Shown: positions 1 to 16,228 of the stretch, piece after piece | Numbering within the stretch: position 1 is the stretch's first letter | How the letters are laid out: each line of letters starts with the position of its first letter | From: a virus | UHGV virus genome: UHGV-1335354 | Reading direction: 5' to 3' (one strand) | Length of the DNA stretch: 16,228 bases | The notes under the pieces: model-generated | What the model was told of the DNA's origin: nothing | The model's database searches: none | Seen by the model: only the letters and a program-made list of their open reading frames with translations | Made by a program: the position numbers and the translations under genes

Positions 1-55
1 AGAACGAGAGCTTCCCAAGCTCTATACGAGGGTTCGATTCCCTTCGCCCGCTCCA
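1..55 (+). tRNA. glyU: tRNA-Gly (anticodon CCC), 5' part cut by window edge; its 3' end is the attL side of the island
   Basis: Sequence matches the 3' two-thirds of enterobacterial tRNA-Gly(CCC) as I recall it: anticodon loop CTTCCCAAG, T-arm GGTTCGATTCC, acceptor 3' strand CGCCCGC, discriminator and CCA at 53-55. Confidence 0.9.
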
Positions 56-70
56 GAATCTCCCCAGGTG

Positions 71-93
71 GAGAAGACTAAAAAAGTCTTCTC
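71..93. other. perfect 8-bp stem hairpin (GAGAAGAC / GTCTTCTC, 7-nt A-rich loop) just downstream of the tRNA; no U-tract
   Basis: Inverted repeat read directly from the sequence; function unknown (tRNA 3' processing or att-associated structure). Confidence 0.3.
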
Positions 94-552
94 TGTCAGC
101 AACTTAAACAGTTACCTATTTAATTTGCTTAGGAGTTCTACCATTGTGATCCGCCCTTAGTAACTGTCACGTTAAGTTACACGGTGAGATGACAGTATAA
201 CCTAACGTTGGCGGCAGTTGCACCTCTCACACCGCGATAGCACAACGTGAAGATAAAGCCCATCCTGGCATTGTAATGTCATCGACAGACTGAACACACG
301 CATTTAAGCCCGATGTGCGGCCTTGTGGCTGCGTAAACAGGTTTATGGTGATATTGGTCCTTGCAAACCATATGCAAGCTCTATCAGCGTTTCAGCCACG
401 CTCCCAACGGGTACACGGTTATCCTGATAAGGTGTGATCTTTCTGACAATCTGATGAAGTCGCTACGCTCCCGCTTGTTGCTGTATCACCAACGGGGCTT
501 TATGGTTTCTATTGTCTATAATAATCTCACAATTCCCCTGCATGAGGTTGAT

Positions 553-759
553 ATGACTGTTAGCTACAAGATTACTTATGAGCATAGAGACGGTGATCAA
601 ATTAGAATGGAAGAGGTTTTATTCCATTCAGAGCATGAACCAACAAAAGATGAAATTCATGATGCAGTAAGAAAAGACACTGTGAGATTTAATTCTCCAT
701 CTAATGGAGTAACGGCTGTTTCAGGGTTTAAAGTGATTTCGGTTGTCCCTGTTCCATGA
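553..759 (+). CDS. hypothetical small protein (~68 aa); the ORF track extends it to 361 only via a TTG codon
   Basis: ATG at 553 preceded by GAGG 5 nt upstream; open frame to stop at 759; followed by a hairpin. No family recognised. Confidence 0.35.
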   Translation: MTVSYKITYEHRDGDQIRMEEVLFHSEHEPTKDEIHDAVRKDTVRFNSPSNGVTAVSGFKVISVVPVP

Positions 760-770
760 ATGGTTATAGA

Positions 771-787
771 AGGGGCTGGAAGCCCCT
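771..787. terminator. short hairpin between convergent genes (AGGGGCT-GGA-AGCCCCT), candidate bidirectional terminator
   Basis: 7-bp perfect GC-rich stem with 3-nt loop between the stop at 759 (+) and the stop at 793 (-); flanking sequence AT-rich on both sides. Confidence 0.45.
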
Positions 788-792
788 AATTA

Positions 793-1113
793 TTACTTCT
801 TAATATCGCCAGTGCATTGATATTCGATAGTCACAAGTGTTTGCATACAACCAGATGAAGAAGGTTGTGAACATTGAGAAGTGAATCCACCAAAAGGCTC
901 GGCTCCTGAATATCCCCAAGCGGCACAACGCGCTTTGGCTGCATTCATGCCTTGTTGTGGATCTACAACAGGACTTTCAAACATACCGTAAGAATAACTC
1001 ATCCTAACTGTGCCGTCTGATTTGCTTCCACCAGTTGGAACGAGTTGTTTTTTTGTTGCACATCCAGAAATAATCAATGTTGAAGCAAGTAACAGCATTA
1101 AACTTTTGCGCAT
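793..1113 (-). CDS. putative lipoprotein (106 aa) with six cysteines in the mature part
   Basis: N-terminus MRKSLMLLLASTLIISGC has a signal peptide plus lipobox (I-S-G-C) typical of signal peptidase II substrates; no specific family assigned. Confidence 0.6.
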   Translation of the reverse strand: MRKSLMLLLASTLIISGCATKKQLVPTGGSKSDGTVRMSYSYGMFESPVVDPQQGMNAAKARCAAWGYSGAEPFGGFTSQCSQPSSSGCMQTLVTIEYQCTGDIKK

Positions 1114-1257
1114 GTAAATAATCCCAAGAGATAATGGTTATGTATTGATTTAAAGCGTTTTTAGATTAATGCATTAACTTAGCAAAATTAAGTCTTTTCT
1201 GATTGTTTGCAGAGTAAAAATGAGTTGCTTTCGAAATTATTTCGGATGTTTATTGTA

Positions 1258-1425
1258 TTACGGTTTTTCAAACCGTCTAACTATTGTCGCTATTGAATGG
1301 GCAATAATAGCAAGAGGATTCATTTCGTCATTGGAGGCAACAAAAAGTCGGTAACTGATAGCTACAACGAATGAAACAATAACGAGAAAGCGGATAGTGC
1401 TAAGATGTTTTGAAGATAAATGCAT
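1258..1425 (-). CDS. unannotated small hydrophobic protein (55 aa), candidate membrane peptide
   Basis: Hand-translated minus-strand ORF MHLSSKHLSTIRFLVIVSFVVAISYRLFVASNDEMNPLAIIAHSIATIVRRFEKP; ATG preceded by AGGGGG Shine-Dalgarno ~5 nt upstream; absent from the ORF track because it is under 60 aa. Confidence 0.4.
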   Translation of the reverse strand: MHLSSKHLSTIRFLVIVSFVVAISYRLFVASNDEMNPLAIIAHSIATIVRRFEKP

Positions 1426-1765
1426 AACGCCCCCTAAATGAATGTGAGGGGGATTAAATCATGCAAATTTGTTGTGTGCAATACTGGTAATTTATCCTAA
1501 TAGTCTACTATTCACCTCAATCTACGTCAACCAATATTTGATGTAGATTTGATTTTCTTTTAAAAACAATATGTTGCAATTTGTTGGGTTTTGGGGTTAG
1601 GTTGTTTTTTGGACGTTTCCATCAAGTGTAAAGATACGTTTAGCCTTCATAGTGAGTTCAGTTACTGTCTTTTTCTCTGAAATCGGCGCATACGTGATCA
1701 TCGCTTAACGAGAAGATCAGCGCCGTCAGGTCCATGCAGCGACAATTCTGAAATATCAGGAGGCA

Positions 1766-2317
1766 TTACGCTTCCTGCTCTTTCTTGATACGTTGCACCG
1801 TCTGTGTGCTGACACTGAAATCTTTTGCTACGCTCCGAATTGATCCACCATTCGCGAGAGCGGCAACAATTCCCGCTCGATCAATTGCTTTTCCATTACC
1901 ACGTTTTGCTATACGCCCAGCTGCCTTAGCTGCGGCGATCCCTTCACGTTGACGCTCAAGCATCATTTCACGTTCCATTTGTGCCACTGCTGCAAGCACT
2001 GTGAGCATCATATTCCCTGCGGGAGAGTTCTTCCCTGTCTTAAAGTCTTCTTTATGGAAATGCACAGACACGCCGCGCTCTGTTAATTGCTCAACCGTTG
2101 CCAGAAGGTCGGCTGTATTACGGCAAAGGCGATCAATGCTGTGAACATGCAAAACATCACCTTCCCGCACATAGTTCATCATTGCCTCAAACTGTGGGCG
2201 CTGGGTATTCTTGCCTGACGCTTTATCTTCAAAGACTTTATCAAGAGTTACTCCAGCTAATTGACGGTCTGTGTTTTGTTGCACAGTCGATACCCTAATG
2301 TATCCAATATTAGCCAT
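1766..2317 (-). CDS. serine recombinase, small resolvase/invertase type (183 aa)
   Basis: N-terminus MANIGYIRVSTVQQNTDRQ with catalytic Ser at position 10, conserved R/D residues of the resolvase catalytic domain, C-terminal HTH (GGSIRSVAKDFSVSTQTVQRI). AGGA Shine-Dalgarno upstream. Confidence 0.85.
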   Translation of the reverse strand: MANIGYIRVSTVQQNTDRQLAGVTLDKVFEDKASGKNTQRPQFEAMMNYVREGDVLHVHSIDRLCRNTADLLATVEQLTERGVSVHFHKEDFKTGKNSPAGNMMLTVLAAVAQMEREMMLERQREGIAAAKAAGRIAKRGNGKAIDRAGIVAALANGGSIRSVAKDFSVSTQTVQRIKKEQEA

Positions 2318-2551
2318 TTTCTTTATTCCTTCTGTGTTGATTTGTGTGTAGTGATTATTGATCGTGTTGATTAGGTGTGTAAAGGACTTTTTTCACTACG
2401 AAATTCGAAGGTTTTTAGTGTGGTGATTTAGCCTGCTTTATCACTACACGTCTTGCATGAGAATCATGTAGTTACATTTTGGTAAAATTAGCAAGCTATT
2501 AAATAGTGTGTTTATTTTGAAAAAATAATTTTTTGTTGCATTAAAGGAAAC

Positions 2552-2585
2552 TTGTTCAATAAATGGTAGAACATTTATTGAGCAA
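2552..2585. promoter_or_regulatory. 34-bp palindrome (14-bp arms, 13/14 match, 6-bp spacer): candidate protein-binding or recombination site
   Basis: TTGTTCAATAAATG-gtagaa-CATTTATTGAGCAA read from the sequence, ~235 bp upstream of the serine recombinase start. Confidence 0.35.
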
Positions 2586-2940
2586 CAATTTTGCAGTGAT
2601 ACGCTATATGCCGCATTACATAAGGCTTTGCTGATGATAATGTAAAAGTGAAGAAAGTAAGAATTGCACTTTGAAGCTACTTTTCATTGCATTTTTTAGT
2701 ATGGAATTACACGGAATAAACTATGAATATTCTACGATTTACACGAGATATTCTTGCTGTTTAATTCCGGCTTTGGAGATCAGGCATTCGCAAGAATACG
2801 CTAACGCGTTGCCTGAAAAGCCATTGCACATAATAGAGGTGAGCGTATAGCGATACACTAATCATAACAACATCTTCTTACTTTTTAGTTAGTTAGTTGT
2901 TAGTAGGTTATTGTTATGCGCGCTATTAGCGCATGTATAA

Positions 2941-2989
2941 AGGTATCATTTTTATCTAAAGGGGCTTTAGACATTTTTGATACCTTTTT
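2941..2989 (+). terminator. bipartite hairpin (outer 8-bp and inner 6-bp stems) followed by a T-run; candidate rho-independent terminator or structured RNA
   Basis: AGGTATCA...CTAAAG-GGG-CTTTAG...TGATACCT followed by TTTTTC. Confidence 0.35.
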
Positions 2990-3025
2990 CTGTGCAAGAC
3001 ACTTACCAGTGTATAGTGCGGTTTC

Positions 3026-3077
3026 CCTACCTACCCAGGAAATGAGTTCCTACCTACCCAGGAAATGAGTTCCTACA
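3026..3077. repeat. 23-bp perfect tandem direct repeat, 2.3 copies (CCTACCTACCCAGGAAATGAGTT)
   Basis: Copies at 3026-3048 and 3049-3071 are identical, followed by partial copy CCTACA. Confidence 0.9.
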
Positions 3078-3084
3078 ATACTAT

Positions 3085-3106
3085 AATTAAACTACAATTA
3101 AACTAT
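3085..3106. repeat. 11-bp AT-rich tandem repeat x2 (AATTAAACTAC / AATTAAACTAT)
   Basis: Read directly from the sequence, immediately after the 23-bp repeats. Confidence 0.7.
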
Positions 3107-3239
3107 CTTTTATAAATTCTTTTATCTTTTAAAGAATAATTATAGGGATACCCGTTAGGGAGTCTTCGACTATCCCTTAATCTATTGGCATTCGCCAGAA
3201 CCTTGCACAAGTTAGACTGATGCTTGTCATAACAGATAG

Positions 3240-3287
3240 TTTTTGTTTTTTGTTTTTTGTTTTTTGTTTTTTGTTTTTTGTTTTTTG
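3240..3287. repeat. heptanucleotide microsatellite (TTTTTTG), about 7 units
   Basis: G at 3245, 3252, 3259, 3266, 3273, 3280 and 3287 with T6 between each; perfect periodicity of 7. Confidence 0.95.
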
Positions 3288-3943
3288 TTAGTAGTTAGCT
3301 GATCTATGTTCGCTTTCCGCTCACAACGAATATGTAATCTACTATGTGCAAATAGCCTACGGCTTGCGTATGGCTAATAGTCTTGCGCTGTGCGCAGAAC
3401 GATAATTAACTAACTACCATCTAACGATTGAAATTTACTTGTGCAATAACCTGAGCGTAAGCGAATGGTTGTTAGTGTCGCGTTACCCTTTGGGGATGCT
3501 AACGCATAACATGACAAAACAACCAACAACAAAAAAGAAAGAATGGTTTTTGTAGTTGAAGGTTAAATAAGATTCTACCGCTTAAATCAAGCCGTAGGCG
3601 AGCTTAACAGGGTAATGTAAGGGAAACACCTTAGCGGTAATAGATTAGCTCGTTACAGAGCTTCTGAGAACTTTGCAGGTATTTTATAAGATGTCTGAAA
3701 TCAGAGTTTATCTATCCACCATCTTTCCATCATCTGATAAATCAAAAATAAGACCCTTAAATAAGCCTCTGACGAGATAAACAACCTCTACATAAGGGAA
3801 TGTATTGTTTTTATCAAAACCCCGTCAGAGTGCGATTGAGAGCGTTTTAGACAACAGGGAAGAATTGTACCAGAGTAGGCAGCACAAAAAGCTAAGAAAA
3901 ATTATAAGAAATTGAAAATGATCAAATTTTTTATAAAAGAGGG

Positions 3944-3972
3944 TTGACAAAGCCGCCGTTATGTAGTATTGT
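3944..3972 (+). promoter_or_regulatory. candidate sigma70 promoter for the rightward small-gene operon
   Basis: TTGACA (3944-3949), 17-bp spacer, TATTGT (3967-3972); about 115 bp upstream of the first gene. Confidence 0.45.
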
Positions 3973-4088
3973 AAGTAGGGAGGGGAGAAACATCTCTCTC
4001 CATCTAAATAATCAAATCACAGAACACTGCACTTTGAGCCGTCAGGCTGCAAGGTGTGTTTTTCTTTTATCTAAATAAGGAGTTTTTT

Positions 4089-4271
4089 ATGAAATGGTAT
4101 ACACCGGAACACGTCGTAGAGGCATTTAAAAAAGGTGAGCTAACACGACATCAAGTAAGGATGAACAGGAACACAGCGCGGCGCTGTGGTTATCCAGAGC
4201 GTGAAAAATGCTTTGACGATGCACTAAAAATTATTGATGAACTGCGTAAGGCAGAAGCAGAGAAAGAATAA
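4089..4271 (+). CDS. hypothetical small protein (60 aa); ORF track start 4056 is probably too far upstream
   Basis: ATG at 4089 preceded by TAAGGAG at optimal spacing; protein MKWYTPEHVVEAFKKGELTRHQVRMNRNTARRCGYPEREKCFDDALKIIDELRKAEAEKE. Confidence 0.5.
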   Translation: MKWYTPEHVVEAFKKGELTRHQVRMNRNTARRCGYPEREKCFDDALKIIDELRKAEAEKE

Positions 4272-4294
4272 TAACAGGAGAAGGAGAAAACCAA

Positions 4295-4471
4295 ATGAAT
4301 ATTAATTTTGATTCTGCAACTTATAACGCGTTGTTAAATCGTGCAAAGGCAGAAGGGAAATCAATTCCAAAACTTGTTAATGAATTACTAATTACAGTCC
4401 TTACAAAGGAGGAACTAAATGAACCAAAACACCAAAACAATTGCCGAAGCAAAAGCGCAATGCCTCAATAA
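4295..4471 (+). CDS. unannotated small ORF (58 aa), possible ribbon-helix-helix (CopG/Arc-like) DNA-binding protein
   Basis: Hand-translated: MNINFDSATYNALLNRAKAEGKSIPKLVNELLITVLTKEELNEPKHQNNCRSKSAMPQ; GGAGAAGGAG upstream; N-terminal 40 aa resemble an RHH fold by composition; overlaps the next gene by 53 nt in another frame. Confidence 0.4.
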   Translation: MNINFDSATYNALLNRAKAEGKSIPKLVNELLITVLTKEELNEPKHQNNCRSKSAMPQ

Positions 4472-5084
4472 GAAAGATAGTAAACAAACATATGTAGTAG
4501 TTGAACAATGGCTGAAGATGTTTAAAAAGTGGTTCTCACCGTCAGGTAAGGAATACACCGCGACACTTCCAGCCGTTGAAATCTACAGTTACGTAGCTGG
4601 GTTCAATGAACAAGGGCAAGAATGTTACGCCAATCAAAAAACATTAGCTAATATTGGAATGGTTAGTGATCGTCAGGTGCGTAATATTATAAATATGTTT
4701 ATTGATATGGGTGTTCTTTCTGTAGAGGCACGGGACGGGCAAACATCACTCTATAAAGCATTACCCTTTACAGATGCACACATCACACCACCGGAAGACG
4801 TAAAAACCTCTGTAAACGTAGAACAGCCTGCACCTGAAACACAGGAACCGTTAGAAGCGACACACTCTATTGAGCAGGAAACACAGGCAGAAATCACGGA
4901 ACAATCTGATCTTTTTACATGGCTTATTTCCATAGACAGCCAAAAGCCTATGCAAGAAGAAACAGAAAATTTTATAAAACGTGCACTGACCTCGAAGAGG
5001 ATAATTCTTGAAGATGATGCTTTTAATGCACTGATGATAGCCCTGAGAAAAGAAAGTGAAATCTATGACTCAATACCATTTTAA
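4419..5084 (+). CDS. putative winged-helix/HTH DNA-binding protein (221 aa), replication-initiator-like or regulator, with acidic low-complexity C-terminal half
   Basis: AAGGAGG Shine-Dalgarno 7 nt upstream; central segment ECYANQKTLANIGMVSDRQVRNIINMFIDMGVLSV resembles HTH modules of phage/plasmid replication initiators; no Walker motif. Confidence 0.55.
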   Translation: MNQNTKTIAEAKAQCLNKKDSKQTYVVVEQWLKMFKKWFSPSGKEYTATLPAVEIYSYVAGFNEQGQECYANQKTLANIGMVSDRQVRNIINMFIDMGVLSVEARDGQTSLYKALPFTDAHITPPEDVKTSVNVEQPAPETQEPLEATHSIEQETQAEITEQSDLFTWLISIDSQKPMQEETENFIKRALTSKRIILEDDAFNALMIALRKESEIYDSIPF

Positions 5085-5096
5085 GGAGAATAAAAA

Positions 5097-5354
5097 ATGA
5101 AATACAACCTGACATTAAACAAACGAACATTCGAAATTACAGAAAGCGGCTACACACTGGCAAAACAGATCGCTGATAGCAATTATAAGCTACCCGCGAT
5201 TATCAGCTTTCAGGAGTTACCGCACAGTAAAGAACACACACAGCATTGGCTAAATCACCTAAGCCATTTTGGGGTAATTCAGTATGAAGCTGTGAATAGT
5301 CAGACGTTCCGTTTGCTCGAGGTAAACCCGTTTGAATTGTGGATGACACTGTGA
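5097..5354 (+). CDS. hypothetical protein (85 aa)
   Basis: ATG preceded by AAGGAG; part of the co-oriented operon; no family recognised. Confidence 0.5.
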   Translation: MKYNLTLNKRTFEITESGYTLAKQIADSNYKLPAIISFQELPHSKEHTQHWLNHLSHFGVIQYEAVNSQTFRLLEVNPFELWMTL

Positions 5355-5557
5355 TCATATTCGATGGCGAATTTTCACAAGAAATCTTTCTGCAATATTT
5401 ACGGGAAAGAACGGGAATGATTCTGTTTGATTCTGAGTTTTCCGGTGTGGTAGGTGAGCAATTTTTATATGCTCTTCTCGATAACCTAAGTAAACAAGGA
5501 TTATTGCAGTATACAAAAACTCATATGAAAGCATTCAGAATCGACTCTGTAGCTTAA
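5339..5557 (+). CDS. hypothetical protein (72 aa), GTG start overlapping the upstream gene
   Basis: Open frame with GTG at 5339 overlapping the preceding stop; no family recognised. Confidence 0.35.
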   Translation: MDDTVIIFDGEFSQEIFLQYLRERTGMILFDSEFSGVVGEQFLYALLDNLSKQGLLQYTKTHMKAFRIDSVA

Positions 5558-5685
5558 AACAAACAACAAACAACTATCAAACATCTTGAAGGGTGAAACA
5601 ATGGAAAGCTTAATATTTTTCTTAGTATTTATGATCGCTTCCTTTTTTAACACTGCAACAAGAAAAACAAAACGAAGGGGAAGCA

Positions 5686-6066
5686 ATGAGCAAGAAAAAA
5701 GGCAAGAAAAACGTAATAACAACTATTGGCGAAGCATGTGATCAGTATGCGTTAAACAATCCTCGCAAATATAATTATGAGCATGATGCACAACCAGGCG
5801 AGGAATTGATCTTTATACTTGAAGAACCAAGCCCAGAATTGACAGACGAAGAATTATCAATCATTCAAAGTATGGATGGTGTTTACTTCAATCCGCGCCC
5901 ACGCAAAACAACAATCATTGATAGTAGTCTTCTTAAAAGATGGCAGTGTTTAGGCTTCCAGGATATGAATCATTTTCGTGGCTACATGGCTCTTAATAGT
6001 TTGCAGTATGCAGGCGCAAGAGAGACAGAGTTACTTATGCTTGAAAGAATAAAAATAGACGATTAA
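5686..6066 (+). CDS. hypothetical protein (126 aa), lysine-rich N-terminus
   Basis: ATG preceded by GAAGGGGAAG; no family recognised. Confidence 0.5.
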   Translation: MSKKKGKKNVITTIGEACDQYALNNPRKYNYEHDAQPGEELIFILEEPSPELTDEELSIIQSMDGVYFNPRPRKTTIIDSSLLKRWQCLGFQDMNHFRGYMALNSLQYAGARETELLMLERIKIDD

Positions 6067-6107
6067 CAGCGTTGGCTGAATATAACCCTTAACAAAAGGA
6101 AAATAAA

Positions 6108-6329
6108 ATGATTAACAAAGCAATTTTAGAGACAACCACTTTTCATGATCTTAAGCTTCTTTCAGAATGTTTTATAAATATTATTGAACGTGCAAAGGAA
6201 GAGAACGATCTGGCAACTCTGGATGACGTTGTAGACAACATTGCAACTTATAAAATCCCGCTCACTATTGCTATGAAGAAAGCACGCGAAGCACAACAAA
6301 AATTAGAACAATTAGAGGAAGTGGCATAA
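6108..6329 (+). CDS. hypothetical small acidic protein (73 aa)
   Basis: ATG preceded by AAAGGAAA; stop overlaps the next start (ATAATGA). Confidence 0.5.
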   Translation: MINKAILETTTFHDLKLLSECFINIIERAKEENDLATLDDVVDNIATYKIPLTIAMKKAREAQQKLEQLEEVA

Positions 6330-6643
6330 TGAGCGAAGTTCACACCGTAACTATTCAGCTATACGATTTAATCATCGACCTTCAAAAATCTGTTAACGAA
6401 GCCATAGAAGATCCGACAGAATTTAATATAGGAAAAGCCGTTCTCAATCTTCAATCTCTACATGATGCAATGTCAATGTTAGTTGTAGCTTGTGAGGAGG
6501 CCGAAGGCGGGAAAGTTGATGCAGAAGATCTTGCAAACTTCAATCTCATGTTGGCTGATTGTAGTTGTGTTGTTCAAAGTGCAATAGAAGACTTACAGCC
6601 GCTTATTGATAACCTGTTAAGGGGTAAGCATGAGCAACTTTAA
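6329..6643 (+). CDS. hypothetical strongly acidic protein (104 aa)
   Basis: GAGGAAG Shine-Dalgarno; Asp/Glu-rich composition; translationally coupled to neighbours. Confidence 0.5.
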   Translation: MSEVHTVTIQLYDLIIDLQKSVNEAIEDPTEFNIGKAVLNLQSLHDAMSMLVVACEEAEGGKVDAEDLANFNLMLADCSCVVQSAIEDLQPLIDNLLRGKHEQL

Positions 6644-6863
6644 AACTAAGCGTGTGGAGTGCCTGGCGCTCTCTGAGATGGGCGTGTCCTGCGCCTGTTT
6701 CACCATTGGAAAGATCTATACCGGACTACTGAACACAGAGAATAGCTTGATGGTTATCACTGATGACAACGGCAACAACCAGGCGGTTGTAGTGGGCGGT
6801 GCGTGTGCTTTCGGTAGCTGGAAACTGACTACAAAGAAAAATGAAAATAGCACGAATAGCTAA
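6630..6863 (+). CDS. hypothetical small cysteine-containing protein (77 aa)
   Basis: AAGGGG upstream; overlaps the upstream stop; local GC higher than neighbours. Confidence 0.45.
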   Translation: MSNFKTKRVECLALSEMGVSCACFTIGKIYTGLLNTENSLMVITDDNGNNQAVVVGGACAFGSWKLTTKKNENSTNS

Positions 6864-6872
6864 AGATATACA

Positions 6873-6901
6873 TTGACTTTATAACAAGAATGTTATATAA
6901 T
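6873..6901 (+). promoter_or_regulatory. near-consensus sigma70 promoter with no convincing ATG-initiated ORF downstream
   Basis: TTGACT (6873-6878), exactly 17-bp spacer, TATAAT (6896-6901). Confidence 0.45.
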
Positions 6902-6956
6902 AATAAATATGCTTGGAAGATGATAAAGCAAGGATTGCATATTCTCCAATTATATC

Positions 6957-7316
6957 TTACCTCTGCAGCCTCTTATTGTCAATAAGAAAATCTAAGAGAC
7001 GGCGACCGCCACGATCGCCCATCTCTTTAAAACAGTTTTTAGAAAACATCCTCGTGTTTTTCATTGTTGGGTCTGTTCTGATTAGTTTTTCCCTTTTGGT
7101 AAGCGCGGTAGTTTCATTCCTTTTCTGCCGCTGCTTATTTTCAACAAAGAAAAGTTTTCTAAAAGCTGTTTTATAACAGCCTATACCCCTATAAGTTATT
7201 GAACGTTTCTTGGCTGGGTATATGCCTTGCGGCATAAAATCACTATTAAAATTATGTTTCCAACCCGTAGCAAGTTGAGCGTAGTTGAGTGATTCCTTGT
7301 TATCTGTTCTCGCCAT
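6957..7316 (-). CDS. possible basic protein (119 aa, Lys/Arg-rich); may be spurious
   Basis: ATG-initiated minus-strand ORF, weak and poorly spaced Shine-Dalgarno, rare codons; start codon is embedded in a palindrome; lies antisense to the orphan promoter. Confidence 0.25.
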   Translation of the reverse strand: MARTDNKESLNYAQLATGWKHNFNSDFMPQGIYPAKKRSITYRGIGCYKTAFRKLFFVENKQRQKRNETTALTKREKLIRTDPTMKNTRMFSKNCFKEMGDRGGRRLLDFLIDNKRLQR

Positions 7317-7345
7317 ACCTGATGGGCGTCAGGTTATGAACAGAT
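7302..7345. promoter_or_regulatory. nested inverted repeats (outer ATCTGTTC/GAACAGAT, inner CCTGA/TCAGG): candidate operator or RNA structure
   Basis: Read from the sequence; arms share the CAGAT/CCTGAT motif with the terminator stem at 7431-7477. Confidence 0.35.
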
Positions 7346-7430
7346 AGCGCCTTGCGCCAGTTACACATCCCTTACGGTCGGTGAATCCTAAATAGCCAAC
7401 TACCTGGTAACGGTGCATTGTATTTGAGAA

Positions 7431-7486
7431 AACAGATCAGGAAAGACTTTCCAAAGGGTCTACTCGCCTGATCTGTTCTTCTTTTT
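7431..7486 (+). terminator. long-stem hairpin followed by a T-run: candidate rho-independent terminator
   Basis: Perfect 11-bp stem AACAGATCAGG / CCTGATCTGTT with a 25-nt loop, followed by CTTCTTTTT. Confidence 0.5.
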
Positions 7487-7591
7487 AGAACATATAACAA
7501 TGACTGATCATTCTTATATGCTCTTCTCATGAAAGTATATAATCAATGTTATGCTTAATTCGAACATTAAAACCCCCCTCTAATTAATATA

Positions 7592-7619
7592 GCCAGCCTA
7601 CCCGCTGGCATATTTTTAT
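7592..7619 (+). terminator. short hairpin plus T-run, second candidate terminator before the structural-like operon
   Basis: GCCAGC-ctaccc-GCTGGC followed by ATATTTTTA. Confidence 0.35.
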
Positions 7620-7656
7620 AAGTGGAAAACAAATCTGTTATAAATGGGACCACTCC

Positions 7657-7860
7657 ATGAAAAAACAAGACATGATAATCAGTAAAGACGGGGAAACGAT
7701 GACTGTTAGTGATGAAAACATCCTTAAAGTTGCCGCACTGTTGGGAGTTACTCCCGAAAGTCTTCGCTCTACTACTGAACAATTGTTTAAATCTGCTAAT
7801 AATGCGGAAACACCCGCACAGGCTATTTTAAACCGAATCACACAACTGAAAGGAAAATAA
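7657..7860 (+). CDS. hypothetical small protein (67 aa), first gene of the structural-like operon
   Basis: ATG-initiated; predicted largely helical C-terminal half; scaffold-like role is speculation. Confidence 0.45.
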   Translation: MKKQDMIISKDGETMTVSDENILKVAALLGVTPESLRSTTEQLFKSANNAETPAQAILNRITQLKGK

Positions 7861-7865
7861 TATAT

Positions 7866-8252
7866 ATGGCTAACCCATACGGCGTTAAATTCGCCCCTGT
7901 AAACGCGAGCAATGACCTTGTGCGTTGCAAAATTATCGCCTATTCCGGCGATCCCCTGCTGCAAGACCGTTTAATCACACTGGCGGCACCACTGACAGAA
8001 GATGTTATTGTCGGTGATCTGCTGAAAGCTGATGGCACCAAAGCAACCGCCGCCGCTGATATCGCTTACGTCGCTGTAGAACCTTCGTTTGCAGGTCAGG
8101 AAAGCGTAGTGGTTGCACATCCTACTTTCGTTATTCTGGCGCGTGCTGGTATCGAATTTAACGGCATGGCAGAAGAAAGCGTGATCTCAAAACTGCAATC
8201 TATTGGTTTCGTGATCGCTGGTTATTCCGAAGCTGCAATCCCTACTACTTAA
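7866..8252 (+). CDS. possible phage head decoration-like protein (128 aa)
   Basis: Size, position directly upstream of the capsid-sized gene, and a loose pattern resemblance to lambda gpD/SHP-type decoration proteins; E. coli-like codon usage. Assignment unverified. Confidence 0.55.
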   Translation: MANPYGVKFAPVNASNDLVRCKIIAYSGDPLLQDRLITLAAPLTEDVIVGDLLKADGTKATAAADIAYVAVEPSFAGQESVVVAHPTFVILARAGIEFNGMAEESVISKLQSIGFVIAGYSEAAIPTT

Positions 8253-8270
8253 TATAAGGAAATATAAATA

Positions 8271-9305
8271 ATGAATATTCAAGAATTATTTGGTCGTCAG
8301 GCGAGCGTAGTAAGCCCATTCGAATATGAGCAAGGCTTAAACCTGCTGTTCTCTTCCCTGGAGATCTTTGATAAGCAATCTCACAGCACTAACAGTATTC
8401 TTCTGACTACTGCAATTGAAAGCTTTATGCAGATTGCAAATGAGCAAGAACCCTACGCACAAAGTCAGTGGGACTCAAGCAAGCGCGGCACCTTCTCAAA
8501 CGTAATGTTTGAAATGAAGCACCTTGCAACCATCAACAGCGTGACAAGTCGTGATCTTGAACAGTACAGCCGTAAAAATCTTTCTACTGCTGACTCTATG
8601 CTGCTGGCGATCAATGATTTTGCTAATCAGCATTACCGCTCACATGAGAACGCTGTAGAACGTGATCTGCTGCGTGCAATCCTCACGCTGAAAGTAGAAT
8701 CTCAATTTGCAGGTCAAGGTGATATTGATTTGCTGGAAGGTGACGCTAAAACCGTAGCGCCTGCAATTGACTTCACAAGCACTACCGTAAACCCTTACCG
8801 TGCACTGGCTAAGATTGTTCGTCAACAGTCTAACATTCTGGGCGAATCCCTTGCGGCTAAACGTTCCGGTGTTCTTGTGCTGGCTGCTGGCGGCGCTGCT
8901 GATGGTCTGCGTTACAACGATATGCTGAAAGATCAGGTTGTTTACTCCAGCAATGCACAGGCAAGCGCGGCAGTAACTAAGATCGTAGCTGATAACCCAG
9001 CGTATGATGCTTTCCAGCTTGCACAGGTGACTGTTATTGATGTTAGTGACTTCCCGTCAATCGTTGCAGAAATCGGTGAAAATGGTTTGGTTGTGATCCC
9101 GCTGTTCCCTGCTGATGTTCAAGCTTACGTGCTGCATACAGGCGTCGCGGTCCGTCATGCCGAACACGGTAAAGATGCGGAAACACATCACCAATATCTG
9201 ACACAGGATCAGTTTATGTTCCCGTCAGTGTGCACCGAAACGGCTTACCTGCCATTCATTCAGAAAGTAGTTGCTAAAGCGATTATCTTCTCTGAAGCAC
9301 AGTAA
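8271..9305 (+). CDS. possible major capsid protein of the lambda gpE-like family (344 aa)
   Basis: AAGGAA Shine-Dalgarno; length matches gpE (~341 aa); N-terminal segment QELF...FEYEQGLNLLF resembles the gpE N-terminus as I recall it; follows the decoration-like gene as in lambda D-E order. No alignment run. Confidence 0.6.
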   Translation: MNIQELFGRQASVVSPFEYEQGLNLLFSSLEIFDKQSHSTNSILLTTAIESFMQIANEQEPYAQSQWDSSKRGTFSNVMFEMKHLATINSVTSRDLEQYSRKNLSTADSMLLAINDFANQHYRSHENAVERDLLRAILTLKVESQFAGQGDIDLLEGDAKTVAPAIDFTSTTVNPYRALAKIVRQQSNILGESLAAKRSGVLVLAAGGAADGLRYNDMLKDQVVYSSNAQASAAVTKIVADNPAYDAFQLAQVTVIDVSDFPSIVAEIGENGLVVIPLFPADVQAYVLHTGVAVRHAEHGKDAETHHQYLTQDQFMFPSVCTETAYLPFIQKVVAKAIIFSEAQ

Positions 9306-9347
9306 GAATAATAACGCTCCAGCACGTTAAAAAATAATGCTGGCGAT

Positions 9348-9414
9348 AAAGGGCAAAAGGGATTAACTAACCTGTAAAGCAAATACAGTAACGGATCTCT
9401 TTGCCCTTTTTTCG
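9348..9414 (+). terminator. long hairpin (AAGGGCAAA ... TTTGCCCTT) followed by a T-run downstream of the capsid-like gene
   Basis: 9-bp perfect stem with ~42-nt loop then TTTTTCGTTT; an inner 6-bp inverted repeat CCAGCA/TGCTGG lies at 9318-9342. Confidence 0.4.
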
Positions 9415-9448
9415 TTTATACCGTCTATTAAATATTGAGAGAAAAATC

Positions 9449-9649
9449 ATGAGCGAACAAAACAAACAAGTAGAATTATATAAAGCAGTGCGCACACTGG
9501 CAGAAAACACCGATGAATCCATTGTAAACGTTAGCGCCTTATGCCGTTTTCTGGATGTGGATCATAATCGTGTGCGTCAATATGCACATTACCACAATGT
9601 AAGTGCAATCGCGGCTATTCAGTATGTGATGAATAACCCTGTAAAATAA
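9449..9649 (+). CDS. hypothetical small protein (66 aa); ORF track start 9401 is a TTG inside the upstream hairpin
   Basis: ATG at 9449 preceded by GAGAGAAAAATC; no family recognised. Confidence 0.45.
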   Translation: MSEQNKQVELYKAVRTLAENTDESIVNVSALCRFLDVDHNRVRQYAHYHNVSAIAAIQYVMNNPVK

Positions 9650-9667
9650 TAAAAGGAGTACCCAACA

Positions 9668-11515
9668 ATGAGTTTAGATATTTCTGTATCTACTTTAAAA
9701 AATACAGTAACCTTTGTTACCGATCATAAAAGCCTGAATAAAGCTAAAGCAGAAGTTGAAAAACTCCGTAAGCAAATGTCAGCCGTGAAAGACGTAGAAA
9801 TACGTGTTAAGACACACAAACAATCAACAGCTAAAACAAAAAAAGACGTAGACGATATTGCTAAAAAGCAAGCACAGGTAGATAAGGCAAATCTCAAAGC
9901 ACAAAAAGCGGCTCAACGTGTAGCGGCGCGAGAACAAAAAGCCCTGGCAGCACGCAAAGAGAAAGCAGAATTAAAACTGTTAGATGTTGGATCAAGTATT
10001 AGTGCAATGAATCGTCTTAATGTGTCTGAACAATACAAAGCTATTGCACAAGCTAAAGCTATTGCACACGAATATGAGAAGGGCGCTATTAGCCTGGCAC
10101 GTATGAATAGCCAAATGAAACGACTTCAACAGCAACAACGTAAGATTAACGGCAATCGTAACGCTCATGCTAAAGCTTATGCACCTGTTAAGGGTAGCGG
10201 GAGTATTGGCGGCGGTGCTGCTGCTGTTATGCTGGGCGGCTTAGGCGCTGGCGCTGCATTCTTGGCTATGAGTAAAGCAAACGAATTCGTTGCTAATAGT
10301 TTTGCCAATGCTGAGACACAAGGTGAATTATATAGCCGTGCGAAGCTGGGCGGTGTAGACGTTAACCAGATGAATAATATTGAGCAATGGGCGTATAAAA
10401 ACGGCGTTGATTCAATGATGGGCGAACAAGGGAAACGTAAATACCTCGACCAAATGAAAGATGTGCGTGAACGTGCAACCAAATCTTATGATGAGACTGA
10501 ATATGTAGTTGATAAAAAAACTGGTAAAGGGGAATGGAAGGGCGGCGATTCAGGTATTAATACTTTATTAAACGAAGGTTTCTTAACTAAGAAAGATTTA
10601 AAAGACTTCGCTAATAATCCGGCAGGTTTAATAAGTAAAGCAACACAAGGAATGGTGGCGAAAGGTTATTCTGATGCACAGGTGGGGTCACGGCTTGAAG
10701 ACCTGGGAGATGACCTTATGTTGACCTCCAAATATTGGACACGATCCGCTAAAGAAGTGGAACAATCAGCCCGTGAACAAAAAGAATCAGGACGCTGGAT
10801 AACGCAGGCACAACAGGAAAGCGTGATTAAATTCCGTGAACTGAATAATGCACTTACCGGACTTTCTGACTCACAAGGGATCGCCTTTGTTGATGGCTTT
10901 ATGAAATCTCTCGATCCTGCTGTGATTGAAGAATTTAAAAAGAGCATGGTTGCAATGCTGCCAATGTTTACCAAATTGGGCGAGGCTGTAGGGGGGCTGC
11001 TTAATGCGATCATGAAAACTATCAACTGGTTGATGAAAAATGACGAGAAGACGGCAGCTATTCAGAAGAATTTAGGTGATGCCCCTCCTTTAAGTAATGA
11101 AGGAATGAAGAAGAATTTAGATAATCTCACTCCTGATCAATATAAAGGCGCTGGCACTGCAACAACTGCACCGGATAATAGTAACTCTCTGTTTAATACT
11201 ATTAAGGGCTTTTTTGTTAATGGTGATGATTCTCCTTCTGGCGGTCAGGCTGCAATGCAATATGACGTTACAGGGCAAAACATTGCCAACCTGAAAAACA
11301 GTGCTGCACAGCAAGCTATGCAAGCTCCAGCCTACACATTTGCGCCTGTTCTCAATTTTGCACCTGAATTACAAGTTAATGCACAAGTGCCGCTAACTAT
11401 TCAGAGTGATACCGGACGATTGAGCGATTATATCGACTTCAAATCTAAAGCCTCTGCCGCTGAGTTTAGCAAGCTATTAACCCTGGGCGTTATGTCAGGC
11501 GGGTCAACCTATTAA
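9668..11515 (+). CDS. coiled-coil, glycine-rich protein (615 aa), tape-measure-like
   Basis: AAGGAG Shine-Dalgarno; N-terminal ~160 aa K/A/Q/E-rich coiled-coil-like; Gly/Ala hydrophobic segment GSGSIGGGAAAVMLGGLGAGAAFLAMS; no enzymatic motif or Walker A seen. Confidence 0.6.
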   Translation: MSLDISVSTLKNTVTFVTDHKSLNKAKAEVEKLRKQMSAVKDVEIRVKTHKQSTAKTKKDVDDIAKKQAQVDKANLKAQKAAQRVAAREQKALAARKEKAELKLLDVGSSISAMNRLNVSEQYKAIAQAKAIAHEYEKGAISLARMNSQMKRLQQQQRKINGNRNAHAKAYAPVKGSGSIGGGAAAVMLGGLGAGAAFLAMSKANEFVANSFANAETQGELYSRAKLGGVDVNQMNNIEQWAYKNGVDSMMGEQGKRKYLDQMKDVRERATKSYDETEYVVDKKTGKGEWKGGDSGINTLLNEGFLTKKDLKDFANNPAGLISKATQGMVAKGYSDAQVGSRLEDLGDDLMLTSKYWTRSAKEVEQSAREQKESGRWITQAQQESVIKFRELNNALTGLSDSQGIAFVDGFMKSLDPAVIEEFKKSMVAMLPMFTKLGEAVGGLLNAIMKTINWLMKNDEKTAAIQKNLGDAPPLSNEGMKKNLDNLTPDQYKGAGTATTAPDNSNSLFNTIKGFFVNGDDSPSGGQAAMQYDVTGQNIANLKNSAAQQAMQAPAYTFAPVLNFAPELQVNAQVPLTIQSDTGRLSDYIDFKSKASAAEFSKLLTLGVMSGGSTY

Positions 11516-11562
11516 TCATCGCTGTGGGGCTGTTTAGCCCCCTTAAATAAGGATTACAAATT

Positions 11563-12240
11563 ATGGCTTATGGTGCTTTAACCATCGGACGACCGACAGA
11601 ATCACAAGTAAACAGCACAAGTAACGATTCTAACGCGAAAGCGACGAAAGGACAGAACGGTTTCGCTATCATCACCTCTAACCTCGGCAGTGGTGCTAAT
11701 GCTGCGTATGCAGAGTATCAAGCTCTCAGCTTTGACAGCGTGGAATCGACAAAAGTTAGTCGCAATGCGGACGTAACAAGCTATGCCGTTCAGGATGGGG
11801 CTATGGTGTCCGATCACATCCAGATCAAGAACAATAAGTTTTCATTGCAAGGGCGCGTAAGTGAAACAGTATTGAAGCTTAACCCTGATATGCTTAAGAA
11901 CGCGGGTATTAACGGCAATCGTAGAATGCTTATGCTTGAATACCTAAATCAGATCATGGACTCACGCCAGCCCTTCATGTTGATAACAGAACATCGTAAT
12001 TTTGACAATGTGGTGCTGGTTGGGATTGATTACGAAGAAGAAGCCAGCGAATCATTGCTCTTTAATCTTGAATTCGAACAAATACGCCTTGTGAGCTATG
12101 CAACCACTAACGCTATTGCTACAAAGACACAGAGCAATAAATCGACAGGTGGCAGTGTTAAAACTAAGGTTAACCCGACACCACAAAAAGCACCTACGAG
12201 TACAGGTGAGGACGTTATAACGCCAGTATTTAAACAATAA
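11563..12240 (+). CDS. hypothetical protein (225 aa), last gene of the structural-like operon
   Basis: AAGGA Shine-Dalgarno; followed by a hairpin; no family recognised. Confidence 0.55.
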   Translation: MAYGALTIGRPTESQVNSTSNDSNAKATKGQNGFAIITSNLGSGANAAYAEYQALSFDSVESTKVSRNADVTSYAVQDGAMVSDHIQIKNNKFSLQGRVSETVLKLNPDMLKNAGINGNRRMLMLEYLNQIMDSRQPFMLITEHRNFDNVVLVGIDYEEEASESLLFNLEFEQIRLVSYATTNAIATKTQSNKSTGGSVKTKVNPTPQKAPTSTGEDVITPVFKQ

Positions 12241-12282
12241 CAATAGCGGTACTATAAAATGCTCCGTAACGAGATAATCCTA

Positions 12283-12313
12283 AAAGAGGCTCCCATTACA
12301 AGGAAGCCTCTTT
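12283..12313. terminator. hairpin between convergent genes (AAAGAGGCT ... AGCCTCTTT), candidate bidirectional terminator
   Basis: 9-bp perfect stem with 13-nt loop, T-rich 3' flank, between stop at 12240 (+) and stop at 12334 (-). Confidence 0.5.
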
Positions 12314-12333
12314 ATTGCGCCTATGGCGTTGTT

Positions 12334-13554
12334 TTAAGCCTTAAAATCAATATTTAATTCATATCTTACTAATTCTACATATTCAGCTAATTCTTGAATG
12401 CTTGCCCCTTGTGAGTAGGTGCGAAAGGCTTCTGTTTTAGCTATCTGCTCTGTATGTCCGGTAATGGCTCCGATCCGCTGTTCAGGCACTCCGGCACGAT
12501 CAAGACAAGTGATAAACATCCCGCGCAAGCTGTGAAAGCATTGTCTATTTGTAGCGATTGGCAAGACGCTACGACGTAAACGTGAGAATGCTTGAGAATA
12601 GAAAGGGCCTTTCTTACCGTCGATTCTTTTTACTTTGTTCGAGTGAGGGAACAAATATTCACCATAATTATGATTTAAATATTCATCGACAATAATCGAT
12701 AGTCTCGAATGTATCGGAACGTGCCTGATCCCTGCTTTAGTCTTACTTTTGCTGATATAAAAACAGCGTATTCCTTCCACAGTTACAACTTCTGACTTTT
12801 TCAGGCTTGCCAGTTCGTCTAATCTGCATCCTGAAAACAAGCCCATTAAAATAATATTTCTGATCTCCGGCTCCGCTGCATCAAGTAGCTTTTGCATTTG
12901 TTCAGGTGTAAACGGTTGATAACTCTCGATTGTGCGACGTGCTTCGAGGTTATGACCGTGAAAAGGGTTACTGTCTGGTATTCCGTCATAACGGCGTTTA
13001 GCAAATTCATAGAGCGATCCTAAGCATGTAAGCCAGTTTTGACGAGATTGATCGGCTGCTCCTCGTTGCTTCTGGTCATCTAAGAATACTGTTACAAGCC
13101 GTCTGCCTATTTTCTCAATATGAATATCATCTTTCTGAATGCTTTGTAAAAATAGCTCAACGGCCCTTGCTGATTTCTGTAGTGTTGAGTATGAACGACG
13201 CTCTCTGTAGCATTCGGCGTATTCGTCACGTATTAGGCACAGGGAAGGCGATGCATAACCGCGTTTTACGGCTCTTTGCGTGTTTTTATTGGCCCTTGCC
13301 TCTGAATGTAAGGATTCAATAGCTTGTTGTAACCTCCTTTCGGGGTTATCAGGATTATGTTTCCGCTTTAGTTCCTCCCATTCTAATAATAGATGGTTTC
13401 TGAATCTTCTCGCCTCATTCAGATCTCGTGTAGATGTGCTTTTTCTCCACAACTTGTAAGGGTAAAGATGACGTAAGTATTTAGGAACAAAAATCTGAAA
13501 CATCCAGATCCCATCTTTTCTCTTAAATAAGTATGCTTGGCTCTTGATCGACAC
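12334..13554 (-). CDS. int: tyrosine-type site-specific integrase (406 aa), GTG start
   Basis: C-terminal catalytic-domain signature: Arg in GCRLDE, HSLRG box, ITGH, terminal Tyr region; AGAGGA Shine-Dalgarno 8 nt before GTG; lies 86 bp inside the right direct repeat. Confidence 0.9.
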   Translation of the reverse strand: MSIKSQAYLFKRKDGIWMFQIFVPKYLRHLYPYKLWRKSTSTRDLNEARRFRNHLLLEWEELKRKHNPDNPERRLQQAIESLHSEARANKNTQRAVKRGYASPSLCLIRDEYAECYRERRSYSTLQKSARAVELFLQSIQKDDIHIEKIGRRLVTVFLDDQKQRGAADQSRQNWLTCLGSLYEFAKRRYDGIPDSNPFHGHNLEARRTIESYQPFTPEQMQKLLDAAEPEIRNIILMGLFSGCRLDELASLKKSEVVTVEGIRCFYISKSKTKAGIRHVPIHSRLSIIVDEYLNHNYGEYLFPHSNKVKRIDGKKGPFYSQAFSRLRRSVLPIATNRQCFHSLRGMFITCLDRAGVPEQRIGAITGHTEQIAKTEAFRTYSQGASIQELAEYVELVRYELNIDFKA

Positions 13555-13631
13555 GATAATGATCCTCTATTATCACGTAATCAGTTACCTATGATTGATC
13601 ACAAAATCTTTATTTTACAGCAGGTTATTAT

Positions 13632-13661
13632 GGGTTTCCTCGATTCCCTTCGCCCGCTCCA
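13632..13661 (+). repeat. attR: direct repeat of the tRNA-Gly 3' end
   Basis: 13640-13661 is identical (22/22) to tRNA positions 34-55 (TCGATTCCCTTCGCCCGCTCCA); upstream GGGTT also matches with a 3-4 bp insertion. Confidence 0.85.
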
Positions 13662-13893
13662 ATTTATCTTCACCTCATCAATCTGCCATTTTTGCTGTAT
13701 CTGATTTTCTATATTATCTTAATTCAATCGCTTCAGACTTTTCGCAATCGCCGTAATACTTCCCCATTTTTTTGTAAATAAAAGCGTTTACGCAATGCAA
13801 TCCATTTGTAACAACCCAGGTAAAATACCTTATTTTCAAGTTGTTAAATAAGTGGTTATCTACGCTTTTAACAAACGATTGATGGAATATTTT

Positions 13894-15504
13894 ATGAAAG
13901 GGAAATCTGCATTAACTCTTCTGCTCGCTGGTATATTTTCGTGCGGCACATGCCAGGCGACAGGGGCAGAAGTGACGAGTGAATCTGTATTTAACATTCT
14001 TAATTCCACGGGGGCAGCAACTGATAAAAGTTATTTATCGTTAAATCCAGATAAGTATCCTAATTATCGTCTTCTGATTCACTCAGCCAAATTAAAAAAT
14101 GAAATAAAGAGCCACTATACCAAAGACGAAATTCAAGGGTTGTTAACATTAACAGAAAACACACGAAAGTTAACGTTGACGGAGAAACCCTGGGGAACAT
14201 TTATTCTTGCTTCTACTTTCGAAGATGACAAAACAGCGGCAGAAACCCACTATGATGCTGTCTGGCTGAGGGATAGTTTATGGGGCTATATGGCATTAGT
14301 ATCAGATCAGGGAAATAGTGTAGCCGCAAAAAAGGTTCTGCTCACCCTGTGGGATTATATGTCTACGCCCGACCAGATTAAGCGGATGCAGGACGTCATT
14401 AGCAACCCCAAACGACTGGATGGAGTTCCCGGGCAAATGAATGCTGTGCATATCCGATTTGACAGCAACTCCCCCGTGATGGCAGATGTGCAGGAAGAAG
14501 GCAAGCCGCAGCTGTGGAACCATAAACAAAATGATGCGTTAGGTCTTTATCTTGATCTCCTTATACAAGCAATCGACACTGGTACAATTAACGCTGAAGA
14601 TTGGCAAAAAGGTGACCGATTAAAATCGGTTGCGCTGCTGATTGCTTATCTGGATAAAGCCAATTTCTATGTTATGGAAGATTCCGGAGCGTGGGAAGAA
14701 GATGCCAGATTAAACACATCTTCCGTTGCACTGGTGACCTCTGGACTGGAACGTTTGTCGAACTTACTCTCGAAGAAAGACTCTGTTTTTGTCTCTGATT
14801 TACTACGCGAAGCTAAAGCCAATGAACTGGATGAACCTCTTTCAACAACGAGGTTGAACCACCTCATAGATAAAGGTTATGAAAGAATAACGTTACAGCT
14901 TGATTTAGGGGGAGAATCCCCAGGTTATCTGGAAAAAGATAAACATTACAGAGAAGCCGATGCGGCTTTACTTAATGTTATTTATCCTGCAAATCTTTCA
15001 AAGATAAATACCAGAAGAAAAGAGCAAGTTCTAAAAATAGTTAAAAAACTAGCAGGTCCGTATGGTATAAAAAGATACGAGAAGGATAATTATCAGTCGG
15101 CAAATTTTTGGTTCAATGATATTAAAACCGATACCGATCAAAATTCACATGCAAAAAGAGAAATGAGCTTCATTCCATCAACAGAAGCAGAATGGTTTTT
15201 TGACTCATGGTATGCAAAATCAGCAGCAATTGTTTATAAAGAATCAAGAAAAGAAGAGTATTTGAATGACTCAGTGCAATTTATGAATAGATCATTGGCC
15301 CAAATAACAGGCGAGAATATGATTGGTGCAAATGGCAGGAGCGTACCAGAAATGGCACTTCCCGAAAGCTATAACTATATCCACAAGTCGGGAACTTTGC
15401 ATGAAGCGCCAAGCCCTATCATTCCGCTAAATTGGTCGAAAGCTTCAATGACTCTCATGTTGAAAGAGATGTCCAATCTTATCAATGATGAGGGAATTAA
15501 ATAG
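13894..15504 (+). CDS. secreted or lipid-anchored glycoside hydrolase family 15-like protein (glucoamylase-like); alternative starts at 13852 (GTG) and 13882
   Basis: Signal peptide MKGKSALTLLLAGIFSCGTCQA; GH15-type motifs VWLRDS and EDSGAWEED...NTSS (WEE general-acid region). Lies outside the island. Confidence 0.65.
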   Translation: MKGKSALTLLLAGIFSCGTCQATGAEVTSESVFNILNSTGAATDKSYLSLNPDKYPNYRLLIHSAKLKNEIKSHYTKDEIQGLLTLTENTRKLTLTEKPWGTFILASTFEDDKTAAETHYDAVWLRDSLWGYMALVSDQGNSVAAKKVLLTLWDYMSTPDQIKRMQDVISNPKRLDGVPGQMNAVHIRFDSNSPVMADVQEEGKPQLWNHKQNDALGLYLDLLIQAIDTGTINAEDWQKGDRLKSVALLIAYLDKANFYVMEDSGAWEEDARLNTSSVALVTSGLERLSNLLSKKDSVFVSDLLREAKANELDEPLSTTRLNHLIDKGYERITLQLDLGGESPGYLEKDKHYREADAALLNVIYPANLSKINTRRKEQVLKIVKKLAGPYGIKRYEKDNYQSANFWFNDIKTDTDQNSHAKREMSFIPSTEAEWFFDSWYAKSAAIVYKESRKEEYLNDSVQFMNRSLAQITGENMIGANGRSVPEMALPESYNYIHKSGTLHEAPSPIIPLNWSKASMTLMLKEMSNLINDEGIK

Positions 15505-15635
15505 TTTTCATAATGAGTTACAGCACAACGTTGGGTATTGACTGAGCAAGATGAACGACAAGGACAACGACATCAGCCTTATGAGGAGCAAGAAAATGAA
15601 AGCAAATTCGAAAACGATCAGAAGGATGAAAGTTA

Positions 15636-16228
15636 ATGTTCGGTCTGAGGAAAGTAAATCGAAACACTCATACGTTTGAAACCACTTTTCAAAATTGGAA
15701 AGAAAATGGCGAAGATGTTGCATTATTAATGCCCGAATTTAGTGCTAAATGGCTACCGATAGCAGAAGAGAGTGGCAGCTGGTCTGGATGGGTATTGCTT
15801 GGAGAAATATTTCCCTTAATTTCATCTGAGCTCGCTGGGATGGCTTTAATGCCAGAAACGGAAAGGTTAATAGGGGAATGGCTCAGTTTATCCAGTTCCC
15901 CGTTAAATCTAAAGCATCCTGAACTAAAATATAATCGTTTGCGCGTAGGTAAAGTATTTGATGGAGTATTGAGCCCTGCTCAACCACTAATAAGAATATG
16001 GACAGGGGAATTGAATCTTTGGTTAGATAAAGTCACAGTCTGCCAATACGGAAACGCTCCAGCGTTAGACAAAAAATCGTTATATTGCTCCATTCATTTT
16101 GTAATTGGATTTAGTAAAACATGTTACAGAAGTCTTGTTGATATTGAAGTTGGTGATGTTTTATTAATCTCAAATAATTTGGCTTATGCGGTTATTTATA
16201 ATACAAAAATTTTTGATTTAATTTATCC
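15636..16228 (+). CDS. type III secretion SctQ/SpaO-family protein (EpaO-like), 5' part; continues past the window end
   Basis: GAAGGA Shine-Dalgarno; segments WSGWVLLGE...LAGMAL and HFVIGFSKTCYRSLVDIEVGDVLLI parallel Salmonella SpaO (WSAWIKPGDW...LAGAAV; RFVIGSSDTQRSLLGRIGIGDVLLI) as recalled. Confidence 0.65.
   Translation, partial: MFGLRKVNRNTHTFETTFQNWKENGEDVALLMPEFSAKWLPIAEESGSWSGWVLLGEIFPLISSELAGMALMPETERLIGEWLSLSSSPLNLKHPELKYNRLRVGKVFDGVLSPAQPLIRIWTGELNLWLDKVTVCQYGNAPALDKKSLYCSIHFVIGFSKTCYRSLVDIEVGDVLLISNNLAYAVIYNTKIFDLIY

Follow-up and report, generated by a model that had tools for sequence, protein, structure and literature searches.

The window (the whole stretch of DNA analysed, 16,228 nucleotides of UHGV virus genome UHGV-1335354) contains a 13.6 kb insertion bracketed by two exact 22-bp repeats. 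The features of the insertion and its borders are:

1-55, plus strand: 3' part of glyU, tRNA-Gly(CCC), the integration target; 5' end cut by the window edge (Rfam tRNA, 34.9 bits)
34-55, plus strand: attL core, 22 bp, the final 22 nt of the tRNA (exact repeat)
361-1425, mixed strands: left-end accessory genes, namely a hypothetical gene (361-759, plus; PGAP: 502-759), a YecR-like lipoprotein gene (793-1113, minus) and a 55-aa ORF (1258-1425, minus)
1680-1762, plus strand: short segment ~80% identical to an unannotated gap of Phapecoctavirus genomes (DNA alignment)
1766-2317, minus strand: small serine recombinase, resolvase/invertase family (Pfam Resolvase, 1.1e-38)
2318-4055, no strand: 1.7 kb non-coding region with tandem repeats and a promoter (no ORF of at least 60 aa)
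4056-4271, plus strand: small conserved protein that opens the rightward operon (homologues 35-80% identical across the family)
4295-4471, plus strand: 58-aa protein common to Justusliebigvirus early regions (DNA and amino-acid identity)
4419-5084, plus strand: winged-helix (HTH_36) protein (Pfam HTH_36, 1.1e-4 and 22.3 bits, under the 25-bit cut-off; PHROGs replication-initiation families, 7e-6)
5097-5354, 5339-5557, 5686-6066, 6108-6329, 6329-6643 and 6630-6863, plus strand: six small genes with no assigned function
6873-7619, plus strand: non-coding transcription unit, or else a long leader with a terminator, ahead of the capsid genes (promoter and terminator)
7657-7860, plus strand: 67-aa protein that opens the capsid module (E. 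coli-type members 67-75% identical; dN/dS 0.25)
7866-8252, plus strand: 128-aa protein, weakly head-decoration-like (always immediately upstream of the capsid gene)
8271-9305, plus strand: predicted major capsid protein, HK97 fold, lambda-E/phi92 subclass (Phage_cap_E in relatives, hhalign, Foldseek)
9449-9649, plus strand: 66-aa protein immediately upstream of the tape measure gene (gene called in relatives)
9668-11515, plus strand: tape measure protein, 615 aa (PHROG tape measure, 1.6e-27)
11563-12240, plus strand: Dit-like tail tube initiator (Pfam Dit_like, 4.9e-27)
12334-13554, minus strand: tyrosine integrase, 406 aa, GTG start (DUF6538 and Phage_integrase domains)
13640-13661, plus strand: attR core, followed by native glyU-downstream sequence (exact repeat and K-12 comparison)

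The 22-bp repeat, TCGATTCCCTTCGCCCGCTCCA, is the 3' end of glyU; exact copies occur twice in the whole window, at 34-55 and at 13640-13661, where 0 are expected by chance (200 shuffles). The Rfam tRNA match covers window positions 1-52, corresponding to model positions 20-71, and ARAGORN calls no tRNA at 1-55 only because the tRNA gene is truncated by the window edge. The E. coli EC100 record, which is 99.4% identical, has an annotated full-length tRNA-Gly here, and the K-12 annotation of the tRNA is glyU, tRNA-Gly(CCC). The sequence right after glyU in K-12 (ATTTATCTTC...) is the sequence right after attR in the window, and attL is preceded by the tRNA body, so that the attL side retains the complete tRNA; the results identify the junctions of a site-specific insertion into a tRNA 3' end. 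The same core flanks family members in L003, L004, L021, L022 and L031-L033. In the right flank, a GH15 gene (13852-15504) is followed by a frameshifted YscQ/SctQ gene and the remaining ETT2 genes. In K-12 the site is empty, with glyU directly adjoining ygeQ/GH15, and the empty glyU junction is matched in one place in 3,390 of 5,426 complete E. coli genomes (~62%). A sequence-only reading of this DNA had placed a 13.6 kb island at tRNA-Gly(CCC), between glyU and an ETT2-type locus, had noted the recurrence of the tRNA 3' end, and had proposed a search for empty sites; all of this is borne out, the insertion being discrete, the cores identical and empty sites frequent. Its stated route to refutation, a lack of empty sites combined with a repeat common in the chromosome, fails: empty sites exist, and within the window the 22-mer occurs only at the island ends.

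The same reading had described an inward-reading tyrosine integrase at the attR end and undamaged att sites, and both descriptions hold. The integrase starts 85 nt inside attR, with a ribosome-binding site (AGAGGA) 8-9 nt upstream of its GTG start; it is full-length, being as long as the PGAP-annotated integrases of relatives; and inspection of the translation by eye shows the motifs R (GCRLDEL), HxxR (HSLRG), H (TGHTE) and Y (RTYSQ). It is present in 190 complete genomes, near full length in 183 of them, and has a dN/dS of 0.10. Throughout the family, across three tRNA sites, the distal end carries an integrase. We infer that this glyU copy may be excisable. The sequence-only reading had not recognised the island as phage-derived and satellite-like. 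The second recombinase of the island, the small serine recombinase, also matches a PHROG DNA invertase (7e-62) and the Tn3 and gamma-delta resolvases in the PDB (1e-27), and is 99-100% identical between glyU and thrW elements. A search for a gix/hix-like core for this enzyme found none; its probable role is resolution of multimers or concatemers.

Of 5,426 complete E. coli genomes, 616 carry an element of this family, which also occurs in other Enterobacteriaceae (nine further genera); its members are integrated at glyU, thrW or leuX, with different integrases and the same architecture. Element size is 12.1-14.7 kb across 41 elements. The structural genes are under purifying selection (dN/dS 0.08-0.25), and the 9-84 unique full-coverage alleles analysed for each gene are free of internal stops; some family copies carry IS insertions or a truncated integrase. 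Relatives that lack an integrase are circular molecules of ~13-14 kb (13.2-13.9 kb), with a capsid/tape measure/tube initiator module 95.5% identical to that of the window. Their circularity is indicated by k-1 terminal overlaps at different breakpoints in three independent assemblies and by other assemblies that are circularly permuted. The existence of circular relatives without integrase implies that the backbone can replicate, which is not proof that this copy excises. We conclude that the 13.6 kb glyU island is intact and belongs to this family, which is common in E. coli. The family of small elements is apparently new to the literature: we found no publication that describes it, and the sole published mention found for the glyU site is a 'GI-glyU', uncharacterised, in a list for ST101 strains, which may or may not be the same element.

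The left part of the island carries accessory, replication and regulatory features. The accessory genes, including the lipoprotein gene (Pfam YecR, 1.8e-23), are confined to glyU-type family members and gave no hits with PADLOC; the Phapecoctavirus-like segment at 1680-1762 is absent from the other family members searched. The 1.7 kb non-coding region contains tandem repeats (23 nt x2.2 at 3026-3076; 11 nt x2.4; TTTTTGT x7 at 3240-3289) and a strong outward promoter at 3944-3972 (TTGACA-17-TATTGT). An equivalent unannotated gap is present in all relatives, and parts of the region are 88-96% identical in a circular relative (L110). The region is a candidate origin and control region. The operon-opening protein has no family match in profile searches that included PHROGs. 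The 58-aa protein has 91% amino-acid identity to bas60_0101, and phages PaulScherrer and VEcB match the DNA of window 4281-4447 at 95-96% identity; from the protein sequence we would guess at a ribbon-helix-helix fold. The winged-helix protein is a putative replication initiator or origin binder; sister elements have a helicase in place of this gene. None of the six small genes at 5097-6863 has a Pfam match; the 6630-6863 product matches phrog_27862 (1.5e-15), and the 126-aa product of 5686-6066 is encoded by a family-wide core gene (30-55% identity across genera; dN/dS 0.11).

Between these genes and the capsid module lies the non-coding unit, whose promoter (6873-6901) is near-consensus, 11/12, the best match in the island, with a palindromic, operator-like spacer, and whose intrinsic terminator is formed by 7592-7609 and a T run. 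The promoter is kept in E. coli-type members and some others, and other element types have a terminator in the same place with a different stem. The sequence between promoter and terminator is only 36-52% identical between types, and Rfam gave no match to the unit.

The virion genes of the island follow the local gene order of phi92-like phages, and all four point to one phage group. Pfam Phage_cap_E (PF03864) is matched by 26 of 32 family capsid proteins (best 5.5e-43); the window's own capsid protein has no Pfam match. In hhalign it aligns with the PHB05 capsid protein at a probability of 83% and with the alternative capsid protein of L003 at 92.6%. With an AlphaFold2 (AF2) model (pLDDT 79), the top Foldseek matches are all capsid proteins of the lambda-E/phi92 subclass (1e-16 to 1e-10), the best being the phiTE capsid (1e-16), the ICP1 coat in the PLE small capsid (5e-16), Sf14 and lambda. 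Profile and model evidence thus identify the 8271-9305 product as a lambda-E/phi92-type HK97-fold major capsid protein (dN/dS 0.08), remote from the phi92-type protein at 17-26% identity. The capsid family comprises only 61 clusters among 1.84 billion proteins and is found mostly inside such islands. The 128-aa gene is a core gene (dN/dS 0.21) whose position parallels that of phi92 gp123 and PHB05 gp115 (130 aa, 'head decoration') and whose product has weak similarity to Phi92_gp123; the capsid and decoration-like proteins resemble the gp124/gp123 type.

The tail-core genes show the same affinity. The tape measure protein matches 134 phage records, nearly all Stephanstirmvirinae, aligns colinearly, N to C terminus, with its PHB05 counterpart (660 aa, 27% identity), and matches Phi92_gp134 in the PDB (3e-20; dN/dS 0.16). 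The tube initiator is 49-54% identical to the product of the gene beside the tape measure gene in Stephanstirmvirinae and matches Phi92_gp135 (8e-59) and a 'tube initiator protein' (9cuy, 1e-9) in the PDB (dN/dS 0.08). Identity to phage counterparts is 27-30% for the tape measure protein and ~50% for the tube initiator. The 66-aa gene occupies the position of a 57-aa gene of phi92-like phages (compare PHB05 gp125), with no sequence similarity between the products; a chaperone-like role is a guess.

Links to the same phages extend to sister elements, whose alternative capsid and tape measure alleles match them, and to regulation: a few Justusliebigvirus phages have early genes whose DNA is 91-96% identical to that of two regulatory genes of the island, which implies recent recombination inside a shared cell. 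For the winged-helix protein, residues 30-143 are 75% identical to phage muut gp094 (window 4514-4774, ~91% in DNA), in which an island-like winged-helix domain is fused to a GIY-YIG domain of the MUG113/T5orf172 type. The same architecture is seen in Odn, the anti-PLE nuclease of ICP1, which imitates the DNA-binding domain of PLE RepA to cut the PLE origin (PMC8263062). By analogy, muut gp094 is a candidate phage counter-measure. No closer phage was found among 50,697 phage records, and the island capsid gene occurs in 0 of them, indicating that phage deposits include no packaged copy; matches in IMG/VR are contigs of 13-58 kb, apparently chromosomal prophage calls rather than satellite-sized genomes.

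These results combine a specific link to one phage lineage, in homologies of tape measure, tube initiator and capsid and in early-gene DNA identity, with a gene set unable to make a virion alone. Searches of the island ORFs against Pfam, PHROGs and NCBIfam gave no match to terminase, portal, protease, sheath, tube, baseplate or fibre, and the only ORFs longer than 344 aa are those of the tape measure protein and the integrase. We consider it probable (about 0.62), from homology and from analogy with PLE, that the island is a satellite resembling PLE, has virulent Stephanstirmvirinae myophages as helpers and builds chimeric virions. Its helpers would most likely be large virulent myophages of the phi92/phAPEC8 group (Justusliebigvirus, Phapecoctavirus). 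We count against this reading that the phage records include no packaged copy, that neither a packaging signal nor a small terminase was identified in the island, that the decoration assignment is weak, that the island has its own shell protein but no portal gene, and that, with a tape measure protein only 45 aa shorter than the helper's, no clear effect on tail length is predicted. Given its remoteness from the phi92-type protein, the capsid protein may or may not fit a helper portal or scaffold.

It is possible, if unlikely, that the element is instead a dedicated anti-phage island, itself not transduced, in which the capsid, tape measure and tube-initiator homologues are decoys or dominant-negative subunits that poison phi92-like assembly, and the integrase serves only occasional movement by other routes. 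The homologues are exactly the phage parts with nucleation-limited assembly, regulators are common to island and phage, muut gp094 could be the phage's answer, and in PLE interference and parasitism coincide. This reading is also compatible with a satellite. However, tight size, a replication module, circular episomal relatives and constrained full-length structural proteins are traits of a packaged replicon, needless for a decoy, and PADLOC matched no known defence-system profile. We regard as improbable a satellite whose helper is another, possibly temperate, relative of Stephanstirmvirinae rather than the known virulent phi92/phAPEC8-like phages: DNA identity to Justusliebigvirus and the 80% Phapecoctavirus match tie the element to known phages, and the 50,697 phage records yielded nothing closer. 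The low identity of the structural proteins to sequenced Stephanstirmvirinae (just 17-54%) and the small, mostly island-borne capsid family would suit such a helper, but satellite-helper tail identity is also low in PLE/ICP1. A decaying prophage remnant without present function, its virion genes mere leftovers, would explain the incomplete virion gene set, the two long stretches without annotated genes and the IS-hit copies and truncated integrases of some genomes, but is disfavoured and highly improbable, given one minimal set of genes that recurs in unchanged order in hundreds of genomes, across nine other genera and at three attachment sites, constrained structural genes free of internal stops in the analysed alleles, no fragment of any further phage gene in the island, tightly clustered sizes and related circular replicons.

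Under the preferred reading, a satellite of virulent myophages, the island can be compared with known satellites. P4-like satellites are ~11-14 kb, use tRNA sites including leuX, exist integrated or as plasmids, and have a myophage helper; the family is similar in size and in its use of tRNA sites, and would probably share the other two traits. Searches of all ORFs against Pfam and PHROGs gave no match to alpha primase-helicase, Sid, Psu, Delta or AlpA, and P4 is not known to encode structural proteins of capsid or tail except the external scaffold/decoration factors Sid and Psu. PICIs carry AlpA, primase-replicase and packaging-redirection genes, none of which was detected in the island. PICIs and PICMIs are likewise integrase-bearing islands mobilised by helper phages, reportedly virulent ones for PICMIs, but classical Gram-negative PICIs and PICMIs are without virion structural genes.

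The set of genes in capsid-forming PICIs (cf-PICIs) comprises portal, protease, connectors, small terminase and HNH, and their helpers are temperate. Like the family here, cf-PICIs are 12-15 kb satellites of Enterobacteriaceae at chromosomal sites with their own major capsid protein. In contrast, the island has just a capsid and a decoration-like protein and no other capsid or packaging gene; its capsid protein is of the lambda-E type, a tube initiator is present, and its affinities are with virulent myophages. The cf-PICIs are described as encoding every protein required to make and fill capsids, taking only tails from helpers; a tape measure gene is reported as putatively present in some (PMC12987554, Extended Data Fig. 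10).

The closest parallel is with PLEs, likewise small integrated elements linked to a large virulent myophage whose capsid protein is of the lambda-E type. Among structural matches to the island capsid model, the ICP1 coat in the PLE capsid ranks second, and long non-coding regions occur in both elements, PLE having a regulatory sRNA. The tail chaperone, tape measure and baseplate hub of PLEs are self-encoded, 20%, 20% and 41% identical to those of ICP1, and give chimeric tails (PMC12987554); the island likewise has its own tape measure and a tube-initiating protein, distant from those of the putative helper. PLE differs in having a large serine recombinase, whereas the island has a tRNA-targeting tyrosine integrase, which makes PLE membership unlikely; in taking the ICP1 coat and reshaping it with the external scaffold TcaP, whereas the family here carries its own capsid and decoration-like genes; and in host and helper. 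The resemblance is functional.

According to the satellite model, the element would reside at glyU under its own control until helper infection, upon which the integrase would excise it through the 22-bp att core. The circle would be replicated by the winged-helix initiator and the repeat-rich non-coding region, and the serine recombinase may resolve multimers. The island virion genes would then be expressed and substitute for their helper counterparts: the capsid and decoration-like proteins would form a shell sized for ~13 kb, and the tail core would be nucleated by the island's tape measure and tube initiator. The helper would supply portal, terminase, scaffold or protease, tube, sheath, baseplate and fibres. 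The tail part of this model has been demonstrated experimentally for PLE/ICP1 in Vibrio cholerae (PMC12987554). The resulting chimeric particles would carry the island to new cells, probably lowering helper yield.

The direct repeat of the tRNA 3' end proposed by the sequence-only reading is present: the 22-mer TCGATTCCCTTCGCCCGCTCCA occurs twice exactly, at 34-55 and 13640-13661, with a chance expectation of none. Positions 1-55 are the 3' part of a tRNA gene (Rfam), and ARAGORN makes no call there because the window edge truncates the gene. The record of E. coli EC100 (L001), which matches the entire window at 99.4%, has a complete tRNA-Gly annotated at the same place (named glyU, tRNA-Gly(CCC), in K-12), with ActS and xdhABC upstream and a GH15 gene and a degraded ETT2 type III secretion cluster downstream. 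The distal tyrosine integrase reads inward from the minus strand (12334-13554; 406 aa; DUF6538 and Phage_integrase domains), starts 85 nt inside attR behind a good Shine-Dalgarno, and is equal in length to its annotated relatives. Comparison with empty sites shows that in K-12 glyU directly adjoins ygeQ, a GH15 remnant, that the K-12 sequence 3' of glyU resumes exactly at the window position after attR, and that 3,390 of the 5,426 complete E. coli genomes match the K-12 empty junction at a single place. Empty sites thus exist, the condition set for rejecting the earlier reading does not hold, and we conclude that the earlier reading of an element inserted at glyU, in both observation and interpretation, is correct.

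The flanks and the end of the integrase gene yield observations of their own. Directly after the att core, the glyU-GH15 spacer holds ~78 bp that are extra relative to K-12 (13662-13760); because this stretch is common in empty-site genomes too (matches of 801 vs. 879 bp), it is, judging from these matches, a chromosomal polymorphism outside the island. Frameshifts affect SctQ, SctU, PrgH, the needle gene and SctI in the ETT2 cluster of EC100 (15500-16228 and beyond; L001 21500-28211), and other carriers of the same island retain secretin and HrpJ-type genes, so that the island adjoins ETT2 clusters in differing states of decay. The 3' end of the integrase gene (12388-12468) matches, at 78% over 81 nt, both a 'left inverted repeat' feature of phage P2-EC53 and an unannotated stretch of phage R18C.

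Between the att cores, the following features precede the genes for virion proteins:

1766-2317, minus strand: small serine recombinase
2318-4055: gene-free, AT-rich, repeat-rich region of 1.7 kb, with a strong rightward promoter at its end
6873-7619: stretch of ~750 nt with no conserved ORF, just upstream of the capsid genes

After the last of these come genes for products of 67, 128, 344, 66, 615 and 225 aa, and then the integrase gene. The 344-aa protein itself has no direct Pfam match; 26 of the 32 members of its family match Phage_cap_E, profile comparison ties it to the capsid protein of the phi92-like phage PHB05 and to a more canonical capsid protein in the same slot in sister islands, and an AF2 model built from 32 sequences (pLDDT 79) matches lambda-E subclass capsid proteins only, the best being those of phiTE, the ICP1 coat in the PLE small capsid, Sf14 and lambda. 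This model replaced one built from 8 sequences (pLDDT 45), which was discarded as unusable. On the strength of the matches in relatives, the profile comparison and the model, we assign the 344-aa protein as a capsid protein. The 128-aa gene ahead of it occupies the position of the 130-aa head-decoration gene of phi92-like phages, the two proteins showing faint similarity only. The 615-aa protein matches PHROG tape measures (1.6e-27) and the solved Phi92_gp134 (3e-20), aligns end to end with the PHB05 tape measure (660 aa), and has phage relatives in only ~134 records, nearly all Stephanstirmvirinae (Justusliebigvirus, Phapecoctavirus, and Klebsiella and Citrobacter kin). The 225-aa product, a Dit-like tube initiator, matches Phi92_gp135 (8e-59) and is 49-54% identical to what those phages encode beside their tape measure gene. 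The 66-aa ORF that precedes the island tape measure gene shows no similarity to its phage counterpart or to any solved structure. The 67-aa product (7657-7860) is named 'ACP S-malonyltransferase' by PGAP in EC100; as the product is so small and its gene opens the capsid module, the name is almost certainly a mis-annotation. Nothing in the island resembles a terminase, portal, protease, sheath, tube, baseplate or fibre, and the island therefore cannot be a phage.

Two island segments are nearly identical in DNA sequence to Justusliebigvirus genomes: 4281-4447, a 58-aa ORF, at 95-96% to PaulScherrer/Bas60 and VEcB, and 4514-4774, encoding a winged-helix domain, at ~91% to muut, inny, Mt1B1_P17 and BI-EHEC. 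This near-identity implies recent recombination between island and phage, and hence that the two have replicated inside the same cells. The Justusliebigvirus early gene muut gp094 (2630-3628 of the phage muut record, L019) encodes two HTH_36 domains and a C-terminal MUG113/T5orf172-type domain (GIY-YIG superfamily); its second HTH_36 domain is 75% identical to the initiator-like protein of the island, and the equivalent region of PaulScherrer contains a gene for a 61-aa product with 91% identity to the island 58-aa ORF. In the Vibrio cholerae phage ICP1, the nuclease Odn, directed against the satellite PLE, joins a DNA-binding domain resembling that of PLE RepA to a T5orf172 nuclease and cuts the PLE origin (PMC8263062). 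The common design of muut gp094 and Odn, a satellite-like DNA-binding domain joined to a T5orf172-type nuclease domain, makes muut gp094 by analogy a candidate anti-island nuclease.

The left end of the island carries a few accessory genes, one for a YecR-like lipoprotein. Elements at glyU and thrW share the serine recombinase at 99-100% identity (1766-2317 vs. 6463-7014 in L006, the thrW-type relative from O104:H4 FWSEC0009), compared with 33-88% for other genes, a pattern that points to recent exchange or strong homogenisation of this module; the recombinase is equally similar to resolvases and invertases, and no gix/hix-like core for Gin/Hin-type inversion of the adjacent non-coding segment was found. 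Region 2318-4055 contains tandem repeats (23 nt x2.2; 11 nt x2.4, twice; TTTTTGT x7; TTAG x5), corresponds to a gap of 1.3-2.4 kb in every relative, and is a candidate origin or packaging region; pieces of it are 88-96% identical in the circular relative L110. Two small proteins and the winged-helix initiator-like protein follow, and then six small genes without assigned function. Positions 1680-1762 match, at 80% identity, a portion of an unannotated 1.5 kb gap in genomes of the phAPEC8 type (Phapecoctavirus), the match lying near record ends in several records; among the loci checked, the segment is present only in this island and EC100. A fold of the 1600-1730 region is no better than that of shuffles.

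The unit at 6873-7619 is bracketed by the best (near-consensus) promoter of the island, the spacer of which is palindromic (TATAAC-N6-GTTATA), and by an intrinsic terminator, the stem of which differs between element types. The interior is almost unalignable between types (36-52% identity), a divergence too great for an alignment-based RNA test; a search for conserved RNA structure in Rfam gives no match, and rate comparisons with neighbouring genes are contradictory because of mosaicism. A 119-aa ORF called by PGAP at 6957-7316 (minus strand) in near-identical island copies is unannotated in the other element types (L003, L004, L006 and L007). The unit could be a non-coding RNA or an antiterminated leader; non-coding RNAs of other satellites include P4 CI RNA and PLE SviR.

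Stand-alone contigs of 13.2-14.3 kb in several assemblies carry the same backbone with no tRNA-type integrase. Three of them, from different sequencing runs (L110, L112 and L116), have 30-bp terminal overlaps at three different breakpoints, 30 bp being the k-1 overlap of a circular contig if k = 31 is assumed for Logan assemblies, and L111, L113 and L114 are circular permutations that read across these junctions. L110 shares with window 7780-12246, at 95.5% identity, the module of capsid, tape measure and tube initiator genes. From the overlaps, the permuted contigs and the module identity, we infer that the backbone can exist as a satellite-sized circular replicon. The circular relatives, ~13.2-13.9 kb in size, replace the integrase module with an Imm_superinfect (superinfection-immunity) gene or a 189-aa Phage_integrase-domain gene, plus small uncharacterised genes; a PLSDB plasmid search with a circular relative gave no useful match, the circles being absent there. 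Another relative, L091 (13,140 bp; 55-bp terminal overlap), was considered as an excised circle and rejected as an assembly break at a repeat, because its overlap is the 55-nt tRNA-Gly 3' half that forms the att repeat of the integrated relatives L077 and L095.

The capsid and tape measure module is present in 616 of 5,426 complete E. coli genomes (~11%), and the integrase of this island in 190 of the complete E. coli genomes. The 41 elements with identifiable att repeats measure 12.1-14.7 kb. Elements at thrW and leuX, one example being in O104:H4, have the same architecture with the integrase distal but with different integrases, and sister elements at glyU have the replication module replaced by a helicase or have swapped capsid and tape measure alleles. 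Beyond E. coli, related elements are found in Citrobacter, Kluyvera, Raoultella, Scandinavium, Phytobacter, Buttiauxella, Kosakonia, Cronobacter and Klebsiella oxytoca. In O104:H4 FWSEC0009, a second integrase-bearing, satellite-like element with AntA/B, Icd-like, DUF927 primase-like, ProQ/FinO and PerC genes directly follows the thrW-type relative (L006 18265-27859), and satellites thus appear, from this arrangement, to stack in tandem at thrW. Against IMG/VR, the single capsid protein found no matches and an alignment search found only contigs of 13-58 kb, none satellite-sized. We found no published description of the family in a search that most subscription journals lay outside, so an earlier description is possible; a list of ST101 islands has a bare 'GI-glyU' entry that may or may not be this element.

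We estimate at about 0.6 the probability that the island is a satellite of virulent phi92/phAPEC8-like myophages. Beyond integration, all steps of the cycle are ones that we infer: the island would excise, replicate and build chimeric particles, in which a small shell would be made from its capsid and decoration-like proteins, tail assembly would be nucleated by its tape measure and tube initiator, and the helper would supply all other virion components. For the tail part of the model, PLE and ICP1 provide a demonstrated case, in which a PLE-encoded tail chaperone, tape measure and baseplate hub, 20%, 20% and 41% identical to those of ICP1, replace the phage proteins; the same authors point to putative tape measure genes in further satellites (PMC12987554). 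The pattern of identity to the phage proteins is alike here, at 27-30% for the island tape measure and ~50% for the tube initiator. PLE is the closest system in function; given a tyrosine vs. a large serine recombinase, an own capsid protein and a different host, the island is almost certainly not a PLE by descent. Portal, protease, connectors and small terminase define cf-PICIs, and alpha, Sid, Psu and Delta define P4-like elements; the island lacks both gene sets.

The best surviving alternative to a satellite of these myophages, an island that interferes with phages and is not itself transferred, is unlikely; PADLOC finds no defence system in the island. A satellite of some other helper, as yet unknown, is slightly less probable again; the closest phages of the alternative capsid and tape measure alleles are once more Stephanstirmvirinae. 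Least credible by far is a dead remnant, since median pairwise dN/dS values of 0.08-0.21 indicate a maintained, functional gene set, not debris.

Median pairwise dN/dS of island genes
Capsid protein: 0.08
Tube initiator: 0.08
Integrase: 0.10
Conserved 126-aa protein: 0.11
Tape measure: 0.16
128-aa protein: 0.21

Satellites of virulent phages have been described in Vibrio (PLE, PICMI) and in a small number of other hosts, and we found no published description of a satellite of large virulent coliphages. The wider proposal, to which we give slightly less than an even chance, is that E. coli and its relatives harbour a counterpart of the PLE-ICP1 system, in which widespread ~13 kb satellites, integrated at glyU, thrW or leuX or present as circles, would parasitise virulent phi92/phAPEC8-like myophages and assemble chimeric virions with their own shell (capsid and decoration proteins) and tail core (tape measure and tube initiator), and in which the phages would counter with nucleases of the Odn kind that incorporate DNA-binding domains captured from satellites. 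For annotation, a block of hypothetical proteins that recurs beside glyU/ETT2, thrW and leuX can now be named and delimited. If true, the proposal would define a new satellite strategy, an own shell protein and tail core with no portal or terminase, and would extend the recently found chimeric-tail mechanism beyond Vibrio. Phages of the Stephanstirmvirinae are often considered for therapy and biocontrol, and the family could, if the proposal is true, account for strain-specific resistance to them. If confirmed, a family carried by ~11% of complete E. coli genomes would offer a genetically tractable system for arms races between satellites and virulent phages.

Follow-up and report, generated by a model that had tools for sequence, protein, structure and literature searches.

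In type I toxin systems such as TisB, ZorO, DinQ, ShoB and Hok, the primary transcript is translationally inert through a leader that occludes the ribosome-binding site. Small membrane proteins of the MgrB, AcrZ and MgtS type are encoded by core-genome genes and have known partners. Morons are promoter-gene-terminator units found at prophage ends and are typically variable. A spanin pair, finally, consists of a type II membrane protein of about 100–150 aa with a periplasmic coiled coil and of a small Rz1-like lipoprotein, the two being conserved together. The locus described here comes closest to the first of these systems in the reading that I favour, to which I give a probability of about 0.55: it would comprise a real membrane-protein gene, locked by a hairpin and forming a module independent of the lipoprotein gene beside it, and its product would be dose-sensitive and type I-toxin-like.

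The window, that is the whole stretch of 16,228 nucleotides that was analysed, begins with the 3' part of a tRNA (its first 52 bases). The queried region is 100% identical to chromosomes of swine ETEC and O139:H1 E. coli, where this tRNA is glyU, a tRNA-Gly. A perfect 22-nt direct repeat of the 3' end of tRNA-Gly, at 34-55 and 13640-13661, delimits a 13.6-kb integrative element. Judged by its sequence, the window is an integrative phage-like island inserted at glyU of E. coli. The attL-proximal genes follow one another in the order 85-aa ORF, YecR-family lipoprotein gene, 55-aa ORF and serine recombinase gene, and the genes referred to below are these:

502-759, plus strand: 85-aa ORF at the attL-proximal end
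793..1113, minus strand: YecR-family lipoprotein gene (PF13992), a neighbour lying outside the conserved module
1258..1425, minus strand: the small ORF, 55 aa, stop codon included in the coordinates; sequence MHLSSKHLSTIRFLVIVSFVVAISYRLFVASNDEMNPLAIIAHSIATIVRRFEKP, predicted two-helix membrane protein
1766-2317, minus strand: serine recombinase gene of the resolvase/invertase type, 183 aa, the usual but replaceable upstream neighbour of the small ORF
4419-5084: replication-initiator-like gene
8271-9305: gene named major capsid protein by PGAP
9668-11515: tape-measure-like gene
11563-12240: gene for a Dit-like tail protein
12334-13554, minus strand: tyrosine integrase gene at the distal end of the element

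Sister islands at thrW (O104:H4 2011C-3493, J-8 and others) and at leuX (CE0021a) carry the same small-ORF slot, and some genomes contain up to three copies. The island family is uncharacterised so far and confined to Escherichia. A 20-mer taken from the block upstream of the small ORF matched only Escherichia in a scan of one genome per species, and a full-text search of papers for sequences and accession numbers found no mention.

The original prediction, made from the sequence of the window, was that of a 55-aa hydrophobic peptide with a basic C-terminus, oriented like the genes on either side of it. This description is borne out. The ORF starts with an ATG at 1425..1423 and is read from the minus strand, as are its two neighbours, for the lipoprotein (793..1113) and for the recombinase (1766..2317). 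The Kyte-Doolittle mean over 15 residues peaks at 2.3, at about residues 8–25 of the protein; the AlphaFold2 model, whose mean pLDDT is 78, contains helices at residues 2–33 and 37–53; and the C-terminal residues, RRFEKP, are basic. The product is thereby predicted to consist of an N-terminal hydrophobic helix and a shorter C-terminal helix, hydrophobic or amphipathic, with basic end residues. The second helix falls short of the length of a canonical span, and the hydrophobic helix contains an Arg, to which the O104 type adds an Asp. That the peptide is unannotated is true of RefSeq/PGAP in the glyU island type, where nothing is annotated between yecR and the recombinase gene, but not throughout: PGAP does annotate the 52-aa homologue of the thrW islands (WP_000550450/WP_000550449), and a few GenBank records list the 55-aa protein as hypothetical. 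It is very probable that the 55-codon frame is genuinely a gene and encodes a small two-helix membrane protein.

At the homologous position, the thrW islands carry a 52-aa ORF (MHLLSKHLHTIHFLVIDVFVVAISYRICIASSEEMDAVAIIAQAMAMLTKRL) whose product is 58–60% identical to the 55-aa protein. The only further relative retrieved by an exhaustive HMM search, which covered 1.84 billion representative proteins, was P0011 (MRFISSILKTCRTTITLAVIVTIIYLIYFTPRDKIDSLAIIAHAMATLTKKL; 33% identity, E=3e-4). It represents a third lineage, present as an ORF in 53 complete E. coli genomes, and its gene likewise lies just downstream of a resolvase gene. The 55-aa, 52-aa and P0011 proteins align without a gap. Beyond the Escherichia island copies, neither two word-indexed protein searches nor the exhaustive HMM search returned a relative of the small protein, and tblastn against phages and plasmids gave no match. 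Lack of conservation in related islands had been named beforehand as a reason to doubt the peptide; since the ORF is conserved in sister islands, this reason falls away. It is kept in the thrW islands and in metagenome and viral contigs, with substitutions of the coding type.

How far the protein itself is constrained was judged from the substitutions between lineages, whose number is small because the family does not extend beyond Escherichia. The two closest lineages give a dN/dS of about 0.53, which taken by itself is not significant. In comparisons with the third lineage, synonymous sites are saturated (pS 0.67–0.78) and pN is 0.37–0.41. Between the O104 type and the third lineage (L015), pS and pN are 0.78 and 0.37 over the whole ORF, and 0.67 and 0.19 in the C-terminal 20 codons; the best-conserved part of the protein is the C-terminal helix motif AIIA(H/Q)(A/S)(M/I)A. 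When the same number of substitutions was placed at random, the three pairs gave p=1e-4, 5e-5 and 0.011 for reaching the BLOSUM62 score of the real alignment. Since the substitutions preserve amino-acid similarity beyond random placement, I conclude from these alignments that selection acts on the sequence of the small protein, most clearly in its C-terminal helix. Within lineages, all three changes in the ORF are non-synonymous, and truncated alleles occur (P0009, P0006).

The upstream region contains the following elements:

1435..1430, minus strand: Shine-Dalgarno (SD) sequence AGGGGG, separated from the ATG by the 4-nt spacer CGTT; AGGAGG in sister alleles
1421..1465, minus strand: predicted leader hairpin, to which the folds, a compensatory change at 1450/1432 and the opening energy point
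1530..1502, minus strand: sigma-70-type promoter TTGACG-17-TAGACT, of the same architecture in all lineages
1519..1549, plus strand: 12-bp inverted repeat over the -35 hexamer, forming a stable hairpin (z = -5.0) followed by UGAUUUUCUUUU
1545..1693, minus strand: near-invariant upstream block, which stays with the small-ORF module also where another gene has taken the place of the recombinase gene

The AGGGGG motif noted in the original prediction can be read directly from the sequence. To call it a strong SD is apt for the motif but not for its accessibility: since it is buried in a conserved hairpin, it is real but predicted to be locked, that is base-paired in the leader rather than free. 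In the predicted fold, the inner stem pairs an anti-SD sequence, CCCCCU (1452..1447), with the SD (1435..1430), and the outer stem pairs UGCAUGAU (1465..1458) with GUUAUGCA (1428..1421), which buries the AUG in a pairing with an upstream UGCAU. The SD is buried in every leader variant, and the pairing is kept even though the sequences of the arms differ between lineages: CCCCCU/AGGGGG, CUUCCU/AGGAAG, UCCUCC/GGAGGA, CACUCC/GGAGUG and, in a longer stem, GAUAC..CUAUUG/CAAUAGG..GUAUC. Within the window's own lineage, Combat11I9 and 18SZHZ655Rt have two changes only in the 120 nt upstream of the ATG, C to U at 1450 and G to A at 1432. These two positions are the partners of one base pair, so that the double change from C:G to U:A is compensatory; it also converts AGGGGG to AGGAGG. 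The third (L015) lineage has three one-sided changes, all of which retain the pairs.

The cost of exposing the initiation region was quantified as the energy required to open the leader from the SD to the AUG. This measure was used instead of the mean pairing probability over positions -13..-5, which is uninformative because the interval includes loop bases and because shuffled sequences also pair their G-runs. For the leader of the window the opening energy is 13.9 kcal/mol, in contrast to 9.1 for controls. Over seven haplotypes it ranges from 10.9 to 14.6 kcal/mol, as against 6.6–9.1 in controls with a shuffled upstream part (p between 0.01 and 0.055 each), and Fisher combination of the p values over four lineages gives about 5e-4. 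The folding calculations and the substitution pattern predict that the SD and the AUG are occluded by a hairpin that is conserved under selection.

Upstream of this hairpin, the -35 hexamer and the spacing, TTGAC[GA]-17, recur across lineages and the -10 hexamer differs (TAGACT, TAAACT, TAAGCT or AATAAT), as in the variants TTGACA-17-TAAACT and TTGACG-17-AATAAT. With transcription putatively starting near 1495, the leader would measure about 70 nt. The mismatches of the inverted repeat at 1519-1549 are G-U pairs on the plus strand only, which favours a structure formed by that strand, and in my own reading analogous sequences, a hairpin with a U-tract, occur in the other lineages. The motif does not occur a second time in the window. 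It could be the terminator of a cis-antisense transcript, or an operator.

The slot of the leuX and ST38-glyU islands holds an ORF of 64–69 aa (3719-3928, minus strand, in L004/L005), which has the same promoter and an SD hairpin. Homology of the 69-aa ORF of the leuX/ST38 type to the 55/52-aa family was given a probability of 0.2% by hhalign, and this ORF was treated as a positional analogue. A second -10 hexamer, a perfect one (TCTACA-16-TATAAT), is also seen in leuX/ST38-glyU islands; transcription from it would begin inside the 5' arm of the hairpin and yield a short, unlocked transcript.

Upstream block (about 1545-1693), promoter, hairpin and small ORF together make up the conserved unit. 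J-8 and ST38 retain this unit; in them a gene for a secreted, Cys-rich protein stands in place of the recombinase gene, and the blocks that flank the replacement (the slot of window positions 1766-2317) are preserved. The replacement gene (L003 6534-7085 and L005 4296-4847) lies on the opposite strand, has exactly the same length, 552 nt, and encodes a signal peptide. Recombinase alleles that are identical occur together with small ORFs of different lineages. In comparisons between lineages, a stretch that is otherwise 91–97% identical diverges most in the ORF and its leader; within lineages, they are its least variable part. Exchange or inversion of a segment by the adjacent recombinase was considered and rejected: neither the promoter nor the recombinase gene is flanked by convincing inverted repeats, and the small-ORF module also persists where there is no recombinase. 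The near-invariant block itself contains a 34-aa ORF (MITYAPISEKK..., 1597-1701, minus strand). This frame is uninterrupted in every lineage, its start position being occupied by ATG, TTG or GTG; an SD is lacking, and what is conserved is the nucleotide sequence.

The downstream neighbour had been described as a cysteine-rich lipoprotein. It is a lipoprotein, with a lipobox, ISGC, at residues 15–18 and a full-length match to Pfam PF13992 (E=1.8e-23, 83 bits against a cut-off of 27) that places it in the YecR family; with five Cys in all, cysteine-rich is a mild overstatement. Within this family it is an island-borne paralogue, as opposed to chromosomal YecR, and in other islands it is unlinked to the small ORF. 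Homology between the window and the thrW islands ends at window position 1287, just inside the 3' end of the small ORF. The thrW, leuX and ST38-glyU islands have the small-ORF slot and lack yecR. Since the slot follows immediately upon the attL arm (window 1-533) in ST38, the 85-aa ORF and yecR together represent a cargo insertion of about 750 bp, which spans window positions 534-1287 approximately and is specific to one lineage. In the remnant island of NCTC9966, a deletion from window position 1315 onwards truncates the small ORF and leaves yecR intact. On this comparison of islands, the lipoprotein gene is unrelated cargo and a bystander to the small ORF. What follows the small ORF in the thrW islands is a strong stem-loop shared with a convergent gene. 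The latter is a highly basic ORF of 50 aa (MKNIAAIKRNNRKIHARKFLSTPEGKAWLERKQRENEERKLLSELKWLKD; L002 5762-5914), absent from the window, and could be a partner of the small ORF in these islands.

In the reading favoured here, the small ORF would be an autonomous module, transcribed from its own sigma-70 promoter (1530..1502) with a leader of some 70 nt. The full-length mRNA would be poorly translated as long as the hairpin pairs the SD with CCCCCU and the AUG with UGCAU, and translation would require opening of the hairpin by processing, by an RNA or protein factor, or by rare breathing. The protein would be dose-limited, membrane-active and harmful at high dose in the manner of a type I toxin, and it may act in the maintenance of the island or in the exclusion of phages or competing elements. 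It is from the double restraint placed on a tiny hydrophobic protein of a mobile element that I infer a dose-sensitive, membrane-active product; the toxin-like role is suggested by analogy. The small hydrophobic ORF expected of a type I toxin is present (55 aa, hydropathy peak 2.3, two predicted helices), and so, in silico, is an mRNA inactive by its own structure, with a buried SD and AUG and compensatory changes in the stem.

No known family accounts for the protein or for its control. Searches against toxin, holin and defence families (Pfam, PHROGs, NCBIfam, PADLOC) gave no match at E<=0.01 to 1, nor did the small protein match the profiles of the Hok/Gef, Ldr, TisB, Ibs, ShoB and GhoT/OrtT families, and Rfam had no match for the locus. 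For a cis-antisense antitoxin, no promoter conserved in position emerged when the antisense strand of five lineages was scanned. For a divergent antitoxin acting in trans, of the IstR/OrzO type, complementarity of the leader to the upstream divergent strand is at the level of shuffled sequences, the energy of the RNA duplex being no better than theirs.

The same observations can be read differently. The ORF might be incidental, its frame left open by chance in AT-rich DNA, and the conserved item might be a structured RNA, whether a regulatory RNA or a cis element. Covariation in the stem does reflect selection at the RNA level, neutral simulations leave the frame open in 18–35% of trials per comparison, and the dN/dS of 0.53 for the closest pair fits such a view. 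However, amino-acid similarity is kept far beyond what random placement of substitutions yields, the C-terminal helix is kept where synonymous sites are saturated (pS 0.67 vs pN 0.19), and the hairpin is built precisely around the SD and the start codon in all lineages, all of which makes an incidental ORF improbable. A stronger contender, which I still regard as clearly secondary, is a benign small membrane protein that modulates a membrane protein of the host or of the island, as MgrB, AcrZ or a superinfection-exclusion factor would, the hairpin serving to set a low level of expression. Such a protein would have the same anatomy of hydrophobic helices, protein-level selection and SD hairpin; the motif AIIA(H/Q)(A/S)(M/I)A suggests a specific interaction surface over generic hydrophobicity, and no antitoxin emerged from the antisense promoter scan, the duplex energies or Rfam. 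Yet nothing points to a partner, the presence of an unrelated small ORF in the slot of one lineage argues for a generic property, and occlusion of the initiation region as strong as that found here (11–14.6 kcal/mol) is more typical of harmful products. The idea of a small membrane peptide that may be a toxin, a holin or a regulator is plausible in its first part, a real small membrane protein, whereas these three roles are not distinguishable by computation.

Two further readings assign the peptide to lysis or to a partnership, and both seem to me very improbable. One takes the peptide and the YecR-like lipoprotein as a functional pair, either toxin and immunity factor, as had been speculated, or a spanin-like lysis pair. 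The genes are co-oriented and 144 nt apart, and no terminator-like site is predicted between them, so that co-transcription is possible in the glyU island type. Against this, no yecR is present in the thrW, leuX and ST38-glyU islands, all of which keep the slot, and the gene survives in NCTC9966 where the small ORF is truncated; since it is missing from most sister islands and retained in that remnant, a role as partner, immunity factor or spanin subunit is unsupported. Sequences resembling promoters for yecR are present both within the small ORF and beyond its end. The spanin version was rejected on its own terms: the lipoprotein belongs to the YecR family and is not an Rz1-like o-spanin, 55 aa is far too short for an i-spanin, and the pairing is not conserved. 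A leader peptide or uORF for yecR was likewise discarded since sister islands have a different downstream gene or none, the thrW ORF preceding a stem-loop and a convergent gene. The other reading is that of a holin or pinholin-like lysis protein of the island. Small size, two hydrophobic helices, a basic C-terminus and a phage-like element would suit it. That no endolysin was recognised among the island ORFs scanned with Pfam and PHROGs argues against a holin; the sole endolysin-labelled PHROG match (phrog_1517, E=1.7e-16) is a secondary one, on the Dit-like tail protein (11563-12240). No spanin family matched any scanned island ORF, the small protein is without a PHROG match, and some 6.8 kb separate its gene, at the cargo end near attL, from the structural genes.

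Other parts of the island deserve mention in their own right. An 85-nt non-coding stretch directly downstream of the recombinase stop codon (1680-1762) shares 80% identity with a region devoid of genes in phAPEC8-like phapecoctaviruses (65 phage records). The phage counterpart lies near both ends in several records, which suggests a terminal repeat, and the differences between island and phage preserve a plus-strand hairpin (UGAUC/GAUCA vs AAGA/UUUU). A 40-nt piece at 3500-3539 matches the same phage gap region weakly. The island may be a satellite that shares a cis element or small RNA with phAPEC8-like phages; its capsid-like protein had no tblastn match in the phage collection. Window positions 2318-4010, about 1.7 kb, contain neither an annotated gene nor an ORF of at least 80 aa. 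Within them lie runs of (TTTTTTG)n (3242-3296) and complementary runs rich in A (3517-3543), as well as a 23-nt sequence perfectly repeated in tandem (3026-3071) and several palindromes; this may be an origin or a regulatory region.

The conserved upstream block is present in about 300 of 5426 complete E. coli genomes, to which the third lineage adds its 53. If the favoured reading of a hairpin-locked, dose-sensitive membrane protein is true, several hundred E. coli genomes carry an overlooked and inconsistently annotated gene for a small membrane protein; its unusually clear translational lock, supported by covariation, would be a convenient model of how mobile elements restrain harmful small proteins; and an uncharacterised island family would gain a candidate maintenance or anti-phage function. 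Should the protein be a harmless accessory, the value would lie mainly in corrected annotation. A bolder proposal, which I consider doubtful, is that the unit of promoter, hairpin and small ORF is an undescribed, fast-diversifying toxin or exclusion cassette of phage-satellite-like Escherichia islands, unlocked only on infection by a helper phage, possibly one of the phAPEC8-like phages with which the island has the 85-nt element in common, and acting in abortive infection, interference or release without a classical antitoxin.

Set against the described systems, the module resembles the type I toxins TisB, ZorO, DinQ, ShoB and Hok in that a hydrophobic protein of less than 60 aa is encoded on a horizontally acquired element, under its own promoter, behind a leader that occludes the ribosome-binding site, the last of these features being known here in silico only. 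It differs from them in that the small protein has no sequence similarity to theirs (Pfam, NCBIfam), that there is no LexA box, and that the search yielded neither an sRNA gene for an antitoxin nor a conserved antisense promoter nor a divergent RNA with complementarity. It is like MgrB, AcrZ and MgtS in size and in having one main hydrophobic helix plus a short tail; unlike these, the small ORF is island-borne, varies strongly between islands and is predicted to be strongly occluded at the level of translation. It is like the moron cassettes of prophages in forming an autonomous transcription unit in the att-proximal cargo region, but here the island family keeps the slot throughout, and it is the content of the slot that diverges.

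Follow-up and report, generated by a model that had tools for sequence, protein, structure and literature searches.

Candidate RepA-binding iterons beside an AT-rich block in a putative Escherichia coli satellite of Stephanstirmvirinae phages

Architecture of the island

The DNA analyzed is the UHGV virus genome UHGV-1335354, a stretch of 16,228 bp that is called the window here. The window begins inside a tRNA-Gly(CCC) gene, which Rfam detects as a partial tRNA match at 1-52. The 22-bp 3' end of this gene (TCGATTCCCTTCGCCCGCTCCA, 34-55, + strand) recurs as an exact direct repeat at 13640-13661 (+ strand), and a tyrosine integrase gene (12334-13554, - strand; Pfam Phage_integrase and DUF6538, PHROG integrase) lies beside the second copy. 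Because the tRNA end is repeated next to an integrase gene, the two copies are assigned as attL and attR, and they delimit a 13.6-kb island (34-13661). Of 5,426 complete E. coli genomes, about 500-620 have related noncoding sequence, located at glyU, thrW or a tRNA-Leu gene; a scan of genome contigs returned two loci only and hence no cross-genus diversity.

A sigma-70-like promoter (TTGACA-17-TATTGT, 3944-3972, + strand) was located by promoter scan and has counterparts in the related islands L002, L003 and L007. It precedes a rightward operon that encodes a 60-aa protein (4089-4271), an RHH-like protein of 58 aa, a 221-aa HTH_36 protein designated RepA-like, several small ORFs, a capsid-like protein, a tape-measure-like protein and a Dit-like protein. 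The tape-measure match in PHROG has an E value of 1.6e-27, and the Dit-like protein has a Pfam match with E = 4.9e-27 and shares ~50% identity with tail proteins of Stephanstirmvirinae. The capsid-like protein (344 aa, 8271-9305) has RefSeq homologues annotated as major capsid protein, matches no Pfam or PHROG family and gave no tblastn match in 50,697 phage records. Searches of all island ORFs against Pfam and PHROG detected no terminase or portal family. Primase and helicase domains are absent from the island ORFs, no helicase-loader family (P-like or other) was found in the island, and alpA and a terminase small subunit are also absent from it. A terminator-like hairpin (ACAGATCAGG...CCTGATCTGT plus a T run, 7425-7480) is positioned between the early and the structural genes.

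A 2023 sequence analysis described 224 putative satellites in E. coli that carry a modular RepA along with genes for capsid, tape measure, baseplate and integrase (PMC10448857), and this was the only literature found on Stephanstirmvirinae satellites. The island shares with that group a RepA with a modular N terminus; decoration-like, capsid, tape-measure and baseplate genes; a tyrosine integrase; att sites and a position beside a tRNA gene; and a relationship to the same three phage nucleases. Its capsid, tape-measure and baseplate/tube-initiator genes likewise occur without a complete tail module. These features identify the att-flanked island as a putative E. coli satellite of Stephanstirmvirinae phages, in keeping with the initial annotation, which had likened the element to phage satellites and PICI-type elements that replicate after excision.

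The noncoding region that holds the repeats spans 1.7 kb (2318-4055). A serine recombinase of the resolvase/invertase type (183 aa, 1766-2317, - strand) borders it, and the 400 bp upstream of the recombinase gene (2318-2712) are 87-93% conserved across all island types. This segment could be a res site for the resolution of multimers, should the island replicate. The interval 3146-3700 is conserved and hairpin-rich, and an allelic module at 3484-3509 reads GCGTTACCCTTTGGGGATGCTAACGC in the window and GTGCTACGCGTTAGCGATGTTAGCAC in relatives with pairing kept. A long-range inverted repeat joins 3187-3211 to about 3440-3470, and a + strand terminator-like hairpin that ends the region in relatives (L003, 9636-9656) is degraded in the window. 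From its sequence, the interval may hold a noncoding RNA gene or several single-strand initiation signals. It also contains a perfect (TTTTTGT)x7.1 microsatellite (3240-3289), present in 7 copies in the window and L001, 3 in L002 and ~1 in the other islands, and partly complementary to an A/C-rich tract at 3516-3543.

The repeat array and the adjoining AT-rich block

The initial annotation had reported 23-bp and 11-bp tandem repeats, and Tandem Repeats Finder recovers both. The 23-bp unit CCTACCTACCCAGGAAATGAGTT is repeated 2.2 times at 3026-3076 (100% matches, score 102), and the 11-bp unit ACTACAATTAA 2.4 times at 3080-3105 (93% matches, score 45). None of 200 dinucleotide-preserving shuffles of the whole window produced an array with a score >=100, so the 23-bp repeat is far beyond chance. 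Arrays with a period >=8 and a score >=45 arose at 0.175 per shuffled window in such shuffles; when the 74-nt AT-rich block was shuffled by itself, 4.6% of the shuffles contained one. By this measure the 11-bp repeat is marginal, weak when taken singly, and owes much to low complexity; it is not retained as a repeat in the other island types.

Each 23-mer contains a dyad, CAGGAA-N5-TTCCTA, with the core GGAA-N5-TTCC. The first copy (3026-3048, + strand) has its dyad core CAGGAAATGAGTTCCTA at 3036-3052 (GGAA-N5-TTCC at 3038-3050), and its palindrome is present in all islands with the same RepA domain type, designated type A below. The second copy with 5 nt of a third unit (3049-3076, + strand) has its dyad core at 3059-3075 (GGAA-N5-TTCC at 3061-3073). 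The window holds four GGAA-N5-TTCC sites against 0.21 expected, and four or more were seen in none of 200 shuffles. The fourth match (7440-7452, GGAAAGACTTTCC) falls within the loop of the hairpin between the early and structural genes, is found in this lineage only and is probably a coincidence.

The copy number of the 23-mer is polymorphic, with two copies in the window and in the O26:H11 island L002 and one in L001, which lacks the second copy. L001 is 98.8% identical to the window, is decayed and is the sole near-identical island with a single iteron copy. In this island (E. coli UTME-14; 14076-15969 and 23326-24334), repA is truncated by IS2 and the integrase gene by IS1, and IS3 and IS481 insertions lie near the recombinase gene. 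Variation between near-identical islands indicates that the perfect 23-bp duplication is recent. One further island, L010, has one site beside an intact RepA. Comparison of the island sequences shows the conserved unit to be the palindrome rather than the 23-mer array.

The array runs into a block at 3073-3145 that contains the 11-bp repeat and is the highest-AT 72-mer of the 16,228-bp window (86% versus a mean of 60%). The block is conserved beside every array type in the related islands, and it is a candidate for the DNA-unwinding element that the initial annotation had placed next to the 23-bp repeats. DnaA boxes (TTATCCACA with <=1 mismatch, or TTWTNCACA), IHF sites and 13-mers were not detected in 2318-4055, and the locus has no DnaA-box cluster of the kind that marks a DnaA-dependent, oriC-like origin. 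A switch in GC/AT skew near 3.3 kb was set aside as evidence because the skew follows gene orientation.

A TATAGT hexamer resembling a -10 element lies just 5' of the iterons (3012-3017, + strand) and is, by comparison with the O26 variant, the remnant of a strong promoter. In L002 (13115-13144), TTGACA-18-TATAGT occupies the equivalent place, matches the consensus at 11 of 12 positions and reads into the iterons. The promoter scan of the window (2990-3017) finds the -10 element retained without a -35 element, the latter apparently lost with a ~150-bp deletion between two similar 'tgcaag(a)cact' segments. Neither L003 nor L007 conserves the promoter adjoining the array.

Co-variation of the initiator domain and the array

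The 221-aa RepA-like protein (4419-5084, + strand) is modular, with a variable winged-helix N-terminal domain (~residues 30-125, type A in the window) followed by an acidic linker and a C-terminal domain that are common across islands. PHROG matches to replication initiation, O-like initiator and DnaD-like loader families are weak (E 7e-6 to 4e-4). Pfam HTH_36 is a borderline match in all four domain types tested (A-D), Pfam RepA_N is unmatched even at E <=10, and a PDB sequence search with the RepA profile gave nothing significant. The AlphaFold model has a pLDDT of ~88 across residues 33-125, and the top structural match of the predicted N-terminal domain is 4ro3, the N-terminal domain of RepA, the replication initiator of the Vibrio cholerae satellite PLE (PMC7145576). 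The plasmid RepA_N structures 4pta, 4pt7 and 5kbj are also among the matches. Since generic winged-helix regulators have scores almost as high, the fold assignment lends support without being decisive. Some homologues are labelled 'transcriptional regulator' in RefSeq. The satellite protein has been annotated as RepA_N by HHsearch (PMC10448857), and together with the PHROG matches this agrees with the earlier description of the 4419-5084 product as initiator-like.

The C terminus of the protein (5060-5084 in the window) ends in an invariant IPF, with the alleles EIYDSIPF, YEDFDIPF and FDDFDIPF among homologues that include P0028 and P0018; P0028 has an additional internal LDDIPF. The E. coli SSB tip DDDIPF docks PriA, DnaG, chi and other partners. 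The RepA end resembles this DDDIPF tip (PMC5872125), and it is a speculative lead to how an initiator without a helicase might recruit partners.

Five N-terminal domain types (A-E), pairwise <40% identical, occur among 38 related islands, and each is accompanied by its own palindrome. Type A goes with GGAA-N5-TTCC, type B with GTAAC-N5-GTTAC, type C with AACAG-N4-CTGTT, type D with TAGGTCAC-N-GTGAnCTA and type E with TATCA-N4-TGATA. The domain type matches the array type at the equivalent position in 38 of 38 loci, many of which are near-identical, so the independent comparisons are far fewer (five types in a few recombinant backgrounds). Types A-D alone account for 36 of 36 typed loci. Type E was tested prospectively: it was predicted from the Muut nuclease, and the island that was fetched has TATCA-N4-TGATA x4-5 abutting the AT-rich block. 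The arrays consist of 1-5 palindromes with a period of ~23 bp and in every case border the one conserved AT-rich block; nearly all intact islands have 2-5 phased sites. Array type is independent of the RHH variant, the C-terminal variant and the downstream noncoding backbone. L018 and L005 form a pair that is near-isogenic through the noncoding region and differs only by domain (type A versus type D) and by a ~100-bp insertion, which in L005 places three type D sites inside the AT-rich block with the old type A array still present.

The initial annotation had taken absence of the repeats from homologous islands as evidence against its idea. As a literal sequence the 23-mer is indeed missing from types B-E, where analogous arrays take its place; since these arrays match the initiator type, the replacement supports the iteron idea. 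The co-variation as a whole supports binding of these sites by the N-terminal domain, as had been suggested for the 4419-5084 protein, and does not prove replication. Non-cognate arrays are seen upstream of the cognate array in L005 (8960-9200), L034 and L041 (2075-2405), with the order B x1, D' x5, C x1 and then E x4-5 in L041. Such arrays may have been left behind by earlier replicon types, as fossils, or may act as decoys for phage nucleases.

Two neighbouring genes were considered and rejected as determinants of specificity. An RHH-like ORF of variant alpha is present near the array, as previously noted (58 aa, 4295-4471, + strand). Its AF2 model has an extended N terminus and two helices, and Pfam RHH is matched only at E 0.19. 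The part of the earlier proposal that cast it as a repeat binder fails, because array type is not tied to the RHH variant present (alpha, beta, gamma or none). The first small gene (4089-4271) is conserved across types and cannot set specificity.

The third GGAA-N5-TTCC match in the window is an extra type A site (GGAAATCAATTCC, 4356-4368, + strand) inside ORF 4295-4471, 63 bp upstream of repA. A site at -63 is found in 11 of 12 type A islands, the exception being L001, and no other type has a site close to its repA gene. The ORF is 96-98% identical in DNA to gene bas60_0101 of the phage PaulScherrer, which also carries a type A site (L037, 7076); inny and Mt1B1_P17 have a nuclease gene at that genomic spot, without a type A site. 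The site at 4356 may be an autoregulatory operator or a nuclease cleavage or homing site. Over the 140-167 nt just upstream of repA, the window (4281-4447) is 96-98% identical to the lytic Justusliebigvirus PaulScherrer (L037, 7001-7167), which is evidence, at the level of sequence, of a recent exchange of DNA between satellite and phage at the 5' edge of repA.

Phage nucleases, related origins and alternative readings

The N-terminal domain of RepA is homologous to a DNA-binding domain of T5orf172-type phage nucleases. The inny, Muut and Mt1B1_P17 proteins each consist of two RepA-type DNA-binding domains followed by a MUG113/GIY-YIG-like nuclease domain that matches Pfam MUG113. The first domain is type B in inny_184 (92% identical to the island type B), type E in muut_154 and type C in P0022, the Mt1B1_P17 type. 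The second domain is type A in all three, with 86% identity to the window RepA in inny_184 and 75% in the other two (75-86% amino-acid and 90% nucleotide identity). These proteins have been read as Odn-like anti-satellite nucleases, and the second DNA-binding domain of each was reported without a cognate satellite (PMC10448857). In the sequence comparisons made here, the type A RepA of the window is this cognate, and the match of type A islands to the second domain is new. Cutting by the ICP1 nuclease Odn depends on the PLE iterons, and PLE variants whose iterons have been naturally restructured by duplication escape it (PMC8263062). This restructuring parallels the array polymorphism described above, two copies in the window and L002 versus one in the decayed L001.

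PLE is one of the closest parallels. Its RepA binds semi-palindromic iterons in a noncoding region (PMC7145576, PMC8263062). Like the putative satellite described here, PLE is an integrative satellite of a lytic myovirus. Its initiator has a RepA_N-like N-terminal DNA-binding domain, to which the island domain is possibly related in fold; in both initiators the C-terminal domain is unrelated, and helicase and primase are lacking. Both have semi-palindromic direct repeats in a large noncoding region away from the initiator gene, swap the initiator domain and the actual or candidate origin as matched pairs, show natural iteron restructuring by duplication, and face phage chimeric nucleases that join a satellite DNA-binding domain to a GIY-YIG-type domain. 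The two systems differ in that no sequence homology to PLE proteins is detectable and the domain here matches Pfam HTH_36, not RepA_N. PLE has three ~30-bp repeats, whereas the islands have ~17-bp dyads with a 23-bp period in 1-5 copies, at least five specificity types, phage nucleases with two DNA-binding domains, a tyrosine integrase at a tRNA gene, and capsid, tape-measure and tube-initiator-like genes.

The repeated semi-palindromic sites, the joint change of specificity domain and iteron, and the adjoining AT-rich region are as expected of a RepA_N-type iteron origin. The RepA_N plasmids pSK41 and pTZ2162 of Staphylococcus aureus have a dimeric winged-helix initiator, as is predicted for the island, and likewise direct repeats with inverted sub-repeats; the host-specific C-terminal domain of this plasmid family would be a further likeness. 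Unlike the island, these are Firmicutes plasmids, and their origin is usually inside the rep gene. The lambda origin has four dyad-symmetric sites with a ~23-bp period followed by an AT-rich stretch and lies inside the O gene; specificity resides in the N terminus of O, which varies among lambdoid phages. The weak PHROG matches to O-like families are a further likeness. In contrast, the array here lies 1.3 kb upstream of repA and a P-like loader is lacking. Only an 8-bp x2.1 repeat was found inside the repA gene, which does not resemble a lambda-type origin. SaPIs and PICIs with Pri-Rep also have iterons of their own that flank an AT-rich region and are matched to their own initiator, but that initiator is a primase-helicase, which the island does not have, and the locus is not an origin of the PICI/SaPI kind (cf. 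PMC10448857). That study mentions no origin or iterons, and the origin-like array with five specificity classes, as read from these sequences, is new here.

The best explanation is that the 23-bp repeats are RepA-binding iterons at which an integrative phage satellite of 13.6 kb initiates its replication, a reading based on sequence comparison and given a probability of about 0.72. It supports the idea of the initial annotation that iterons lie here beside an unwinding element. The RepA-like protein, probably as a dimer, would bind CAGGAA-N5-TTCCTA through its winged-helix N-terminal domain, as the strict co-variation implies. Two sites 23 bp apart (~two helical turns) adjoin the 72-bp, 86% AT block, which by analogy with iteron origins would melt. 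The common C-terminal domain with its SSB-tail-like IPF end might, speculatively, bring in host or helper-phage factors for priming or for helicase loading. Replication would probably be triggered by infection with a Stephanstirmvirinae phage, and it may need the helper phage, by analogy with PLE (PMC7145576). The nucleases of some helper phages, with the same DNA-binding domains, would find and cut the array as ICP1 Odn does at the PLE origin; the array is probably also a nuclease target. Swapping of the initiator domain together with the array and variation in array copy number would follow from such nuclease pressure. Against the origin reading, co-variation shows binding and not replication, and a repressor and its operators would co-vary alike. 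One site also seems to be tolerated in L010, the protein has no sequence match to Pfam RepA_N, and the island is without helicase, primase or loader.

It is improbable that the palindromes are instead operators at which the HTH protein acts as a repressor or autoregulator of a promoter into the noncoding region, with no role in replication. Such a protein would give the same co-variation, the near-consensus promoter of the O26 variant fires into the array, type A has its extra site 63 bp upstream of the gene, and the RefSeq label of some homologues fits a regulator. However, the array-side promoter is not conserved in L003 and L007 and survives in the window only as a -10 remnant, while the conserved promoter of the operon lies ~900 bp downstream of the array. 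All array types abut the same AT-rich block, a site near the own gene exists in type A only, the nearest structure is that of a satellite initiator, and phage nucleases with the same domains fit the targeting of an origin. Iterons often double as operators, and regulation is possibly an additional role rather than an alternative. A reading of the array as mainly a recognition or homing target, or decoy, for the phage HTH-nucleases that the island itself does not use draws on the type A, B, C and E domains of those nucleases (75-92% identity), on the type A site in PaulScherrer bas60_0101 exactly where Inny and Mt1B1_P17 have the nuclease gene, and on the accumulation, in L005, L034 and L041, of non-cognate arrays upstream of the cognate array. 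It is very unlikely, given that the matching domain is on the island's own protein and the cognate array is always the one abutting the AT-rich block; a pure target would be counter-selected and not retained and co-swapped with an island gene.

The repeats might also specify RNA hairpins (5-6-bp stem, 5-nt loop) with which a structured noncoding RNA spanning 3020-3700 would begin, as diverged downstream homologues start exactly at about 3020. The upstream promoter of the O26 variant and the + strand terminator-like hairpin at the far end in relatives would suit such a transcript, and the downstream region is hairpin-rich with allelic modules that keep pairing. This is the least credible of the readings. 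Apart from the partial tRNA at 1-52, Rfam (E <=1) and ARAGORN find nothing in the region. Where the arms of a palindrome mismatch, neither strand shows a bias to G-U, type D has a fixed non-pairing position, and the RNAalifold covariation term is about zero in the downstream region; array type follows the DNA-binding domain, and the promoter is not conserved. Neutral recent slippage, with one copy sufficient, would account for the perfect copies, for the 98.8%-identical island with a single copy and for the one site of L010. But the single-copy L001 is decayed, with IS2 in repA and IS1 in int, and nearly all intact islands have 2-5 phased sites. Slippage is a remote prospect as an account of the array; it concerns copy number only, is plausible for the second copy and leaves the function of the site undisputed.

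A broader version of the origin reading joins the matched pairs, the two-headed nucleases and the SSB-tip mimic into a hot-swappable origin cassette shaped by an arms race, and taken jointly these elements make a tentative proposal that is rather doubtful as a whole. At least five pairs of initiator domain and iteron would circulate, a new array would insert into the AT-rich block, and the old arrays would remain as fossils or possibly decoys. The constant second head of the nucleases would target type A satellites, so that one enzyme would cover two replicon types. The RepA tip (D-x-IPF) would mimic SSB and recruit PriA, DnaG, chi or helper-phage equivalents to an origin without its own helicase or loader.

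The iterons in five classes, the unwinding block and the matching initiator domains would together be the first concrete map of an origin in a widespread E. coli satellite family. So far, V. cholerae PLE and ICP1 are the only pair for which an arms race of satellite origin against phage nuclease has been shown, and the sites defined here would allow a direct test in E. coli that uses short oligonucleotides and phages already available. They also offer a means of predicting which therapeutic or BASEL-type phages overcome which satellites.

Follow-up and report, generated by a model that had tools for sequence, protein, structure and literature searches.

The invertible DNA segments of the Hin, Gin, Cin, and Pin systems combine a serine invertase with 26-bp inverted crossover sites. 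A different kind of variation is seen upstream of the hmw genes of Haemophilus influenzae, where 7-bp repeats change in number by slipped-strand mispairing; simple-sequence repeats of this type are rarely used by E. coli. Iteron origins, including ori-lambda with its O protein, P1 oriR, and pSC101, place initiator-specific direct repeats beside an AT-rich region, and RSF1010 oriV has its single-strand initiation hairpins, ssiA and ssiB, in an inverted repeat that adjoins the iterons and the AT-rich region. Here we describe a locus in a mobile element of E. coli that resembles each of these systems in some respect: a T/G-rich tract and an A/C-rich tract, inverted relative to each other, bracket a short segment next to a putative replication origin.

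The window, by which we mean the entire stretch of 16,228 nucleotides that was analyzed (UHGV virus genome UHGV-1335354), is E. coli DNA, 99.4% identical to strain EC100. It starts in the 3' part of a tRNA-Gly gene, recognized by Rfam as a cut tRNA at 1-52, and ARAGORN reports no complete tRNA gene in the window. The 3' end of tRNA-Gly recurs as 22-nt direct repeats, TCGATTCCCTTCGCCCGCTCCA, at 34-55 and 13640-13661, and these bound a 13.6 kb integrated element (island 56-13661) that adjoins genes of the ETT2 secretion system. The element is integrative and phage-related, and its genes include the following:

1766-2317, minus strand: serine recombinase (phrog_125)
4089-4271, plus strand: 60-aa protein, first of the rightward operon
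4419-5084, plus strand: Rep-like initiator gene (HTH_36; phage O-like and replication-initiation families, from Pfam and PHROGs)
8271-9305: 344-aa protein, called 'major capsid protein' by annotation in related islands
9668-11515: tape-measure-like protein
11563-12240: Dit-like protein
12334-13554, minus strand: tyrosine integrase, beside the right repeat

The 344-aa protein has no match in Pfam, PHROG, or NCBIfam and no tblastn match in 50,697 phage genomes, and neither a terminase nor a portal was found in the element, despite its tape-measure-like and Dit-like proteins. Searches of Pfam, PHROGs, and NCBIfam with the small island proteins were uninformative.

Of 5426 complete E. coli genomes, 749 contain DNA related to the gene-free gap that holds the tracts, and it is always unannotated; the carriers include O104:H4, O26:H11, and ST131 strains. 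Islands of this kind occupy tRNA-Gly, tRNA-Thr, and, in one truncated case, tRNA-Leu. The family appears to be essentially confined to E. coli: when one genome per bacterial species was scanned with the small protein, two loci were returned, one from E. coli and the other from a contig filed under a Bacillota MAG that contains the same island region. A search of phage DNA with the window gave no match at E 1e-5, and a plasmid set gave two E. coli records. No published description of the island was found in the literature; EcCIMP1, which sits at tRNA-Thr, is a different element, with AlpA and a primase. Complete genomes, viral contigs, and metagenomes supplied 67 related loci, and individual loci are given below by their L numbers.

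Both tracts fall within a 1.77 kb gap at 2318-4088, which has no annotated feature and contains only ORFs of at most 59 codons. From left to right, the gap holds these features:

2552-2585 and 2939-2987: two strong palindromes
3026-3076: iterons CCTACCTACCCAGGAAATGAGTT, 2.2 copies (100% in Tandem Repeats Finder)
3077-3145: AT-rich stretch, a putative DNA-unwinding element, about 17% G+C by our own count and conserved whatever the iteron type
3240-3289, plus strand: (TTTTTTG)7 microsatellite, the left arm (Tandem Repeats Finder: period 7, 7.1 copies, 100% matches, score 100)
3290-3513: modular interior with recurring motifs and small hairpins, as seen in alignments
3480-3505, plus strand: conserved hairpin with stems of 6 bp and 3 bp, a tetraloop, and an AUGY bulge on the 3' side, immediately ahead of the A/C tract
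3514-3543, plus strand: A/C-rich tract ACAAAACAACCAACAACAAAAAAGAAAGAA, the right arm, slippage-prone, inverted-repeat partner of the T tract at 79-85%
3944-3972, plus strand: sigma-70-type promoter TTGACA-17-TATTGT that drives the rightward operon, found at the homologous column of 27 of 27 aligned sequences

The left part of this gap differs between island types. The equivalents of 2712-3073 are not homologous from one type to another, and each type has its own tandem repeats: CCTACC(C/T)AGGAAATGAGTT at 3026-3076 in the window (2.2 copies), GGTAGGTCACTGTGAGCTAGGGG in 2-7 copies, and ACAGAAnnCTGTTA and GTAACGnnnnGTTAC in five or so copies each. (The copy number of the 23-mer iteron type ranges over 2-7 in L005, L009, L017, and L028.) These four repeat types match five Rep sequence clusters in 51 of 51 loci, which are the loci of the five main Rep clusters with intact upstream DNA, and the same AT-rich stretch (3077-3145) follows every repeat type. 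All five Rep alleles match phrog_270, 'replication initiation protein,' at E 1e-5 to 1e-8, as well as O-like families; the Pfam match of the Rep-like gene product to HTH_36 (E 1e-4) is below the gathering cut-off. On the basis of the initiator-matched tandem repeats and the adjacent AT-rich stretch, and by comparison with ori-lambda, P1, and pSC101, we infer that the gap contains an iteron-type, initiator-specific replication origin. As in known iteron origins, repeats that change with the allele of an O-like or Rep-like initiator are followed by a conserved AT-rich stretch. Unlike ori-lambda, P1 oriR, and pSC101, the iterons here lie some 1.35 kb upstream of the initiator gene, not inside or beside it, and to their right come about 800 nt of conserved, modular DNA that lacks ORFs and holds both tracts. 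The order of iterons, AT-rich region, and a stretch bracketed by an inverted repeat and containing conserved hairpins is also that of RSF1010 oriV; the present locus, whose origin role is predicted, differs in that no element-encoded primase was found, the hairpins appear to be biased to one strand, and there is no sequence similarity. Two palindromes of the gap differ in their distribution, with TTGTTCAATAAATG-N6-CATTTATTGAGCAA lying in a block common to most islands examined and AAAGGTATCATTTTTATCTAAAG-GGG-CTTTAGACATTTTTGATACCTTT being specific to the island type of the window.

To the right of the tracts, the strong promoter at 3944-3972 is the only conserved sigma-70-type promoter in the aligned gap (from 3170 onward); it is downstream of both tracts and points away from them. 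The leader of about 100 nt that follows this promoter ends in a terminator-like hairpin and T-run (approximately 4028-4072) placed directly before the ribosome-binding site of the first gene, and this arrangement suggests that the rightward operon may be controlled by attenuation or antitermination. The leader region also gives a plus-strand structure signal, with z -3.2.

With respect to base composition, when A-T is accumulated along the full 16 kb window, the curve is lowest at 3500, a position that moves to 3557 with both tracts masked. The tracts mark the point at which a T-rich top strand gives way to an A-rich one; to the left is the leftward recombinase gene and to the right the rightward operon. 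A strand-switch, one of the possibilities raised in the original prediction, is present in this limited, compositional sense, between oppositely directed units.

The T/G-rich tract is exactly what had been predicted, namely seven copies of TTTTTTG on the plus strand. Tandem Repeats Finder delimits perfect head-to-tail 7-bp units at 3240-3289, which makes the tract a microsatellite (VNTR). Close relatives differ from one another by entire units in the length of this tract: seven in the window, four in L001, L002, L033, L055, and L056, three in L003, L004, L049, L057, and L058, two in L041, and one in the beta lineage. Relatives outside the lineage of the window have a single unit, in the form TTTTT(T)GTTTGTTG. 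Comparison across the islands shows that the unit was expanded to 2-7 copies in the lineage of the window, with a short TTTTTTGTTTGTTG motif as the ancestral form. Because the single unit is found in all relatives outside that lineage, the long T tract is a recent expansion specific to one lineage and not a conserved feature. The tract is generated by slippage, and the neighboring (TTAG)n run at 2885-2904 also changes by whole units, with one TTAG more in L001 and one fewer in L004. We considered the T tract as a terminator and rejected this, as it is without a G+C-rich stem before it on either strand.

The comparison with the hmw repeats of Haemophilus influenzae is close in form and distant in context. 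Both consist of perfect 7-bp head-to-tail units in non-coding DNA, and in both the copy number varies, for the T tract among strains that are otherwise nearly identical. Unlike the hmw repeats, the T tract has no promoter or gene start within several hundred bases, shows no sign of phase or level control, and adjoins a putative replication origin.

An A/C-rich tract does exist to the right, at 3514-3543 rather than at the 3505-3532 first proposed for it. It also varies by whole units, as L063 carries an extra CAACAAC. What is unusual about the locus is the presence of two oppositely skewed low-complexity runs approximately 230 nt apart. Over 24-30 nt, 79-85% of the positions in the two runs are complementary. 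Without gaps, the best pair of arms is 3246-3272 with 3517-3543 (27 nt, 81%, with 244 nt between them); BLAST of the window against itself pairs the tracts at 83% over 30 nt with one gap (E 0.009), and the A/C tract is the sole site of the 16 kb window to reach 21 or more matches in 27 against the T tract's reverse complement. This degree of matching is nevertheless reached often by sequences of the same composition. When the right arm was subjected to mononucleotide shuffling, 16% of trials reached the observed 22/27, and the RNA duplex energy of the window's arms, -19.1 kcal/mol, compares with -18.0 +/- 2.7 kcal/mol for dinucleotide-preserving shuffles (z -0.4). The complementarity of the tracts in the window is therefore compositional only, a T/G-rich run set against an A/C-rich run. 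Of the loose inverted pair that had been proposed, the complementarity survives, at a level that composition explains; similarity no greater than expected for AT-rich low-complexity sequence, which the shuffles give for the arms in the window, is the result that the original prediction itself had named as refuting.

Two other similarities involve the A/C tract. Together with its hairpin (3480-3543), it has a better second inverted partner at 2875-2936 (76% over 46 nt, E 0.11), consisting of a T/G-rich (TTAG)n run, whose copy number is strain-variable, and then a GC hairpin. Further, a search to E 10 found a 22-nt exact A/C-rich string shared between 3500-3539 and 53 Escherichia phages, chiefly Phapecoctavirus, which was treated as a low-complexity coincidence. 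For instance, Escherichia phage nieznany (L032, region 1061-2743) has the string ATAACATGACAAAACAACCAAC in common with window positions 3506-3527, and other Phapecoctavirus match the same query position. These Phapecoctavirus-type phages, of 145-152 kb, hold the string inside an ORF-free, A/C-rich gap of their own, 1.7 kb long. A profile search of the phage gap with the island alignment found no further similarity (E 0.9), and the string common to the phage gap and the window is probably a coincidence.

The arrangement of two inverted runs around a few hundred base pairs, with a small serine recombinase gene nearby, is reminiscent of the Hin, Gin, Cin, and Pin segments, and the original prediction had allowed for an invertible segment. 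On this explanation, the tracts would be crossover sites at which the neighboring recombinase (1766-2317), which is DNA-invertase-like (phrog_125, E 7e-62) and encoded 920 nt to the left of the tracts, inverts the DNA between them. We searched for the alternative orientation with a synthetic query in which 3240-3543 was reversed between its native flanks, using a threshold of at least 80% coverage. None of the 489 matching E. coli records contained the inverted form at this coverage, and the best places, at 65%, corresponded to the flanks only. By comparison, 332 of 353 records contain the native arrangement at a coverage of at least 80%, and all loci mapped against the window flanks (from the 67 fetched) are colinear with the window. 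Only one orientation is seen in the population, and an invertible segment is not supported.

Other observations argue in the same direction. The segment 3240-3543 contains no promoter-like site and only ORFs of up to 40 codons, none of them conserved, and consequently there is no promoter or gene within it to be switched. The arms are low-complexity runs that vary in length by slippage, not specific crossover sites, and they are unlike the 26-bp sites of the Hin/Gin type. Moreover, the recombinase module to the left of the gap can be exchanged, as seen at this position in L002, L003, L006, L009, L010, and L013. Across islands it is the 183-aa serine recombinase, a 192-aa tyrosine recombinase accompanied by a 71-aa gene, or an unrelated 183-aa protein encoded on the opposite strand, or it is missing altogether, and the gap with both arms is kept in islands that have a tyrosine recombinase, the unrelated 183-aa gene, or no recombinase there. 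We consider inversion by the serine recombinase extremely improbable, and close to refuted; the tracts would not be recombination sites.

Some further observations concern mobility at and around the segment. The segment is found at a median of one place per genome, always within the island, and both arms are present in every untruncated locus examined. A miniature transposable element with terminal inverted repeats (MITE) was rejected as an explanation, given the single copy and the lack of an empty site. IS interruptions or truncations within or beside the gap occur in L012 (IS2), L068 (IS1), and UTME strains (IS elements). Separately, TTATCAAAACC at 3811-3821 resembles a Hin/Gin half-site; it has no partner.

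The arms look different when the family as a whole is considered. Left arms are of two types, alpha, which is expanded and then continues as TTAGTAGTTAGCTGATC, and beta, TTTTTTGTTTGTTGATGTTAGTTAGTAGATC; right arms are of three types, R1, R2, and R3, and the window is alpha-R1. The four combinations seen (alpha-R1, alpha-R2, beta-R2, and beta-R3) indicate that left and right arm types can recombine freely. Combinations other than that of the window pair better than shuffled sequences. Beta-R3 arms have a duplex energy of -20.1 against -11.7 +/- 2.5 for shuffles (z -3.3), beta-R2 arms reach z -2.5 with 13-14 nt of perfect complementarity, and alpha arms with three units reach z -3.4 with R2. For this reason, an imperfect inverted repeat of some 20-40 nt was probably ancestral at the site of the tracts, and it may have been functional.

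One function that such pairing could have is to close a folded single-stranded domain, either in an untranslated RNA read rightward or in the top DNA strand when it is exposed at origin opening, with conserved hairpins as the functional core (for example, of a priming or loading signal). The distance to the origin's AT-rich region, about 100 nt, would suit this role, as would the better-than-shuffled pairing in the relatives. The history of the arms does not. The pairing of the window's own arms is at the level of chance, arm types recombine, and the inner part of the putative helix has been broken or deleted on one side without compensation (a C>A change in L008-type loci, T>A in L031, a deletion in L007-type loci, and G>A in L013). 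RNAalifold, applied to 28 sequences, keeps only a 5-bp closing helix between the T-run and the A-run, with a covariation term of only -1.1 kcal/mol, and over the whole segment 2 of 48 pairs are compensatory. As judged from these alignments, the inverted repeat formed by the tracts does not behave like a conserved helix.

The interior consists of units of about 110 nt in which motifs recur, namely TGTGCAA(A)TA, GCGCTGTGCGC, and ATCTAACGAT. In L004-L007 such a unit is present twice, and in L064 it has been lost almost completely, with the junctions of duplication and loss at TGTGCAAT motifs, and the length from arm to arm ranges from 159 to 402 nt across islands. Relative to islands of the beta lineage, identity is 95% at 3170-3239, 98% at 3318-3372, and 100% at 3576-3603; it is 81% in the first gene and 57-67% in the promoter and leader. 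A perfect 12-nt inverted match links two of the blocks, between GCCTACGGCTTG at 3355-3366 and CAAGCCGTAGGC at 3588-3599. The persistence of non-coding blocks of 30-70 nt at 95-100% identity, across islands whose genes differ by about 20%, argues for strong selection on these blocks for a cis-acting role. A search of 50,697 phage genomes gave no match to the core blocks and thus no indication of a packaging site for a helper phage.

One conserved hairpin of this interior lies at 3480-3505. All of its nine pairs are formed in 100% of cells of the alignment; three pairs have changed on both sides, and two single changes lead to U.G. The hairpin exists in two sequence versions, which keep all nine pairs through the three double changes. 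Because these compensatory changes are confined to two haplotype lineages, they amount in effect to one event. Column shuffling gives z -4.5 to -5.5 on the plus strand around the hairpin (3480-3540), the strongest signal of the region. In four local stems with single-sided changes (L030, L058, L003, and L036), 4/4 changes give G.U on the plus strand, not A.C; with a chance probability of approximately 0.06, this is only a lead toward folding of the top strand. Folding of the single sequence 3225-3560 gives z -1.45 on the plus strand and -2.72 on the minus strand and is not decisive. Taken together, the 95-100% conserved blocks beside a gene of 81% identity and a hairpin with three compensatory changes indicate that the bracketed segment is under selection. 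The predicted structured segment is thus upheld weakly, for this hairpin, and does not extend to pairing between the tracts, which lacks covariation support.

Whether a transcript could include the segment was examined through signals for its synthesis. There is no conserved promoter on either strand between 3170 and 3940, no terminator-like site in 2200-4150 apart from one inside the first gene, and no Rfam family at the gathering score in the whole window, with chance-level hits only in 2250-4150 at up to E 10. There is accordingly no evidence from a promoter, terminator, or Rfam family for an RNA made from the segment. The preserved hairpin, the plus-strand column-shuffle signal, and the G.U changes speak for a folded domain closed by the tracts; the modest plus-strand value for the single-sequence fold, the single event behind the compensatory changes, the lack of RNA signals, and the behavior of the arms speak against it, and we regard it as unlikely. 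A related reading, that the segment with its blocks and the hairpin at 3480-3505 is a folded single-stranded element (an undescribed RNA or a DNA signal of the top strand) working with the iteron origin of a widespread, satellite-like E. coli element, seems to us quite improbable as well.

The same blocks bear on another explanation, in which the origin includes the T tract as a working component. As an accessory region that melts easily or is bent, it would adjust initiation or spacing through its number of repeat copies, and the A/C tract would be its mirror across an array of protein-binding sites, such as a packaging or copy-control site. The T tract is 86% A+T, and some 95 nt separate its start from the AT-rich stretch (3077-3145) on its left; the linear interior motifs TGTGCAAT, ATCTAACGAT, and GCGCTGTGCGC occur in 0-2 units, in the manner of arrays of binding sites; and conservation of the core blocks greatly exceeds that of the flanking genes. 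However, most family members manage with a single TTTTTTG unit, so that the long tract is not needed; no allele of a neighboring protein, among Rep and the first small protein, co-varies with arm or hairpin type; and the phage genomes searched provide no pointer to packaging through the core blocks. A functional T tract of this kind is, in our view, doubtful.

We consider it probable that the tracts are slippage-prone low-complexity runs in cis-acting DNA that flanks an origin, that the long T tract is neutral or at most modulatory, and that the two runs do not function together. The A/C tract would be a second, shorter run of the same nature, both lying just to the right of the iteron-type origin. 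If the tracts act at all, they may do so as an easily melted or flexible spacer beside the AT-rich region, and not as a pair, whereas the motifs and hairpins of the interior would be cis-acting sites for replication, packaging, or regulation.

The T tract as a finding is of little importance in itself: this simple repeat switches nothing, and its seeming partner results from composition. It could serve as a marker for strain typing within one lineage. The conserved interior is the part most worth an experiment. Were the segment indeed a folded element, pairing of the U/T-rich run with the A/C-rich run would hold the domain shut, and such a domain could serve in priming, in the loading of a helicase, or in controlling replication or the early operon through RNA. 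More broadly, following up the tracts has defined an apparently unannotated, predicted replication origin and a 1.77 kb ORF-free control region of an element that is present in about 14% of complete E. coli genomes.

Follow-up and report, generated by a model that had tools for sequence, protein, structure and literature searches.

The small genes clustered at 4089–6863 on the plus strand of the viral genome UHGV-1335354 (16,228 nt in full, hereafter the window) make up the early operon of an Escherichia coli chromosomal island 13.6 kb long, and this island appears to be a so far undescribed satellite of large, lytic coliphages. We consider it probable that the island is phage-satellite-like and that its helpers are Stephanstirmvirinae phages (Justusliebigvirus, Phapecoctavirus). 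The best-supported function within the cluster is that of its third gene, g3, as a predicted origin-binding replication initiator.

The island is bounded by a 22-nt exact direct repeat (D7). Its left copy, the attL core at 34–55 (+), is the 3′ end of a tRNA-Gly (Rfam tRNA match at 1–52) annotated in the EC100 record (99.4% identical), while the second copy forms attR at 13640–13661. Adjoining attR, a tyrosine integrase is encoded at 12334–13554 (−; Pfam Phage_integrase, 1.1e-12; PHROG 1, 1.7e-38). A small serine recombinase of the resolvase/invertase type (183 aa; 1766–2317, −; Pfam Resolvase, 1e-38; PHROG 125 DNA invertase, 1.7e-61) is 98–100% identical in six of seven compared islands and 63% identical in L009. 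The late module (7657–12240, +) encodes proteins of 67, 128, 344 (head-protein-like), 66, 615 (tape-measure-like) and 225 aa (Dit-like), and the head-protein-like, tape-measure-like and Dit-like genes are the island's sole morphogenesis genes. The 615-aa protein matches PHROG 16051 (TMP) at 1.6e-27 and the 225-aa protein Pfam Dit_like at 4.9e-27; the 344-aa protein is distantly related (E 1e-7) to island proteins matching PHROG 29 “major head protein”. Several sequence links join the island to lytic Stephanstirmvirinae phages. Both tail genes are closest to this group, and the Dit-like protein is 52% identical to a phAPEC8 tail protein that adjoins the 662-aa TMP of phAPEC8. The att repeats at tRNA-Gly, the integrase, the few morphogenesis genes and the Stephanstirmvirinae links support the satellite variant of the phage or satellite early region proposed in a preliminary description of this DNA, which had been made without database searches.

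Island relatives (designated L004 and so forth) repeat the ~13-kb architecture at several integration sites with intact ORFs. They are also seen as circularly permuted contigs of 13–14 kb, one with a k-1 terminal overlap, and these circular contigs include a variant of helicase type. Operon-like sequence, mostly the block of promoter and g1, occurs in 505 of 5,426 complete E. coli genomes. Virome-type contigs yielded no relative of the island, and the IMG/VR matches appear isolate-derived, judged by their identifiers. Some relatives are damaged: L009 carries IS66 in g3, L008 has a g3–g7 fusion, and L010 is a remnant. Family searches returned no homologue of alpA, pri-rep, terS, portal, protease, Sid, Psu, Delta or primase-helicase alpha. 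The island encodes neither a helicase nor a primase of its own and would therefore depend on host or helper proteins.

A same-strand run of tightly packed small ORFs occupies 4056–6863 and had been described as a ten-gene operon over exactly this span. The tight packing and the end at 6863 hold, but the genes number nine (g1–g9) and the first starts at ATG 4089, 6 nt past AAGGAG. GTG 4056, considered as the first start, falls within a conserved terminator hairpin and T-tract. The ORF at 5586–5741 (TTG start, 51 aa) was rejected as a gene: relatives show frame-breaking indels and new stops, and every substitution is non-synonymous, none of them affecting a third codon position. Between g5 and g6, the spacer (5558–5685, +) is non-coding yet conserved, with 95–97% nucleotide identity compared with 82–92% in the flanking genes. 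Gaps separate g1/g2 (23 nt), g3/g4 (12 nt) and g6/g7 (41 nt); overlaps join g2/g3 (53 nt), g4/g5, g7/g8 (1 nt) and g8/g9 (14 nt), and purine-rich ribosome-binding sites precede most starts. Compared with diverged relatives, g1, g3, g4, g5, g6 and g7 display third-position or synonymous bias. Most of the proteins had been said to lack a recognised family, and indeed six of nine gave nothing above threshold in Pfam, PHROGs, NCBIfam and PADLOC.

Upstream of the operon, a promoter scan located a sigma-70-like early promoter (TTGACA-17-TATTGT; 3944–3972, +; 10/12 matches). Its −35 element, TTGACAAA, is invariant in an alignment of six diverged islands, and early promoter and g1 together constitute the most widely conserved block. 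Between this promoter and the g1 ribosome-binding site sits an intrinsic-terminator-like leader hairpin (4028–4069, +) with a stem of 12–13 bp at 4028–4058 and a T-tract at 4060–4069 (RNAfold −29.2 kcal/mol, z = −3.9). Hairpin and T-tract are kept in six of six islands, four of which add one A-U pair (both arms); the stem barely varies and thus provides no true covariation support. The sigma-70-type promoter would fire into this conserved terminator hairpin, and operon expression would for that reason need read-through, pointing to read-through control. A second promoter-like site (TTGACT-17-TATAAT; 6873–6901, +; 11/12 matches) begins 10 nt past the operon end, and recurs at the equal position in L004 and in a weaker version in L005. 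An intrinsic terminator found by terminator scan (7592–7620, +) lies 37 nt ahead of the first late gene (7657); every compared island has a distinct GC hairpin and T-run ~30–65 nt ahead of its first late gene.

The first gene, g1 (60 aa; 4089–4271, +), is the most conserved of the island family (77–100% identity in six islands, 41% in L006). Its homologues comprise 44 clusters, all named ones from Escherichia, and searches of Pfam, PHROG, NCBIfam and PADLOC gave no match; it is possibly a regulator. The product of g2 (58 aa; 4295–4471, +) matches PHROG 36888 at 2.7e-4 and, at 0.023, PHROG 11622 “transcriptional regulator”, to which the phage copy matches at 0.0039; its PDB matches are all non-significant. 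Its beta-alpha-alpha pattern and these weak matches suggest a small ribbon-helix-helix-like protein, which would act by binding DNA and is probably the regulator of the module. Without RefSeq annotation in the island, g2 has homologues 37–100% identical in other islands and is annotated as a gene in phages. Neither the type of g3 nor the promoter sequence co-varies with the type of g2.

The 221-aa product of g3 (4419–5084, +) comprises a winged helix (~aa 30–120), an acidic low-complexity linker (~aa 125–165) and a C-terminal helical part ending in the tip ...EIYDSIPF, with a net charge of −11. It scores 22.3 bits against Pfam HTH_36 (cutoff 25; relatives 33–56 bits) and weakly matches PHROG replication-initiation families, with E from 6.8e-6 (range 7e-6 to 1e-3). 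The tip resembles SSB-Ct, DDDIPF (PMC5872125). Among 3,285 open frames of the loci examined, [IL]PF C-termini following acidic residues occur in all intact g3 proteins and in no other.

About 1.3 kb upstream of g3, and thus neither adjacent to nor within the gene, TRF detected 2.2 copies of the 23-nt iteron CCTACCTACCCAGGAAATGAGTT (3026–3076; 100% match), the predicted g3-binding site and origin. Adjoining them are 2.4 copies of the AT-rich 11-nt repeat ACTACAATTAA (3080–3105; TRF), a predicted DNA-unwinding element; the same or analogous repeats follow the iterons in L004, L005, L007, L009, L010 and L016–L020. Iterons and winged helix co-vary: 13 islands carry four winged-helix types, each with its own 22–24-nt repeat array at the equal position, and in the natural chimera L020 (window-type winged helix, L010-type C-terminus) the iterons track the winged helix. 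Islands in which a 494-aa helicase replaces g2–g3 are without the repeat array. The iteron segment had no match in 50,697 phage records. The winged helix of g3 would bind the iterons beside the AT-rich repeats, and the acidic linker and tip (...DSIPF) would bring in replisome proteins whose usual docking partner is SSB. DNA binding and replication are the predicted activities of these operon proteins.

Parts of this module are also found in lytic phages. Phages muut and Mt1B1_P17 encode GIY-YIG nucleases with DNA-binding domains 75–100% identical to island winged helices, and the winged helix of the window's g3 is 75% (aa) and 91% (nt) identical to muut_154. In muut_154, a winged helix of the L009 type (99% over 123 aa; 96% nt with its upstream DNA) is joined to a window/L005-type winged helix (75% / 89%) and a MUG113/T5orf172 GIY-YIG domain. 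Mt1B1_P17 QNJ49226 combines a winged helix of the L008 type (100% over 104 aa) with one of the L005 type and a MUG113/T5orf172 GIY-YIG domain. Phage-borne g2 copies are 91–100% identical: g2 DNA is 95.8% identical to PaulScherrer bas60_0101 (protein 91–94%), and g2 of another island is 100% identical to muut_153. Judged by these identities, g2 and g3 domains have been captured by phages, which copied parts of the island replication module into their own nucleases. Odn, a nuclease of ICP1, joins a RepA-like DNA-binding domain of PLE with T5orf172 and cleaves the origin of PLE (PMC8263062); by analogy, the coliphage nucleases and g2 copies may be the signature of an arms race.

g4 (85 aa; 5097–5354, +) is 49–94% identical in four other islands with a synonymous:non-synonymous ratio of ~3:1; it gave no match in family searches, is weakly and locally similar to g5 (E 0.001), and is possibly a small winged helix. 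g5 (68–72 aa from GTG 5339 or GTG 5351; 5339–5557, +) is present only in closer relatives, and its codon-position changes are 4/2/9 and 5/2/12 in the more diverged comparisons; a PADLOC BrxA match (0.0017) was weak and treated as noise. g6 (126 aa; 5686–6066, +; 37–96% identity in five islands) has homologues in 29 clusters, of which every named one comes from E. coli, a low-confidence AF2 model (pLDDT 42.6), and no PDB, Pfam or PHROG match. The Cys-rich g9 (77 aa; 6630–6863, +) matches PHROG 27862 at 1.5e-15. It is 61–63% identical in L004 and L006 and 43–47% identical to an early protein of 65 aa that ~70 phages encode (phAPEC8 gp032), the phage homologues being early small genes of Phapecoctavirus.

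Between them lie g7 (73 aa; 6108–6329, +), predicted to be helical by its sequence pattern and 29–89% identical in other islands, and g8 (104 aa; 6329–6643, +), whose start overlaps the g7 stop. Both had been called markedly Asp/Glu-rich, which is true of g8 (pI 4.13, net −14, D+E 18%), whereas g7 is only moderately acidic (pI 4.72, net −5). The cluster had also been credited with several strongly acidic proteins, but g8 alone qualifies. The AF2 model of g8 (pLDDT 85.8) predicts a three-helix bundle (helices 3–27, 31–58 and 65–103). Foldseek returned no match at E<=0.001 in PDB or BFVD, with best E-values of 0.046 and 0.12, respectively, all to generic bundles. With seven matches among 1.84 billion representatives, g8 is a family-specific core gene of the island family. 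Positional homologues in L004–L008 are likewise acidic (pI ~4.05, net −11 to −14) at only 28–48% identity, and this acidity is therefore under selection. We propose that the family-specific small proteins g1 and g4–g9, including the conserved acidic g7–g8 pair, would most likely make protein-protein contacts with helper or host machinery; helper interference by g4–g9 is possible.

The preliminary description saw candidate host-takeover or anti-defence genes and likened g7 and g8 to DNA-mimic anti-restriction proteins, which would block restriction-modification or other DNA-targeting defences. The charge of g8 and the selection on it, the translational coupling of the acidic g7 to g8, and an early position in a mobile element, typical of anti-defence genes, would suit such a cassette, yet we find it improbable. 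Neither acidic protein has a Pfam, PHROG, NCBIfam or PADLOC family match, the confident g8 model is a plain monomeric bundle, and g7 carries little charge. Classical DNA mimics such as Ocr have a D+E fraction well above that of g8. Anti-restriction genes are usually found across many element types, while the g8 family is confined to these islands, and the island shows no recognisable anti-restriction genes. More improbable still is a decaying prophage remnant with small ORFs left over and without current function. Just three recognisable virion-related genes are left, and several relatives have been hit by IS elements or deletions (L009, L008, L010), but the recurrent architecture with intact ORFs, synonymous-biased divergence, modular exchange of replication modules, circular forms and recent exchange with lytic phages (96–100% identity) all speak against decay.

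A different challenge concerns g3, which could be a transcription factor (repressor or activator) with the direct repeats as its operators. HTH_36 domains are found in regulators as well as initiators, and the repeats at 3026–3076 lie upstream of the promoter region. T5orf172 and MUG113 domains are common in phage homing endonucleases (PMC8263062, PMC10448857). The phage wHTH-GIY-YIG proteins might be ordinary ones, swapping DNA-binding modules with a wide range of elements and without an anti-satellite role. We consider this combination unlikely. Replication-initiator families are the top PHROG matches for g3 as well as for the phage domains, the repeats run into AT-rich repeats as in iteron origins, and the SSB-Ct-like tail fits replisome recruitment. 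In addition, the helicase-type module replaces g2–g3 and the repeats together, in a variant seen as circular contigs, and phage genomes lack the predicted nuclease target, an absence that homing endonucleases would not require. With g3 as a predicted initiator, g2 and g3 would form a regulator/replication-initiator module, and for this part of the operon replication and regulation would take the place of the suggested anti-defence role.

The island shares several features with PLE of Vibrio cholerae, whose helper is ICP1 (PMC8263062): each is a chromosomal island in the range of 13–18 kb that is linked to a large lytic myovirus. Both have a modular initiator with a cognate iteron origin, swapped among island variants. 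Like ICP1 Odn, the coliphage nucleases are chimeras of a satellite-initiator DNA-binding domain and T5orf172/GIY-YIG in a variable early locus; they differ in carrying two tandem satellite-derived domains at 75–100% identity (42% in Odn), and the small RHH-like gene, too, has been copied into coliphages, unlike ICP1. The island showed no homology to PLE genes in any search. Its initiator has a winged helix of the HTH_36 type and an SSB-like tail, whereas that of PLE is a RepA_N protein. Its integrase is a tyrosine recombinase acting at tRNA genes, in contrast to the large serine recombinase of PLE, and head-protein-like, TMP-like and Dit-like proteins are encoded by the island itself.

As in iteron-type initiators (lambda O-like/DnaD-like PHROG families), g3 has an N-terminal winged helix and direct repeats beside an AT-rich stretch, but its iterons lie far upstream, neither within nor next to the gene; to our knowledge, a C-terminal SSB-Ct-like tip has not been described for such initiators. 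In pMV158-type plasmids, the small regulator CopG is encoded upstream of the initiator RepB. The small RHH-like g2 similarly lies directly before, and overlaps, the initiator gene, although g3, unlike RepB, is without a nuclease/HUH domain. Like Ocr and ArdA, g8 is a small acidic protein from the early region of a mobile element, but it shows neither homology nor a fold match, has a lower charge density and is predicted to be a plain monomeric three-helix bundle.

P4-like satellites, PICIs and capsid-forming PICIs of E. coli are SatelliteFinder families (PMC10085698). The island shares with them integration at a tRNA gene, a size of 10–15 kb, a terminal integrase gene, and a layout in which morphogenesis genes come after an early operon for regulation and replication. 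P4 also has a terminator between its early promoter and first gene, as does the island. The island departs from these families in lacking alpA and the other homologues sought in the family searches, in a late module that contains tail genes (TMP, Dit-like), for which we know of no counterpart in any described satellite family, and in its likely helpers, which would be virulent 150-kb myoviruses rather than temperate phages.

The window matches the chromosome of E. coli strain EC100 over its full length (99.4% identity). Its left end is the 3′ end of a tRNA-Gly gene located downstream of actS. This tRNA is the only match of an Rfam scan of the window, and its end is repeated exactly over 22 nt (34-55 and 13640-13661), with a 13.6-kb island between the two copies. 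To the right, positions 13852-16228 are ordinary chromosomal context consisting of ETT2 type III secretion remnants, for which the matching RefSeq record lists a gene of glycoside hydrolase family 15 together with sct genes that are frameshifted. From the left, the island comprises a yecR-like lipoprotein gene, a small serine recombinase gene (1766-2317, minus strand), 1.7 kb without ORFs, the early operon, ~0.8 kb of ORF-poor DNA and a late module, and it also contains a tyrosine integrase gene (12334-13554, minus strand). It has the generic hallmarks of a satellite, namely an integrase with att sites and a size and gene content too small for virions of its own. None of its ORFs encodes a terminase, portal, sheath, tube or baseplate protein, and neither a helicase nor a primase is encoded on the island. 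We regard it as a probable phage satellite and predict, from sequence comparison, an iteron-based replication module that would be opposed by Odn-like phage nucleases. Searches of all island ORFs against Pfam, PHROG and NCBIfam retrieved no markers of P4 (alpha primase, Sid, Psu, Delta), of PICIs (alpA, pri-rep, terS or rpp) or of cf-PICIs (terS, portal, protease, connectors).

Among the seven islands compared, six encode a serine recombinase of 98-100% identity and one, island L009, a version at 63%; the high identity extends to islands in which the other genes are down to 25-70%. An invertible switch was considered and rejected, as Hin/Gin-type crossover sites (AAACCNNGGTTT) are no more common near the gene than expected by chance. 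The enzyme may instead be a multimer resolvase.

Of 5,426 complete E. coli genomes, 505 (~9%) contain sequence similar to positions 3900-6900, in most cases the promoter and the block of the first operon gene, g1. Seven relatives, inserted at glyU, thrW and a thiM site, were inspected in full. They share a skeleton of serine recombinase, 1.3-2.4 kb without ORFs, the operon genes g1, g2 and g3, variable small genes, an acidic gene of ~100 aa, a ~0.9-kb gap, late genes and an integrase. Their modules are strongly mosaic. All homologs of g1, g6 and g8 with a source name come from Escherichia. Three further relatives, L012 (Logan SRR4054721_283, 13,944 nt), L013 (GCA_036421115.2 ABQCPG020000048.1) and L014 (GCA_009819915.1 VNXH01000043.1), are contigs of 13.3-14.3 kb that are mutual circular permutations, one of them with a 30-nt terminal overlap, and appear to be circular episomes. 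In these, a helicase-type module of 492-495 aa replaces g2-g3, and a 188-aa tyrosine recombinase together with an endonuclease VII-like gene replaces the 406-aa integrase. Scans of IMG/VR with g3 and with the 344-aa protein of the late module returned either nothing or contigs apparently derived from isolate genomes, and no virome-type relatives, a result that is no evidence for packaging. In the literature covered, which represents the journals incompletely, searches on satellites of Justusliebigvirus, Phapecoctavirus, Stephanstirmvirinae and phAPEC8 returned no description of the island family, and those on Odn-like nucleases in E. coli and on E. coli defense islands, with similarly incomplete coverage, returned neither the family nor the phage nucleases discussed below.

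The early operon (4089-6863) is a tightly packed same-strand cluster, as the preliminary description had stated, but it consists of nine genes (g1-g9) rather than ten, since the ORF at 5586-5741 is non-coding. In relatives this ORF shows indels and new stops, and its substitutions are all non-synonymous with none at third positions, while the stretch is conserved above the surrounding genes. The broken frame, the lack of third-position changes and the high conservation together identify a conserved non-coding spacer. The full interval between g5 and g6 (5558-5685) is 95-97% conserved, above the neighboring genes, and contains CA-rich repeats (AACAAAC, 2.4 copies); in relatives, comparable CAACAAC repeats are present upstream, within the ORF-free region. 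The start of the first gene also had to be moved from 4056 to the ATG at 4089, which follows AAGGAG, as the GTG at 4056 falls within a terminator hairpin and T-tract. In comparisons with diverged relatives, g1 (4089-4271), g3 (4419-5084), g4 (5097-5354), g5 (5339-5557), g6 (5686-6066) and g7 (6108-6329) show a bias towards third-position and synonymous changes. The gene g2 (4295-4471) is unannotated in RefSeq, yet it is conserved in other islands and annotated in phages.

When all ten ORFs were searched against Pfam, PHROGs, NCBIfam and PADLOC, usable family signals were obtained for g2, g3 and g9 (6630-6863) only; matches such as those to Sushi_2, YxzE, BrxA and collagen preface fell below the cutoffs and were taken as noise. 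A PDB sequence search with g1, g2, g3, g6 and the 344-aa late protein gave no significant match, and the AF2 model of g6, built from a shallow alignment, reached a pLDDT of 42.6.

The operon had been proposed to encode two markedly acidic proteins that could serve as DNA mimics in anti-restriction or anti-defense. Marked acidity holds for g8 (6329-6643; 18.3% D+E, net charge -14 over 104 aa, pI 4.13), the only strongly acidic product, and not for g7, which is moderately acidic (pI 4.72, net charge -5). g8 is a core gene of the family, and its positional homologs keep a pI of ~4.05 and a net charge of -11 to -14 at 28-48% identity. Classical DNA mimics are more acidic than this. The profile and fold searches suggested for these proteins placed neither in a mimic family and gave g8 no mimic fold: against Ocr/ArdA-type families, neither g7 nor g8 had a match at E ≤ 0.1 beyond noise (Pfam, PHROG, NCBIfam, PADLOC), and the AF2 model of g8, a confident three-helix bundle (pLDDT 85.8), retrieved only generic bundles with Foldseek, with best hits in the PDB to syntaxin Habc domains and designed bundles (E 0.046) and in BFVD to uncharacterized proteins (E 0.12). 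A profile search of 1.84 billion representative proteins yielded seven g8 matches, of which one, a low-complexity repeat protein, was judged spurious. Charge is the sole argument for DNA mimicry by g7 or g8, nothing links them to Ocr, ArdA or other mimics, and neither the mimic reading nor the wider anti-defense interpretation is supported; acidic proteins of this kind should not be annotated as anti-restriction factors from charge alone. The two genes, located at the end of the early operon, are coupled in translation. With low confidence, we favor an action by protein binding on helper or host machinery. The broader proposal of a satellite-type early region is supported, and the best-characterized genes of the operon are those of a putative regulator and a predicted initiator.

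Upstream of g1, the -35 hexamer TTGACAAA and ~140 nt preceding it are nearly invariant in six islands. A 12-13-bp hairpin (4028-4058) with GTTTTTCTTTT behind it separates the -10 hexamer from the ribosome-binding site of g1. Its stability greatly exceeds that of shuffled sequences (z = -3.9), and all six islands keep it, four of them with one extra A-U pair contributed by both arms. A GC hairpin with a T-run likewise precedes the first late gene by ~30-65 nt in every island compared, with differing hairpin sequences. This pre-late terminator is located at 7592-7620 in the window and is present in islands L004 through L009. Late expression seems to need read-through, as too little room remains for a promoter after the terminator. 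With a hairpin and T-tract before g1 as well as before the late genes, both operons appear to depend on read-through.

A second strong promoter-like site (TTGACT-17-TATAAT, 6873-6901) is situated 3′ of the operon and is also found in island L004. The leader between this site and the late terminator (6901-7592) is unlike any sequence of the seven other islands compared. A 20-nt inverted repeat (7028-7047/7154-7173, 95% complementary) lies within it, as does, on the minus strand, an ORF for a basic 119-aa protein (6957-7316) that is hypothetical in RefSeq and has no family match. The leader may be inserted cargo.

The 221-aa g3 protein is predicted to carry an HTH_36 winged helix, which scores 22.3 bits, just below the Pfam cutoff of 25, which its relatives and phage copies exceed (33-56 bits; 33.2 and 55.9). 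Its PHROG matches are all to replication-initiator families (270, 391, 186 and 345; E 6.8e-6 to 4e-4). In the ORF-free region, the 23-nt repeat CCTACCTACCCAGGAAATGAGTT occurs in 2.2 copies at 3026-3076 (100% match), followed by 2.4 copies of the AT-rich 11-mer ACTACAATTAA at 3080-3105. Every g3-type island has an array of 22-24-nt direct repeats and then AT-rich short repeats at the same place of this region, and the repeat type co-varies with the g3 winged-helix type across 13 islands (four types of each). Island L004 shares the window repeat, while L005 and L016-L019 differ by one base. L007, which encodes a g3 that is 99.5% identical to that of L005, has a more diverged repeat (TTCCTATCACCTAGGAAATGAG). 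The remaining repeats are ACCCTAACAGAAAACTGTTAGCCA in L008 (g3 25% identical), TACCCCTATCAAAACTGATACCAC in L009 and GGTAGGTCACTGTGAACTAGGG in L010. A natural chimera, L020, combines a window-type winged helix with an L010-type C-terminus, and its repeats match the winged helix. The array is absent from L006, in which a 494-aa helicase-like protein replaces g2-g3, as it is from helicase-type islands generally; relatives of this type occur in assemblies as circular contigs of 13-14 kb.

The C-terminus of every intact g3 type consists of acidic residues and [IL]PF (...YDSIPF, ...YDSLPF, ...DDFDIPF), an ending that no other frame has among 3,285 open frames in the loci examined. The C-terminal hexapeptide of E. 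coli SSB, DDDIPF, docks many replication proteins (PMC5872125). From the initiator matches, the repeat covariation and the SSB-like tail, we infer that g3 would bind the iterons and that its SSB-tail mimic would recruit replisome proteins. The circular contigs of helicase-type relatives point only indirectly to replication in vivo.

The ORF-free region as a whole (2320-3944, 1.6 kb) is 78-94% conserved in other islands and has no Rfam match. It also holds (TTTTTGT)x7 at 3240-3289 and 11-nt repeats at 3710-3735, with a sign change of the AT skew near 3500. A nearly invariant block of ~140 nt is located around 3710-3850, at a distance of ~100-240 nt upstream from the -35 hexamer, and in relatives it includes the direct repeat GCGTTTTAGA. 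In L020, two arrays adjoin at 8250-8410, one of the L009 type and one of the window/L005 type, which is the pair combined in the nuclease muut_154 of phage muut.

The late module encodes, in order, proteins of 67 aa, 128 aa, 344 aa (head-protein-like), 66 aa, 615 aa (tape-measure-like) and 225 aa (Dit-like). The 615-aa protein matches PHROG 16051 (1.6e-27) and the 225-aa protein Pfam PF21821 (4.9e-27). The 344-aa protein has no direct family match but is a distant homolog (19% over 290 aa, pairwise E 1e-7) of island proteins at the same position that match PHROG 29 'major head protein'. In phAPEC8, the 'tail protein' encoded after the 662-aa tape measure shares 52% identity (E 2.5e-62) with the Dit-like protein, and the tape measure itself shares 27% with the 615-aa protein. 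The order of the two genes in the window (9668-12240) is that of phAPEC8. Tail genes are not known from any satellite family described so far; those of the island might alter the helper tail or disturb its assembly. For the tape-measure and Dit-like pair, g9, g2 and the g3 domain, the only or best phage matches lie in Stephanstirmvirinae.

Among the operon proteins, only g2, g3 and g9 have phage homologs, all of them in this subfamily. The counterpart of g9 in Phapecoctavirus phages is a 65-aa early protein (phAPEC8 gp032), at 43-47% identity. For g2, a candidate ribbon-helix-helix regulator (CopG/Arc/MetJ type), the match to PHROG 11622 'transcriptional regulator' is weak (E 0.023; 0.0039 for a phage copy), there is no Pfam match, and PDB matches are non-significant (AvtR, E 0.89; a 44-aa antitoxin, E 0.52, with the g2 of another island). 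At the DNA level, g2 is 95.8% identical to bas60_0101 of phage PaulScherrer (L003:4015-4200), to which the L005 g2 is 98% identical, and the L010 g2 is 100% identical to muut_153 of phage muut (L002:3411-3578). These phage copies, which occupy the same variable early locus, may represent a phage-borne satellite regulator. A role of g2 as specificity partner of g3 was rejected, as g2 type co-varies neither with g3 type nor with the promoter -10 region.

The g3 winged helix is contained in larger phage proteins. In muut_154 (L002:3630-4628, 332 aa), three parts can be distinguished. Residues 1-123 are 99% identical to the L009 g3, with 96% DNA identity that extends into the upstream DNA; residues 123-214 are 89% identical to the L005-type g3 (75% protein and 91% DNA identity to the window g3); and the C-terminus is a GIY-YIG domain (MUG113, 22.5 bits, cutoff 22.3; T5orf172, 15.3 bits, below the cutoff of 20; PHROG 681 'endonuclease', 2.2e-18). 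Phage Mt1B1_P17 (Phapecoctavirus) encodes the same protein with the first domain swapped (QNJ49226.1, L022:1147-2133), its residues 1-104 being 100% identical to the L008 g3, and phage BI-EHEC carries an unannotated copy at 90% identity (L023:1168-2130). Nucleotide identities between phage and island winged helices are 91-96%. The phage proteins consist of two tandem winged helices, each matching a different island type, and a GIY-YIG domain, and are candidate dual-specificity anti-satellite nucleases. None of 50,697 phage records contains a match to the iteron segment. We infer transfer from island to phage, since hundreds of islands have these genes as core components, whereas only a few phages carry them, at a single variable early locus.

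Taken together, these comparisons suggest an undescribed, Escherichia-specific satellite family that parasitizes virulent 150-kb Stephanstirmvirinae (phi92- and phAPEC8-like phages) and supplies a head protein, tape measure and Dit-like protein of its own. To cut satellite origins, phages would repeatedly capture initiator domains, combining two in each nuclease and exchanging them with one another, and would copy the small regulator; satellites would swap replication modules in response. We hold this reading tentatively and, as a whole, place it slightly short of evenly balanced. If it is correct, the island would be a common unrecognized determinant of the growth of phi92- and phAPEC8-like phages on a given strain, and the phages involved are widely isolated and used as therapy candidates. 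The wHTH-wHTH-GIY-YIG proteins would provide programmable tools with a sequence specificity that the satellite initiator reveals, g3 would offer a compact model of an initiator that could recruit the replisome through an SSB-tail mimic, and the satellite-encoded tail genes would constitute a new form of virion hijacking.

The closest parallel is found in Vibrio cholerae phage ICP1, whose nuclease Odn is a fusion of T5orf172 with a DNA-binding domain resembling PLE RepA (42% identity) and cuts the PLE origin, and PLE replication modules are swapped in response (PMC8263062). The architecture of muut_154 and the Mt1B1_P17 protein is that of ICP1 Odn, and the arms race proposed here would be an E. 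coli counterpart of the PLE-ICP1 conflict of cholera.

Follow-up and report, generated by a model that had tools for sequence, protein, structure and literature searches.

The stretch of DNA that was analysed (16,228 nt, hereafter the window) belongs to the E. coli chromosome, and strain EC100 matches it at 100% identity across a 1501-nt query (window 3900-5400). Two copies of a 22-nt direct repeat bound a 13.6-kb island (Table 1), and an Rfam scan recovered only a truncated tRNA at the start of the window. A non-coding region of about 1.6 kb, rich in repeats (tandem ones at 3026-3076, 3080-3105, 3240-3289 and 3710-3735), is followed by a rightward operon, which starts from a sigma-70-type promoter. 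Genes further downstream include one for a 344-aa protein that is distantly related, at 21% identity (pairwise E = 2e-6), to proteins that match Phage_cap_E (Pfam) and occupy this position in related islands. Others encode a 615-aa protein resembling tape-measure proteins (PHROG, 1.6e-27) and a Dit-like tail protein (Pfam, 4.9e-27). The island was also searched for a large terminase or portal: no ORF was big enough and no family match was obtained. The combination of an integrase, a replication module and capsid-E-like, tape-measure-like and Dit-like proteins, with neither large terminase nor portal, therefore gives the element the look of a phage satellite, of an apparently undescribed type. 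A literature search returned nothing relevant on satellites of Justusliebigvirus or Stephanstirmvirinae, on ribbon-helix-helix (RHH) proteins in phage satellites, or on this island family.

Table 1. Coordinates of the features discussed in the text (positions in the window).
Feature	Positions	Strand	Details
attL, 22-nt direct repeat	34..55	+	TCGATTCCCTTCGCCCGCTCCA; 3' end of tRNA-Gly, left island boundary
YecR-family lipoprotein gene	793..1113		RefSeq annotation
Resolvase/invertase gene	1766..2317		Island gene
Promoter of early operon, sigma-70-type	3944..3972	+	TTGACA-17 nt-TATTGT; TTGACA kept in 6/6 aligned islands
Terminator-like hairpin and T-run	4029..4068	+	RNA fold; in operon leader, upstream of the 60-aa gene
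First operon gene, 60 aa	4089..4271	+	Syntenic in all close relatives
Ribosome-binding site of small ORF	4276..4286	+	SD-like AGGAG (4276-4280) and AAGGAG (4281-4286)
Small ORF, 58 aa	4295..4471	+	ATG 4295, TAA 4469-4471; MNINFDSATYNALLNRAKAEGKSIPKLVNELLITVLTKEELNEPKHQNNCRSKSAMPQ
Conserved core of small ORF, predicted RHH, codons 1-40	4295..4414	+	Strand residues 2-6, helix A 7-20, G21-K22-S23 turn, helix B 24-38/40
SD and start codon of HTH/Rep-like gene	4406..4421	+	AAGGAGG 4406-4412, ATG 4419-4421; within codons K38-E39-E40...N42 of small ORF
Unconserved, disordered C-terminal tail and stop	4415..4471	+	Read-through into HTH gene; 53-nt overlap from 4419
HTH gene, 221 aa	4419..5084	+	Winged-helix HTH_36, like phage replication-initiator/DnaD-like families (Pfam, PHROG)
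Tyrosine integrase gene	12334..13554	-	Next to attR
attR, second copy of 22-nt repeat	13640..13661	+	Just beyond tyrosine integrase gene

This report concerns the second gene of the operon, a small ORF that an earlier note had picked out. Its description there was correct in every respect when read against the sequence: 58 aa, a good ribosome-binding site, a place between the first gene and the HTH gene, and a 53-nt overlap with the latter in a different frame. The start codon lies 23 nt past the stop of the 60-aa gene and is separated from AAGGAG by 8 nt (read from the sequence); the HTH gene is in the +1 frame relative to the small ORF. The stretch AAGGAGAAAACCAAATG at the ribosome-binding site is the same in phage PaulScherrer and forms the left edge of the homology between phage and island.

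The occurrence of the small ORF was surveyed in bacterial and viral genomes. A 201-nt query covering it matched 260 of 5426 complete E. coli genomes, at identities from 100% down to 69.5%. Homologous loci were retrieved from Erwinia typographi and from one Serratia MAG, five UViG loci were found by scanning IMG/VR with the close alignment, and homologous proteins carried the source names Enterobacter hormaechei, E. albertii and Shigella (Shigella sonnei). The ORF is also present in two phages. Gene order was constant in all close relatives: a small gene, the small ORF and an HTH gene of ~220-260 aa.

Selection was measured on codons 1-41 by comparing the window with ~70%-identical copies from E. 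coli, Erwinia and Serratia (loci L005, L007 and L008). In the frame of the small ORF (the RHH frame), dN/dS was 0.08-0.09, with dN ~0.14-0.17 and dS 1.8 or saturated; in the other two frames, dN/dS was 0.9-4.3, with dN ~0.34-0.42 and dS 0.10-0.37. Differences at codon positions 1, 2 and 3 of the RHH frame numbered 6, 2 and 21, i.e. they fell chiefly on the third position. Judged by this substitution pattern, the small ORF is a real gene under strong, frame-specific purifying selection. Conservation of the frame in homologous islands, which the earlier note had proposed to check, was thus found, with strong purifying selection on residues 1-41.

The ORF could in principle be annotation noise, an AT-rich by-product of DNA that is conserved only as the ribosome-binding site or leader of the HTH gene. 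PGAP makes no call in this island type, and the nucleotides of the 3' part are truly constrained, since they include the SD and start codon of the HTH gene, as such a chance ORF would have it. Against this stand the frame-specific synonymous excess across 41 codons (dS saturated, dN about 0.14), the SD that the ORF has of its own, a fold predicted with confidence, and a family of ~50-60-aa proteins with a shared pattern in 32 representative clusters. The frame-specific dN/dS rules out the chance reading, to which we give practically no credence.

The earlier note had called the ORF hidden, which holds for part of its record. RefSeq/PGAP leaves it uncalled in the island type of the window (loci L001, L003 and L004). 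However, the identical 58-aa protein is deposited in GenBank/UniProt as 'hypothetical protein' (ART18141.1, A0A2X8N2K5), a diverged homologue is called by PGAP (WP_048229743.1), and the phage copy bas60_0101 is annotated.

Three approaches were used to examine the fold of the small protein: structure prediction, comparison with solved folds, and profile searches. AF2 models built from 11-sequence and 24-sequence alignments agreed: residues 1-6 are extended, residues 7-20 form a helix, G21-K22-S23 a turn, and residues 24-38/40 a second helix, with pLDDT of 87/96/94/79 over the first four 10-residue blocks. DSSP assigned no strand, as is expected of a monomer model, since the RHH sheet is formed between subunits. 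In Foldseek comparisons, the model superposed on the PutA DNA-binding domain (RHH) at 0.6-0.9 A over 39-42 residues and on Arc at 1.2-1.4 A, and MatP, ParD, NikR, AmrZ, omega and CopG were further matches; almost the whole list was RHH, with E-values that, for a domain this short, do not reach significance.

Single-sequence scans of the small protein against Pfam, NCBIfam and PADLOC gave nothing significant: FitA-like_RHH was matched at E = 0.19, under every Pfam RHH threshold. The PHROG match was to family 36888 at 2.7e-4. An exhaustive HMM search recovered 32 representative clusters, mostly of 50-60 aa, which share the pattern M-x-I-x-F...[FY]..L...A...G/N-x-S-I-P-x-L-V. Family members matched RHH_3 (5.6e-4), RHH_4 (0.0063) and ParG (0.0061) in Pfam, all under the gathering scores. 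When compared with PDB sequences, the shallow 11-sequence profile gave noise only; the deeper profile of 24 family members was needed, and matched AvtR (1.8e-7) and ParG (2.3e-4) in alignments that span the strand and both helices. RHH proteins have a G-x-S/T/N turn that sets the N-terminus of helix B against the DNA backbone; the corresponding G21-K22-S23 is invariant in close homologues, and Ser or Thr at its third position is common across the wider family. The putative DNA-facing strand residues (N/K2, N4 and D6) are less basic than those of classical RHH repressors.

Because structure prediction, fold comparison and profile similarity agree, membership of the small protein in the RHH (Arc/MetJ/CopG) superfamily is supported, at the level of models and profiles. 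The RHH-like character that the earlier note had ascribed to the N-terminal ~40 residues was borne out by the AF2 models, by Foldseek and by the 24-sequence profile. Members of the superfamily are obligate homodimers that bind repeated DNA subsites with a two-stranded antiparallel sheet; by analogy, the small protein would be expected to dimerise and to bind DNA.

The region beyond the core behaved differently. Conservation of the small protein is confined to residues 1-42, and the tails of its variants differ in sequence and length (NEPKHQNNCRSKSAMPQ, NDQKYQNNCRSESQMSKSERW, NDKTEINTRS and NAKKEKTRT); the tail is disordered in the AF2 models (pLDDT about 48-55). Within the 53-nt overlap, where the earlier note had suggested looking for constraint in both frames, only one of them was constrained: pN/pS was 0.19 in the HTH frame and 1.4 in the RHH frame, on only 9 substitutions. 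As the tail is variable and the pN/pS values are reversed in the overlap, the functional protein would therefore comprise residues 1-42 or so, and the overlap would be read-through.

The junction itself is fixed. Twelve loci were compared, from relatives down to ~33% identity, and in all 12 a replication-type gene comes directly after the RHH gene, with an overlap of 29 to 65 nt. In 11 of the 12, this next gene is in the +1 frame and has its ATG inside Asn codon 42/43 (AAT-G), which is conserved, and in 11 of 12 the sequence GAGGAA, i.e. the conserved Glu-Glu codons, serves as SD before that ATG. What reads as a C-terminal 'EE-x-N' motif in the protein family is thus the site at which translation of the next gene is initiated. 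An mRNA structure that would mask the SD and ATG of the replication-type (rep) gene was considered and rejected: none was significant (fold z = +0.39).

The replication-type gene varies behind this junction. The 221-aa protein of the window matched Pfam HTH_36 at 1.1e-4, under the curated cut-off, and PHROG replication initiation families at 6.8e-6 and weaker. An HTH_36/replication-initiator-like protein follows the RHH gene in the window and in loci L014, L017 and L018; in loci L011, L015 and L016 its place is taken by a protein of 440-489 aa that carries a Walker-A-like GSGKS motif and matches Pfam DEAD faintly to weakly. The junction is constant while the type of replication gene changes, and the RHH gene therefore appears as a fixed head-piece of the replication module. 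Since the SD and start codon of the rep gene lie inside the RHH frame, both genes would be expressed from one mRNA with linked translation; co-transcription is probable, given the overlap and the lack of an intervening promoter or terminator.

The upstream part of the operon was searched for control elements. The 60-aa protein of the first gene has zero family matches in Pfam, PHROG, NCBIfam and PADLOC. The RNA fold of the leader (3979-4095) gave z = -3.25, and the diverged island group has a hairpin and T-run at the same leader position, with a different stem sequence. Inverted and direct repeats occur near the promoter: at 3902-3936, AAATnATCAAAT at 3916 and 4006, and ATCTAAATAA at 4002 and 4069. 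The operator search yielded no defined operator: no promoter-near repeat was common to both island groups, despite their nearly identical RHH strands, and TGCACTTTGARGC was no commoner than chance (3 matches, equalled in 19 of 200 shuffles).

With moderate confidence, and by analogy, we propose that the small RHH protein acts as a CopG-like transcriptional autoregulator of the early/replication operon, its translation being linked with that of the initiator. This role is proposed because the pairs CopG-RepB and ORF56-ORF904 are analogous to it and because the best sequence matches, AvtR and ParG, both regulate transcription. So do the other solved relatives Arc, CopG and omega, and most of these five proteins act as repressors. 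In the proposed scheme, transcription would run from the promoter (3944-3972) through the leader with its terminator-like hairpin into the 60-aa gene, the RHH gene and the replication-type HTH gene. The RHH dimer would bind repeated sites in the control region of the island itself and so control the early/replication operon to which its own gene belongs, most likely by repressing transcription; the amount of replication initiator would be set in this way. We infer both the target site and the sign of this regulation by analogy. The RHH gene is second in the operon, not first, and the leader holds a terminator-like hairpin; control may therefore lie elsewhere. A repressor or regulator was one of three functions that the earlier note had offered, and is the only one that fits the context, through its link to the replication gene.

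The second was an antitoxin or antitoxin-like regulator, in which case the protein would be the RHH half of a type II toxin-antitoxin pair. RHH antitoxins bind the toxin through their C-terminal tail. The tail of the small protein is variable, disordered and free of purifying selection (pN/pS 1.4). No toxin or defence family was found among the neighbours with Pfam, NCBIfam or PADLOC: in every context examined, these are the 60-aa protein and the replication-type gene, and in the phage the gene stands alone. With no toxin partner and an unconserved tail, the antitoxin option fails to fit and we regard it as very improbable.

The third was an excision directionality factor (RDF) for the integrase of the island. 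Small DNA-binding proteins encoded early in island operons are often RDFs (e.g. the AlpA/Vis types), and nothing else in the island was recognised as an excisionase-like gene. The predicted fold is the wrong one for this, as the RDFs known to us are winged-helix or MerR-like HTH proteins and never RHH. Moreover, the RHH gene lies ~8 kb away from the integrase gene and has the replication gene as its conserved partner, and it is kept by strictly lytic 150-kb phages in a locus that has no integrase. The probability left to excision control is therefore very small.

Two further roles are compatible with an RHH fold. As a replication or segregation accessory (ParG/omega/MatP-like), the protein would bind the origin or iterons of the island and act in initiator loading, origin handcuffing or DNA organisation for packaging. 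Several observations agree with such a role: the link to the replication gene holds in every locus, whichever type that gene is; ParG ranks second among the sequence matches (2.3e-4) and MatP near the top of the fold matches; and 1.6 kb of repeat-rich non-coding DNA lies upstream. Set against them, the island has no ParA/ParF-type ATPase partner, and ParG and omega are also autorepressors, so that this alternative, which we consider unlikely, overlaps with the autoregulator explanation.

Alternatively, the protein could be an effector against the helper phage that binds helper DNA and redirects or represses phage genes, as PLE CapR represses the capsid genes of ICP1. The satellite-like nature of the island and the exchange of its DNA with Justusliebigvirus phages are points in its favour. 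However, the tight conserved coupling is to the replication gene of the island itself, and a phage is unlikely to retain an intact copy, with a core that is 100% identical, of a protein that harms it. An anti-helper role is accordingly given a low probability, and autoregulation of the replication operon is retained as the preferred explanation.

The phage copies were examined at the level of their loci. PaulScherrer (BASEL Bas60) and Justusliebigvirus VEcB carry an RHH copy that is 95-96% identical to that of the island. In the annotated record of PaulScherrer, this copy is bas60_0101 (61 aa); the ribosome-binding site is included and the protein core is 100% identical. The island homology in PaulScherrer extends from the ribosome-binding site to 29 nt into the HTH gene and is of the variant form of L003/L004 (MIKNIKTIAE). 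The HTH-gene fragment lies outside all annotated genes of the phage, and the sole ORF that contains it is an unannotated one of 34 codons. When the remaining island was compared with phages by blastn, only one match was found (81 nt at 78%). Of 117 phages with the flanking gene, only 2 have the RHH cassette, and phage JohannJBalmer has an empty slot; it is therefore parsimonious to assume that the island was the donor and the phage the recipient.

The same slot holds a different gene in a sister phage. Phages muut, inny, Mt1B1_P17 and BI-EHEC gave matches to muut_154, which in muut (the only locus of the four that was read) lies in the slot of the PaulScherrer cassette. The muut_154 protein contains two HTH_36 domains (3.6e-15) and a C-terminal MUG113/T5orf172 domain. 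Its second HTH domain is 75% identical to the Rep-like protein of the island (90.8% at the DNA level), and its C-terminus resembles endonuclease and putative homing endonuclease genes of other coliphages and of Salmonella phages (~105-118 kb). It is preceded by muut_153, an RHH-looking protein of 55 aa that was aligned to the family in register by hhalign (E = 8.4e-5). The capture of the RHH gene by phages, in a slot otherwise occupied by a Rep-domain nuclease, fits a protein that acts on the island replication module.

By analogy, this arrangement suggests that the slot may be an anti-satellite locus, and that the captured RHH protein may act on the replication module of the island. A more specific and rather doubtful idea is that the phage-borne RHH protein (bas60_0101 and its VEcB counterpart) is a stolen satellite regulator, whose early expression would keep the replication operon of the island shut. 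Such a protein would take the place of the Odn-like chimera found in the same slot and would need no nuclease. If this were true, the island family, with its capsid-E-like, tape-measure-like and Dit-like proteins, would be a satellite of Justusliebigvirus (rV5-like) phages.

The small protein is uncharacterised, and its kind, the small RHH regulators of mobile-element replication operons, is well known. Several consequences follow for the annotation and study of these elements. A gene missing from RefSeq, for a putative small RHH regulator, is added to the annotation of a common E. coli island. A family of ~50-60-aa predicted RHH proteins marks the start of the replication module in widespread, apparently undescribed satellite-like islands, in which EE-x-N is a fixed joint where different replication genes are swapped in (mostly HTH_36; the DEAD-match protein in three loci). 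The context of phage capture is the part that could become important: the pattern resembles the ICP1-PLE arms race and offers a testable entry to phage-satellite conflict in E. coli, with phages of the BASEL collection.

Among known systems, CopG (RepA) of pMV158 and ORF56 of Sulfolobus pRN1 offer the closest parallel in genetic organisation to the proposed autoregulator. Both are 45-56-aa RHH proteins encoded in one operon with the initiator, directly upstream of it; both repress their own promoter and thereby set the Rep level, and repressors of the CopG type do so from a (pseudo)symmetric operator at that promoter. Likewise, the window has a very small RHH gene immediately before the replication gene of the element, presumably in the same operon, and CopG structures were among the Foldseek matches. 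Similarity to the CopG sequence was marginal (hhalign E = 0.002, probability 13%). The next gene of the window encodes a winged-helix HTH_36 protein (a DEAD-match protein in three loci) and not an HUH Rep or a primase-polymerase; in addition, the rep start codon of the window lies inside the RHH frame, and the RHH gene is preceded by another small gene and by a terminator-like hairpin in the leader.

AvtR of Acidianus filamentous virus 6 (PDB 4hv0), a viral RHH transcription regulator, was the best match of the family profile (E = 1.8e-7, residues 6-40), but has 106 aa, belongs to an archaeal virus and lies in another genomic context. ParG (PDB 1p94), the partition protein and autorepressor of plasmid TP228, was the second-best match, over the strand and both helices, and binds repeated boxes as an RHH dimer. 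It differs in its flexible N-terminal tail, which stimulates the ParF ATPase: the island has no ParF/ParA-like gene, and the disordered part of the small protein is C-terminal and unconserved. Compared with the RHH antitoxins (PrpA/ParD, KacA and FitA), the small protein lacks an adjacent toxin, a conserved toxin-binding C-terminus and a PADLOC match.

For the phage side, the comparison is with Odn of phage ICP1, in which the DNA-binding domain of PLE RepA is joined to a T5orf172 nuclease that cuts the satellite origin (PMC8263062). The coliphage locus is similar in that it sporadically holds satellite-derived sequence, and the chimera of the sister phage has the architecture of Odn (PMC8263062). 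In contrast to Odn, the RHH copy of the coliphages has no nuclease domain, and the link between coliphage and island is one of sequence. Any anti-satellite action of this copy would therefore need DNA binding or repression, a mode of action that, to our knowledge, has not been described for ICP1 and PLE.

Besides an integrase and a replication module, the island encodes proteins that resemble Phage_cap_E (~345 aa), a tape measure (~615 aa) and the tail protein Dit; no terminase or portal was recognisable within it. Its gene order is also seen in metagenomic contigs and in contigs from other enterobacteria (related loci L011, L014, L015 and L017), and no description of this satellite-like island family was found in the searchable literature. 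Within the integrase gene, 81 nt (window ~12388-12468) matched the 'left inverted repeat' feature of P2-EC53 with 78% identity, and phage R18C was also matched by this stretch. Coordinates of further features are collected in the table.

Features of the island and of related loci (window coordinates unless a locus is named)
Feature	Coordinates	Description
Island	34-13661	13.6 kb, at tRNA-Gly; 22-nt direct repeat at both ends
Non-coding region	2320-3940	~1.6 kb, many repeats, no credible ORF
Tandem repeat	3026-3076	23-nt unit x2.2
Tandem repeat	3080-3105	11-nt unit x2.4
Tandem repeat	3240-3289	TTTTTGT x7
Tandem repeat	3710-3735	11-nt unit x2.4
Leader fold	3979-4068	5' hairpin, then terminator-like hairpin (4029-4057), then T-run; fold z = -3.25
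Proteins replacing Rep-like	L011 4128-5597; L015 5125-6582; L016 4917-6239	440-489 aa; counterpart: window 4419-5084
Hot spot, Justusliebigvirus genomes	L002 3001-3214; L009 1900-3130; L025 1555-1568	
muut_154 (phage muut)	L009 2130-3128	333 aa; matches window 4514-4774

The repeat-rich non-coding region, for which the Rfam search gave no match, may contain a packaging site, encode a non-coding RNA or be where the origin lies. In two other islands of this type (L003 and L004), the operon is also preceded by a resolvase gene and then by an annotation-free gap of similar length; the repeats were read in the window alone. In E. coli, Erwinia and Serratia, the islands that are ~70% identical have an early-operon leader of the same layout, with different stem sequences. 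This leader structure may serve as an attenuator or a target of antitermination, or a short leader RNA may have its 3' end there.

Short versions of the element were observed in E. coli (L004 and L005/L006), adjoining the TPP riboswitch/thiM locus. They contain the small gene, the RHH (ribbon-helix-helix) gene and the Rep-like gene plus one or two others, without structural genes, and have the look of degenerate or minimal relatives that occupy a second site in the chromosome. In one of these E. coli strains (L006 2502-2666), a 9-nt duplication adds three residues (LQR) within helix A of the RHH homologue, which thereby has 54 aa.

At three related loci (L011, L015 and L016), the Rep-like gene is replaced by a gene for a larger protein whose Pfam DEAD match is faint to weak and which has a GSGKS motif resembling Walker A. 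The SD/ATG junction inside the RHH gene is identical whether the HTH_36 Rep-like gene or one of these larger proteins comes next, and this fixed joint appears to be a point of exchange between replication genes.

RHH genes also occupy a hot spot of Justusliebigvirus genomes, flanked by a conserved 354/357-nt gene on one side and a ~150-156-nt gene on the other. The slot is empty in phage JohannJBalmer (L025), is occupied by an island-type RHH gene in PaulScherrer (L002), and holds an RHH-like gene and a chimeric HTH-nuclease, muut_154, in muut (L009). The left junction lies inside the shared RBS sequence AAGGAGAAAAC.

The muut_154 protein comprises two HTH_36 domains followed by a C-terminal MUG113/T5orf172 domain (GIY-YIG superfamily), and its second HTH domain shares 90.8% DNA identity and 75% protein identity with the Rep-like gene of the island. 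ICP1 Odn, which cleaves the origin of the PLE satellite, is a nuclease of this architecture, and this likeness makes muut_154 a candidate for a nuclease directed against satellites in the coliphages muut, inny, Mt1B1_P17 and BI-EHEC.

Follow-up and report, generated by a model that had tools for sequence, protein, structure and literature searches.

The viral DNA analysed here (UHGV-1335354; 16,228 nt, hereafter the window) carries a promoter at the junction of its early and late genes, followed by about 750 nt in which a conserved ORF is absent. The stop codon of the early operon lies at 6863, and the 4.6-kb late operon (7657-12240), with its capsid and tail genes, opens with a small 67-aa protein whose ATG is at 7657. 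The features between these two points are as follows.

6873-6901, + strand: sigma-70 promoter, TTGACT (6873-6878), 17-nt spacer, TATAAT (6896-6901)
6909-7618, + strand: putative non-coding structured leader RNA, likely start ~6909, with two 3' ends, T1 (7486) and T2 (7618)
6957-7316, - strand: 119-aa ORF, read here as a chance ORF and not a gene
6994-7034, + strand: hairpin AAGAGA (6994-6999) / UCUCUU (7022-7027), then boxA-like UCUCUUUAAAACA (7022-7034), with a 7/8 core match
7028-7173, + strand: long-range 20-bp helix, 7028-7047 with 7154-7173 (one G-U pair), closing a ~106-nt domain
7238-7296, + strand: helix AAUCACU (7238-7244) / AGUGAUU (7288-7294) around a variable hairpin
7301-7346, + strand: two-tier hairpin, termed P-beta, outer helix 7301-7309 / 7338-7346, inner hairpin 7317-7323 / 7328-7334
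7376-7402, + strand: hairpin whose loop GAAUCCUAAAUA is conserved, capping a longer helix (~7349-7425)
7426-7486, + strand: terminator T1, ~16-bp stem (7426-7481) with an inner hairpin, then UUUUU (7482-7486)
7487-7543, + strand: imperfect 13-bp palindrome or hairpin (7490-7519) with TATAACA, then ATTCTTATATGCTCTTCTC (7510-7528)
7586-7618, + strand: T2, a canonical intrinsic terminator, GCCAGC (7592-7597) / GCUGGC (7604-7609), A-U extension, U-run 7613-7617
7636-7656, + strand: TGTTATA, which is TATAACA on the - strand (fifth copy), plus the ribosome-binding region of the first late gene

The window represents a phage-like element, ~12-13.7 kb long, that is either integrated or episomal (as a ~13.7-kb circle) and encodes a capsid protein like lambda E as well as tape-measure-like and Dit-like proteins. 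A Rep-like initiator gene is found at 4419-5084, and iteron-like repeats at 3026-3071. No terminase or portal was found in the element, no counterpart of its capsid protein turned up among 50,697 phage genomes, and a literature search returned no description of this element family. The carrier is a candidate new type of phage satellite.

More than 100 relatives were gathered from at least eight enterobacterial genera, and nearly all of them have, at the same position, a strong promoter, 300-1000 nt free of ORFs and a terminator. Carrier strains include E. coli Z1323PEC0008 (NZ_CP148289) and EC100 (NZ_CP182308). Every relative shows the ORF-free gap, flanked on one side by the last early gene and on the other by the small gene that opens the late operon, and its place directly upstream of the late operon, in the same orientation, is invariant in more than 100 loci. 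The preliminary description of this DNA had located the region between the early and structural operons, and it does sit exactly at that junction, where a regulatory gate would be expected. The length and module content of the leader vary widely among types (about 340-1050 nt). Between elements otherwise 95% identical, the leader has been swapped as a module together with two upstream small genes, and variation in the non-coding region goes with variation in the N-terminal part of the small first late protein, the two behaving as one module. Homology of the 3' part between type A and types A2/E was seen by nhmmer from the T1 hairpin onward, and otherwise in shared motifs found by eye only. R1, a model derived from the 3' domain of A2/E, did not find the leader of the window, its best match being the relative L004 at E ~4. 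Given such mosaic leaders and the failure of R1 to find the window, the RNA is demonstrably homologous across types in part only.

The near-consensus sigma-70 promoter reported earlier, TTGACT-17-TATAAT, is where it was said to be, and it is the only site in the whole window to score 11/12. Promoter-like sites across the window number 30, against 41.4 +/- 7.5 in shuffles, so that an excess over chance is absent; a single sequence is therefore weak proof, and it is conservation that carries weight. A promoter of 9.5-12/12 is present at the same position in 89 of the 95 related loci with enough upstream DNA, even where the flanks cannot be aligned, and the hexamers are kept as TTGACA/TATACT in the relative L002 and as TTGACA/TAAACT in L004. 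The promoter had been called an orphan, a label that is not supported, since no second promoter-like site precedes the 4.6-kb late operon. Nor was any terminator found between the early operon and the promoter; the site is best read as the promoter of the late operon, with a long leader. Its spacer contains the palindrome TAACAAGAATGTTA (6882-6895), of the form TAAC-N6-GTTA, which looks like an operator. The heptamer TATAACA occurs five times in the 16.2-kb window, always within 6880-7642, and two of the copies form the spacer palindrome. In several leader types, -10-like hexamers rich in TA can also be seen by eye, centred within roughly the first 15 nt (about +8 to +15).

Downstream of the promoter the + strand holds a 31-aa ORF (ATG) and an 87-aa ORF (TTG) and nothing else, in agreement with the earlier statement that no convincing ORF follows. 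The 119-aa ORF of the opposite strand exists as described, its start ATG lying within the inverted repeat with arms 7301-7309 / 7338-7346. That the product of the region is a protein, either from this basic minus-strand ORF or from the 87-aa plus-strand ORF, can be given almost no credence. The ORFs are present, and PGAP called a 145-aa minus-strand CDS in one genome, but it left the region blank in most genomes, and the 119-aa ORF is broken by indels that are not multiples of three in relatives at 84-90% identity. L002 has nine such indels within it, and neither L002 nor L004 has an equivalent ORF. No Pfam or PHROG family matched the 119-aa ORF, and a search of 5.8e9 proteins gave a sole match, one 99%-identical E. 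coli cluster, with no diverged homologs. At this locus RefSeq carries no RNA feature and at most a hypothetical protein. On these comparisons the minus-strand ORF is judged to be spurious, and the idea of a transcript antisense to a basic ORF is not supported; the view of the region as non-coding is upheld, no conserved ORF or protein family match having been found.

The distance from the likely start (~6909) to the end of T1 is 578 nt. The segment 6908-7486 has a predicted fold of -171.9 kcal/mol (z -5.26), better on the + strand than on the - strand. A cluster alignment (A4) of the leader gave 192 pairs, 97.6% paired, with 6 compensatory changes and many changes from G-U to A-U or G-C. Transcription of the + strand is supported by the orientation of promoter and terminator, by the G-U pairs and by this covariation. 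Conserved loop motifs of the leader are UCGCCAU, GAUUCC and UCCUAAG. No known RNA was recognised in it. Rfam gave no match at gathering score, and noise only at E <= 10, for 6800-7700 of the window and for nine other leaders; none of the leaders yielded a tRNA or tmRNA with ARAGORN; and megablast and blastn of the region against the 50,697 phage genomes and PLSDB returned no matches.

Several parts of the fold can be followed individually. The strands of the 20-bp helix are 95% complementary; their score is 19.5, whereas none of 60 shuffles exceeded 12.5, and other leader types have helices of different sequence at the equivalent position. The 3' end of the 7154-7173 strand has an alternative partner in 7175-7180, giving the hairpin GCUGUU-UUAU-AACAGC (7165-7180). 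Alignment of the 5' domain with MAFFT and folding with RNAalifold (alignment A7; 30 leaders, drawn from types B, C1 and C2) recovered a single small hairpin, because the long-range helix changes register between types. The helix 7238-7244 / 7288-7294 is supported by A4 (alignment pairs 353-359 with 404-410), and the motifs UAUUAA (7244-7249) and GUGAUUCC (7289-7296) recur in types A, A2, B, C1, C2 and E. A pseudoknot between the UAUUAA motif and the UCCUAAG loop was considered and rejected, because from one type to another the stretches that would pair move in the wrong direction. An ops/RfaH element was likewise rejected, the sequence GCGCGGTAG at ~7102 lying in a helix and not being kept in L002 or L004.

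Covariation across homologs, which had been proposed earlier as a check, is seen in P-beta, with its invariant internal loop UCGCCAU (7310-7316) and inner hairpin loop GGGC. An alignment of 12 sequences from four leader types (A8) was 96.0% paired, against 70.3% in shuffles (0/500) and 36-46% in slid controls, with compensatory changes at 11 of 16 pairs. A model of P-beta (R2), searched over 633 kb, matched at + strand leader positions only. The 7376-7402 hairpin is unstable in isolation (z -0.3); its stem changes from GUUGG/CCAAC in L002 to AUCAG/CUGAU in L004, two pairs being compensatory and one one-sided (G-U to A-U). UCCUAA(G/A) is found in hairpin loops of most leader types. Mimicry of an anti-Shine-Dalgarno sequence by the CCUCCUAAG loop is a lead only, a perfect complement of the ribosome-binding site being found in type C2 and not in the window.

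At the 3' end, T1 has a predicted energy of -25.2 kcal/mol (z -5.1) and a core 11-bp stem formed by AACAGATCAGG (7431-7441) and CCTGATCTGTT (7467-7477). A consensus scan missed it for the sole reason that its loop exceeds 8 nt. T2 (-12.7 kcal/mol, z -5.1) lies 39 nt upstream of the first late gene, and in L002 and L004 its stem is retained while its loop varies. A strict scan found a terminator at the leader 3' end in 61 of 80 unique leaders, with a branched form in type E, and most leader types have a single terminator and no second promoter. Types A2 and E have a 16-bp hairpin homologous to T1, with 10 compensatory pairs and no U-tract; in the A2/E 3' domain as a whole, 15 of 35 pairs are compensatory. 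Because this hairpin lacks a U-tract in the closest other leader types, the conserved unit extends to T2. The terminator with an 11-bp stem described ~570 nt downstream of the promoter is real in stem and U-run, but as a general end of the RNA it is not supported: by comparison of the leaders, the T1 end (~570 nt) is specific to the subtype of the window, and T2, at 7618, is the 3' boundary that applies universally. The preliminary description had missed both T2 and the continuation of the conserved unit to it.

Between the two terminators, the stretch 7487-7543 is common to types A and A2 despite divergence elsewhere in the leader. Its hairpin at 7490-7519 has a predicted energy of -9.8 kcal/mol (z -3.5), ATTCTTATATGCTCTTCTC is a direct repeat of 5461-5479, and a -10-like TATAAT at 7538-7543 stands without a -35. 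A weak promoter of the activator type may lie here; if real, T1 would be the true end of the upstream RNA, and that RNA a separate gene.

The window also has a boxA-like sequence, UCUCUUUA (7022-7029), in the hairpin region 6994-7034 (-12.9 kcal/mol, z -3.8). It is a 7/8 match predicted to be largely base-paired in a helix, and its identity as boxA is uncertain. Exact GCUCUUUA is present in an equivalent hairpin context in 25 of 79 leaders, of types B, C1 and C2, where 1.25 would be expected. Pfam and PHROG family searches found no homolog of Q, N or another antiterminator among the early ORFs, and sequence and family searches recognised neither a boxB hairpin near boxA nor an N-like arginine-rich protein. 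The best candidate regulator is a conserved 126-aa early protein, whose AlphaFold model is unusable (pLDDT 38), so that a remote homolog may have escaped detection; neither it nor the 67-aa product of the first late gene matched anything in PDB sequence searches. Further early proteins are 73, 104 and 77 aa long.

These observations point to a region made up of a promoter and the long, untranslated, structured leader of the late operon, terminated and regulated by read-through in the manner of lambda PR'-6S-tR' or of nut sites, a reading to which we assign a probability of about one half. The leader would most likely be a gate deciding when the late genes are switched on. Against this reading stand the lack of a recognised antiterminator among the early proteins, the imperfect, largely paired boxA-like sequence of the window, and the homology of mosaic leaders in part only. 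By default, polymerase starting at ~6909, or entering from the early operon, would halt at T1 or T2, so that a non-coding transcript (~580 or ~710 nt) is released and the late genes stay silent; these would be expressed only once polymerase had been made resistant to termination. The conserved fold could be a platform that recruits or senses a factor, perhaps a protein of the element, host Nus factors or a helper-phage product, and in sister leader types this fold includes the boxA-like GCUCUUUA. The spacer palindrome and the four-site TATAACA cluster suggest that a DNA-binding regulator adds a further layer of control. As an RNA family the leader is new; its mechanism would be of a known kind.

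Late control in phage lambda involves the promoter PR', the 6S RNA (~194 nt), the terminator tR' and the antiterminator Q, together with a Q-binding element in the promoter and a -10-like, sigma-dependent pause signal in the initial transcribed region. In respect of the last two, what was seen here is the spacer palindrome and, in several leader types, the -10-like hexamers. Common to both are a strong promoter directly before the structural genes at the early/late junction, a short non-coding transcript ending at an intrinsic terminator, and late genes that have no promoter of their own and would here also depend on read-through. The window differs in having no detected Q homolog, two terminators in its subtype, and a leader three to four times longer. 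Simple Q-type systems need no long conserved RNA fold, and the covarying fold of this leader may therefore have another purpose. A cis-acting RNA antiterminator, put, is known from phage HK022 (~70 nt, two stem-loops). Like put, the leader is a structured RNA between a phage promoter and downstream terminators that could act on its own polymerase, yet there is no resemblance in sequence or size. Protection of long untranslated transcripts by boxA is established for CRISPR arrays and rRNA (PMC7665894). The resemblance to boxA/nut systems (rrn, lambda N, CRISPR arrays) lies in a long untranslated transcript in an enterobacterium, in GCUCUUUA(C/A) beside a small hairpin in types B, C1 and C2 with the 7/8 variant in the window, and in a presumed need to escape Rho across ~700 nt of untranslated RNA. 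In contrast, the motif of the window is imperfect and mostly paired, a boxB-type hairpin and an N-like protein were not found, and rrn-type complexes work mainly on Rho-dependent terminators, whereas T1 and T2 are intrinsic.

The main rival reading, judged unlikely, is that a large structured RNA has its own gene here and functions in trans, as an RNP component, in sensing or interfering with a helper phage, or in particle assembly, with the terminators as its 3' end and the late genes transcribed by leakage or from a separate weak promoter. Its length (580-710 nt), its strong dedicated promoter and its defined terminators would suit such an RNA, as would the many covarying helices and conserved loop motifs, which are typical of functional RNAs, and a fold that exceeds the needs of any known attenuator. 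The TATAAT with a palindrome upstream, after T1, within a stretch shared by types A and A2, could likewise belong to such an arrangement. GOLLD, ROOL, HEARO and OLE RNAs are comparable in size (about 0.5-0.8 kb), in multi-domain covarying structure, in prophage-like location and in their obscure biochemical role; the leader differs from them in matching none of the models, in its enterobacterial host and in its fixed late-operon leader position with promoter and terminator. This invariant, co-oriented placement in over 100 loci argues against a free-standing RNA. In most types, with their one terminator and no second promoter, late transcription must moreover traverse the RNA. The wide variation in length and modules would also be unusual for a single fixed three-dimensional function.

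An immunity device of the P4 CI or P1/P7 c4 type is improbable. In P4 CI, an RNA encoded in the leader has a central segment that complements similar flanking segments, which leads to premature termination; here, a small stable RNA processed from the leader would pair with similar targets up- and downstream on nascent transcripts and force termination before the late genes. The strong promoter followed by a terminated leader is compatible with this, and 7154-7173 complements 7028-7047 and, by its 3' end, 7175-7180, a three-part layout, in which the second segment complements both the first and the similar third, that recurs in other leader types with entirely different sequences. Nevertheless, no Rfam C4 or other family matched even at E <= 10, the third segment is 5-7 nt long, directly adjacent and forms an ordinary hairpin, and nothing resembling a tRNA or an RNase P substrate was detected in the leaders. 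In addition, P4 and P1 apply the device to early or antirepressor operons and not to structural genes. It is very improbable that the region is chiefly a DNA element (an operator array, a cos/pac packaging site or a replication origin) with incidental RNA structure, although DNA sites may well coexist with the RNA. The confinement of TATAACA to this interval, the 13-bp palindrome after T1 and the co-variation of the region with the N-terminal part of the first late protein would fit, and an element without terminase needs the packaging site of its helper somewhere. DNA sites, however, do not need pairing kept through G-U intermediates and compensatory changes; the + strand folds better than the - strand, and a better origin candidate lies at 3026-3290 beside the Rep-like gene, with an exact 23-bp tandem repeat and (TTTTTTG)n. 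An 8-nt match to the lambda cosN core (CGGCGACC, 7000-7007) fits chance and was rejected; it is not conserved, being altered in L002, and it lies inside a covarying hairpin.

Two further systems were compared with the region. ColE1 RNA II/RNA I, with a ~550-nt primer that ends at the origin, differs in that Rfam RNAI was not matched, that the RNA here ends at terminators before genes, and that the element has its Rep-like initiator and iteron-like repeats elsewhere. Type III toxin-antitoxin loci have tandem ~36-nt antitoxin repeats, which are absent from 6873-7656; no direct-repeat family lies wholly inside this interval, and three weak two- or four-copy families place a single copy there.

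Returning to the leader as a late-operon gate, a bolder version can be put forward tentatively. The transcript could, though this is unlikely, represent an RNA class of its own, large (~0.6-0.7 kb), modular and ornate, both sensor and actuator, carried by an undescribed family of ~13-kb Enterobacteriaceae elements, mini phages or satellites, that encode capsid and tail tip. On sensing a factor from the host or a helper phage, it would itself make RNA polymerase terminator-resistant or act in trans on the helper; the RNA, and not a Q- or N-type protein, would decide on the building of particles. If the gate reading itself is right, an RNA family supported by covariation has gone uncatalogued in E. 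coli and its relatives, which are among the best-studied bacteria, and late genes may be gated with specificity residing in an RNA leader and not in a protein alone. It would also draw attention to a compact carrier element with capsid, tape-measure-like and Dit-like genes of its own. One or other of the two E. coli leader types is present in about 1.3% of the complete genomes of that species.

The ORF-free region between the early and late operons of this small phage-like element, which lies in an E. coli chromosome and is compact (about 12-13.7 kb, window 1-13600), appears by analogy to act, in kind, as the terminator-gated leader of a phage late operon. The leader RNA is outside all catalogued RNA families, and little is known of the element that carries it. 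The preliminary description took the region for a regulatory non-coding RNA where the early and late operons meet, which is retained here, with its 3′ end completed and without its antisense ORF.

Features of the element (T1 and T2, the terminators at 7426-7486 and 7586-7618)
1-52, at the left end of the window: 3′ part of a tRNA gene, which in the near-identical locus L001 is tRNA-Gly; probably the surroundings of the attachment site
1766-2317, minus strand: serine recombinase or invertase
2318-4056: ORF-poor stretch (about 1.7 kb) that separates the early operon from the invertase-like recombinase
4419-5084: Rep/HTH-like protein, early operon
Early operon, ending at 6863: several small unknown proteins
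6880 (+), 6891 (-), 7172 (+), 7493 (+), 7636 (-): TATAACA copies, one directly before the ribosome-binding site of the late gene
7301-7346, plus strand: two-tier hairpin with an invariant internal loop, UCGCCAU
7490-7519: imperfect 13-bp palindrome or hairpin between T1 and T2
7510-7528: ATTCTTATATGCTCTTCTC, between T1 and T2, a direct repeat of 5461-5479 in the early region
7538-7543: -10-like TATAAT 3′ of ATTCTTATATGCTCTTCTC, without a -35
7657-12240: late operon (67-aa, 128-aa, 344-aa, 615-aa and Dit-like proteins); the 344-aa protein is the capsid (lambda-E-like; relatives carry Pfam Phage_cap_E), the 128-aa protein is encoded just 5′ of it, and the 615-aa protein resembles a tape-measure protein
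12334-13554, minus strand: tyrosine integrase

Related loci were collected from E. coli complete genomes, from contigs encoding capsid homologues and by searching genome, metagenome and viral collections with a capsid alignment. More than 100 were found, in Escherichia, Cronobacter, Klebsiella, Raoultella, Citrobacter, Kluyvera, Phytobacter, Buttiauxella and Scandinavium, and in all those with enough sequence the last early gene and a small first late gene are separated by about 485-980 nt free of ORFs. The leaders sort by sequence into about ten types; nhmmer links type A, that of the window, with A2, and A2 with E, and separately B, C1, C2 and H. Of 5,426 complete genomes, 8 carry one of the two E. 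coli leader types and 63 the other.

The orphan promoter of the preliminary description is present (TTGACT 6873-6878, 17 nt, TATAAT 6896-6901) and is the sole 11/12 match within the window. Since promoter-like sites show no excess there (30, versus 41.4 +/- 7.5 in shuffles), single-sequence evidence for it is weak and the claim rests on conservation: a sigma-70 promoter scoring 9.5-12/12 opens the ORF-free gap in 89/95 related loci with enough sequence. Downstream, the plus strand holds just a 31-aa ATG ORF and an 87-aa TTG ORF, as had been stated. The basic 119-aa minus-strand ORF does exist at 6957-7316, but its proposed role as an antisense partner is not upheld, and by sequence comparison it is a chance ORF. 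Across the gap, the related loci L002 and L004 share 90% and 84% identity with the window, and neither has an equivalent on either strand; L002 carries nine indels (1, 1, 2, 2, 1, 1, 5, 1 and 1 nt) within it. Pfam and PHROG searches gave no match, and the only match among 5.8 billion proteins was one 99%-identical E. coli cluster. It was rejected as a gene on these grounds. PGAP leaves the region unannotated in most genomes.

The RNA is strongly structured. The fold of 6908-7486 has an energy of -171.9 kcal/mol versus -134.8 +/- 7.1 in shuffled sequences (z -5.26; reverse strand, z -4.27). Covariation across homologues, suggested as a check in the preliminary description, was analysed, and compensatory changes were found in type A, in a cross-type hairpin and in an A2/E domain. 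For four type-A sequences RNAalifold gave 192 pairs with 97.6% of cells paired; six pairs showed compensatory double changes, a number matched by 4/500 shuffles, and about 35 had one-sided changes, mostly G-U to or from A-U or G-C (slid controls 36-49%), in a test on just four sequences with a structure derived from the same four. The cross-type test is stronger: the 7301-7346 hairpin can be aligned, unforced, with type B, H and C1 leaders, and in 12 sequences 96.0% of cells are paired versus 70.3% when shuffled (0/500), with compensatory changes in 11/16 pairs (43 cells; slid controls 36-46%). Run over both strands of 633 kb, its covariance model gave 18 matches, every one on the plus strand and inside a leader, among them a type C2 leader absent from the seed. 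In the A2/E 3′ domain, compensatory changes affect 15/35 pairs (96.8% pairing), ten of which fall in a 16-bp hairpin homologous to T1, as judged from a common UUCCAAAGGG apical sequence and an nhmmer match. The model of this domain did not detect the window, so cross-type homology is demonstrated module by module only; the leaders are a mosaic. A long-range 20-bp helix with one G-U pair (7028-7047 with 7154-7173) scores 19.5 against a shuffle maximum of 12.5, and helices of unrelated sequence occupy the same position in other types, e.g. UUUUCCGUAAAGAA/UUCUUUACGGAAAA and CUCUUCUCUAAAAU/AUUUUAGAGAAGAG. Taken together, these data show that the leader is a real, plus-strand, evolutionarily constrained RNA. 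In L058, a metagenomic leader, a (CTACGT)n tandem expansion at about 2950-2990 lies in the 5′ domain at a place taken by a short helix in other leaders, which indicates that this domain tolerates insertions.

The 11-bp-stem terminator reported about 570 nt downstream is real (7431-7441/7467-7477, extending to about 16 bp, then UUUUU at 7482-7486; -25.2 kcal/mol, z -5.1), and was missed by the consensus scan solely because its loop is long. As the 3′ end, however, it is incomplete. T2, absent from the preliminary description, consists of a GC stem (7592-7597/7604-7609) and a U-run (7613-7617), with an energy of -12.7 kcal/mol (z -5.1), 39 nt 5′ of the next ATG (7657), and is the universal 3′ boundary of the leader. 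A strict scan found a hairpin and U-run at the 3′ end of the gap in 61/80 unique leaders; type E, outside these matches, has a branched stem ending GGGGCUUUUUAUUU. The U-tract after the T1 hairpin is confined to type A, different sequence following the homologous hairpin in A2 and E, and two RNA ends are thus expected in the window, at about 7486 and about 7618. The T1-T2 stretch is kept between A and A2 despite divergence of the upstream leader. The direct repeat within it, ATT(T/C)TTATATGCTCTTCTC, whose early copy lies 5′ of the gene for a 126-aa protein, might act at both places as a promoter or regulatory element.

The late operon has no promoter-like site other than the leader promoter, with terminators directly ahead of it, and no terminator was found between the early operon and that promoter. 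Given the conserved promoter, the constrained fold and the terminators before an operon with no further promoter-like site, the simplest reading is that the late genes are gated by a terminated leader: T1 or T2 would halt polymerase unless an antitermination step made it able to read through. Such logic resembles lambda PR′-6S-tR′ with Q, or nut/boxA systems, but the defining protein of the lambda system has no counterpart detected in the element, family searches having revealed no Q- or N-like protein among its early proteins. The early 126-aa protein is conserved and basic. BoxA/Nus complexes shield long untranslated transcripts from Rho (PMC7665894). In types B, C1 and C2 a small hairpin right after the long-range helix has an exact boxA core, GCUCUUUA(C/A), as its 3′ strand (25/79 leaders versus 1.25 expected, though the sequences are interrelated). 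The window counterpart of this core, UCUCUUUAAAACA (7022-7034), also the 3′ strand of a hairpin, is boxA-like and overlaps the long helix, so a functional boxA is not claimed there.

The conserved, elaborate fold exceeds the needs of a Q-type gate, and the RNA may instead be a free-standing large non-coding RNA or an RNA sensor. A middle strand complementary to both neighbouring segments hints at an immunity RNA of the P4-CI kind, but the third segment is short and adjacent, and Rfam gave no family match for the window and nine other leaders.

Besides the RNA, DNA-level signals suggest an operator-binding regulator. All five TATAACA copies of the window fall within 6880-7642, 3.2 being expected for the whole 16.2 kb; they are probably half-sites of a regulator, and two of them form a palindrome, TAAC-N6-GTTA, within the promoter spacer. 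Other leader types have similar palindromes in the spacer and just 5′ of the ribosome-binding site of the first late gene. An antisense promoter-like site, TTGACA-17-TAAGAT (6982-6954, minus strand), lies about 40 nt into the transcript, pointing at the leader promoter, and overlaps the palindrome CTTATTGTCAATAAG (6966-6980); it is retained in L002 (TTGACA/TAGAAT, 11/12) and weaker in L004 (9/12). Such face-to-face predicted promoters would allow transcriptional interference.

Between the window and the related locus L017, about 95% identical on both sides, homology is lost exactly at 6376-7779 (L017 2050-3515). The swapped unit, whose versions cannot be aligned, takes in a 104-aa gene, a 77-aa gene and the leader, together with two thirds (N-terminal) of the first late protein. 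Cognate protein-RNA or protein-DNA specificity would fit such a swap, as would plain linkage.

The carrier may represent a phage satellite or mini phage-plasmid of a new type. When integrated, it is bounded by a serine recombinase on one side and a tyrosine integrase on the opposite side; it also occurs as circularly permuted contigs of 13.6-13.8 kb, which lack the integrase and carry an Imm_superinfect gene. No terminase, portal or protease was recognisable in the window, L002, L004, L005 or L107-L111, tblastn of the capsid protein against 50,697 phage genomes gave no match, and the element is absent from PLSDB. In L001 (10472-11232; E. coli Z1323PEC0008) the element is truncated within the capsid gene, and so is a remnant, abutting the ETT2 type III secretion island by tRNA-Gly; its leader is still 99% identical to that of the window.

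The ORF-poor stretch at 2318-4056 contains a perfect tandem repeat of 23 bp (3026-3071), a (TTTTTTG)n tract at about 3240-3290 and an inverted partner at 3517-3543. Relatives have equivalent gaps of 1.3-2.1 kb, with 3073-4291 conserved at 78-84%, and the stretch could be an iteron-bearing origin, an invertible segment or a further RNA. The first late protein (67 aa, 7657-7860) is named 'ACP S-malonyltransferase' in RefSeq (WP_096957662.1), which seems a misannotation given the lack of Pfam support; its segment ILKVAALLGVTPESL resembles a helix-turn-helix, and it might therefore be a small DNA-binding or packaging-specificity protein.

What the first reader, a model, noticed from the sequence alone, without database searches (positions are those of the whole stretch)
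7302..7477. Family of inverted repeats sharing a CAGAT/CCTGAT core across 170 bp
The same core appears in the nested palindrome at 7302-7345 and in the perfect 11-bp stem at 7431-7477. Reuse of one motif in several inverted copies suggests multiple binding sites for one dimeric protein (repressor or recombinase) or a conserved multi-stem RNA. The site lies immediately upstream of the structural-like operon, where a late-gene control element or packaging/recognition site would sit.
Basis: seen in the sequence. Interest (0 to 1): 0.5.

Follow-up and report, generated by a model that had tools for sequence, protein, structure and literature searches.

The report
Hairpins of a large leader RNA
The two inverted repeats are real. 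They are two conserved stem-loops of a roughly 700-base structured RNA, not in Rfam, that sits between a strong promoter and a terminator in front of the capsid genes of a little-studied E. coli mobile island, and they are not repeated protein-binding sites.

Summary
Both inverted repeats exist as described. IR1 has an outer stem at 7299-7309/7338-7348 and an inner stem at 7317-7323/7328-7334. IR2 is a perfect 11-bp stem at 7431-7441/7467-7477. They share AACAGAT and CCTGA.

They lie in a 790-bp non-coding gap of a 13.6-kb att-flanked E. coli island. The gap starts with a near-consensus sigma-70 promoter (6873-6901). It ends with an intrinsic terminator (about 7587-7619), 40 nt before the first gene of a capsid-type operon.

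About 350 of 5,426 complete E. coli genomes carry such a gap, in three sequence types. Each type folds into the same series of hairpins. In 20 relatives, 98% of pair cells are paired and 40 of 56 pairs show compensatory double changes. G.U pairs outnumber A.C 86 to 8, which points to an RNA read from the + strand. IR2 is helix 4 of that alignment. IR1 is the hairpin that follows a conserved GUGAUUCCU motif.

The shared core is not conserved: relatives change one hairpin without the other. Rfam has no match.

The most likely role is a cis-acting structured leader that gates read-through into the capsid operon. A stand-alone large ncRNA is the main rival. A separate operator-like palindrome pair, AACA-N4-TGTT, flanks the leader.

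The parts
6873..6901 (+). Leader promoter: TTGACT, 17-nt spacer, TATAAT. The predicted start is near 6908.
   Evidence: Matches 11 of 12 consensus positions. A promoter occupies the same place, directly after the early operon, in leader types A, B and D.
6881..6896 (.). O1: the 16-bp palindrome ATAACA-AGAA-TGTTAT, lying between the -35 and -10 hexamers.
   Evidence: One of only two exact AACA-N4-TGTT sites in the window. Across all leader types the arms are kept and the spacer varies.
6908..7619 (+). Predicted structured leader RNA or ncRNA of about 710 nt. The ends are inferred from the promoter and terminator, not measured.
   Evidence: Folding z-score is -7.0. The region is non-coding: frameshifting indels separate it from a relative that is about 91-93% identical. 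It is 84% identical to L010, whereas the adjacent 128-aa protein is only 73% identical. Rfam has no match.
7033..7172 (+). 5' domain closed by a long-range helix of about 20 bp (7033-7052 with 7154-7172).
   Evidence: Present in the MFE and centroid folds. The equivalent helix, ACAGUGAUUUUUAGAAA / UUUCUAAAAACACUGU, appears in the RNAalifold consensus of type D.
7289..7297 (+). Conserved single-stranded motif GUGAUUCCU that precedes hairpin Pa.
   Evidence: Present in types A, B and D. A second, degenerate copy, GUGAAUCCU, lies at 7381-7389.
7299..7348 (+). IR1, which is hairpin Pa: an outer stem, an internal loop, and an inner stem at 7317-7323/7328-7334.
   Evidence: Position 7306/7341 reads G-C in the window, G.U in L002 and A-U in L010. 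The inner stem changes C-G to G-C in L010. The outer four pairs align with Pa of types B and D and are 96.9% paired, with GC, AU and GU at the closing pair.
7349..7422 (+). Middle hairpin specific to type A (CCAGUUAC...GUAACGG). It stands where types B and D have the short hairpin Pb.
   Evidence: A G.U pair in the window becomes A-U in L002 and L010 (GCGCC or GCACC paired with GGUGC).
7425..7483 (+). IR2, which is the long hairpin Pc. In type A only, it is followed by a U-rich run at 7479-7486.
   Evidence: It is helix 4 of the covariance-model alignment, where 13 of 17 pairs show changes on both sides and 98% of cells are paired. The apical UUUCCAAAGGG is shared by types A and D.
7487..7524 (+). 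Hairpin Pd, AU-rich: AUAUAACAAUGA / UCAUUCUUAUAU.
   Evidence: I3. It is helix 7, with 14 of 17 pairs changed on both sides.
7587..7619 (+). Intrinsic terminator: GCCAGC-CUACCC-GCUGGC, extended by A-U pairs, followed by a U run.
   Evidence: Every leader type has a strong hairpin plus U run 40-50 nt before the first late gene.
7626..7641 (.). O2: the palindrome AAAACA-AATC-TGTTAT, between the terminator and the ribosome-binding site. It holds the fifth ATCTGTT copy.
   Evidence: In L010 the 4-nt spacer is the reverse complement (GATT) while the arms are kept.
7657..7860 (+). First gene (67 aa) of the capsid-type operon. It is followed by ORFs of 128 aa, 344 aa (remote gpE-like) and 82 aa, a 615-aa tape-measure-like protein, and a 225-aa Dit-like protein.

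Best explanation
IR1 and IR2 are two helices, called Pa and Pc here, of a long and highly structured RNA transcribed from the + strand. The RNA starts at a near-consensus sigma-70 promoter (6873-6901). It ends at, or reads through, an intrinsic terminator (about 7587-7619) that lies 40 nt ahead of the capsid-type operon of a 13.6-kb integrative, satellite-like E. coli island.

What is shown: the repeats are conserved as base-paired stems and not as sequences. Selection therefore acts on RNA folding within each hairpin. The motif that the two hairpins share is specific to this sequence type and is not a functional repeat.

What is inferred: the leader acts in cis as the control region of the late operon. 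There is no room for another promoter between the terminator and the start codon, so the capsid genes have to be reached from the leader promoter by reading through the terminator. The folded leader is proposed to decide, probably with a protein from the island or a helper phage, whether RNA polymerase stops there. In type A, IR2 plus its U run may add a second, partial stop.
For: Architecture. The promoter, the terminator and the + strand late operon are in line. The same layout holds in three sequence types that BLAST barely aligns to one another outside short patches.

Non-coding status. The minus-strand ORF 6957-7316 is broken by indels in a relative that is about 91-93% identical.

Structure.
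- Each of 22 variants folds on its own into the same series of hairpins: Pa, Pb (or the middle hairpin in type A), Pc and Pd.
- A covariance model built from type D alone recovers types B and A.
- On that alignment 98% of cells are paired, against 36-48% when partners are slid by 1-3 columns.
- 40 of 56 pairs carry changes on both sides.
- The covariation score is 0.473, against 0.04-0.10 for slid partners, and 0 of 500 shuffles reach it.

Strand. G.U cells number 86 and A.C cells 8.

IR1 specifically. The pair 7306/7341 goes G-C, G.U, A-U, and an inner-stem pair goes C-G to G-C, within type A. Its outer stem aligns with Pa of types B and D.

Read-through is required. In type B the O2 palindrome abuts the start codon, which leaves no space for a separate promoter.

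Thermodynamics. The fold z-scores are -4.6 for 7290-7500 and -7.0 for the whole leader.
Against: No transcript data are available, so the RNA ends are predictions.

The CM-derived alignment is fitted to the model's structure, which inflates the paired percentages, although the effect is far larger than the controls.

No conserved alternative pairing that would melt the terminator was found. A classical self-contained attenuator is therefore not supported, and a trans factor has to be assumed.

Seven hundred or more nucleotides of conserved structure is much more than known cis terminator-control leaders need, which favours the stand-alone-RNA rival.

The U run after IR2 is absent in types B and D, so a terminator role for IR2 is at best specific to type A.

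The family is confined to E. coli, which limits the depth of the comparison.
Confidence: 0.5

Rival explanations
1. The leader is mainly a stand-alone, stable, large non-coding RNA. It is made from the promoter, ends at the terminator, and has its own function. Candidate functions are a trans-acting regulator of island, host or helper genes, or an RNA that assembles or binds capsid or helper components. IR1 and IR2 would then be architectural helices of that RNA. Expression of the capsid operon would be a secondary read-through event.
For: The structure is conserved along the full length, from about +8 to the terminator, and includes a long-range helix of 20-25 bp. A strong terminator is conserved in all types. 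Single-stranded motifs are strictly kept: GUGAUUCCU, the loop GCAUCCAC, and CUCCUAAG(A/C)G. The size, 0.7-0.9 kb, far exceeds what known leaders need. There is precedent for phage late-promoter short transcripts acting as regulatory RNAs (StxS, PMC7547250) and for large ornate RNAs linked to prophages (GOLLD and ROOL, PMC12286853).
Against: No target could be identified. The one complementarity found was between the Pc loop and a block next to attL. That block is missing from island copies integrated at other sites, so it is probably chance. There is no expression data. The position directly ahead of the operon, on the same strand and with no other promoter, argues that at least part of the role is in cis.
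Confidence: 0.3
2. A type-A-specific attenuator that uses the shared core. The 5' arm of IR1 (AUCUGUUC) would pair with the 5' arm of IR2 (GAAAACAGAU) as an antiterminator. That pairing would compete with IR2 plus its U run as a terminator.
For: There is a 10-nt, 90% complementarity between 7302-7311 and 7428-7437 (I15). A U-rich run follows IR2 in type A only. The clustering of the motif is non-random.
Against: L010 keeps IR2 and the U run but has changed IR1 to GUCUAUUC/GAAUAGAU, which removes the complementarity. The alternative duplex is about 8 AU-rich pairs, whereas IR1 and IR2 dominate both the MFE and centroid folds. Types B and D show no such relation.
Confidence: 0.07
3. DNA-level sites: the repeats are operators or recombination sites for a dimeric repressor, the island's serine invertase or its integrase.
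For: They show dyad symmetry and a repeated core. The island encodes a Hin/Pin-type invertase (1766-2317) and a tyrosine integrase. Each IR2 arm contains a GATC.
Against: The arm spacing of 25-28 nt does not fit a dimer operator. The arm sequences are not conserved while pairing is. G.U tolerance is found on one strand only, 86 against 8. All 22 homologous gaps have the same orientation, so nothing between the arms or between O1 and O2 is seen inverted. The arms look nothing like the hix/gix crossover sites as I recall them (own knowledge; not scanned). A true operator-like palindrome with conserved arms lies elsewhere, at O1 and O2.
Confidence: 0.04
4. Packaging (cos or pac) signal, or a single-strand DNA origin whose hairpins form in DNA.
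For: The position ahead of head genes resembles cos of lambda-like phages. Hairpins in ssDNA tolerate G.T pairs.
Against: The best match to lambda cosN has 3 mismatches, which is no better than chance, and related loci have no match within 1 mismatch. There are no iterons. The promoter and terminator on the same strand explain the strand bias without invoking ssDNA. No terminase gene was identified in the island: none of the ORFs scanned matched a terminase above threshold, and only a weak 0.0028 small-terminase hit fell within the invertase.
Confidence: 0.04

Closest known systems
Lambdoid late-promoter leader (PR' - 6S RNA - tR'), including the Stx-phage StxS RNA (PMC7547250)
   Same: A strong promoter, active unless repressed, sits directly ahead of the late or structural genes. 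Its transcript stops at an intrinsic terminator before the first late gene, so late expression needs read-through. The terminated product can itself be a functional RNA.
   Different: The lambda 6S leader is much shorter (about 0.2 kb from memory), whereas this leader is about 710 nt in type A and up to 0.9 kb in others, and folded throughout. No Q gene was found in the island. The palindrome between -35 and -10 is dyad-symmetric, which is not my recollection of the Q-binding element (own knowledge). There is no sequence similarity to any phage in the collection.
Satellite P4 PLE leader with CI RNA, and P1/P7 C4 antisense RNA (Rfam C4)
   Same: This is a satellite element in which a leader RNA with reused complementary segments controls premature termination of its own operon.
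   Different: No C4 or CI match was found even at E up to 10. The reused motif here is not co-conserved between hairpins. The island has no P4-type primase, sid, delta or psu genes.
HK022 put RNA (cis-acting, RNA-only processive antitermination)
   Same: Conserved stem-loops in a nascent leader act in cis on the polymerase that made them, ahead of terminators.
   Different: As I recall, put is two hairpins of about 70 nt just after the promoter. Here there are at least eight helices over 700 nt, and no similarity was tested or seen. This is an analogy only.
Large ornate bacterial ncRNAs linked to prophages: GOLLD and ROOL (PMC12286853)
   Same: They are several hundred nucleotides long, densely structured, supported by covariation, found in phage-type elements, and of unknown function.
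   Different: There is no Rfam match: the GOLLD model gives 9.5 bits against a gathering score of 150. The distribution is confined to E. coli islands. The position is fixed, in front of capsid genes.

Membership tests
Structured RNA element (cis-leader or ncRNA) on the + strand | Helices are maintained by compensatory substitutions across homologues | tested here: met
   40 of 56 pairs carry double changes and 98% of cells are paired, against 36-48% with slid partners. IR1 shows G-C, G.U, A-U at one pair and C-G to G-C at another. Its outer stem aligns with types B and D.
Structured RNA element (cis-leader or ncRNA) on the + strand | Strand asymmetry: G.U pairs are tolerated and A.C pairs are not | tested here: met
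   86 G.U cells against 8 A.C cells out of 959.
Structured RNA element (cis-leader or ncRNA) on the + strand | The region is actually transcribed, with defined 5' and 3' ends | not testable with these tools
   Only promoter and terminator predictions are available. There is no RNA-seq data.
Any described RNA family (Rfam 15) | The score reaches a family's gathering threshold | tested here: not met
   Types A, B and D were searched at E up to 10. Every hit was below 20 bits, far under its threshold.
Intrinsic terminator (IR2 plus U run) | A stable stem is followed at once by a U tract | tested here: met
   An 11-bp perfect stem is followed by CUUCUUUUU at 7478-7486.
Intrinsic terminator (IR2 plus U run) | The U tract is conserved along with the hairpin in homologues | tested here: not met
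   Types B and D keep the hairpin but follow it with ACCCUUUAAG or ACCCCUCAAGGG.
   Spacers are 25-28 nt. Arms drift with compensation. The shared core is lost in L010 and in types B and D.
P4 CI / P1 C4-type RNA immunity | Homology to the C4/CI RNA, and co-conserved complementary segments of the seqA/seqB/seqC kind | tested here: not met
   There is no Rfam hit, and the complementary cores are not co-conserved.
Self-contained attenuator at the conserved terminator | A conserved upstream segment is able to pair with the terminator's 5' arm | tested here: not met
   Duplex energies against shuffled arms give z-scores near 0 in 13 leaders. The window-specific 12-nt match between 7212-7223 and 7587-7598 (I6) has no equivalent in type D; within type A it is retained in L002 and persists with a 1-nt bulge in L010.
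Serine-invertase crossover sites | Sites flank a segment that is found in both orientations | tested here: not met
   All 22 homologous gaps are collinear.
Lambda-type cos site | A cosN-like sequence | tested here: not met
   The best match has 3 mismatches, with 5 hits found against 3.6 expected. Related loci have none within 1 mismatch.

The most novel reading that the evidence does not exclude
The 0.7-0.9 kb region is a new class of large, ornate non-coding RNA specific to capsid-encoding E. coli satellite-like islands. On this reading it does more than stop transcription. It might sense a helper-phage or island factor, act in trans, or take part physically in particle assembly. IR1 and IR2 would be two of its conserved architectural helices.
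Probability: 0.3. Interest if true: 0.8.

Novelty: new variant of a known kind. Interest (0 to 1): 0.6.

Why it matters
Large bacterial RNAs supported by covariation are rare. Most known examples, such as OLE, GOLLD and ROOL, occur in organisms that are hard to work with, and their function is unknown. This one is in E. coli, in about 6% of complete genomes, at a fixed place in a small mobile island that carries its own capsid, tape-measure-like and Dit-like genes and has not, as far as I could find, been described. It would give a tractable system for asking how a satellite-type element times its structural genes, and whether a long folded leader does more than terminate transcription. It also corrects RefSeq annotation: a 'hypothetical protein' on the opposite strand overlaps the RNA and is probably not a gene.

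Tried and rejected
- **Known RNA families.** Rfam searches of the window and of leader types A, B and D found nothing.
- **Similarity to phages or plasmids.** DNA searches with type A and type D leaders against phages and with the type A leader against plasmids found no match. A tblastn of the 344-aa protein against phages also found none.
- **Wider relatives.** The protein pattern scan of GTDB genomes found none. The 128-aa protein has only E. coli relatives. The DNA pattern scan of metagenomes gave 55 loci, of which 9 were real relatives (8 type D and one identical copy of the window leader) and the rest chance. None of the 11 viral contigs was real.
- **cos site.** A partial CGGCGACC match near 7000 and a GGGGGCGACCTC in type D Pc looked like lambda cosN, but neither is better than chance nor positionally conserved.
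- **Trans target.** The Pc loop CUCCUAAG is complementary to GCTTAGGAGTTC at window 126-137 (the 8-mer CTTAGGAG starts at 128). That block is tied to glyU-integrated copies and is absent from copies at other sites, and type A lacks the loop motif. The match was rejected as probably chance.
- **Antiterminator pairing with the terminator.** Not conserved.
- **Coding potential of ORF 6957-7316 (minus strand).** Rejected because of frameshifts in L002.
- **MAFFT alignment across types.** It misaligned Pc and Pd, so a covariance-model alignment was used instead.
- **An 'any 7-mer' clustering control.** It was dominated by low-complexity words and was not used.
- **Literature.** Three searches for a description of this island or RNA found nothing relevant.

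Full report
**Observation.**
- IR1 has 9-bp perfect outer arms (7301-7309 TATCTGTTC and 7338-7346 GAACAGATA, I14). Folding extends these to 11 pairs. They enclose an inner 7-pair stem, 7317-7323/7328-7334.
- IR2 is a perfect 11-bp stem, 7431-7441 AACAGATCAGG and 7467-7477 CCTGATCTGTT (I7).
- The arms share AACAGAT/ATCTGTT and CCTGA. AACAGAT occurs 8 times in the window against 2.8 expected, and 5 of those lie within 7302-7639. None of 100 Markov simulations exceeded 2 copies in 340 nt.
- Taken alone, an 11-bp inverted repeat is not remarkable: 16% of simulations have one.

**Context.**
- The window holds a 13.6-kb element bounded by a perfect 22-nt direct repeat of the tRNA-Gly 3' end (34-55 and 13640-13661).
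- It carries a Hin/Pin-type invertase (1766-2317, minus strand), an O-like replication protein (4419-5084) and small + strand ORFs up to 6863.
- A + strand operon then starts at 7657. It encodes proteins of 67, 128, 344 and 82 aa, a 615-aa tape-measure-like protein and a 225-aa Dit-like protein. A tyrosine integrase follows on the minus strand.
- In relatives, the gene at the place of the 344-aa ORF hits Pfam Phage_cap_E. The window protein aligns with it end to end at 18% identity, E = 1e-4.
- The element occurs at glyU, thrW and yciQ/rluB in different strains. It is therefore mobile and satellite-like.
- I found no description of it in the literature.

**The gap.** The finding lies in a 790-bp gap, 6864-7656.
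- RefSeq annotates a minus-strand ORF there. Against the relative L002 (about 91-93% identical by DNA) the region differs by about ten frameshifting indels, and that genome has no such annotation.
- The gap opens with TTGACT-17-TATAAT (6873-6901, 11 of 12 consensus positions) on the + strand.
- It closes with a hairpin plus U run at 7592-7619.
- Every related island has an unannotated gap of 0.8-1.0 kb at the same place.
- The gaps fall into three sequence types, which BLAST aligns to each other only in short patches. Type A comprises the window, L002 and L010. Types B and D are the other two.
- Together the three types are present in about 350 of 5,426 complete E. coli genomes.
- Within type A the gap is 84% identical between the window and L010, while the adjacent 128-aa protein is only 73% identical.

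**Evidence for RNA structure.**
- Within type A, the IR1 pair 7306/7341 is G-C in the window, G.U in L002 and A-U in L010. The closing pair 7302/7345 becomes G.U. An inner-stem C-G becomes G-C in L010.
- Each of 22 gap variants, folded on its own, gives the same order of hairpins after a conserved GUGAUUCCU: Pa, Pb (or a larger hairpin in type A), a long Pc, and an AU-rich Pd.
- A covariance model built only from type D finds type B at 64-106 bits and type A at 29-37 bits. The window hit is at 7378-7528.
- On the resulting alignment, 98% of 959 pair cells are standard pairs, against 36-48% when partners are slid by 1-3 columns. Of the 56 pairs, 40 have changes on both sides. The covariation score is 0.473, against 0.04-0.10 for slid partners and 0.18 for shuffles, and 0 of 500 shuffles reach it.
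- That alignment is fitted to the model, which inflates the numbers. The margin is nevertheless very large, and the single-sequence folds agree independently.
- G.U cells outnumber A.C cells 86 to 8. The paired strand is therefore the + strand, the one with the promoter and the terminator.
- IR2 is helix 4 of this alignment. Of its 17 pairs, 13 have double changes.
- The model deleted Pa and Pb in type A because of the type-A insertion. A direct alignment of the flanks places IR1 exactly at Pa. Its outer four pairs read AUCU/AGAU in the window and type B1, GUCU/AGAU in L002 and L010, GCCU/AGGC in other type B loci, and GUCU/AGAC in type D. They are 96.9% paired.
- The 5' half is structured as well. 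A 20-bp long-range helix, 7033-7052 with 7154-7172, recurs with different sequence in type D.
- The whole leader folds with z = -7.0.
- Rfam has no match for any type.

**The shared core.** It is not a conserved property.
- L010 has changed both IR1 stems, to GUCUAUUC/GAAUAGAU and ACGUGA/UCACGU. Its IR2 keeps CAGAUCAGG/CCUGAUCUG.
- Type B loci combine Pa and Pc variants freely: AUCU with AGAUAUUCC in L003, GCCU with AGAUAUUCC in L085, and GCCU with AUCAGAUCUUAG in L082.
- Type D has GUCU/AGAC with GAAUAACAGG/CCUGUUAUUC.
- The AACAG/CUGUU part of IR2 is ancestral to the base of Pc. The extended IR1 stem is specific to type A.
- The alternative pairing that the shared core would allow (IR1 5' arm with IR2 5' arm, I15) is weak and is lost in L010.
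- Selection therefore acts within each hairpin and not between them.

**How it probably works.**
- Shown: the helices and the strand.
- Predicted: the promoter and the terminator.
- Inferred: in type B the palindrome O2 abuts the start codon, and in all types only about 40 nt separate the terminator from the ATG. The capsid operon must therefore be reached from the leader promoter by reading through the terminator.
- I found no conserved upstream segment that could compete with the terminator stem. A trans factor, from the island or a helper phage, is therefore more likely than a self-contained attenuator.
- The closest functional analogy is the lambdoid PR'-tR' arrangement, whose terminated product can itself be a regulatory RNA (StxS, PMC7547250).
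- The length and full-length conservation of the fold go beyond what such leaders need. A stand-alone large ncRNA, in the spirit of GOLLD and ROOL (PMC12286853), therefore remains a serious rival.
- In type A only, IR2 is followed by a U-rich run and may act as an extra partial terminator.

**A real operator candidate nearby.** AACA-N4-TGTT occurs exactly twice in the window: between -35 and -10 of the leader promoter (6881-6896), and between the terminator and the ribosome-binding site (7626-7641). Both sites are present in all three types, with conserved arms and variable spacers. In L010 the O2 spacer is reverse-complemented. That is how protein operators behave, and it is the opposite of how IR1 and IR2 behave. 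The fifth ATCTGTT copy, at 7633-7639, is the right half of O2 plus part of its spacer.

**Verdict.** The protein-site half is wrong for these repeats, though not for the neighbourhood. The element is best filed as a new, unusually large variant of a late-operon leader RNA with no described relatives. My confidence that IR1 and IR2 are RNA helices is about 0.9. My confidence in the cis read-through-control role is about 0.5.

Noticed in passing
window 6881-6896 and 7626-7641: These are the only two exact AACA-N4-TGTT palindromes in the window. One lies inside the leader promoter spacer and the other just before the ribosome-binding site of the first late gene. They are conserved in all leader types, with fixed arms and variable spacers, so they look like an operator pair for an unidentified dimeric protein, possibly looping out the 745 bp between them.
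   Followed up: partly
window 34-55 and 13640-13661: A perfect 22-nt direct repeat, TCGATTCCCTTCGCCCGCTCCA, of the tRNA-Gly 3' end. [quoted passage not shown] The same island family sits at thrW (L090) and between yciQ and rluB (L002) with other integrases.
   Followed up: partly
window 6957-7316 (minus strand; RefSeq WP_406865919.1 in L001): An annotated hypothetical protein overlaps the structured leader on the opposite strand. It is disrupted by indels in a relative that is about 91-93% identical, so it is probably not a gene. The 'ACP S-malonyltransferase' name on the 67-aa ORF at 7657-7860 has no support from Pfam or NCBIfam, where the ORF had no hits.
   Followed up: yes
window 2318-4055: A second long stretch, 1.7 kb, between the DNA invertase and the early operon, without convincing ORFs. 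It contains a perfect 23-nt tandem duplication (3026-3071, CCTACCTACCCAGGAAATGAGTT twice) and several inverted repeats (2556-2581, 2749-2798, 2939-2987, and 3340-3366 with 3588-3614). It may hold the invertase target, the origin or early control sites.
   Followed up: no
L012 (Logan ERR10766091 contig, 13,649 nt): This contig carries a type D leader and the same capsid, tape-measure-like and Dit-like operon. It has a 30-nt terminal overlap, meaning a circular assembly of about 13.6 kb, and no called gene on it has an integrase or invertase Pfam hit. It encodes a superinfection-immunity-type protein instead. It may be an episomal relative.
   Followed up: partly
window 7022-7035: CATCTCTTTAAAAC resembles the boxA element (GCTCTTTAA) that loads Nus factors and protects long untranslated RNAs from Rho. 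Similar but weaker matches lie at the same place in types B and D. The element is too short to judge.
   Followed up: no
window 7289-7297 and 7381-7389; L003, L004 and L012 Pc internal loops: The motif G(U/A)GAUUCCU recurs two or three times per leader in unpaired positions. Pyrimidine-rich loops that resemble the anti-Shine-Dalgarno sequence, CUCCUAAG(A/C)G, are strictly conserved in Pc of types B and D. They may be protein- or RNA-binding motifs.
   Followed up: partly
window 5461-5497 and 7510-7546: A direct repeat with a 15-nt identical core (TTATATGCTCTTCTC) links a site inside the early operon to the 3' side of hairpin Pd. About 0.1 such matches are expected by chance in the window, by my own rough estimate.
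   Followed up: no
L090 8159-8856; L003 10251-11479; L085 3082 onward: Several copies of the island carry IS elements: IS1 in the leader, IS2 in the capsid gene and IS3 after the 128-aa gene. Part of the population is therefore decaying.
   Followed up: no
window 7866-9305: The 128-aa and 344-aa ORFs occupy the positions of lambda D (decoration protein) and E (major capsid protein). They are very remote from known phage proteins. Their type-specific replacements in relatives are only 18-27% identical, although the leader architecture is kept.
   Followed up: partly

Follow-up and report, generated by a model that had tools for sequence, protein, structure and literature searches.

The window analysed here (16,228 nucleotides, UHGV virus genome UHGV-1335354) contains a 13,606-bp island, measured from att repeat to att repeat, at the 3' end of the E. 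coli tRNA-Gly gene (glyU). In locus L001, position 6001 of which is the first base of the window, RefSeq places tRNA-Gly at 5982-6055. The features along the window are as follows.

1..55, plus strand: 3' part of tRNA-Gly (glyU), the window beginning within the gene (RefSeq tRNA; Rfam tRNA 34.9 bits, 5'-truncated)
34..55: attL core, 22 bp, identical to attR (exact direct repeat D7)
102..119: candidate integrase arm-type site (repeat D17; putative function)
793..1113, minus strand: YecR-family lipoprotein, cargo (PF13992, E 1.8e-23)
1766..2317, minus strand: small serine recombinase of resolvase/invertase type, belonging to the core genes of the family (PF00239, E 1.1e-38)
2318..4055: conserved non-coding stretch (35.6% GC) that contains tandem repeats and ~300 nt of almost invariant sequence
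3644..3661, plus strand: 18-nt motif ATTAGCTCGTTACAGAGC, identical to a phi92 site
3944..3972, plus strand: putative sigma-70-like promoter, TTGACA-17-TATTGT, before the early operon (consensus scan)
4056..6863, plus strand: early operon of small ORFs and a 221-aa HTH/replication-initiator-like protein (Pfam, PHROG)
7592..7609: terminator-like GC hairpin followed by a T run, 47 nt ahead of the first gene of the structural operon
7657..7860, plus strand: s1, 67 aa, with faint HTH signals (profile searches)
7866..8252, plus strand: probable head-decoration protein, 128 aa, counterpart of phi92 gp123 (130 aa) (position, size, weak local match)
8271..9305, plus strand: predicted major capsid protein, 344 aa, divergent gpE/HK97 type, counterpart of phi92 gp124 (transitive and profile-profile homology)
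9449..9649, plus strand: s2, 66 aa, located where phi92 has gp133, with faint HTH signals (RefSeq annotation)
9668..11515, plus strand: predicted tape measure protein, 615 aa, counterpart of phi92 gp134 (659 aa) (phrog_16051, phiWec188 TMP, PDB 21vq_V)
11563..12240, plus strand: predicted Dit-like tail-tube initiator, 225 aa, counterpart of phi92 gp135 (PF21821, E 4.9e-27; PDB 21vq_N; 49-52% identical to phage proteins)
12261..12278, minus strand: ATTATCTCGTTACGGAGC, the 18-nt motif a second time and inverted, past the stop codon of Dit and ahead of the shared terminator
12334..13554, minus strand: tyrosine integrase, DUF6538 plus Phage_integrase (PF00589, E 1.1e-12; PF20172, E 2e-9; phrog_1, E 1.4e-38)
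13640..13661: attR core (exact direct repeat D7)

A repeat scan of the window found the 22-bp att core TCGATTCCCTTCGCCCGCTCCA as an exact direct repeat at both island ends, and the att sites are intact as previously proposed. The candidate arm-type site has an 89% copy at 13575-13592, and both copies lie ~47 nt inside the att cores. Within the early operon, the 221-aa protein (4419-5084) matches PF13730 (E 1.1e-4) and PHROG replication-initiator families (best E 6.8e-6); other variants encode a 492-aa DEAD-like helicase in its place. The island apparently possesses its own integration functions (the integrase and exact att sites) and predicted replication functions (the initiator-like HTH protein here, the helicase elsewhere). 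The non-coding region upstream contains tandem repeats (a 23-mer x2.2 at 3026-3076 and TTTTTGT x7 at 3240-3289), with no ORF of at least 65 aa and no Rfam match. The small serine recombinase is 99-100% identical across many islands whose other genes diverge by up to 50%, and the YecR-family lipoprotein gene is missing from some variants, such as L005.

Positions 7657-12240 form a single operon of six intact genes, all on the plus strand with gaps of 5-143 nt, exactly where the initial annotation had described a co-oriented operon; the products are, in order, 67 aa, 128 aa (decoration-like), 344 aa (coat), 66 aa, 615 aa (tape measure) and 225 aa (Dit-like). The host-like codon usage also attributed to the operon is contradicted by its GC content of 43.4% (GC3 32-44%) versus 51-54% in the flanking host genes; the island as a whole has 40.6% and phi92 37.4%. 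The hairpin preceding the operon is kept in form, not in sequence, among 9 variants. For each of the four structural proteins that can be identified, the closest phage relatives belong to a single lineage, the Stephanstirmvirinae (virulent E. coli myophages of ~150 kb), and the phage gene order is retained: the counterparts in phi92 are gp123 (decoration) and gp124 (MCP), followed by gp134 (TMP) and gp135 (tube initiator), and the stretch of ~5 kb that lies between gp124 and gp134 in phi92 (connector, sheath, tube and chaperone genes) is absent from the island. The only complete-genome relatives of the operon genes are virulent Stephanstirmvirinae phages (25-61% amino-acid identity), and none of these genes was found within a complete prophage. 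The dN/dS values of the decoration, MCP, TMP and Dit genes, 0.07-0.23, point to strong purifying selection on the structural operon.

The 344-aa protein, earlier described as gpE-sized and capsid-like, has no Pfam match at E ≤ 0.1, Phage_cap_E (PF03864) included, and a phmmer search of the PDB found nothing. PF03864 is carried by relatives 43% identical to it, and by hhalign it matches the phage and type-B island MCPs over its full length (97.2% probability, E 3e-11, residues 12-338 versus 9-337), the phage MCP itself matching PF03864 at E 3.1e-39; this profile-profile match upholds the earlier description. The AlphaFold2 model is poor (pLDDT 41), and its five best Foldseek matches are the coat proteins of ICP1 and phiTE (E 0.06-0.33). 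By homology, this is a coat protein of gpE type that has diverged very far.

The 615-aa protein matches phrog_16051 (E 1.6e-27), Phi92_gp134 (PDB 21vq_V, E 3e-20) and, end to end, the phiWec188 TMP (25% identity, residues 3-613 versus 2-648, E 4.5e-38); its N-terminal third is K/A/Q-rich, and it also contains GSGSIGGGAAAVMLGGLGAGAAFLAMS. Homology over most of its length, together with this sequence character, identifies it as a tape measure, in agreement with the initial annotation. Directly after it, as in the phage, lies the gene of the 225-aa protein, which had received no identification earlier and is predicted to be a Dit-like tail-tube initiator: it scores 95 bits against PF21821 (curated cut-off 24.2) and matches Phi92_gp135 (PDB 21vq_N, E 8e-59) and the phiTE 'tube initiator' (9cuy_K, E 1.2e-9), with 49-61% identity to the phage copies and 76% to the copy in a Cronobacter island.

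The 128-aa protein is probably a head decoration protein. It agrees with gp123 in position and size, but homology to gp123 is weak, as is the support for the 'decoration-like' label (phmmer against gp123, E 1.1; hhalign E 0.0013 with a probability of only 18% over 44 columns, around the local motif G.(V/L)LKAD.T.AT.A); the top Foldseek matches of its poor AlphaFold model (pLDDT 43) are Sf14 decoration chains (E 0.3). Relatedness to virion proteins is secure for the coat, tape measure and tube initiator, and weak for the decoration protein. Of the two remaining small proteins, s1 occupies the position of the phi92 scaffold gene gp122 and has no similarity to gp122 in a direct comparison, and s2 would be 82 aa if translated from an upstream TTG at 9401.

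Among the ORFs of the island, Pfam and PHROG scans matched no terminase, portal, protease, tube or lysis family, as the initial annotation had noted, and no sheath family either; its statement that Walker A motifs are lacking also holds for every real island ORF. No pac or cos mimic was found in the island (the ends of phi92 are 343-bp direct terminal repeats), and no extended phage similarity was seen in its non-coding DNA. The island is a mobile element without a complete virion and packaging gene set.

Coat genes of this family are present in 628 of 5426 complete E. coli genomes (~12%), and related islands occur in Cronobacter, Klebsiella, Enterobacter, Citrobacter, Kluyvera and Salmonella. 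The compact layout of 12-13.6 kb recurs at glyU and at thrW, with integrases only 33% identical, so that synteny among homologous islands is conserved over two integration sites and several genera. There are two coat types mutually undetectable by BLAST and two tape-measure types with 25% identity, found in all combinations on near-identical backbones (allele shuffling); the Dit gene is absent from the beta-type tape-measure variants. Circular relatives were recovered as contigs of 13.6 kb and 13.5 kb from two independent sequencing runs, with 30-nt terminal overlaps, the two being circular permutations of each other. They contain the same operon at 93.8% identity, their own helicase and an Imm-type superinfection-immunity gene (PF14373, E 1.3e-18), and have no integrase and no chromosomal flanks.

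With its own diverged copies of virion proteins and no packaging or tail-building machinery, the island looks like a previously undescribed phage satellite. We consider it, with a probability of about 0.6, to be an integrative satellite of virulent phi92/Phapecoctavirus-like myophages (Stephanstirmvirinae) that would build chimeric virions. The two refutation checks proposed in the initial annotation (no relation to virion proteins; the same genes within complete prophages) both came out on the side of its satellite interpretation, which the conserved compact layout and purifying selection support as well, and we infer helper-dependent transfer. Upon helper infection, the island would excise and replicate from its own early module (the HTH initiator-like protein here, the DEAD-like helicase in variants), and the structural operon behind the terminator-like hairpin would be turned on late. 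The island coat and decoration proteins may then assemble with the portal, scaffold/protease and terminase of the helper to form capsids for island DNA, perhaps of a reduced size that fits 13.6 kb instead of ~150 kb; because the coat protein is at most 25% identical to that of the phage, it is uncertain whether it can co-assemble with the portal and scaffold of the helper. The island tape measure and tube initiator would seed tails for which the helper provides hub, tube, sheath, baseplate and fibres, which would result in chimeric tails such as have been demonstrated experimentally for the Vibrio PLE. The diversion of coat, tail and packaging capacity would lower the yield of the helper.

The closest analogue is the Vibrio PLE, which has its own tape measure and hub and no coat protein. 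In both systems the helper (for the island, the putative one) is a virulent myophage whose coat protein is of gpE type, terminase and portal are absent, the size is similar, and there are two tape-measure sequence groups below ~25% identity. PLEs are marked by the genes TcaP, NixI, LidI and RepA and integrate by a large serine recombinase; the island, in contrast, has a tyrosine integrase at tRNA genes and an Enterobacteriaceae host, the comparison with PLE being by description. PLEs reshape the helper coat with an external scaffold, TcaP, and have no coat or decoration protein of their own, whereas the island encodes its own coat. Each encodes its own TMP and a baseplate or tube-initiating protein, 20% and 41% identical to those of the helper in PLE and ~25% and 49-61% identical to those of the phage in the island. 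All PLEs encode a TMP, a TAC and a baseplate hub with 20-41% identity to ICP1, from which chimeric tails are built, and PLE-encoded factors inhibit the tail assembly of ICP1 (bioRxiv 10.1101/2025.01.29.635557).

Other known elements are more distant. The cf-PICIs of Enterobacteriaceae are likewise integrative islands with their own HK97-fold coat protein and a helper for the remainder, but they encode everything needed for head and packaging, from portal and protease to head-tail connectors and small terminase, and borrow nothing but tails, whereas the island has tail-core genes and, by Pfam and PHROG, no portal, protease, connectors or small terminase. The EPIPs of Mycolicibacterium are small satellites reported to encode a tape measure as well as a major capsid protein, but also have a small terminase, head-tail adaptor, stopper, scaffold and serine integrase, and a prophage siphovirus as helper (bioRxiv 10.64898/2025.12.02.691453); their hosts are unrelated to that of the island and their sequences probably so, the two being set apart by description. 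P4-like satellites share the size of ~11-13 kb, enterobacterial hosts, tRNA integration and a tyrosine integrase, but P4 reshapes the helper coat by Sid/Psu and has no coat, tape measure or tube initiator of its own; Sid, Psu, Delta and primase families had no match among the island ORFs (Pfam/PHROG). The observation that the gene content fits neither P4 nor PICI/cf-PICI stands, no such families being found among the island ORFs. The structural module of phi92/Phapecoctavirus (PDB 21uy, 21vq) represents the source lineage of the four structural genes, in the same order, but these are virulent phages of ~150 kb with full virion, replication and lysis sets, of which the island has only strongly diverged gp123-, gp124-, gp134- and gp135-like genes. 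No published description of the island family was found in the literature. The suggestion of an undescribed satellite type is supported, but satellite-encoded tape measure and hub proteins have a precedent in the Vibrio PLEs.

A less likely explanation, to which we give roughly one chance in seven, is that the island is primarily an anti-phage defence island, not itself packaged, whose diverged virion proteins act as dominant-negative decoys against the assembly of phi92-like phages. Homologues of 25-50% identity could co-assemble non-productively, allele shuffling fits an arms race, the circular relatives carry the Imm-type gene, and PLE factors do inhibit ICP1 tail assembly. However, a PADLOC scan of the island matched no family, and strong purifying selection on four structural genes of full length, alongside the integrase, att sites, replication module and circles, suits a mobile element that depends on functional virion parts. 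Both roles are united in known satellites, so that the defence reading overlaps with the satellite reading and does not exclude it.

Descent by decay from a temperate relative of phi92-like phages, with loss of terminase, portal and most tail genes, is very improbable, although phage-derived structural genes do lie beside an integrase at a tRNA gene and one island copy, carried by an IncF plasmid, is interrupted by many IS3 elements. The same minimal set and order is shared by islands at two att sites and with two kinds of integrase, across several genera and about an eighth of E. coli genomes; every ORF is intact and selection is maintained; and no larger relative with terminase or portal genes was found among E. 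coli genomes, IMG/VR proviruses and GTDB genomes. The signs of a defective prophage (erratic gene loss, pseudogenes, relaxed selection) were not observed, and the earlier argument that intact att sites and compact organisation speak against simple decay is strengthened by the conserved layout. The single long relative, L033, keeps the 5-kb spacing of the phage and is a phage contig.

Equally doubtful is a plasmid-like episome, or a system that forms particles for another purpose, with a shell and tail core unrelated to helper parasitism: 13.5-kb circles with their own helicase and no integrase do exist, but no function is known for a tape measure and tube initiator where tube, sheath and hub are missing, and DNA packaging by a coat protein needs portal and terminase; the island lacks all five of these parts.

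Returning to the satellite interpretation, its broader form is put forward tentatively, at somewhat less than even odds: a widespread, unrecognised family of Enterobacteriaceae satellites, with integrative lineages as well as circular ones that have no integrase, would parasitise virulent phi92/Phapecoctavirus-type phages by exchanging their coat, decoration, tape measure and tube initiator for its own. If true, this would be capsid redirection through substitution of the coat protein, not through a scaffold. The circles themselves might be episomes of a plasmid-like kind and not packaged DNA.

The quasi-palindromic 18-nt site common to the island and phi92 may couple regulation of the island to the helper. 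In phi92 the exactly matching copy lies 5 nt upstream of the gp106A ribosome-binding site, and the second island copy is present, with at most 3 mismatches, in every island locus that spans the Dit-terminator junction.

The window is E. coli chromosome, matched by strain EC100 over 100% of its length at 99.4% identity, and contains a 13,606-bp island. The best-supported reading, to which a probability of about 0.6 is assigned, is that this island is a satellite of virulent phages resembling phi92. Its ends and flanks comprise the following features:

1-55, 3' part of tRNA-Gly glyU, the only match in an Rfam scan of the window
34-55 and 13640-13661, 22-bp exact direct repeat of the tRNA 3' end (att cores), bounding the island
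102-119 and 13575-13592, 18-nt repeat (89% identity), about 47 nt inside each att core
12334-13554, minus strand, tyrosine integrase at the right end of the island
13852-16228, right flank: secreted GH15 glucoamylase-like protein, then frameshifted type III secretion genes (degraded end of ETT2)

The 18-nt repeat pair looks like candidate arm-type binding sites of the integrase, which is their presumed function.

The structural operon (7657-12240), co-oriented as described in the initial annotation, is tight, and its six ORFs (s1, dec, MCP, s2, TMP and Dit) are all intact. The tape-measure assignment of the 615-aa TMP product is borne out by matches to phrog_16051 (E 1.6e-27), the phiWec188 tape measure (25% identity end to end, E 4.5e-38) and Phi92_gp134 in PDB 21vq (E 3e-20). 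A further gene, at first left unnamed, encodes a 225-aa Dit-like tail-tube initiator (PF21821, 95 bits; E 8e-59 to Phi92_gp135). The 344-aa protein, initially called gpE-sized and capsid-like, has no direct matches in Pfam or PDB and none by tblastn in phages, so that its link to phage proteins required type-B island alleles (the second coat type among islands) and profile comparison: relatives 43% identical to it carry PF03864, and a profile of its family could be aligned over the whole length with the coat proteins of phages and of type-B islands (97.2% probability, E 3e-11). By these criteria it is a gpE-type coat protein. The coat-family profile matched just 61 of 1.84 billion cluster representatives. 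For the 128-aa protein, a decoration role is no more than probable; the earlier decoration-like label agrees with its position and size, which are those of phi92 gp123, and with a local motif common to both (hhalign E 0.0013, probability 18%). In the structure prediction proposed in the initial annotation, the AlphaFold2 models of the coat and 128-aa proteins, made from shallow alignments, were poor (pLDDT 41 and 43, respectively), so that fold searches with them are only suggestive: the top matches of the coat model were the ICP1 and phiTE coat proteins, and Foldseek paired the 128-aa model with Sf14 decoration chains, all non-significant. The small proteins s1 (67 aa) and s2 (66 aa) gave faint, inconsistent helix-turn-helix signals only; similarity was not found between s1 and the phi92 scaffold, or between s2 and phi92 gp133.

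A tblastn search of 50,697 phage records located adjacent TMP and Dit-like genes in the Stephanstirmvirinae (Phapecoctavirus and Justusliebigvirus phi92), virulent myophages of E. coli and Klebsiella with genomes of about 150 kb. The gene order of phi92 is scaffold gp122, decoration gp123 (130 aa) and MCP gp124 (333 aa), then a stretch of about 5 kb that encodes connector, sheath, tube and chaperone proteins, then gp133 (75 aa), tape measure gp134 (659 aa) and tube initiator gp135 (236 aa). The island operon thus corresponds to diverged copies of two short pieces of this module, with order kept and the rest missing. In nucleotide searches against phages, neither the operon nor the non-coding region had a match, so that the link to phages is at the protein level only, with the exception of one 18-mer. 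In the Cronobacter turicensis island (L009, 13251-13934), the Dit-like protein is 76% identical to phi92 gp135, compared to 49-61% for the E. coli island copies, which suggests that islands and phages have exchanged genes recently.

The previously reported absence of packaging and lysis genes was upheld by scans of the island ORFs for terminase, portal, protease, sheath, tube and lysis families, all of them empty, and no Walker A motif is present in any real ORF. The claim of host-like codon usage did not survive: GC content is 43.4% in the operon and 40.6% in the island versus 51-54% in host flank genes (phi92, 37.4%).

As a satellite, the island would supply its own coat, decoration, tape measure and tube-initiator proteins, and the helper would supply portal, scaffold/protease, terminase, hub, tube, sheath, baseplate and fibres; we infer induction, late expression, co-assembly and packaging alike. 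All Vibrio PLEs encode a tape measure, TAC and baseplate hub with 20-41% identity to those of ICP1, in two sequence groups of less than 25% identity; in PLE particles the tape measure is that of the PLE and the tails are shorter, and deletion of PLE tmp lowers transduction by 96-99.9% (bioRxiv 10.1101/2025.01.29.635557). The tail half of the proposed mechanism has direct experimental precedent in the PLEs; satellite tape measures are otherwise unknown, according to a December 2025 preprint, except for its own EPIPs (bioRxiv 10.64898/2025.12.02.691453). The head half has no equivalent among the systems described: it is the helper coat that PLE, P4 and SaPIs reshape, and the head and packaging genes of cf-PICIs form a complete set; the island contributes its own coat and decoration proteins only. 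If the reading is correct, E. coli would have a first counterpart of the Vibrio PLE-ICP1 pairing, in which the helper is virulent; this would also be the first satellite with a coat protein but without portal, protease or terminase, and acceptance of a foreign coat by the portal, scaffold and packaging motor of the helper would become directly testable. The island is rated as a phage satellite in which both the combination of virion genes and the helper lineage are new; a published description of this family was not found in the full-text literature searched, in which strain papers name only a generic 'GI-glyU'. A pure defence island, its virion proteins acting as decoys, is an improbable alternative, and one that overlaps with the satellite reading; a PADLOC scan gave zero matches to defence families.

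The island belongs to a family and is not debris. The conserved synteny that the initial annotation proposed to look for was found at glyU in many E. coli strains, at thrW, where the integrase is just 33% identical, and in IMG/VR proviruses and C. turicensis, with relatives in Klebsiella, Enterobacter, Citrobacter, Kluyvera, Salmonella, Raoultella and Dryocola. From left to right, the layout consists of the tRNA, cargo, serine recombinase and a gene-free stretch of 1.7-3 kb; an early operon that encodes either a replication-initiator-like protein or a DEAD-like helicase, followed by a gap; and s1-dec-MCP-s2-TMP(-Dit), followed by the integrase. In some of the relatives from these other genera, Dit has moved to the early region, and a third layout (L035, L039 and L040) has a Dit-like gene among the early genes, upstream of s1-dec-MCP-s2-TMP. 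The Sakai thrW elements Sp1 and Sp2 were considered as family members and ruled out as unrelated. Two coat types that are not connected by BLAST occur on near-identical backbones, together with two tape-measure types (25% identical), in all combinations of coat and tape measure; the beta tape-measure type lacks Dit. These shuffled alleles form a natural series for the study of helper specificity. Values of dN/dS for dec, MCP, TMP and Dit are 0.07-0.23. Coat genes of the family are present in 628 of the 5426 complete E. coli genomes, at no more than three places per genome. Phages of the Phapecoctavirus and phi92-like types are often isolated on E. coli; should one genome in eight carry a satellite directed at them, host range, phage yield and gene transfer would be affected in those infections. 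The synteny, selection and distribution of the family make a decayed prophage very unlikely, and the view that these are not prophage genes left by simple deletion holds: E. coli genomes, IMG/VR proviruses and GTDB genomes yielded no larger relative that also has terminase or portal genes, and the only long contig with family genes (L033) has the spacing of the phage itself and is a phage. One plasmid copy (L027; pEND_Eco 19019-1, NZ_CP126938.1), with a thrW-type integrase, lies on a conjugative IncF plasmid and is broken by three IS3 insertions.

In two Logan contigs from independent runs, ERR10766091_409 (L023, 13,649 bp) and ERR11438243_6175 (L026, 13,537 bp), the ends overlap exactly over 30 nt, unlike those of five other contigs examined, and the two are circular permutations of each other at about 94% identity. 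Their structural operon is 93.8% identical to that of the window, and they carry the helicase and part of the non-coding region, but a gene similar to T4 Imm superinfection immunity (PF14373, E 1.3e-18) replaces the integrase/att/recombinase segment, neither integrase, serine recombinase nor chromosomal flanks being found in either. Thus, members of the family also occur as free DNA of satellite size, circular or circularly permuted, which may be episomal or packaged. A helper-independent episome or particle system is scarcely credible, since the parts that it would need are lacking.

Between the left end and the structural operon, the satellite candidate contains the following features:

1766-2317, minus strand, small serine recombinase
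2318-4055, gene-free AT-rich region of 1.7 kb, 74-97% conserved across islands
6864-7656, gap between early and structural operons, differing between variants
6873-6901 (plus strand) and 6982-6954 (minus strand), strong sigma-70-like promoters in the gap
6957-7316, minus strand, 119-aa basic ORF in the gap, annotated in RefSeq
7592-7609, terminator-like GC hairpin and T run just 5' of s1, likewise present in island variants L003-L009 and L011

The proteins of the islands differ far more than the gene-free region, in which are a block of about 300 nt that is nearly invariant, a 23-mer tandem repeat and (TTTTTGT)x7. Possible functions of the region are those of an origin, a packaging signal or a non-coding RNA; RNAalifold gave a covariation term of +0.7 for the conserved block, where variation is too small for covariation. 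The 18-mer ATTAGCTCGTTACAGAGC in this region (3644-3661, plus strand) is exactly repeated in phi92 (L029, 47786-47803, minus strand), where it precedes the ribosome-binding site of gp106A by 5 nt, on the margin of a 400-bp divergent intergenic region, and in two phi92-like IMG/VR contigs; about 0.005 exact matches would be expected by chance (1.74 kb versus 100 kb, both strands). All island loci that cover the junction from the Dit stop codon to the shared terminator have a second, inverted copy there, with 1-3 mismatches (12261-12278, minus strand, in the window), and the circular relatives have one copy. The core GCTCGTTACAGAGC is a 10/14 palindrome, and in plus-strand RNA the second copy is the complement of both the first one and the phi92 leader. 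The 18-mer may act as an operator, serve as an antisense target or mark a site of recombination or replication; a two-box promoter was rejected because the upstream box is lacking at the second site. A relaxed form of the motif has 78 matches in IMG/VR, 65 of them in contexts unlike the island or phi92; a ATTACATCG group within these 65 has the flank of the second island site, about 21 being that site, and the matches otherwise comprise the two phi92-like phages and chance occurrences in unrelated phage coding sequence.

The serine recombinase is 99-100% identical among many islands, including some with the thrW-type integrase, although only part of the thrW islands carry it. Inversion of adjoining DNA was not seen among the variants compared, and similarity to the phi92 'DNA invertase' gp53 is weak (30% identity over 87 aa, E 0.002). 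The hairpin upstream of the structural operon is kept in form, but not in sequence, in 9/9 variants aligned, which suggests an insulated operon that needs read-through or a helper-dependent signal.

Follow-up and report, generated by a model that had tools for sequence, protein, structure and literature searches.

By its homology to phage proteins, the 615-aa protein studied here is a tail tape measure protein (TMP), and the 13.6-kb E. coli island encoding it is probably a phage satellite with a working TMP, making chimeric tails together with parts of a Stephanstirmvirinae helper. The analyzed window is the whole 16,228-nt stretch of UHGV virus genome UHGV-1335354; its features are given in Table 1. 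The island has the features of a satellite, being a discrete element with att sites and an integrase, and without most virion genes. We infer who the helper is, that the element is induced and packaged, that its TMP enters tails and alters their length, and what the satellite gains.

Table 1. Features of the island and its borders (positions in the window).
Feature	Position	Strand	Basis
tRNA-Gly(CCC), 3' part; last 22 nt (34–55) are attL	1–55	+	Rfam, ARAGORN, direct repeat D4
YecR-like lipoprotein (variable cargo)	793–1113	-	PF13992, E 1.8e-23
Serine recombinase/invertase, 183 aa (variable cargo)	1766–2317	-	PF00239, E 1.1e-38; phrog_125
AT-rich, ORF-poor region with several short tandem repeats	2318–4055	.	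ORF, GC, and repeat scans
58-aa protein with 91% identity to bas60_0101 of phage PaulScherrer	4295–4471	+	megablast, BLASTP
HTH_36 protein resembling replication initiators, 221 aa	4419–5084	+	PF13730; PHROGs
Putative capsid cement/decoration protein (tentative), 128 aa	7866–8252	+	Size and position
Major capsid protein, lambda gpE/HK97-fold type, 344 aa	8271–9305	+	Pfam matches of relatives, hhalign, PDB profiles
Conserved small protein, HTH-like, 66 aa	9449–9649	+	Conserved place in every related locus
Tail tape measure protein, short satellite-type form, 615 aa	9668–11515	+	Matches to phrog_16051, phi92 gp134, and PHB05 TMP; dN/dS; structure model
Tail-tube initiator, Dit-like, 225 aa; functional counterpart of phi92 gp135	11563–12240	+	PF21821; PHB05 gp127; PDB
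Tyrosine integrase, adjoining attR	12334–13554	-	PF00589, DUF6538; phrog_1, E 1.4e-38
attR, exact 22-nt copy of TCGATTCCCTTCGCCCGCTCCA	13640–13661	+	Direct repeat D4

The tape measure protein

The gene is an uninterrupted ORF with an ATG start and a good Shine–Dalgarno site (AAGGAG, 7 nt before the ATG). It is under purifying selection, with dN/dS of 0.08–0.22 against three other lineages carrying the same cassette; in view of these values and of hundreds of near-full-length homologs, the ORF is not a chance one. Residues ~20–170 are rich in Lys, Glu, Ala, and Gln, and long helices are predicted here (AlphaFold2, pLDDT 80–94). The sole strongly hydrophobic stretch comprises residues 178–204 (GSIGGGAAAVMLGGLGAGAAFLAM), with a Kyte–Doolittle peak (19-residue mean) of 1.73 at residues 183–201. 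Both the coiled-coil N-terminus and the Gly/Ala hydrophobic segment named in the preliminary description of this DNA are thereby confirmed.

The Pfam scan gives no match for the protein. The PHROGs scan aligns residues 155–613 with phrog_16051, “tail length tape measure protein” (E 1.6e-27), and strong matches are seen to PDB 21vq_V Phi92_gp134 (E 3e-20) and to the PHB05 TMP (BLASTP E 3e-25, 27% identity over 452 columns), in agreement with the earlier designation of the protein as tape-measure-like. With tblastn, 134 phage records are matched, the majority of them named Escherichia or Klebsiella; all those inspected belong to Stephanstirmvirinae. The best phage matches are 27–31% identical for the TMP and 48–54% for the tube initiator, and no phage of the collection has either protein above ~54% identity.

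Identity to the phage TMPs is 38–44% in the N-terminal 35 residues (44% with PHB05 over the N-terminal 32), 28–32% in the central domain, 27–53% in the last 55 residues, and only 8–19% in the coiled coil, where the phage proteins have 34–71 more residues. The conserved portions are those that would be expected to contact helper proteins. In phi92, a Justusliebigvirus, cryo-EM identified gp134 as a trimeric TMP, whose C-terminal residues 631–656 lie within the baseplate beside the hexameric initiator gp135 (PLoS Pathog 2026, PMC13450770). Residues 583–614 of the satellite TMP align with residues 626–657 of the PHB05 TMP, and its C-terminus appears to be the homologous counterpart of the phi92 baseplate-docking segment. 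Satellite TMPs are consistently ~35–45 residues shorter than phage TMPs and fall outside the phage clade in the NJ tree; they thus represent an old lineage rather than a recent capture.

Fold searches with the TMP model yield no PDB match at E <= 0.001. Against BFVD, three matches pass E <= 0.001, all of them without a name; the few named matches, among them TMPs such as lambda gpH, are all weaker. The confidently modeled central domain (~210–395) is thus without a known fold match. Of the profile and structure searches proposed in the preliminary description, the former matches TMPs; the latter leaves the model without a PDB counterpart at this threshold.

Neighboring genes of the cassette

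The cassette consists, in this order, of genes for the 128-aa protein, the capsid protein, the small HTH-like protein, the TMP, and the tube initiator, with the integrase next. The initiator gene starts 47 nt past the TMP end. Its product scores 95 bits with Pfam Dit_like PF21821 (E 4.9e-27; curated cut-off 24.2), is 52% identical to PHB05 gp127, the tube initiator next after the PHB05 TMP (E 1e-69), and matches PDB 21vq_N Phi92_gp135 (E 8e-59), 9cuy_K “tube initiator” (E 1.2e-9), and 7yfz Pam3 gp17 (E 0.0033). The earlier statement that no tail genes adjoin the TMP gene therefore fails for the initiator, directly downstream, and holds for genes of the tube, terminator, and tip types. Among the window ORFs (Pfam, PHROGs, NCBIfam), we find no sheath, tube, terminator, hub, spike, portal, or terminase gene; likewise, tblastn with phage muut proteins finds no sheath, tube, hub, portal, or terminase beside the cassette in 13 related loci. 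A search for a small terminase or a recognizable packaging signal was also negative.

The assignment of the 344-aa protein as the capsid protein relies on sequence and profile evidence, since its AlphaFold2 model (8-sequence alignment, pLDDT 45) is unusable. Relatives of 42–43% identity contain PF03864 Phage_cap_E; hhalign with the PHB05 capsid protein gives a probability of 83% (E 9e-6); over its full length, the capsid protein of a sister lineage can be aligned with that of the phage (E 2e-9); and the PDB profile matches are capsid proteins. Tblastn with the capsid protein gives no match among 50,697 phage records. The 128-aa protein has the size and the place, directly upstream of the capsid gene, of the phage cement protein gp123, and on position it is tentatively assigned as a capsid cement/decoration protein; similarity is weak (best PDB match “head stabilization/decoration protein”, E 0.11; hhalign probability 1%).

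The 66-aa gene lies directly upstream of the TMP gene. Its product was considered as a tail assembly chaperone and rejected: hhalign with the phage chaperone and with small ORFs upstream of phage TMPs gives probabilities <1%, the PDB profile search yields noise only, and the protein looks HTH-like.

Structure of the island

Bounded by the 22-nt direct repeat at tRNA-Gly, the island is 13,606 bp long, counted between the two repeat copies; the att core is also found in related loci L012 and L015. Rfam matches the tRNA at 1–52 and nothing else in the window, and tRNA-Gly (ccc) is identified by ARAGORN in the complete locus L001. Nearby, outside the att sites, lie genes for ETT2 type III secretion. 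Circular variants carry cargo different from that of Table 1, just downstream of the initiator gene, namely, Imm_superinfect and a 150-aa ORF.

The AT-rich region (GC 0.35–0.37) contains no ORF >59 aa, has tandem repeats at 3026–3076, 3080–3105, 3240–3289, and 3710–3735, and is partly conserved in the circular variant L004; it is a candidate replication origin, packaging, or regulatory region. Downstream of it, the 58-aa protein shares 48 of 53 residues with bas60_0101 (BLASTP; DNA identity 95.8%, megablast). The PHROGs matches of the 221-aa protein are replication initiators and O-like proteins; some islands have a different, helicase-type replication module of 492–495 aa. Within residues 30–143, the 221-aa protein has 75% identity with the second of the HTH_36 domains in muut gp094 (BLASTP E 9e-60), the nucleotide identity being 91%; gp094 additionally has an MUG113 domain (PF13455), here read as T5orf172-type. 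Some Justusliebigvirus phages may thereby possess a chimeric gene, gp094 in muut, in which a copy of the satellite replication-initiator DNA-binding domain is fused to a nuclease-like MUG113 domain.

In these two short segments, the island is identical to Justusliebigvirus phages at 91% of nucleotides over 261 bp and at 96% over 167 bp, corresponding to 75% and 91% protein identity, which indicates recent DNA exchange between the island and phages of this type. The 15-mer TTATATGCTCTTCTC, occurring upstream of two operons, was considered as a promoter/operator shared with the helper and dropped, since neither muut nor the other satellites conserve it.

Distribution and circular forms

The cassette order is kept in six enterobacterial genera: Escherichia, Buttiauxella, Phytobacter, Citrobacter, Kluyvera, and Enterobacter. 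DNA-level matches to part of the cassette are seen in ~11% of complete E. coli genomes (roughly 600). Circular, integrase-less contigs of ~13.7 kb come from three independent assemblies (13,665–13,816 bp), near-equal in size despite differing replication and cargo modules. Such a near-constant size suggests a size constraint and points to particle formation; the circular contigs could also be plasmid-like states rather than packaged genomes. The IMG/VR matches, derived mostly from regions of isolate genomes, are silent on encapsidation.

Proposed mechanism and alternative explanations

In the proposed mechanism, the first event would be infection of an island-carrying cell by a Stephanstirmvirinae phage, a large and lytic myovirus belonging to the phi92/phAPEC8 group. 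The satellite would replicate, and its own capsid protein would be assembled into small capsids on the helper's portal and packaging machinery. The satellite's virion set would include the capsid protein, probably the cement protein, the TMP, and the tube initiator, the other virion parts probably being taken from phages of the phi92/phAPEC8 type. The satellite TMP and initiator would replace helper gp134 and gp135 at the center of the helper baseplate, and helper tube and sheath would polymerize around the satellite TMP, yielding chimeric tails. As no chaperone gene is found upstream of the TMP gene, the helper's chaperone would have to serve. Due to the shorter TMP, the tails are predicted to be shorter by 5–7 nm, that is, by one or two tube rings. 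The tail tube of phi92 itself comprises 24 rings. A shortening by 5–7 nm has no obvious benefit.

The preliminary description had left two options, a TMP functioning with tail components of a helper, possibly altering tail length, or a different coiled-coil protein interacting with membranes, such as a scaffold or an injection protein. The homology to TMPs, the phage or cassette contexts, and the consistently shorter copies favor the former, within which dependence on a helper and the tail-length effect are deduced from sequence. The att sites, the integrase, and the capsid gene, which mark the satellite context, had gone unnoticed there. For the latter no support is found, and we consider it hardly credible, also in the form of a secreted effector or an envelope protein unrelated to phage tails. 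A single hydrophobic segment, long helices, and the absence of a Pfam match would fit such a protein; however, the protein is significantly homologous to a TMP that cryo-EM has placed in the phi92 baseplate, which contradicts such a reading, and the nearby ETT2 genes are not part of the island. Only 71 relatives are found among 1.84 billion cluster representatives searched, and each of those with an examined context is a phage TMP or lies within this satellite-like cassette, so the genomic context already refutes this reading. Homologs in non-phage contexts, which had been named as the finding that would overturn a tail function, are hence absent from the contexts examined: all lie in phage tail modules or in the satellite-like cassette. 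Very improbable, too, is a decaying prophage remnant whose TMP gene is left over without a present function. It is true that the island, located at a tRNA hotspot for integration, has only part of a virion module; however, none of the five cassette genes is disrupted, their dN/dS is 0.07–0.45 where dS is estimable, the minimal gene set and its order are kept in six genera and ~600 complete E. coli genomes, circular copies exist, and the related phages, lytic and of 145–154 kb, are not known as prophages. This explanation is already largely refuted.

Two further alternatives accept the homology. The TMP and the initiator might serve interference only, as dominant-negative decoys in helper baseplates that lead to defective or tailless phage and protect the population, transfer of the island itself being independent. 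The conserved TMP termini would permit docking into helper assemblies, and a block of tail assembly is a known defense of mobile elements, as in the Tai systems (PMC11364771) and in PLE11 Rta (PMC12987554). On the other hand, the known tail-assembly inhibitors are small, unrelated proteins rather than full-length TMP paralogs, the capsid gene and the tightly held genome size of ~13.7 kb point to particle formation, and the PLE TMP is a structural component of the satellite virion (PMC12987554). We consider interference as the sole function unlikely; interference and structural roles of the TMP are mutually compatible. The Tai inhibitors were set aside as a counterpart, no TMP homolog or tube initiator being found among those described (PMC11364771). 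Improbable to a similar degree is a helper outside Stephanstirmvirinae, e.g., a myovirus, temperate or not, that has so far escaped sequencing and whose tail module is related. It would agree with the low identity of the best phage matches (just 27–31% and 48–54%) and with the lack of a tblastn match for the capsid protein in the 50,697 phage records. Yet the inspected phage matches of the TMP are all Stephanstirmvirinae, the 91–96% DNA identity with Justusliebigvirus early genes reflects recent exchange, and PLE proteins are equally far from those of ICP1 (20–41%).

The preferred reading thus remains that of a satellite making chimeric tails with Stephanstirmvirinae parts. A broader proposal, which we find possible and advance tentatively, is that of a widespread, undescribed family of Enterobacteriaceae satellites that would parasitize lytic Stephanstirmvirinae, form their own small capsids, replace the helper tail core, exist both integrated and as integrase-less circular episomes, and be in an arms race with their helpers, in which gp094 would resemble Odn, the anti-PLE nuclease of ICP1. 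Such a family would be the E. coli counterpart to PLE and ICP1. Open-access papers and preprints on satellites, TMPs, Stephanstirmvirinae, and related phages contain no description of such a family that we could find.

Implications

The first experimental demonstration of tail-rebuilding satellites dates from 2026 and concerns a single Vibrio system (PMC12987554). If the satellite reading is true, an independent E. coli family, unrelated in sequence, with a TMP and an initiator would show that satellites turn to tail remodeling repeatedly. The phenomenon could then be studied in the most tractable host, with sequenced helper candidates (phi92, BASEL phage PaulScherrer, and muut); a near-atomic structure of the phi92 baseplate is available for mapping the satellite proteins. 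Roughly every ninth complete E. coli genome contains cassette-related DNA, and the candidate helpers are popular therapeutic phages, hence, the islands could affect phage efficacy. Again if the reading is true, they could move cargo, e.g., superinfection-immunity genes, between strains.

Comparison with known systems

The TMP and initiator are true homologs of phi92 gp134 and gp135, respectively, in the same gene order. The satellite TMP and gp134 have in common the N-terminal motif, the Gly/Ala hydrophobic segment, the central domain, and the C-terminal baseplate-docking segment. They differ in location (a chromosomal island vs. a 148-kb phage) and in length (615 vs. 659 aa), and two features of the phage proteins, a linker rich in Pro and Gly and a coiled-coil insert rich in Arg and Glu, are absent from the satellite TMP.

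Among satellites, cf-PICIs are similarly integrated in Enterobacteriaceae, have their own HK97-fold capsid protein, and use helper tails. They carry a full head/packaging module (capsid protein, portal, protease, connectors, and small terminase), whereas here only the capsid protein and a possible cement protein are detected (Pfam, PHROGs, NCBIfam). Known cf-PICI helpers are temperate phages of ~40 kb (PMC12772148). EPIPs, satellites of a Mycolicibacterium prophage, encode a capsid protein and a TMP, and their tail length is unlike that of the helper (preprint PMC12822802). Compared by description, the island shares with them both encoded proteins and a predicted tail length different from the helper's; EPIPs differ in the actinobacterial host, the siphovirus-type helper prophage, the serine integrase, additional genes for a small terminase and head–tail connectors, and in that their tails are longer (PMC12822802).

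The closest parallel in the tail module is PLE of V. cholerae, whose helper is the lytic myovirus ICP1, and whose chimeric-tail module consists of TAC, TMP, and BhuB (Mathur, Boyd et al., Nature 2026, PMC12987554). The TMP, chaperone, and baseplate hub protein encoded by PLE share 20%, 20%, and 41% identity, respectively, with their ICP1 counterparts; the chimeric tails are shortened by ~10 nm, the virion contains the satellite TMP to the exclusion of the phage TMP, and the particles are built with ICP1-encoded capsid proteins (PMC12987554). The island, in contrast, codes for a capsid protein itself, and no tail assembly chaperone is found among its genes. Direct comparison with ICP1 detects no similarity of the TMP to either half of the ICP1 TMP, and a trace of similarity of the initiator to gp78 (25% over 60 residues). 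PLEs use a large serine recombinase, whereas here a tyrosine integrase (PF00589) is found at a tRNA gene, the 183-aa serine recombinase being small, invertase-type cargo.

In other respects the two systems agree. Both are small integrated elements (13.6 kb here, ~18 kb for PLE) without sheath, tube, or fiber genes; in both, the TMP is shorter than that of a large lytic myovirus and distant from it (27% identity here, 20% in PLE), and beside it stands a better conserved baseplate-core protein (52% and 41%, respectively). The structural gene order of ICP1 is that of the phages considered here: decoration and capsid; sheath, tube, chaperone, TMP, and the small hub/initiator. Finally, the ICP1 nuclease Odn has a possible parallel in muut gp094.

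Tape Measure Protein and Tube Initiator

[quoted passage not shown] Both features from which a tape measure had been proposed are recovered: the first 170 residues, abundant in Lys, Glu, Ala, and Gln, are modelled as long helices (AlphaFold2, alignment of 36 sequences, pLDDT 80-94), and Gly/Ala-rich residues 178-204 form the sole strongly hydrophobic stretch. In the model, residues ~210-395 make a compact helical domain with a beta-hairpin (pLDDT ~90), which holds the near-invariant D261, K264, D265, G293, P318, and E344; this central domain matches no solved fold in the PDB.

Pfam and NCBIfam yield no match to the TMP. In PHROGs, residues 155-613 match phrog_16051 'tail length tape measure protein' (E 1.6e-27), and a sequence search of the PDB finds Phi92_gp134 (E 3e-20), shown by cryo-EM to be the trimeric TMP of phage phi92, its C-terminal residues 631-656 being resolved within the baseplate beside the hexameric tube initiator gp135 (PMC13450770). 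By tblastn, 134 of 50,697 phage records are matched, always below 60% identity; these phages are mostly named Escherichia or Klebsiella, and all those inspected are Stephanstirmvirinae of 142-154 kb. Identity to the PHB05 TMP is 27% over 452 columns and 44% in the first 32 residues. Compared segment by segment with three phage TMPs, the protein shows 38-44% identity in the N-terminal 35 residues, 8-19% in the coiled coil (36-175), where the phages have 34-71 additional residues, 28-32% in the central domain (206-400), and 27-53% in the last 55 residues. The family is narrow, since only 71 relatives are found among 1.84 billion cluster representatives. In sequence, architecture, and gene position the 615-aa protein agrees with phi92-type TMPs, and its identification as a TMP is secure.

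The preliminary description saw no tail gene adjacent to the TMP, which fails for the gene directly following it: the 225-aa product has a Dit_like match in Pfam (E 4.9e-27), shares 52% identity with the PHB05 protein encoded directly after the PHB05 TMP, and finds Phi92_gp135 and two further tube initiators among solved structures in the PDB. The wider lack of tail genes stands, as Pfam, PHROGs, and NCBIfam scans of the window reveal no sheath, tube, terminator, hub, spike, portal, or terminase. A cognate chaperone gene for the TMP was not found in the island.

Capsid Protein and Small Proteins of the Cassette

By sequence, the 344-aa protein is assigned to the lambda gpE-type major capsid proteins: PF03864 is present in its relatives at 42-43% identity, the phage capsid protein is matched with a probability of 83% when profiles are compared, and the capsid protein of the sister lineage in APEC O1 aligns with the phage one over its full length (E 2e-9). 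It has no tblastn match in phage genomes and is hence island-specific. In size and position the 128-aa protein corresponds to the phage cement protein, but the two share only a trace of sequence similarity. The 66-aa protein, immediately 5' of the TMP gene in every lineage and overlapping its start in APEC O1, has an HTH-like core (LCRLLDVDxNxVRQ) and no similarity to tail chaperones; a role in packaging specificity or in regulation is possible. The phage gene order is cement, capsid protein, neck, sheath, tube, chaperone, small ORF, TMP, initiator, plug, hub, spike; four of these genes are kept in the island as a collinear subset.

Anatomy of the Island

The window is E. coli chromosome (strain EC100 is 99.4% identical). 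The 22-nt repeats, with ordinary chromosome beyond, delimit an island of 13,606 bp.

Features of the island and its flanks
Feature	Position	Remarks
tRNA-Gly(CCC)	ends at 55	last 22 nt repeated exactly at 13640-13661
Variable cargo, left end	793-2317	YecR-like lipoprotein, small serine recombinase (invertase)
ORF-poor AT-rich stretch	2318-4055	1.7 kb; four short tandem repeats: 23-mer x2.2, TTTTTGT x7, two 11-mers x2.4
Block of small ORFs	right of AT-rich stretch	includes the HTH_36 protein
58-aa protein	4295-4471	phage match at 4281-4447
HTH_36 protein	4419-5084	resembles replication initiator; phage match at 4514-4774
77-aa protein	6630-6863	phrog_27862 (E 1.5e-15, function unknown); weak match to 'virion structural protein' PHROG
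Cassette	at right	128-aa, 344-aa, 66-aa proteins, TMP, tube initiator
66-aa protein	9449-9649	HTH-like core
TMP	9668-11515	+ strand
Tube initiator	11563-12240	directly after TMP
Tyrosine integrase	just inside second 22-nt copy	
ygeQ and ETT2 type III secretion genes	past second 22-nt copy	ordinary chromosome

The AT-rich stretch, partly conserved in circular variants and without matches in an Rfam scan, may be an origin (iterons) or a packaging site. The 77-aa protein may be a further helper-related small protein. Cargo varies among otherwise near-identical islands, others carrying Imm_superinfect and unknown ORFs, and several carriers (strains UTME-14, UTME-10, and UTME-9) have IS insertions within the island.

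Relatives in Bacteria and Circular Forms

Cassette-related DNA is present in 601 of 5,426 complete E. coli genomes, the centre of the TMP being its most widely conserved part. The same architecture recurs in other lineages located at tRNA-Thr beside proA (APEC O1, AR_0374). Scanning a single genome for each bacterial species reveals the same gene order in Buttiauxella, Phytobacter, Citrobacter, Kluyvera, and Enterobacter, with no sheath, tube, hub, portal, or terminase near these loci. Among cassette proteins, identity between lineages is highest for the TMP (61-87%), the capsid protein being far more variable (18-57%). Satellite TMPs have 609-624 aa (one value of 645 aa possibly reflects a wrong start call), and those of six sequenced phages 635-660 aa; a Pro/Gly-rich linker and an Arg/Glu-rich coiled-coil insert are present in phage TMPs and absent from island TMPs. 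In the NJ tree, phage TMPs form one clade, with the island TMPs outside.

The TMP gene also occurs on 13.2-13.8 kb contigs in many short-read assemblies. Three complete contigs from independent sequencing runs (unit lengths 13,752, 13,665, and 13,816 bp) have the 30-bp terminal overlap typical of circular assembly; they lack both the integrase and the tRNA att core. Their cassette is 95% identical to that of the window, while the replication module differs (a protein of 492-495 aa that weakly matches helicases and HTH domains), as does the cargo, which includes a T4 Imm-type superinfection immunity gene. Constant size under changing modules suggests a packaging limit, and the circular assemblies may represent an episomal state, a lytic satellite, or packaged DNA.

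DNA Shared With Justusliebigvirus Phages

Megablast reveals two short island matches to phages, all the named ones being Justusliebigvirus, and therefore recent exchange between these phages and the islands. The match within the initiator-like protein, to muut, inny, Mt1B1_P17, and BI-EHEC, has 91% identity in DNA. At the protein level, residues 30-143 share 75% identity with the second HTH_36 domain (residues 123-230) of muut gp094 (L007:2130-3128 in the muut locus). In this 332-aa phage protein, a MUG113 (PF13455) domain, which we take to be T5orf172-type and nuclease-like, comes after the two HTH_36 domains. The second, independent piece has 96% identity (167 bp) to PaulScherrer and VEcB; the 58-aa protein here is 91% identical to bas60_0101 (L008:2515-2700 in the PaulScherrer locus), an early-region ORF of this BASEL phage.

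The architecture of gp094, a satellite-like HTH_36 domain joined to a nuclease-like one, resembles that of Odn from phage ICP1. Odn is a chimera: a nuclease directed at the replication origin of PLEs, which it cleaves, and equipped with the DNA-binding domain of their origin-binding protein (PMC8263062). By this analogy, the likeness between gp094 and the initiator-like protein may mark an arms race, and replication-module swaps among islands would fit escape from a gp094-like nuclease.

Proposed Function and Comparison With Known Satellites

Anatomy and comparison together give good support to the island being a satellite. The closest tested system is that of PLEs, Vibrio cholerae satellites of phage ICP1. 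PLEs have their own TMP and chaperone genes, and some variants also one for a baseplate hub protein; the products show 20%, 20%, and 41% identity to the ICP1 proteins, respectively. In PLE11 virions, the TMP and the hub protein are those of the PLE, to the exclusion of the ICP1 counterparts, and the tails are ~10 nm shorter, consistent with a TMP shorter by 95 residues (PMC12987554). By analogy, we propose that the 615-aa TMP and the initiator would be built into helper baseplates in place of gp134 and gp135, and that the tube and sheath of the helper would then assemble around them, giving a chimeric tail. Such replacement fits the conserved TMP termini and the well-conserved sequence of the initiator, which has to sit in the stack between hub and tube of the helper. 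With 1.5 Å for each residue, the 35-45 missing residues predict satellite tails 5-7 nm shorter than those of the helper. By the same rule, the 659 residues of the phi92 TMP correspond to 99 nm; the 24 tube rings reported for phi92 (PMC13450770) give a similar length if a rise of ~4 nm is assumed, as for contractile tails in general. The replacement might let the satellite escape an inhibitor against the helper TMP (cf. Rta in PLE11), might sabotage the tails of the helper, or might serve a need at DNA entry.

Satellite TMPs have been known since 2025-26, from PLEs, EPIPs (Mycolicibacterium prophage satellites), and, as predictions, some cf-PICIs (capsid-forming PICIs); in the open-access literature, neither this enterobacterial family nor any Stephanstirmvirinae satellite was found to be described. 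The cf-PICIs usually include portal, protease, connectors, and small terminase by definition; the island lacks these and is not a cf-PICI in that sense, although it likewise carries its own capsid protein. Nor is it a PLE: its integrase is of the tyrosine type, nothing in it resembles the ICP1 TMP, and similarity to ICP1 gp78 amounts to a trace. In outline, however, its proposed way of working would be like that of PLEs.
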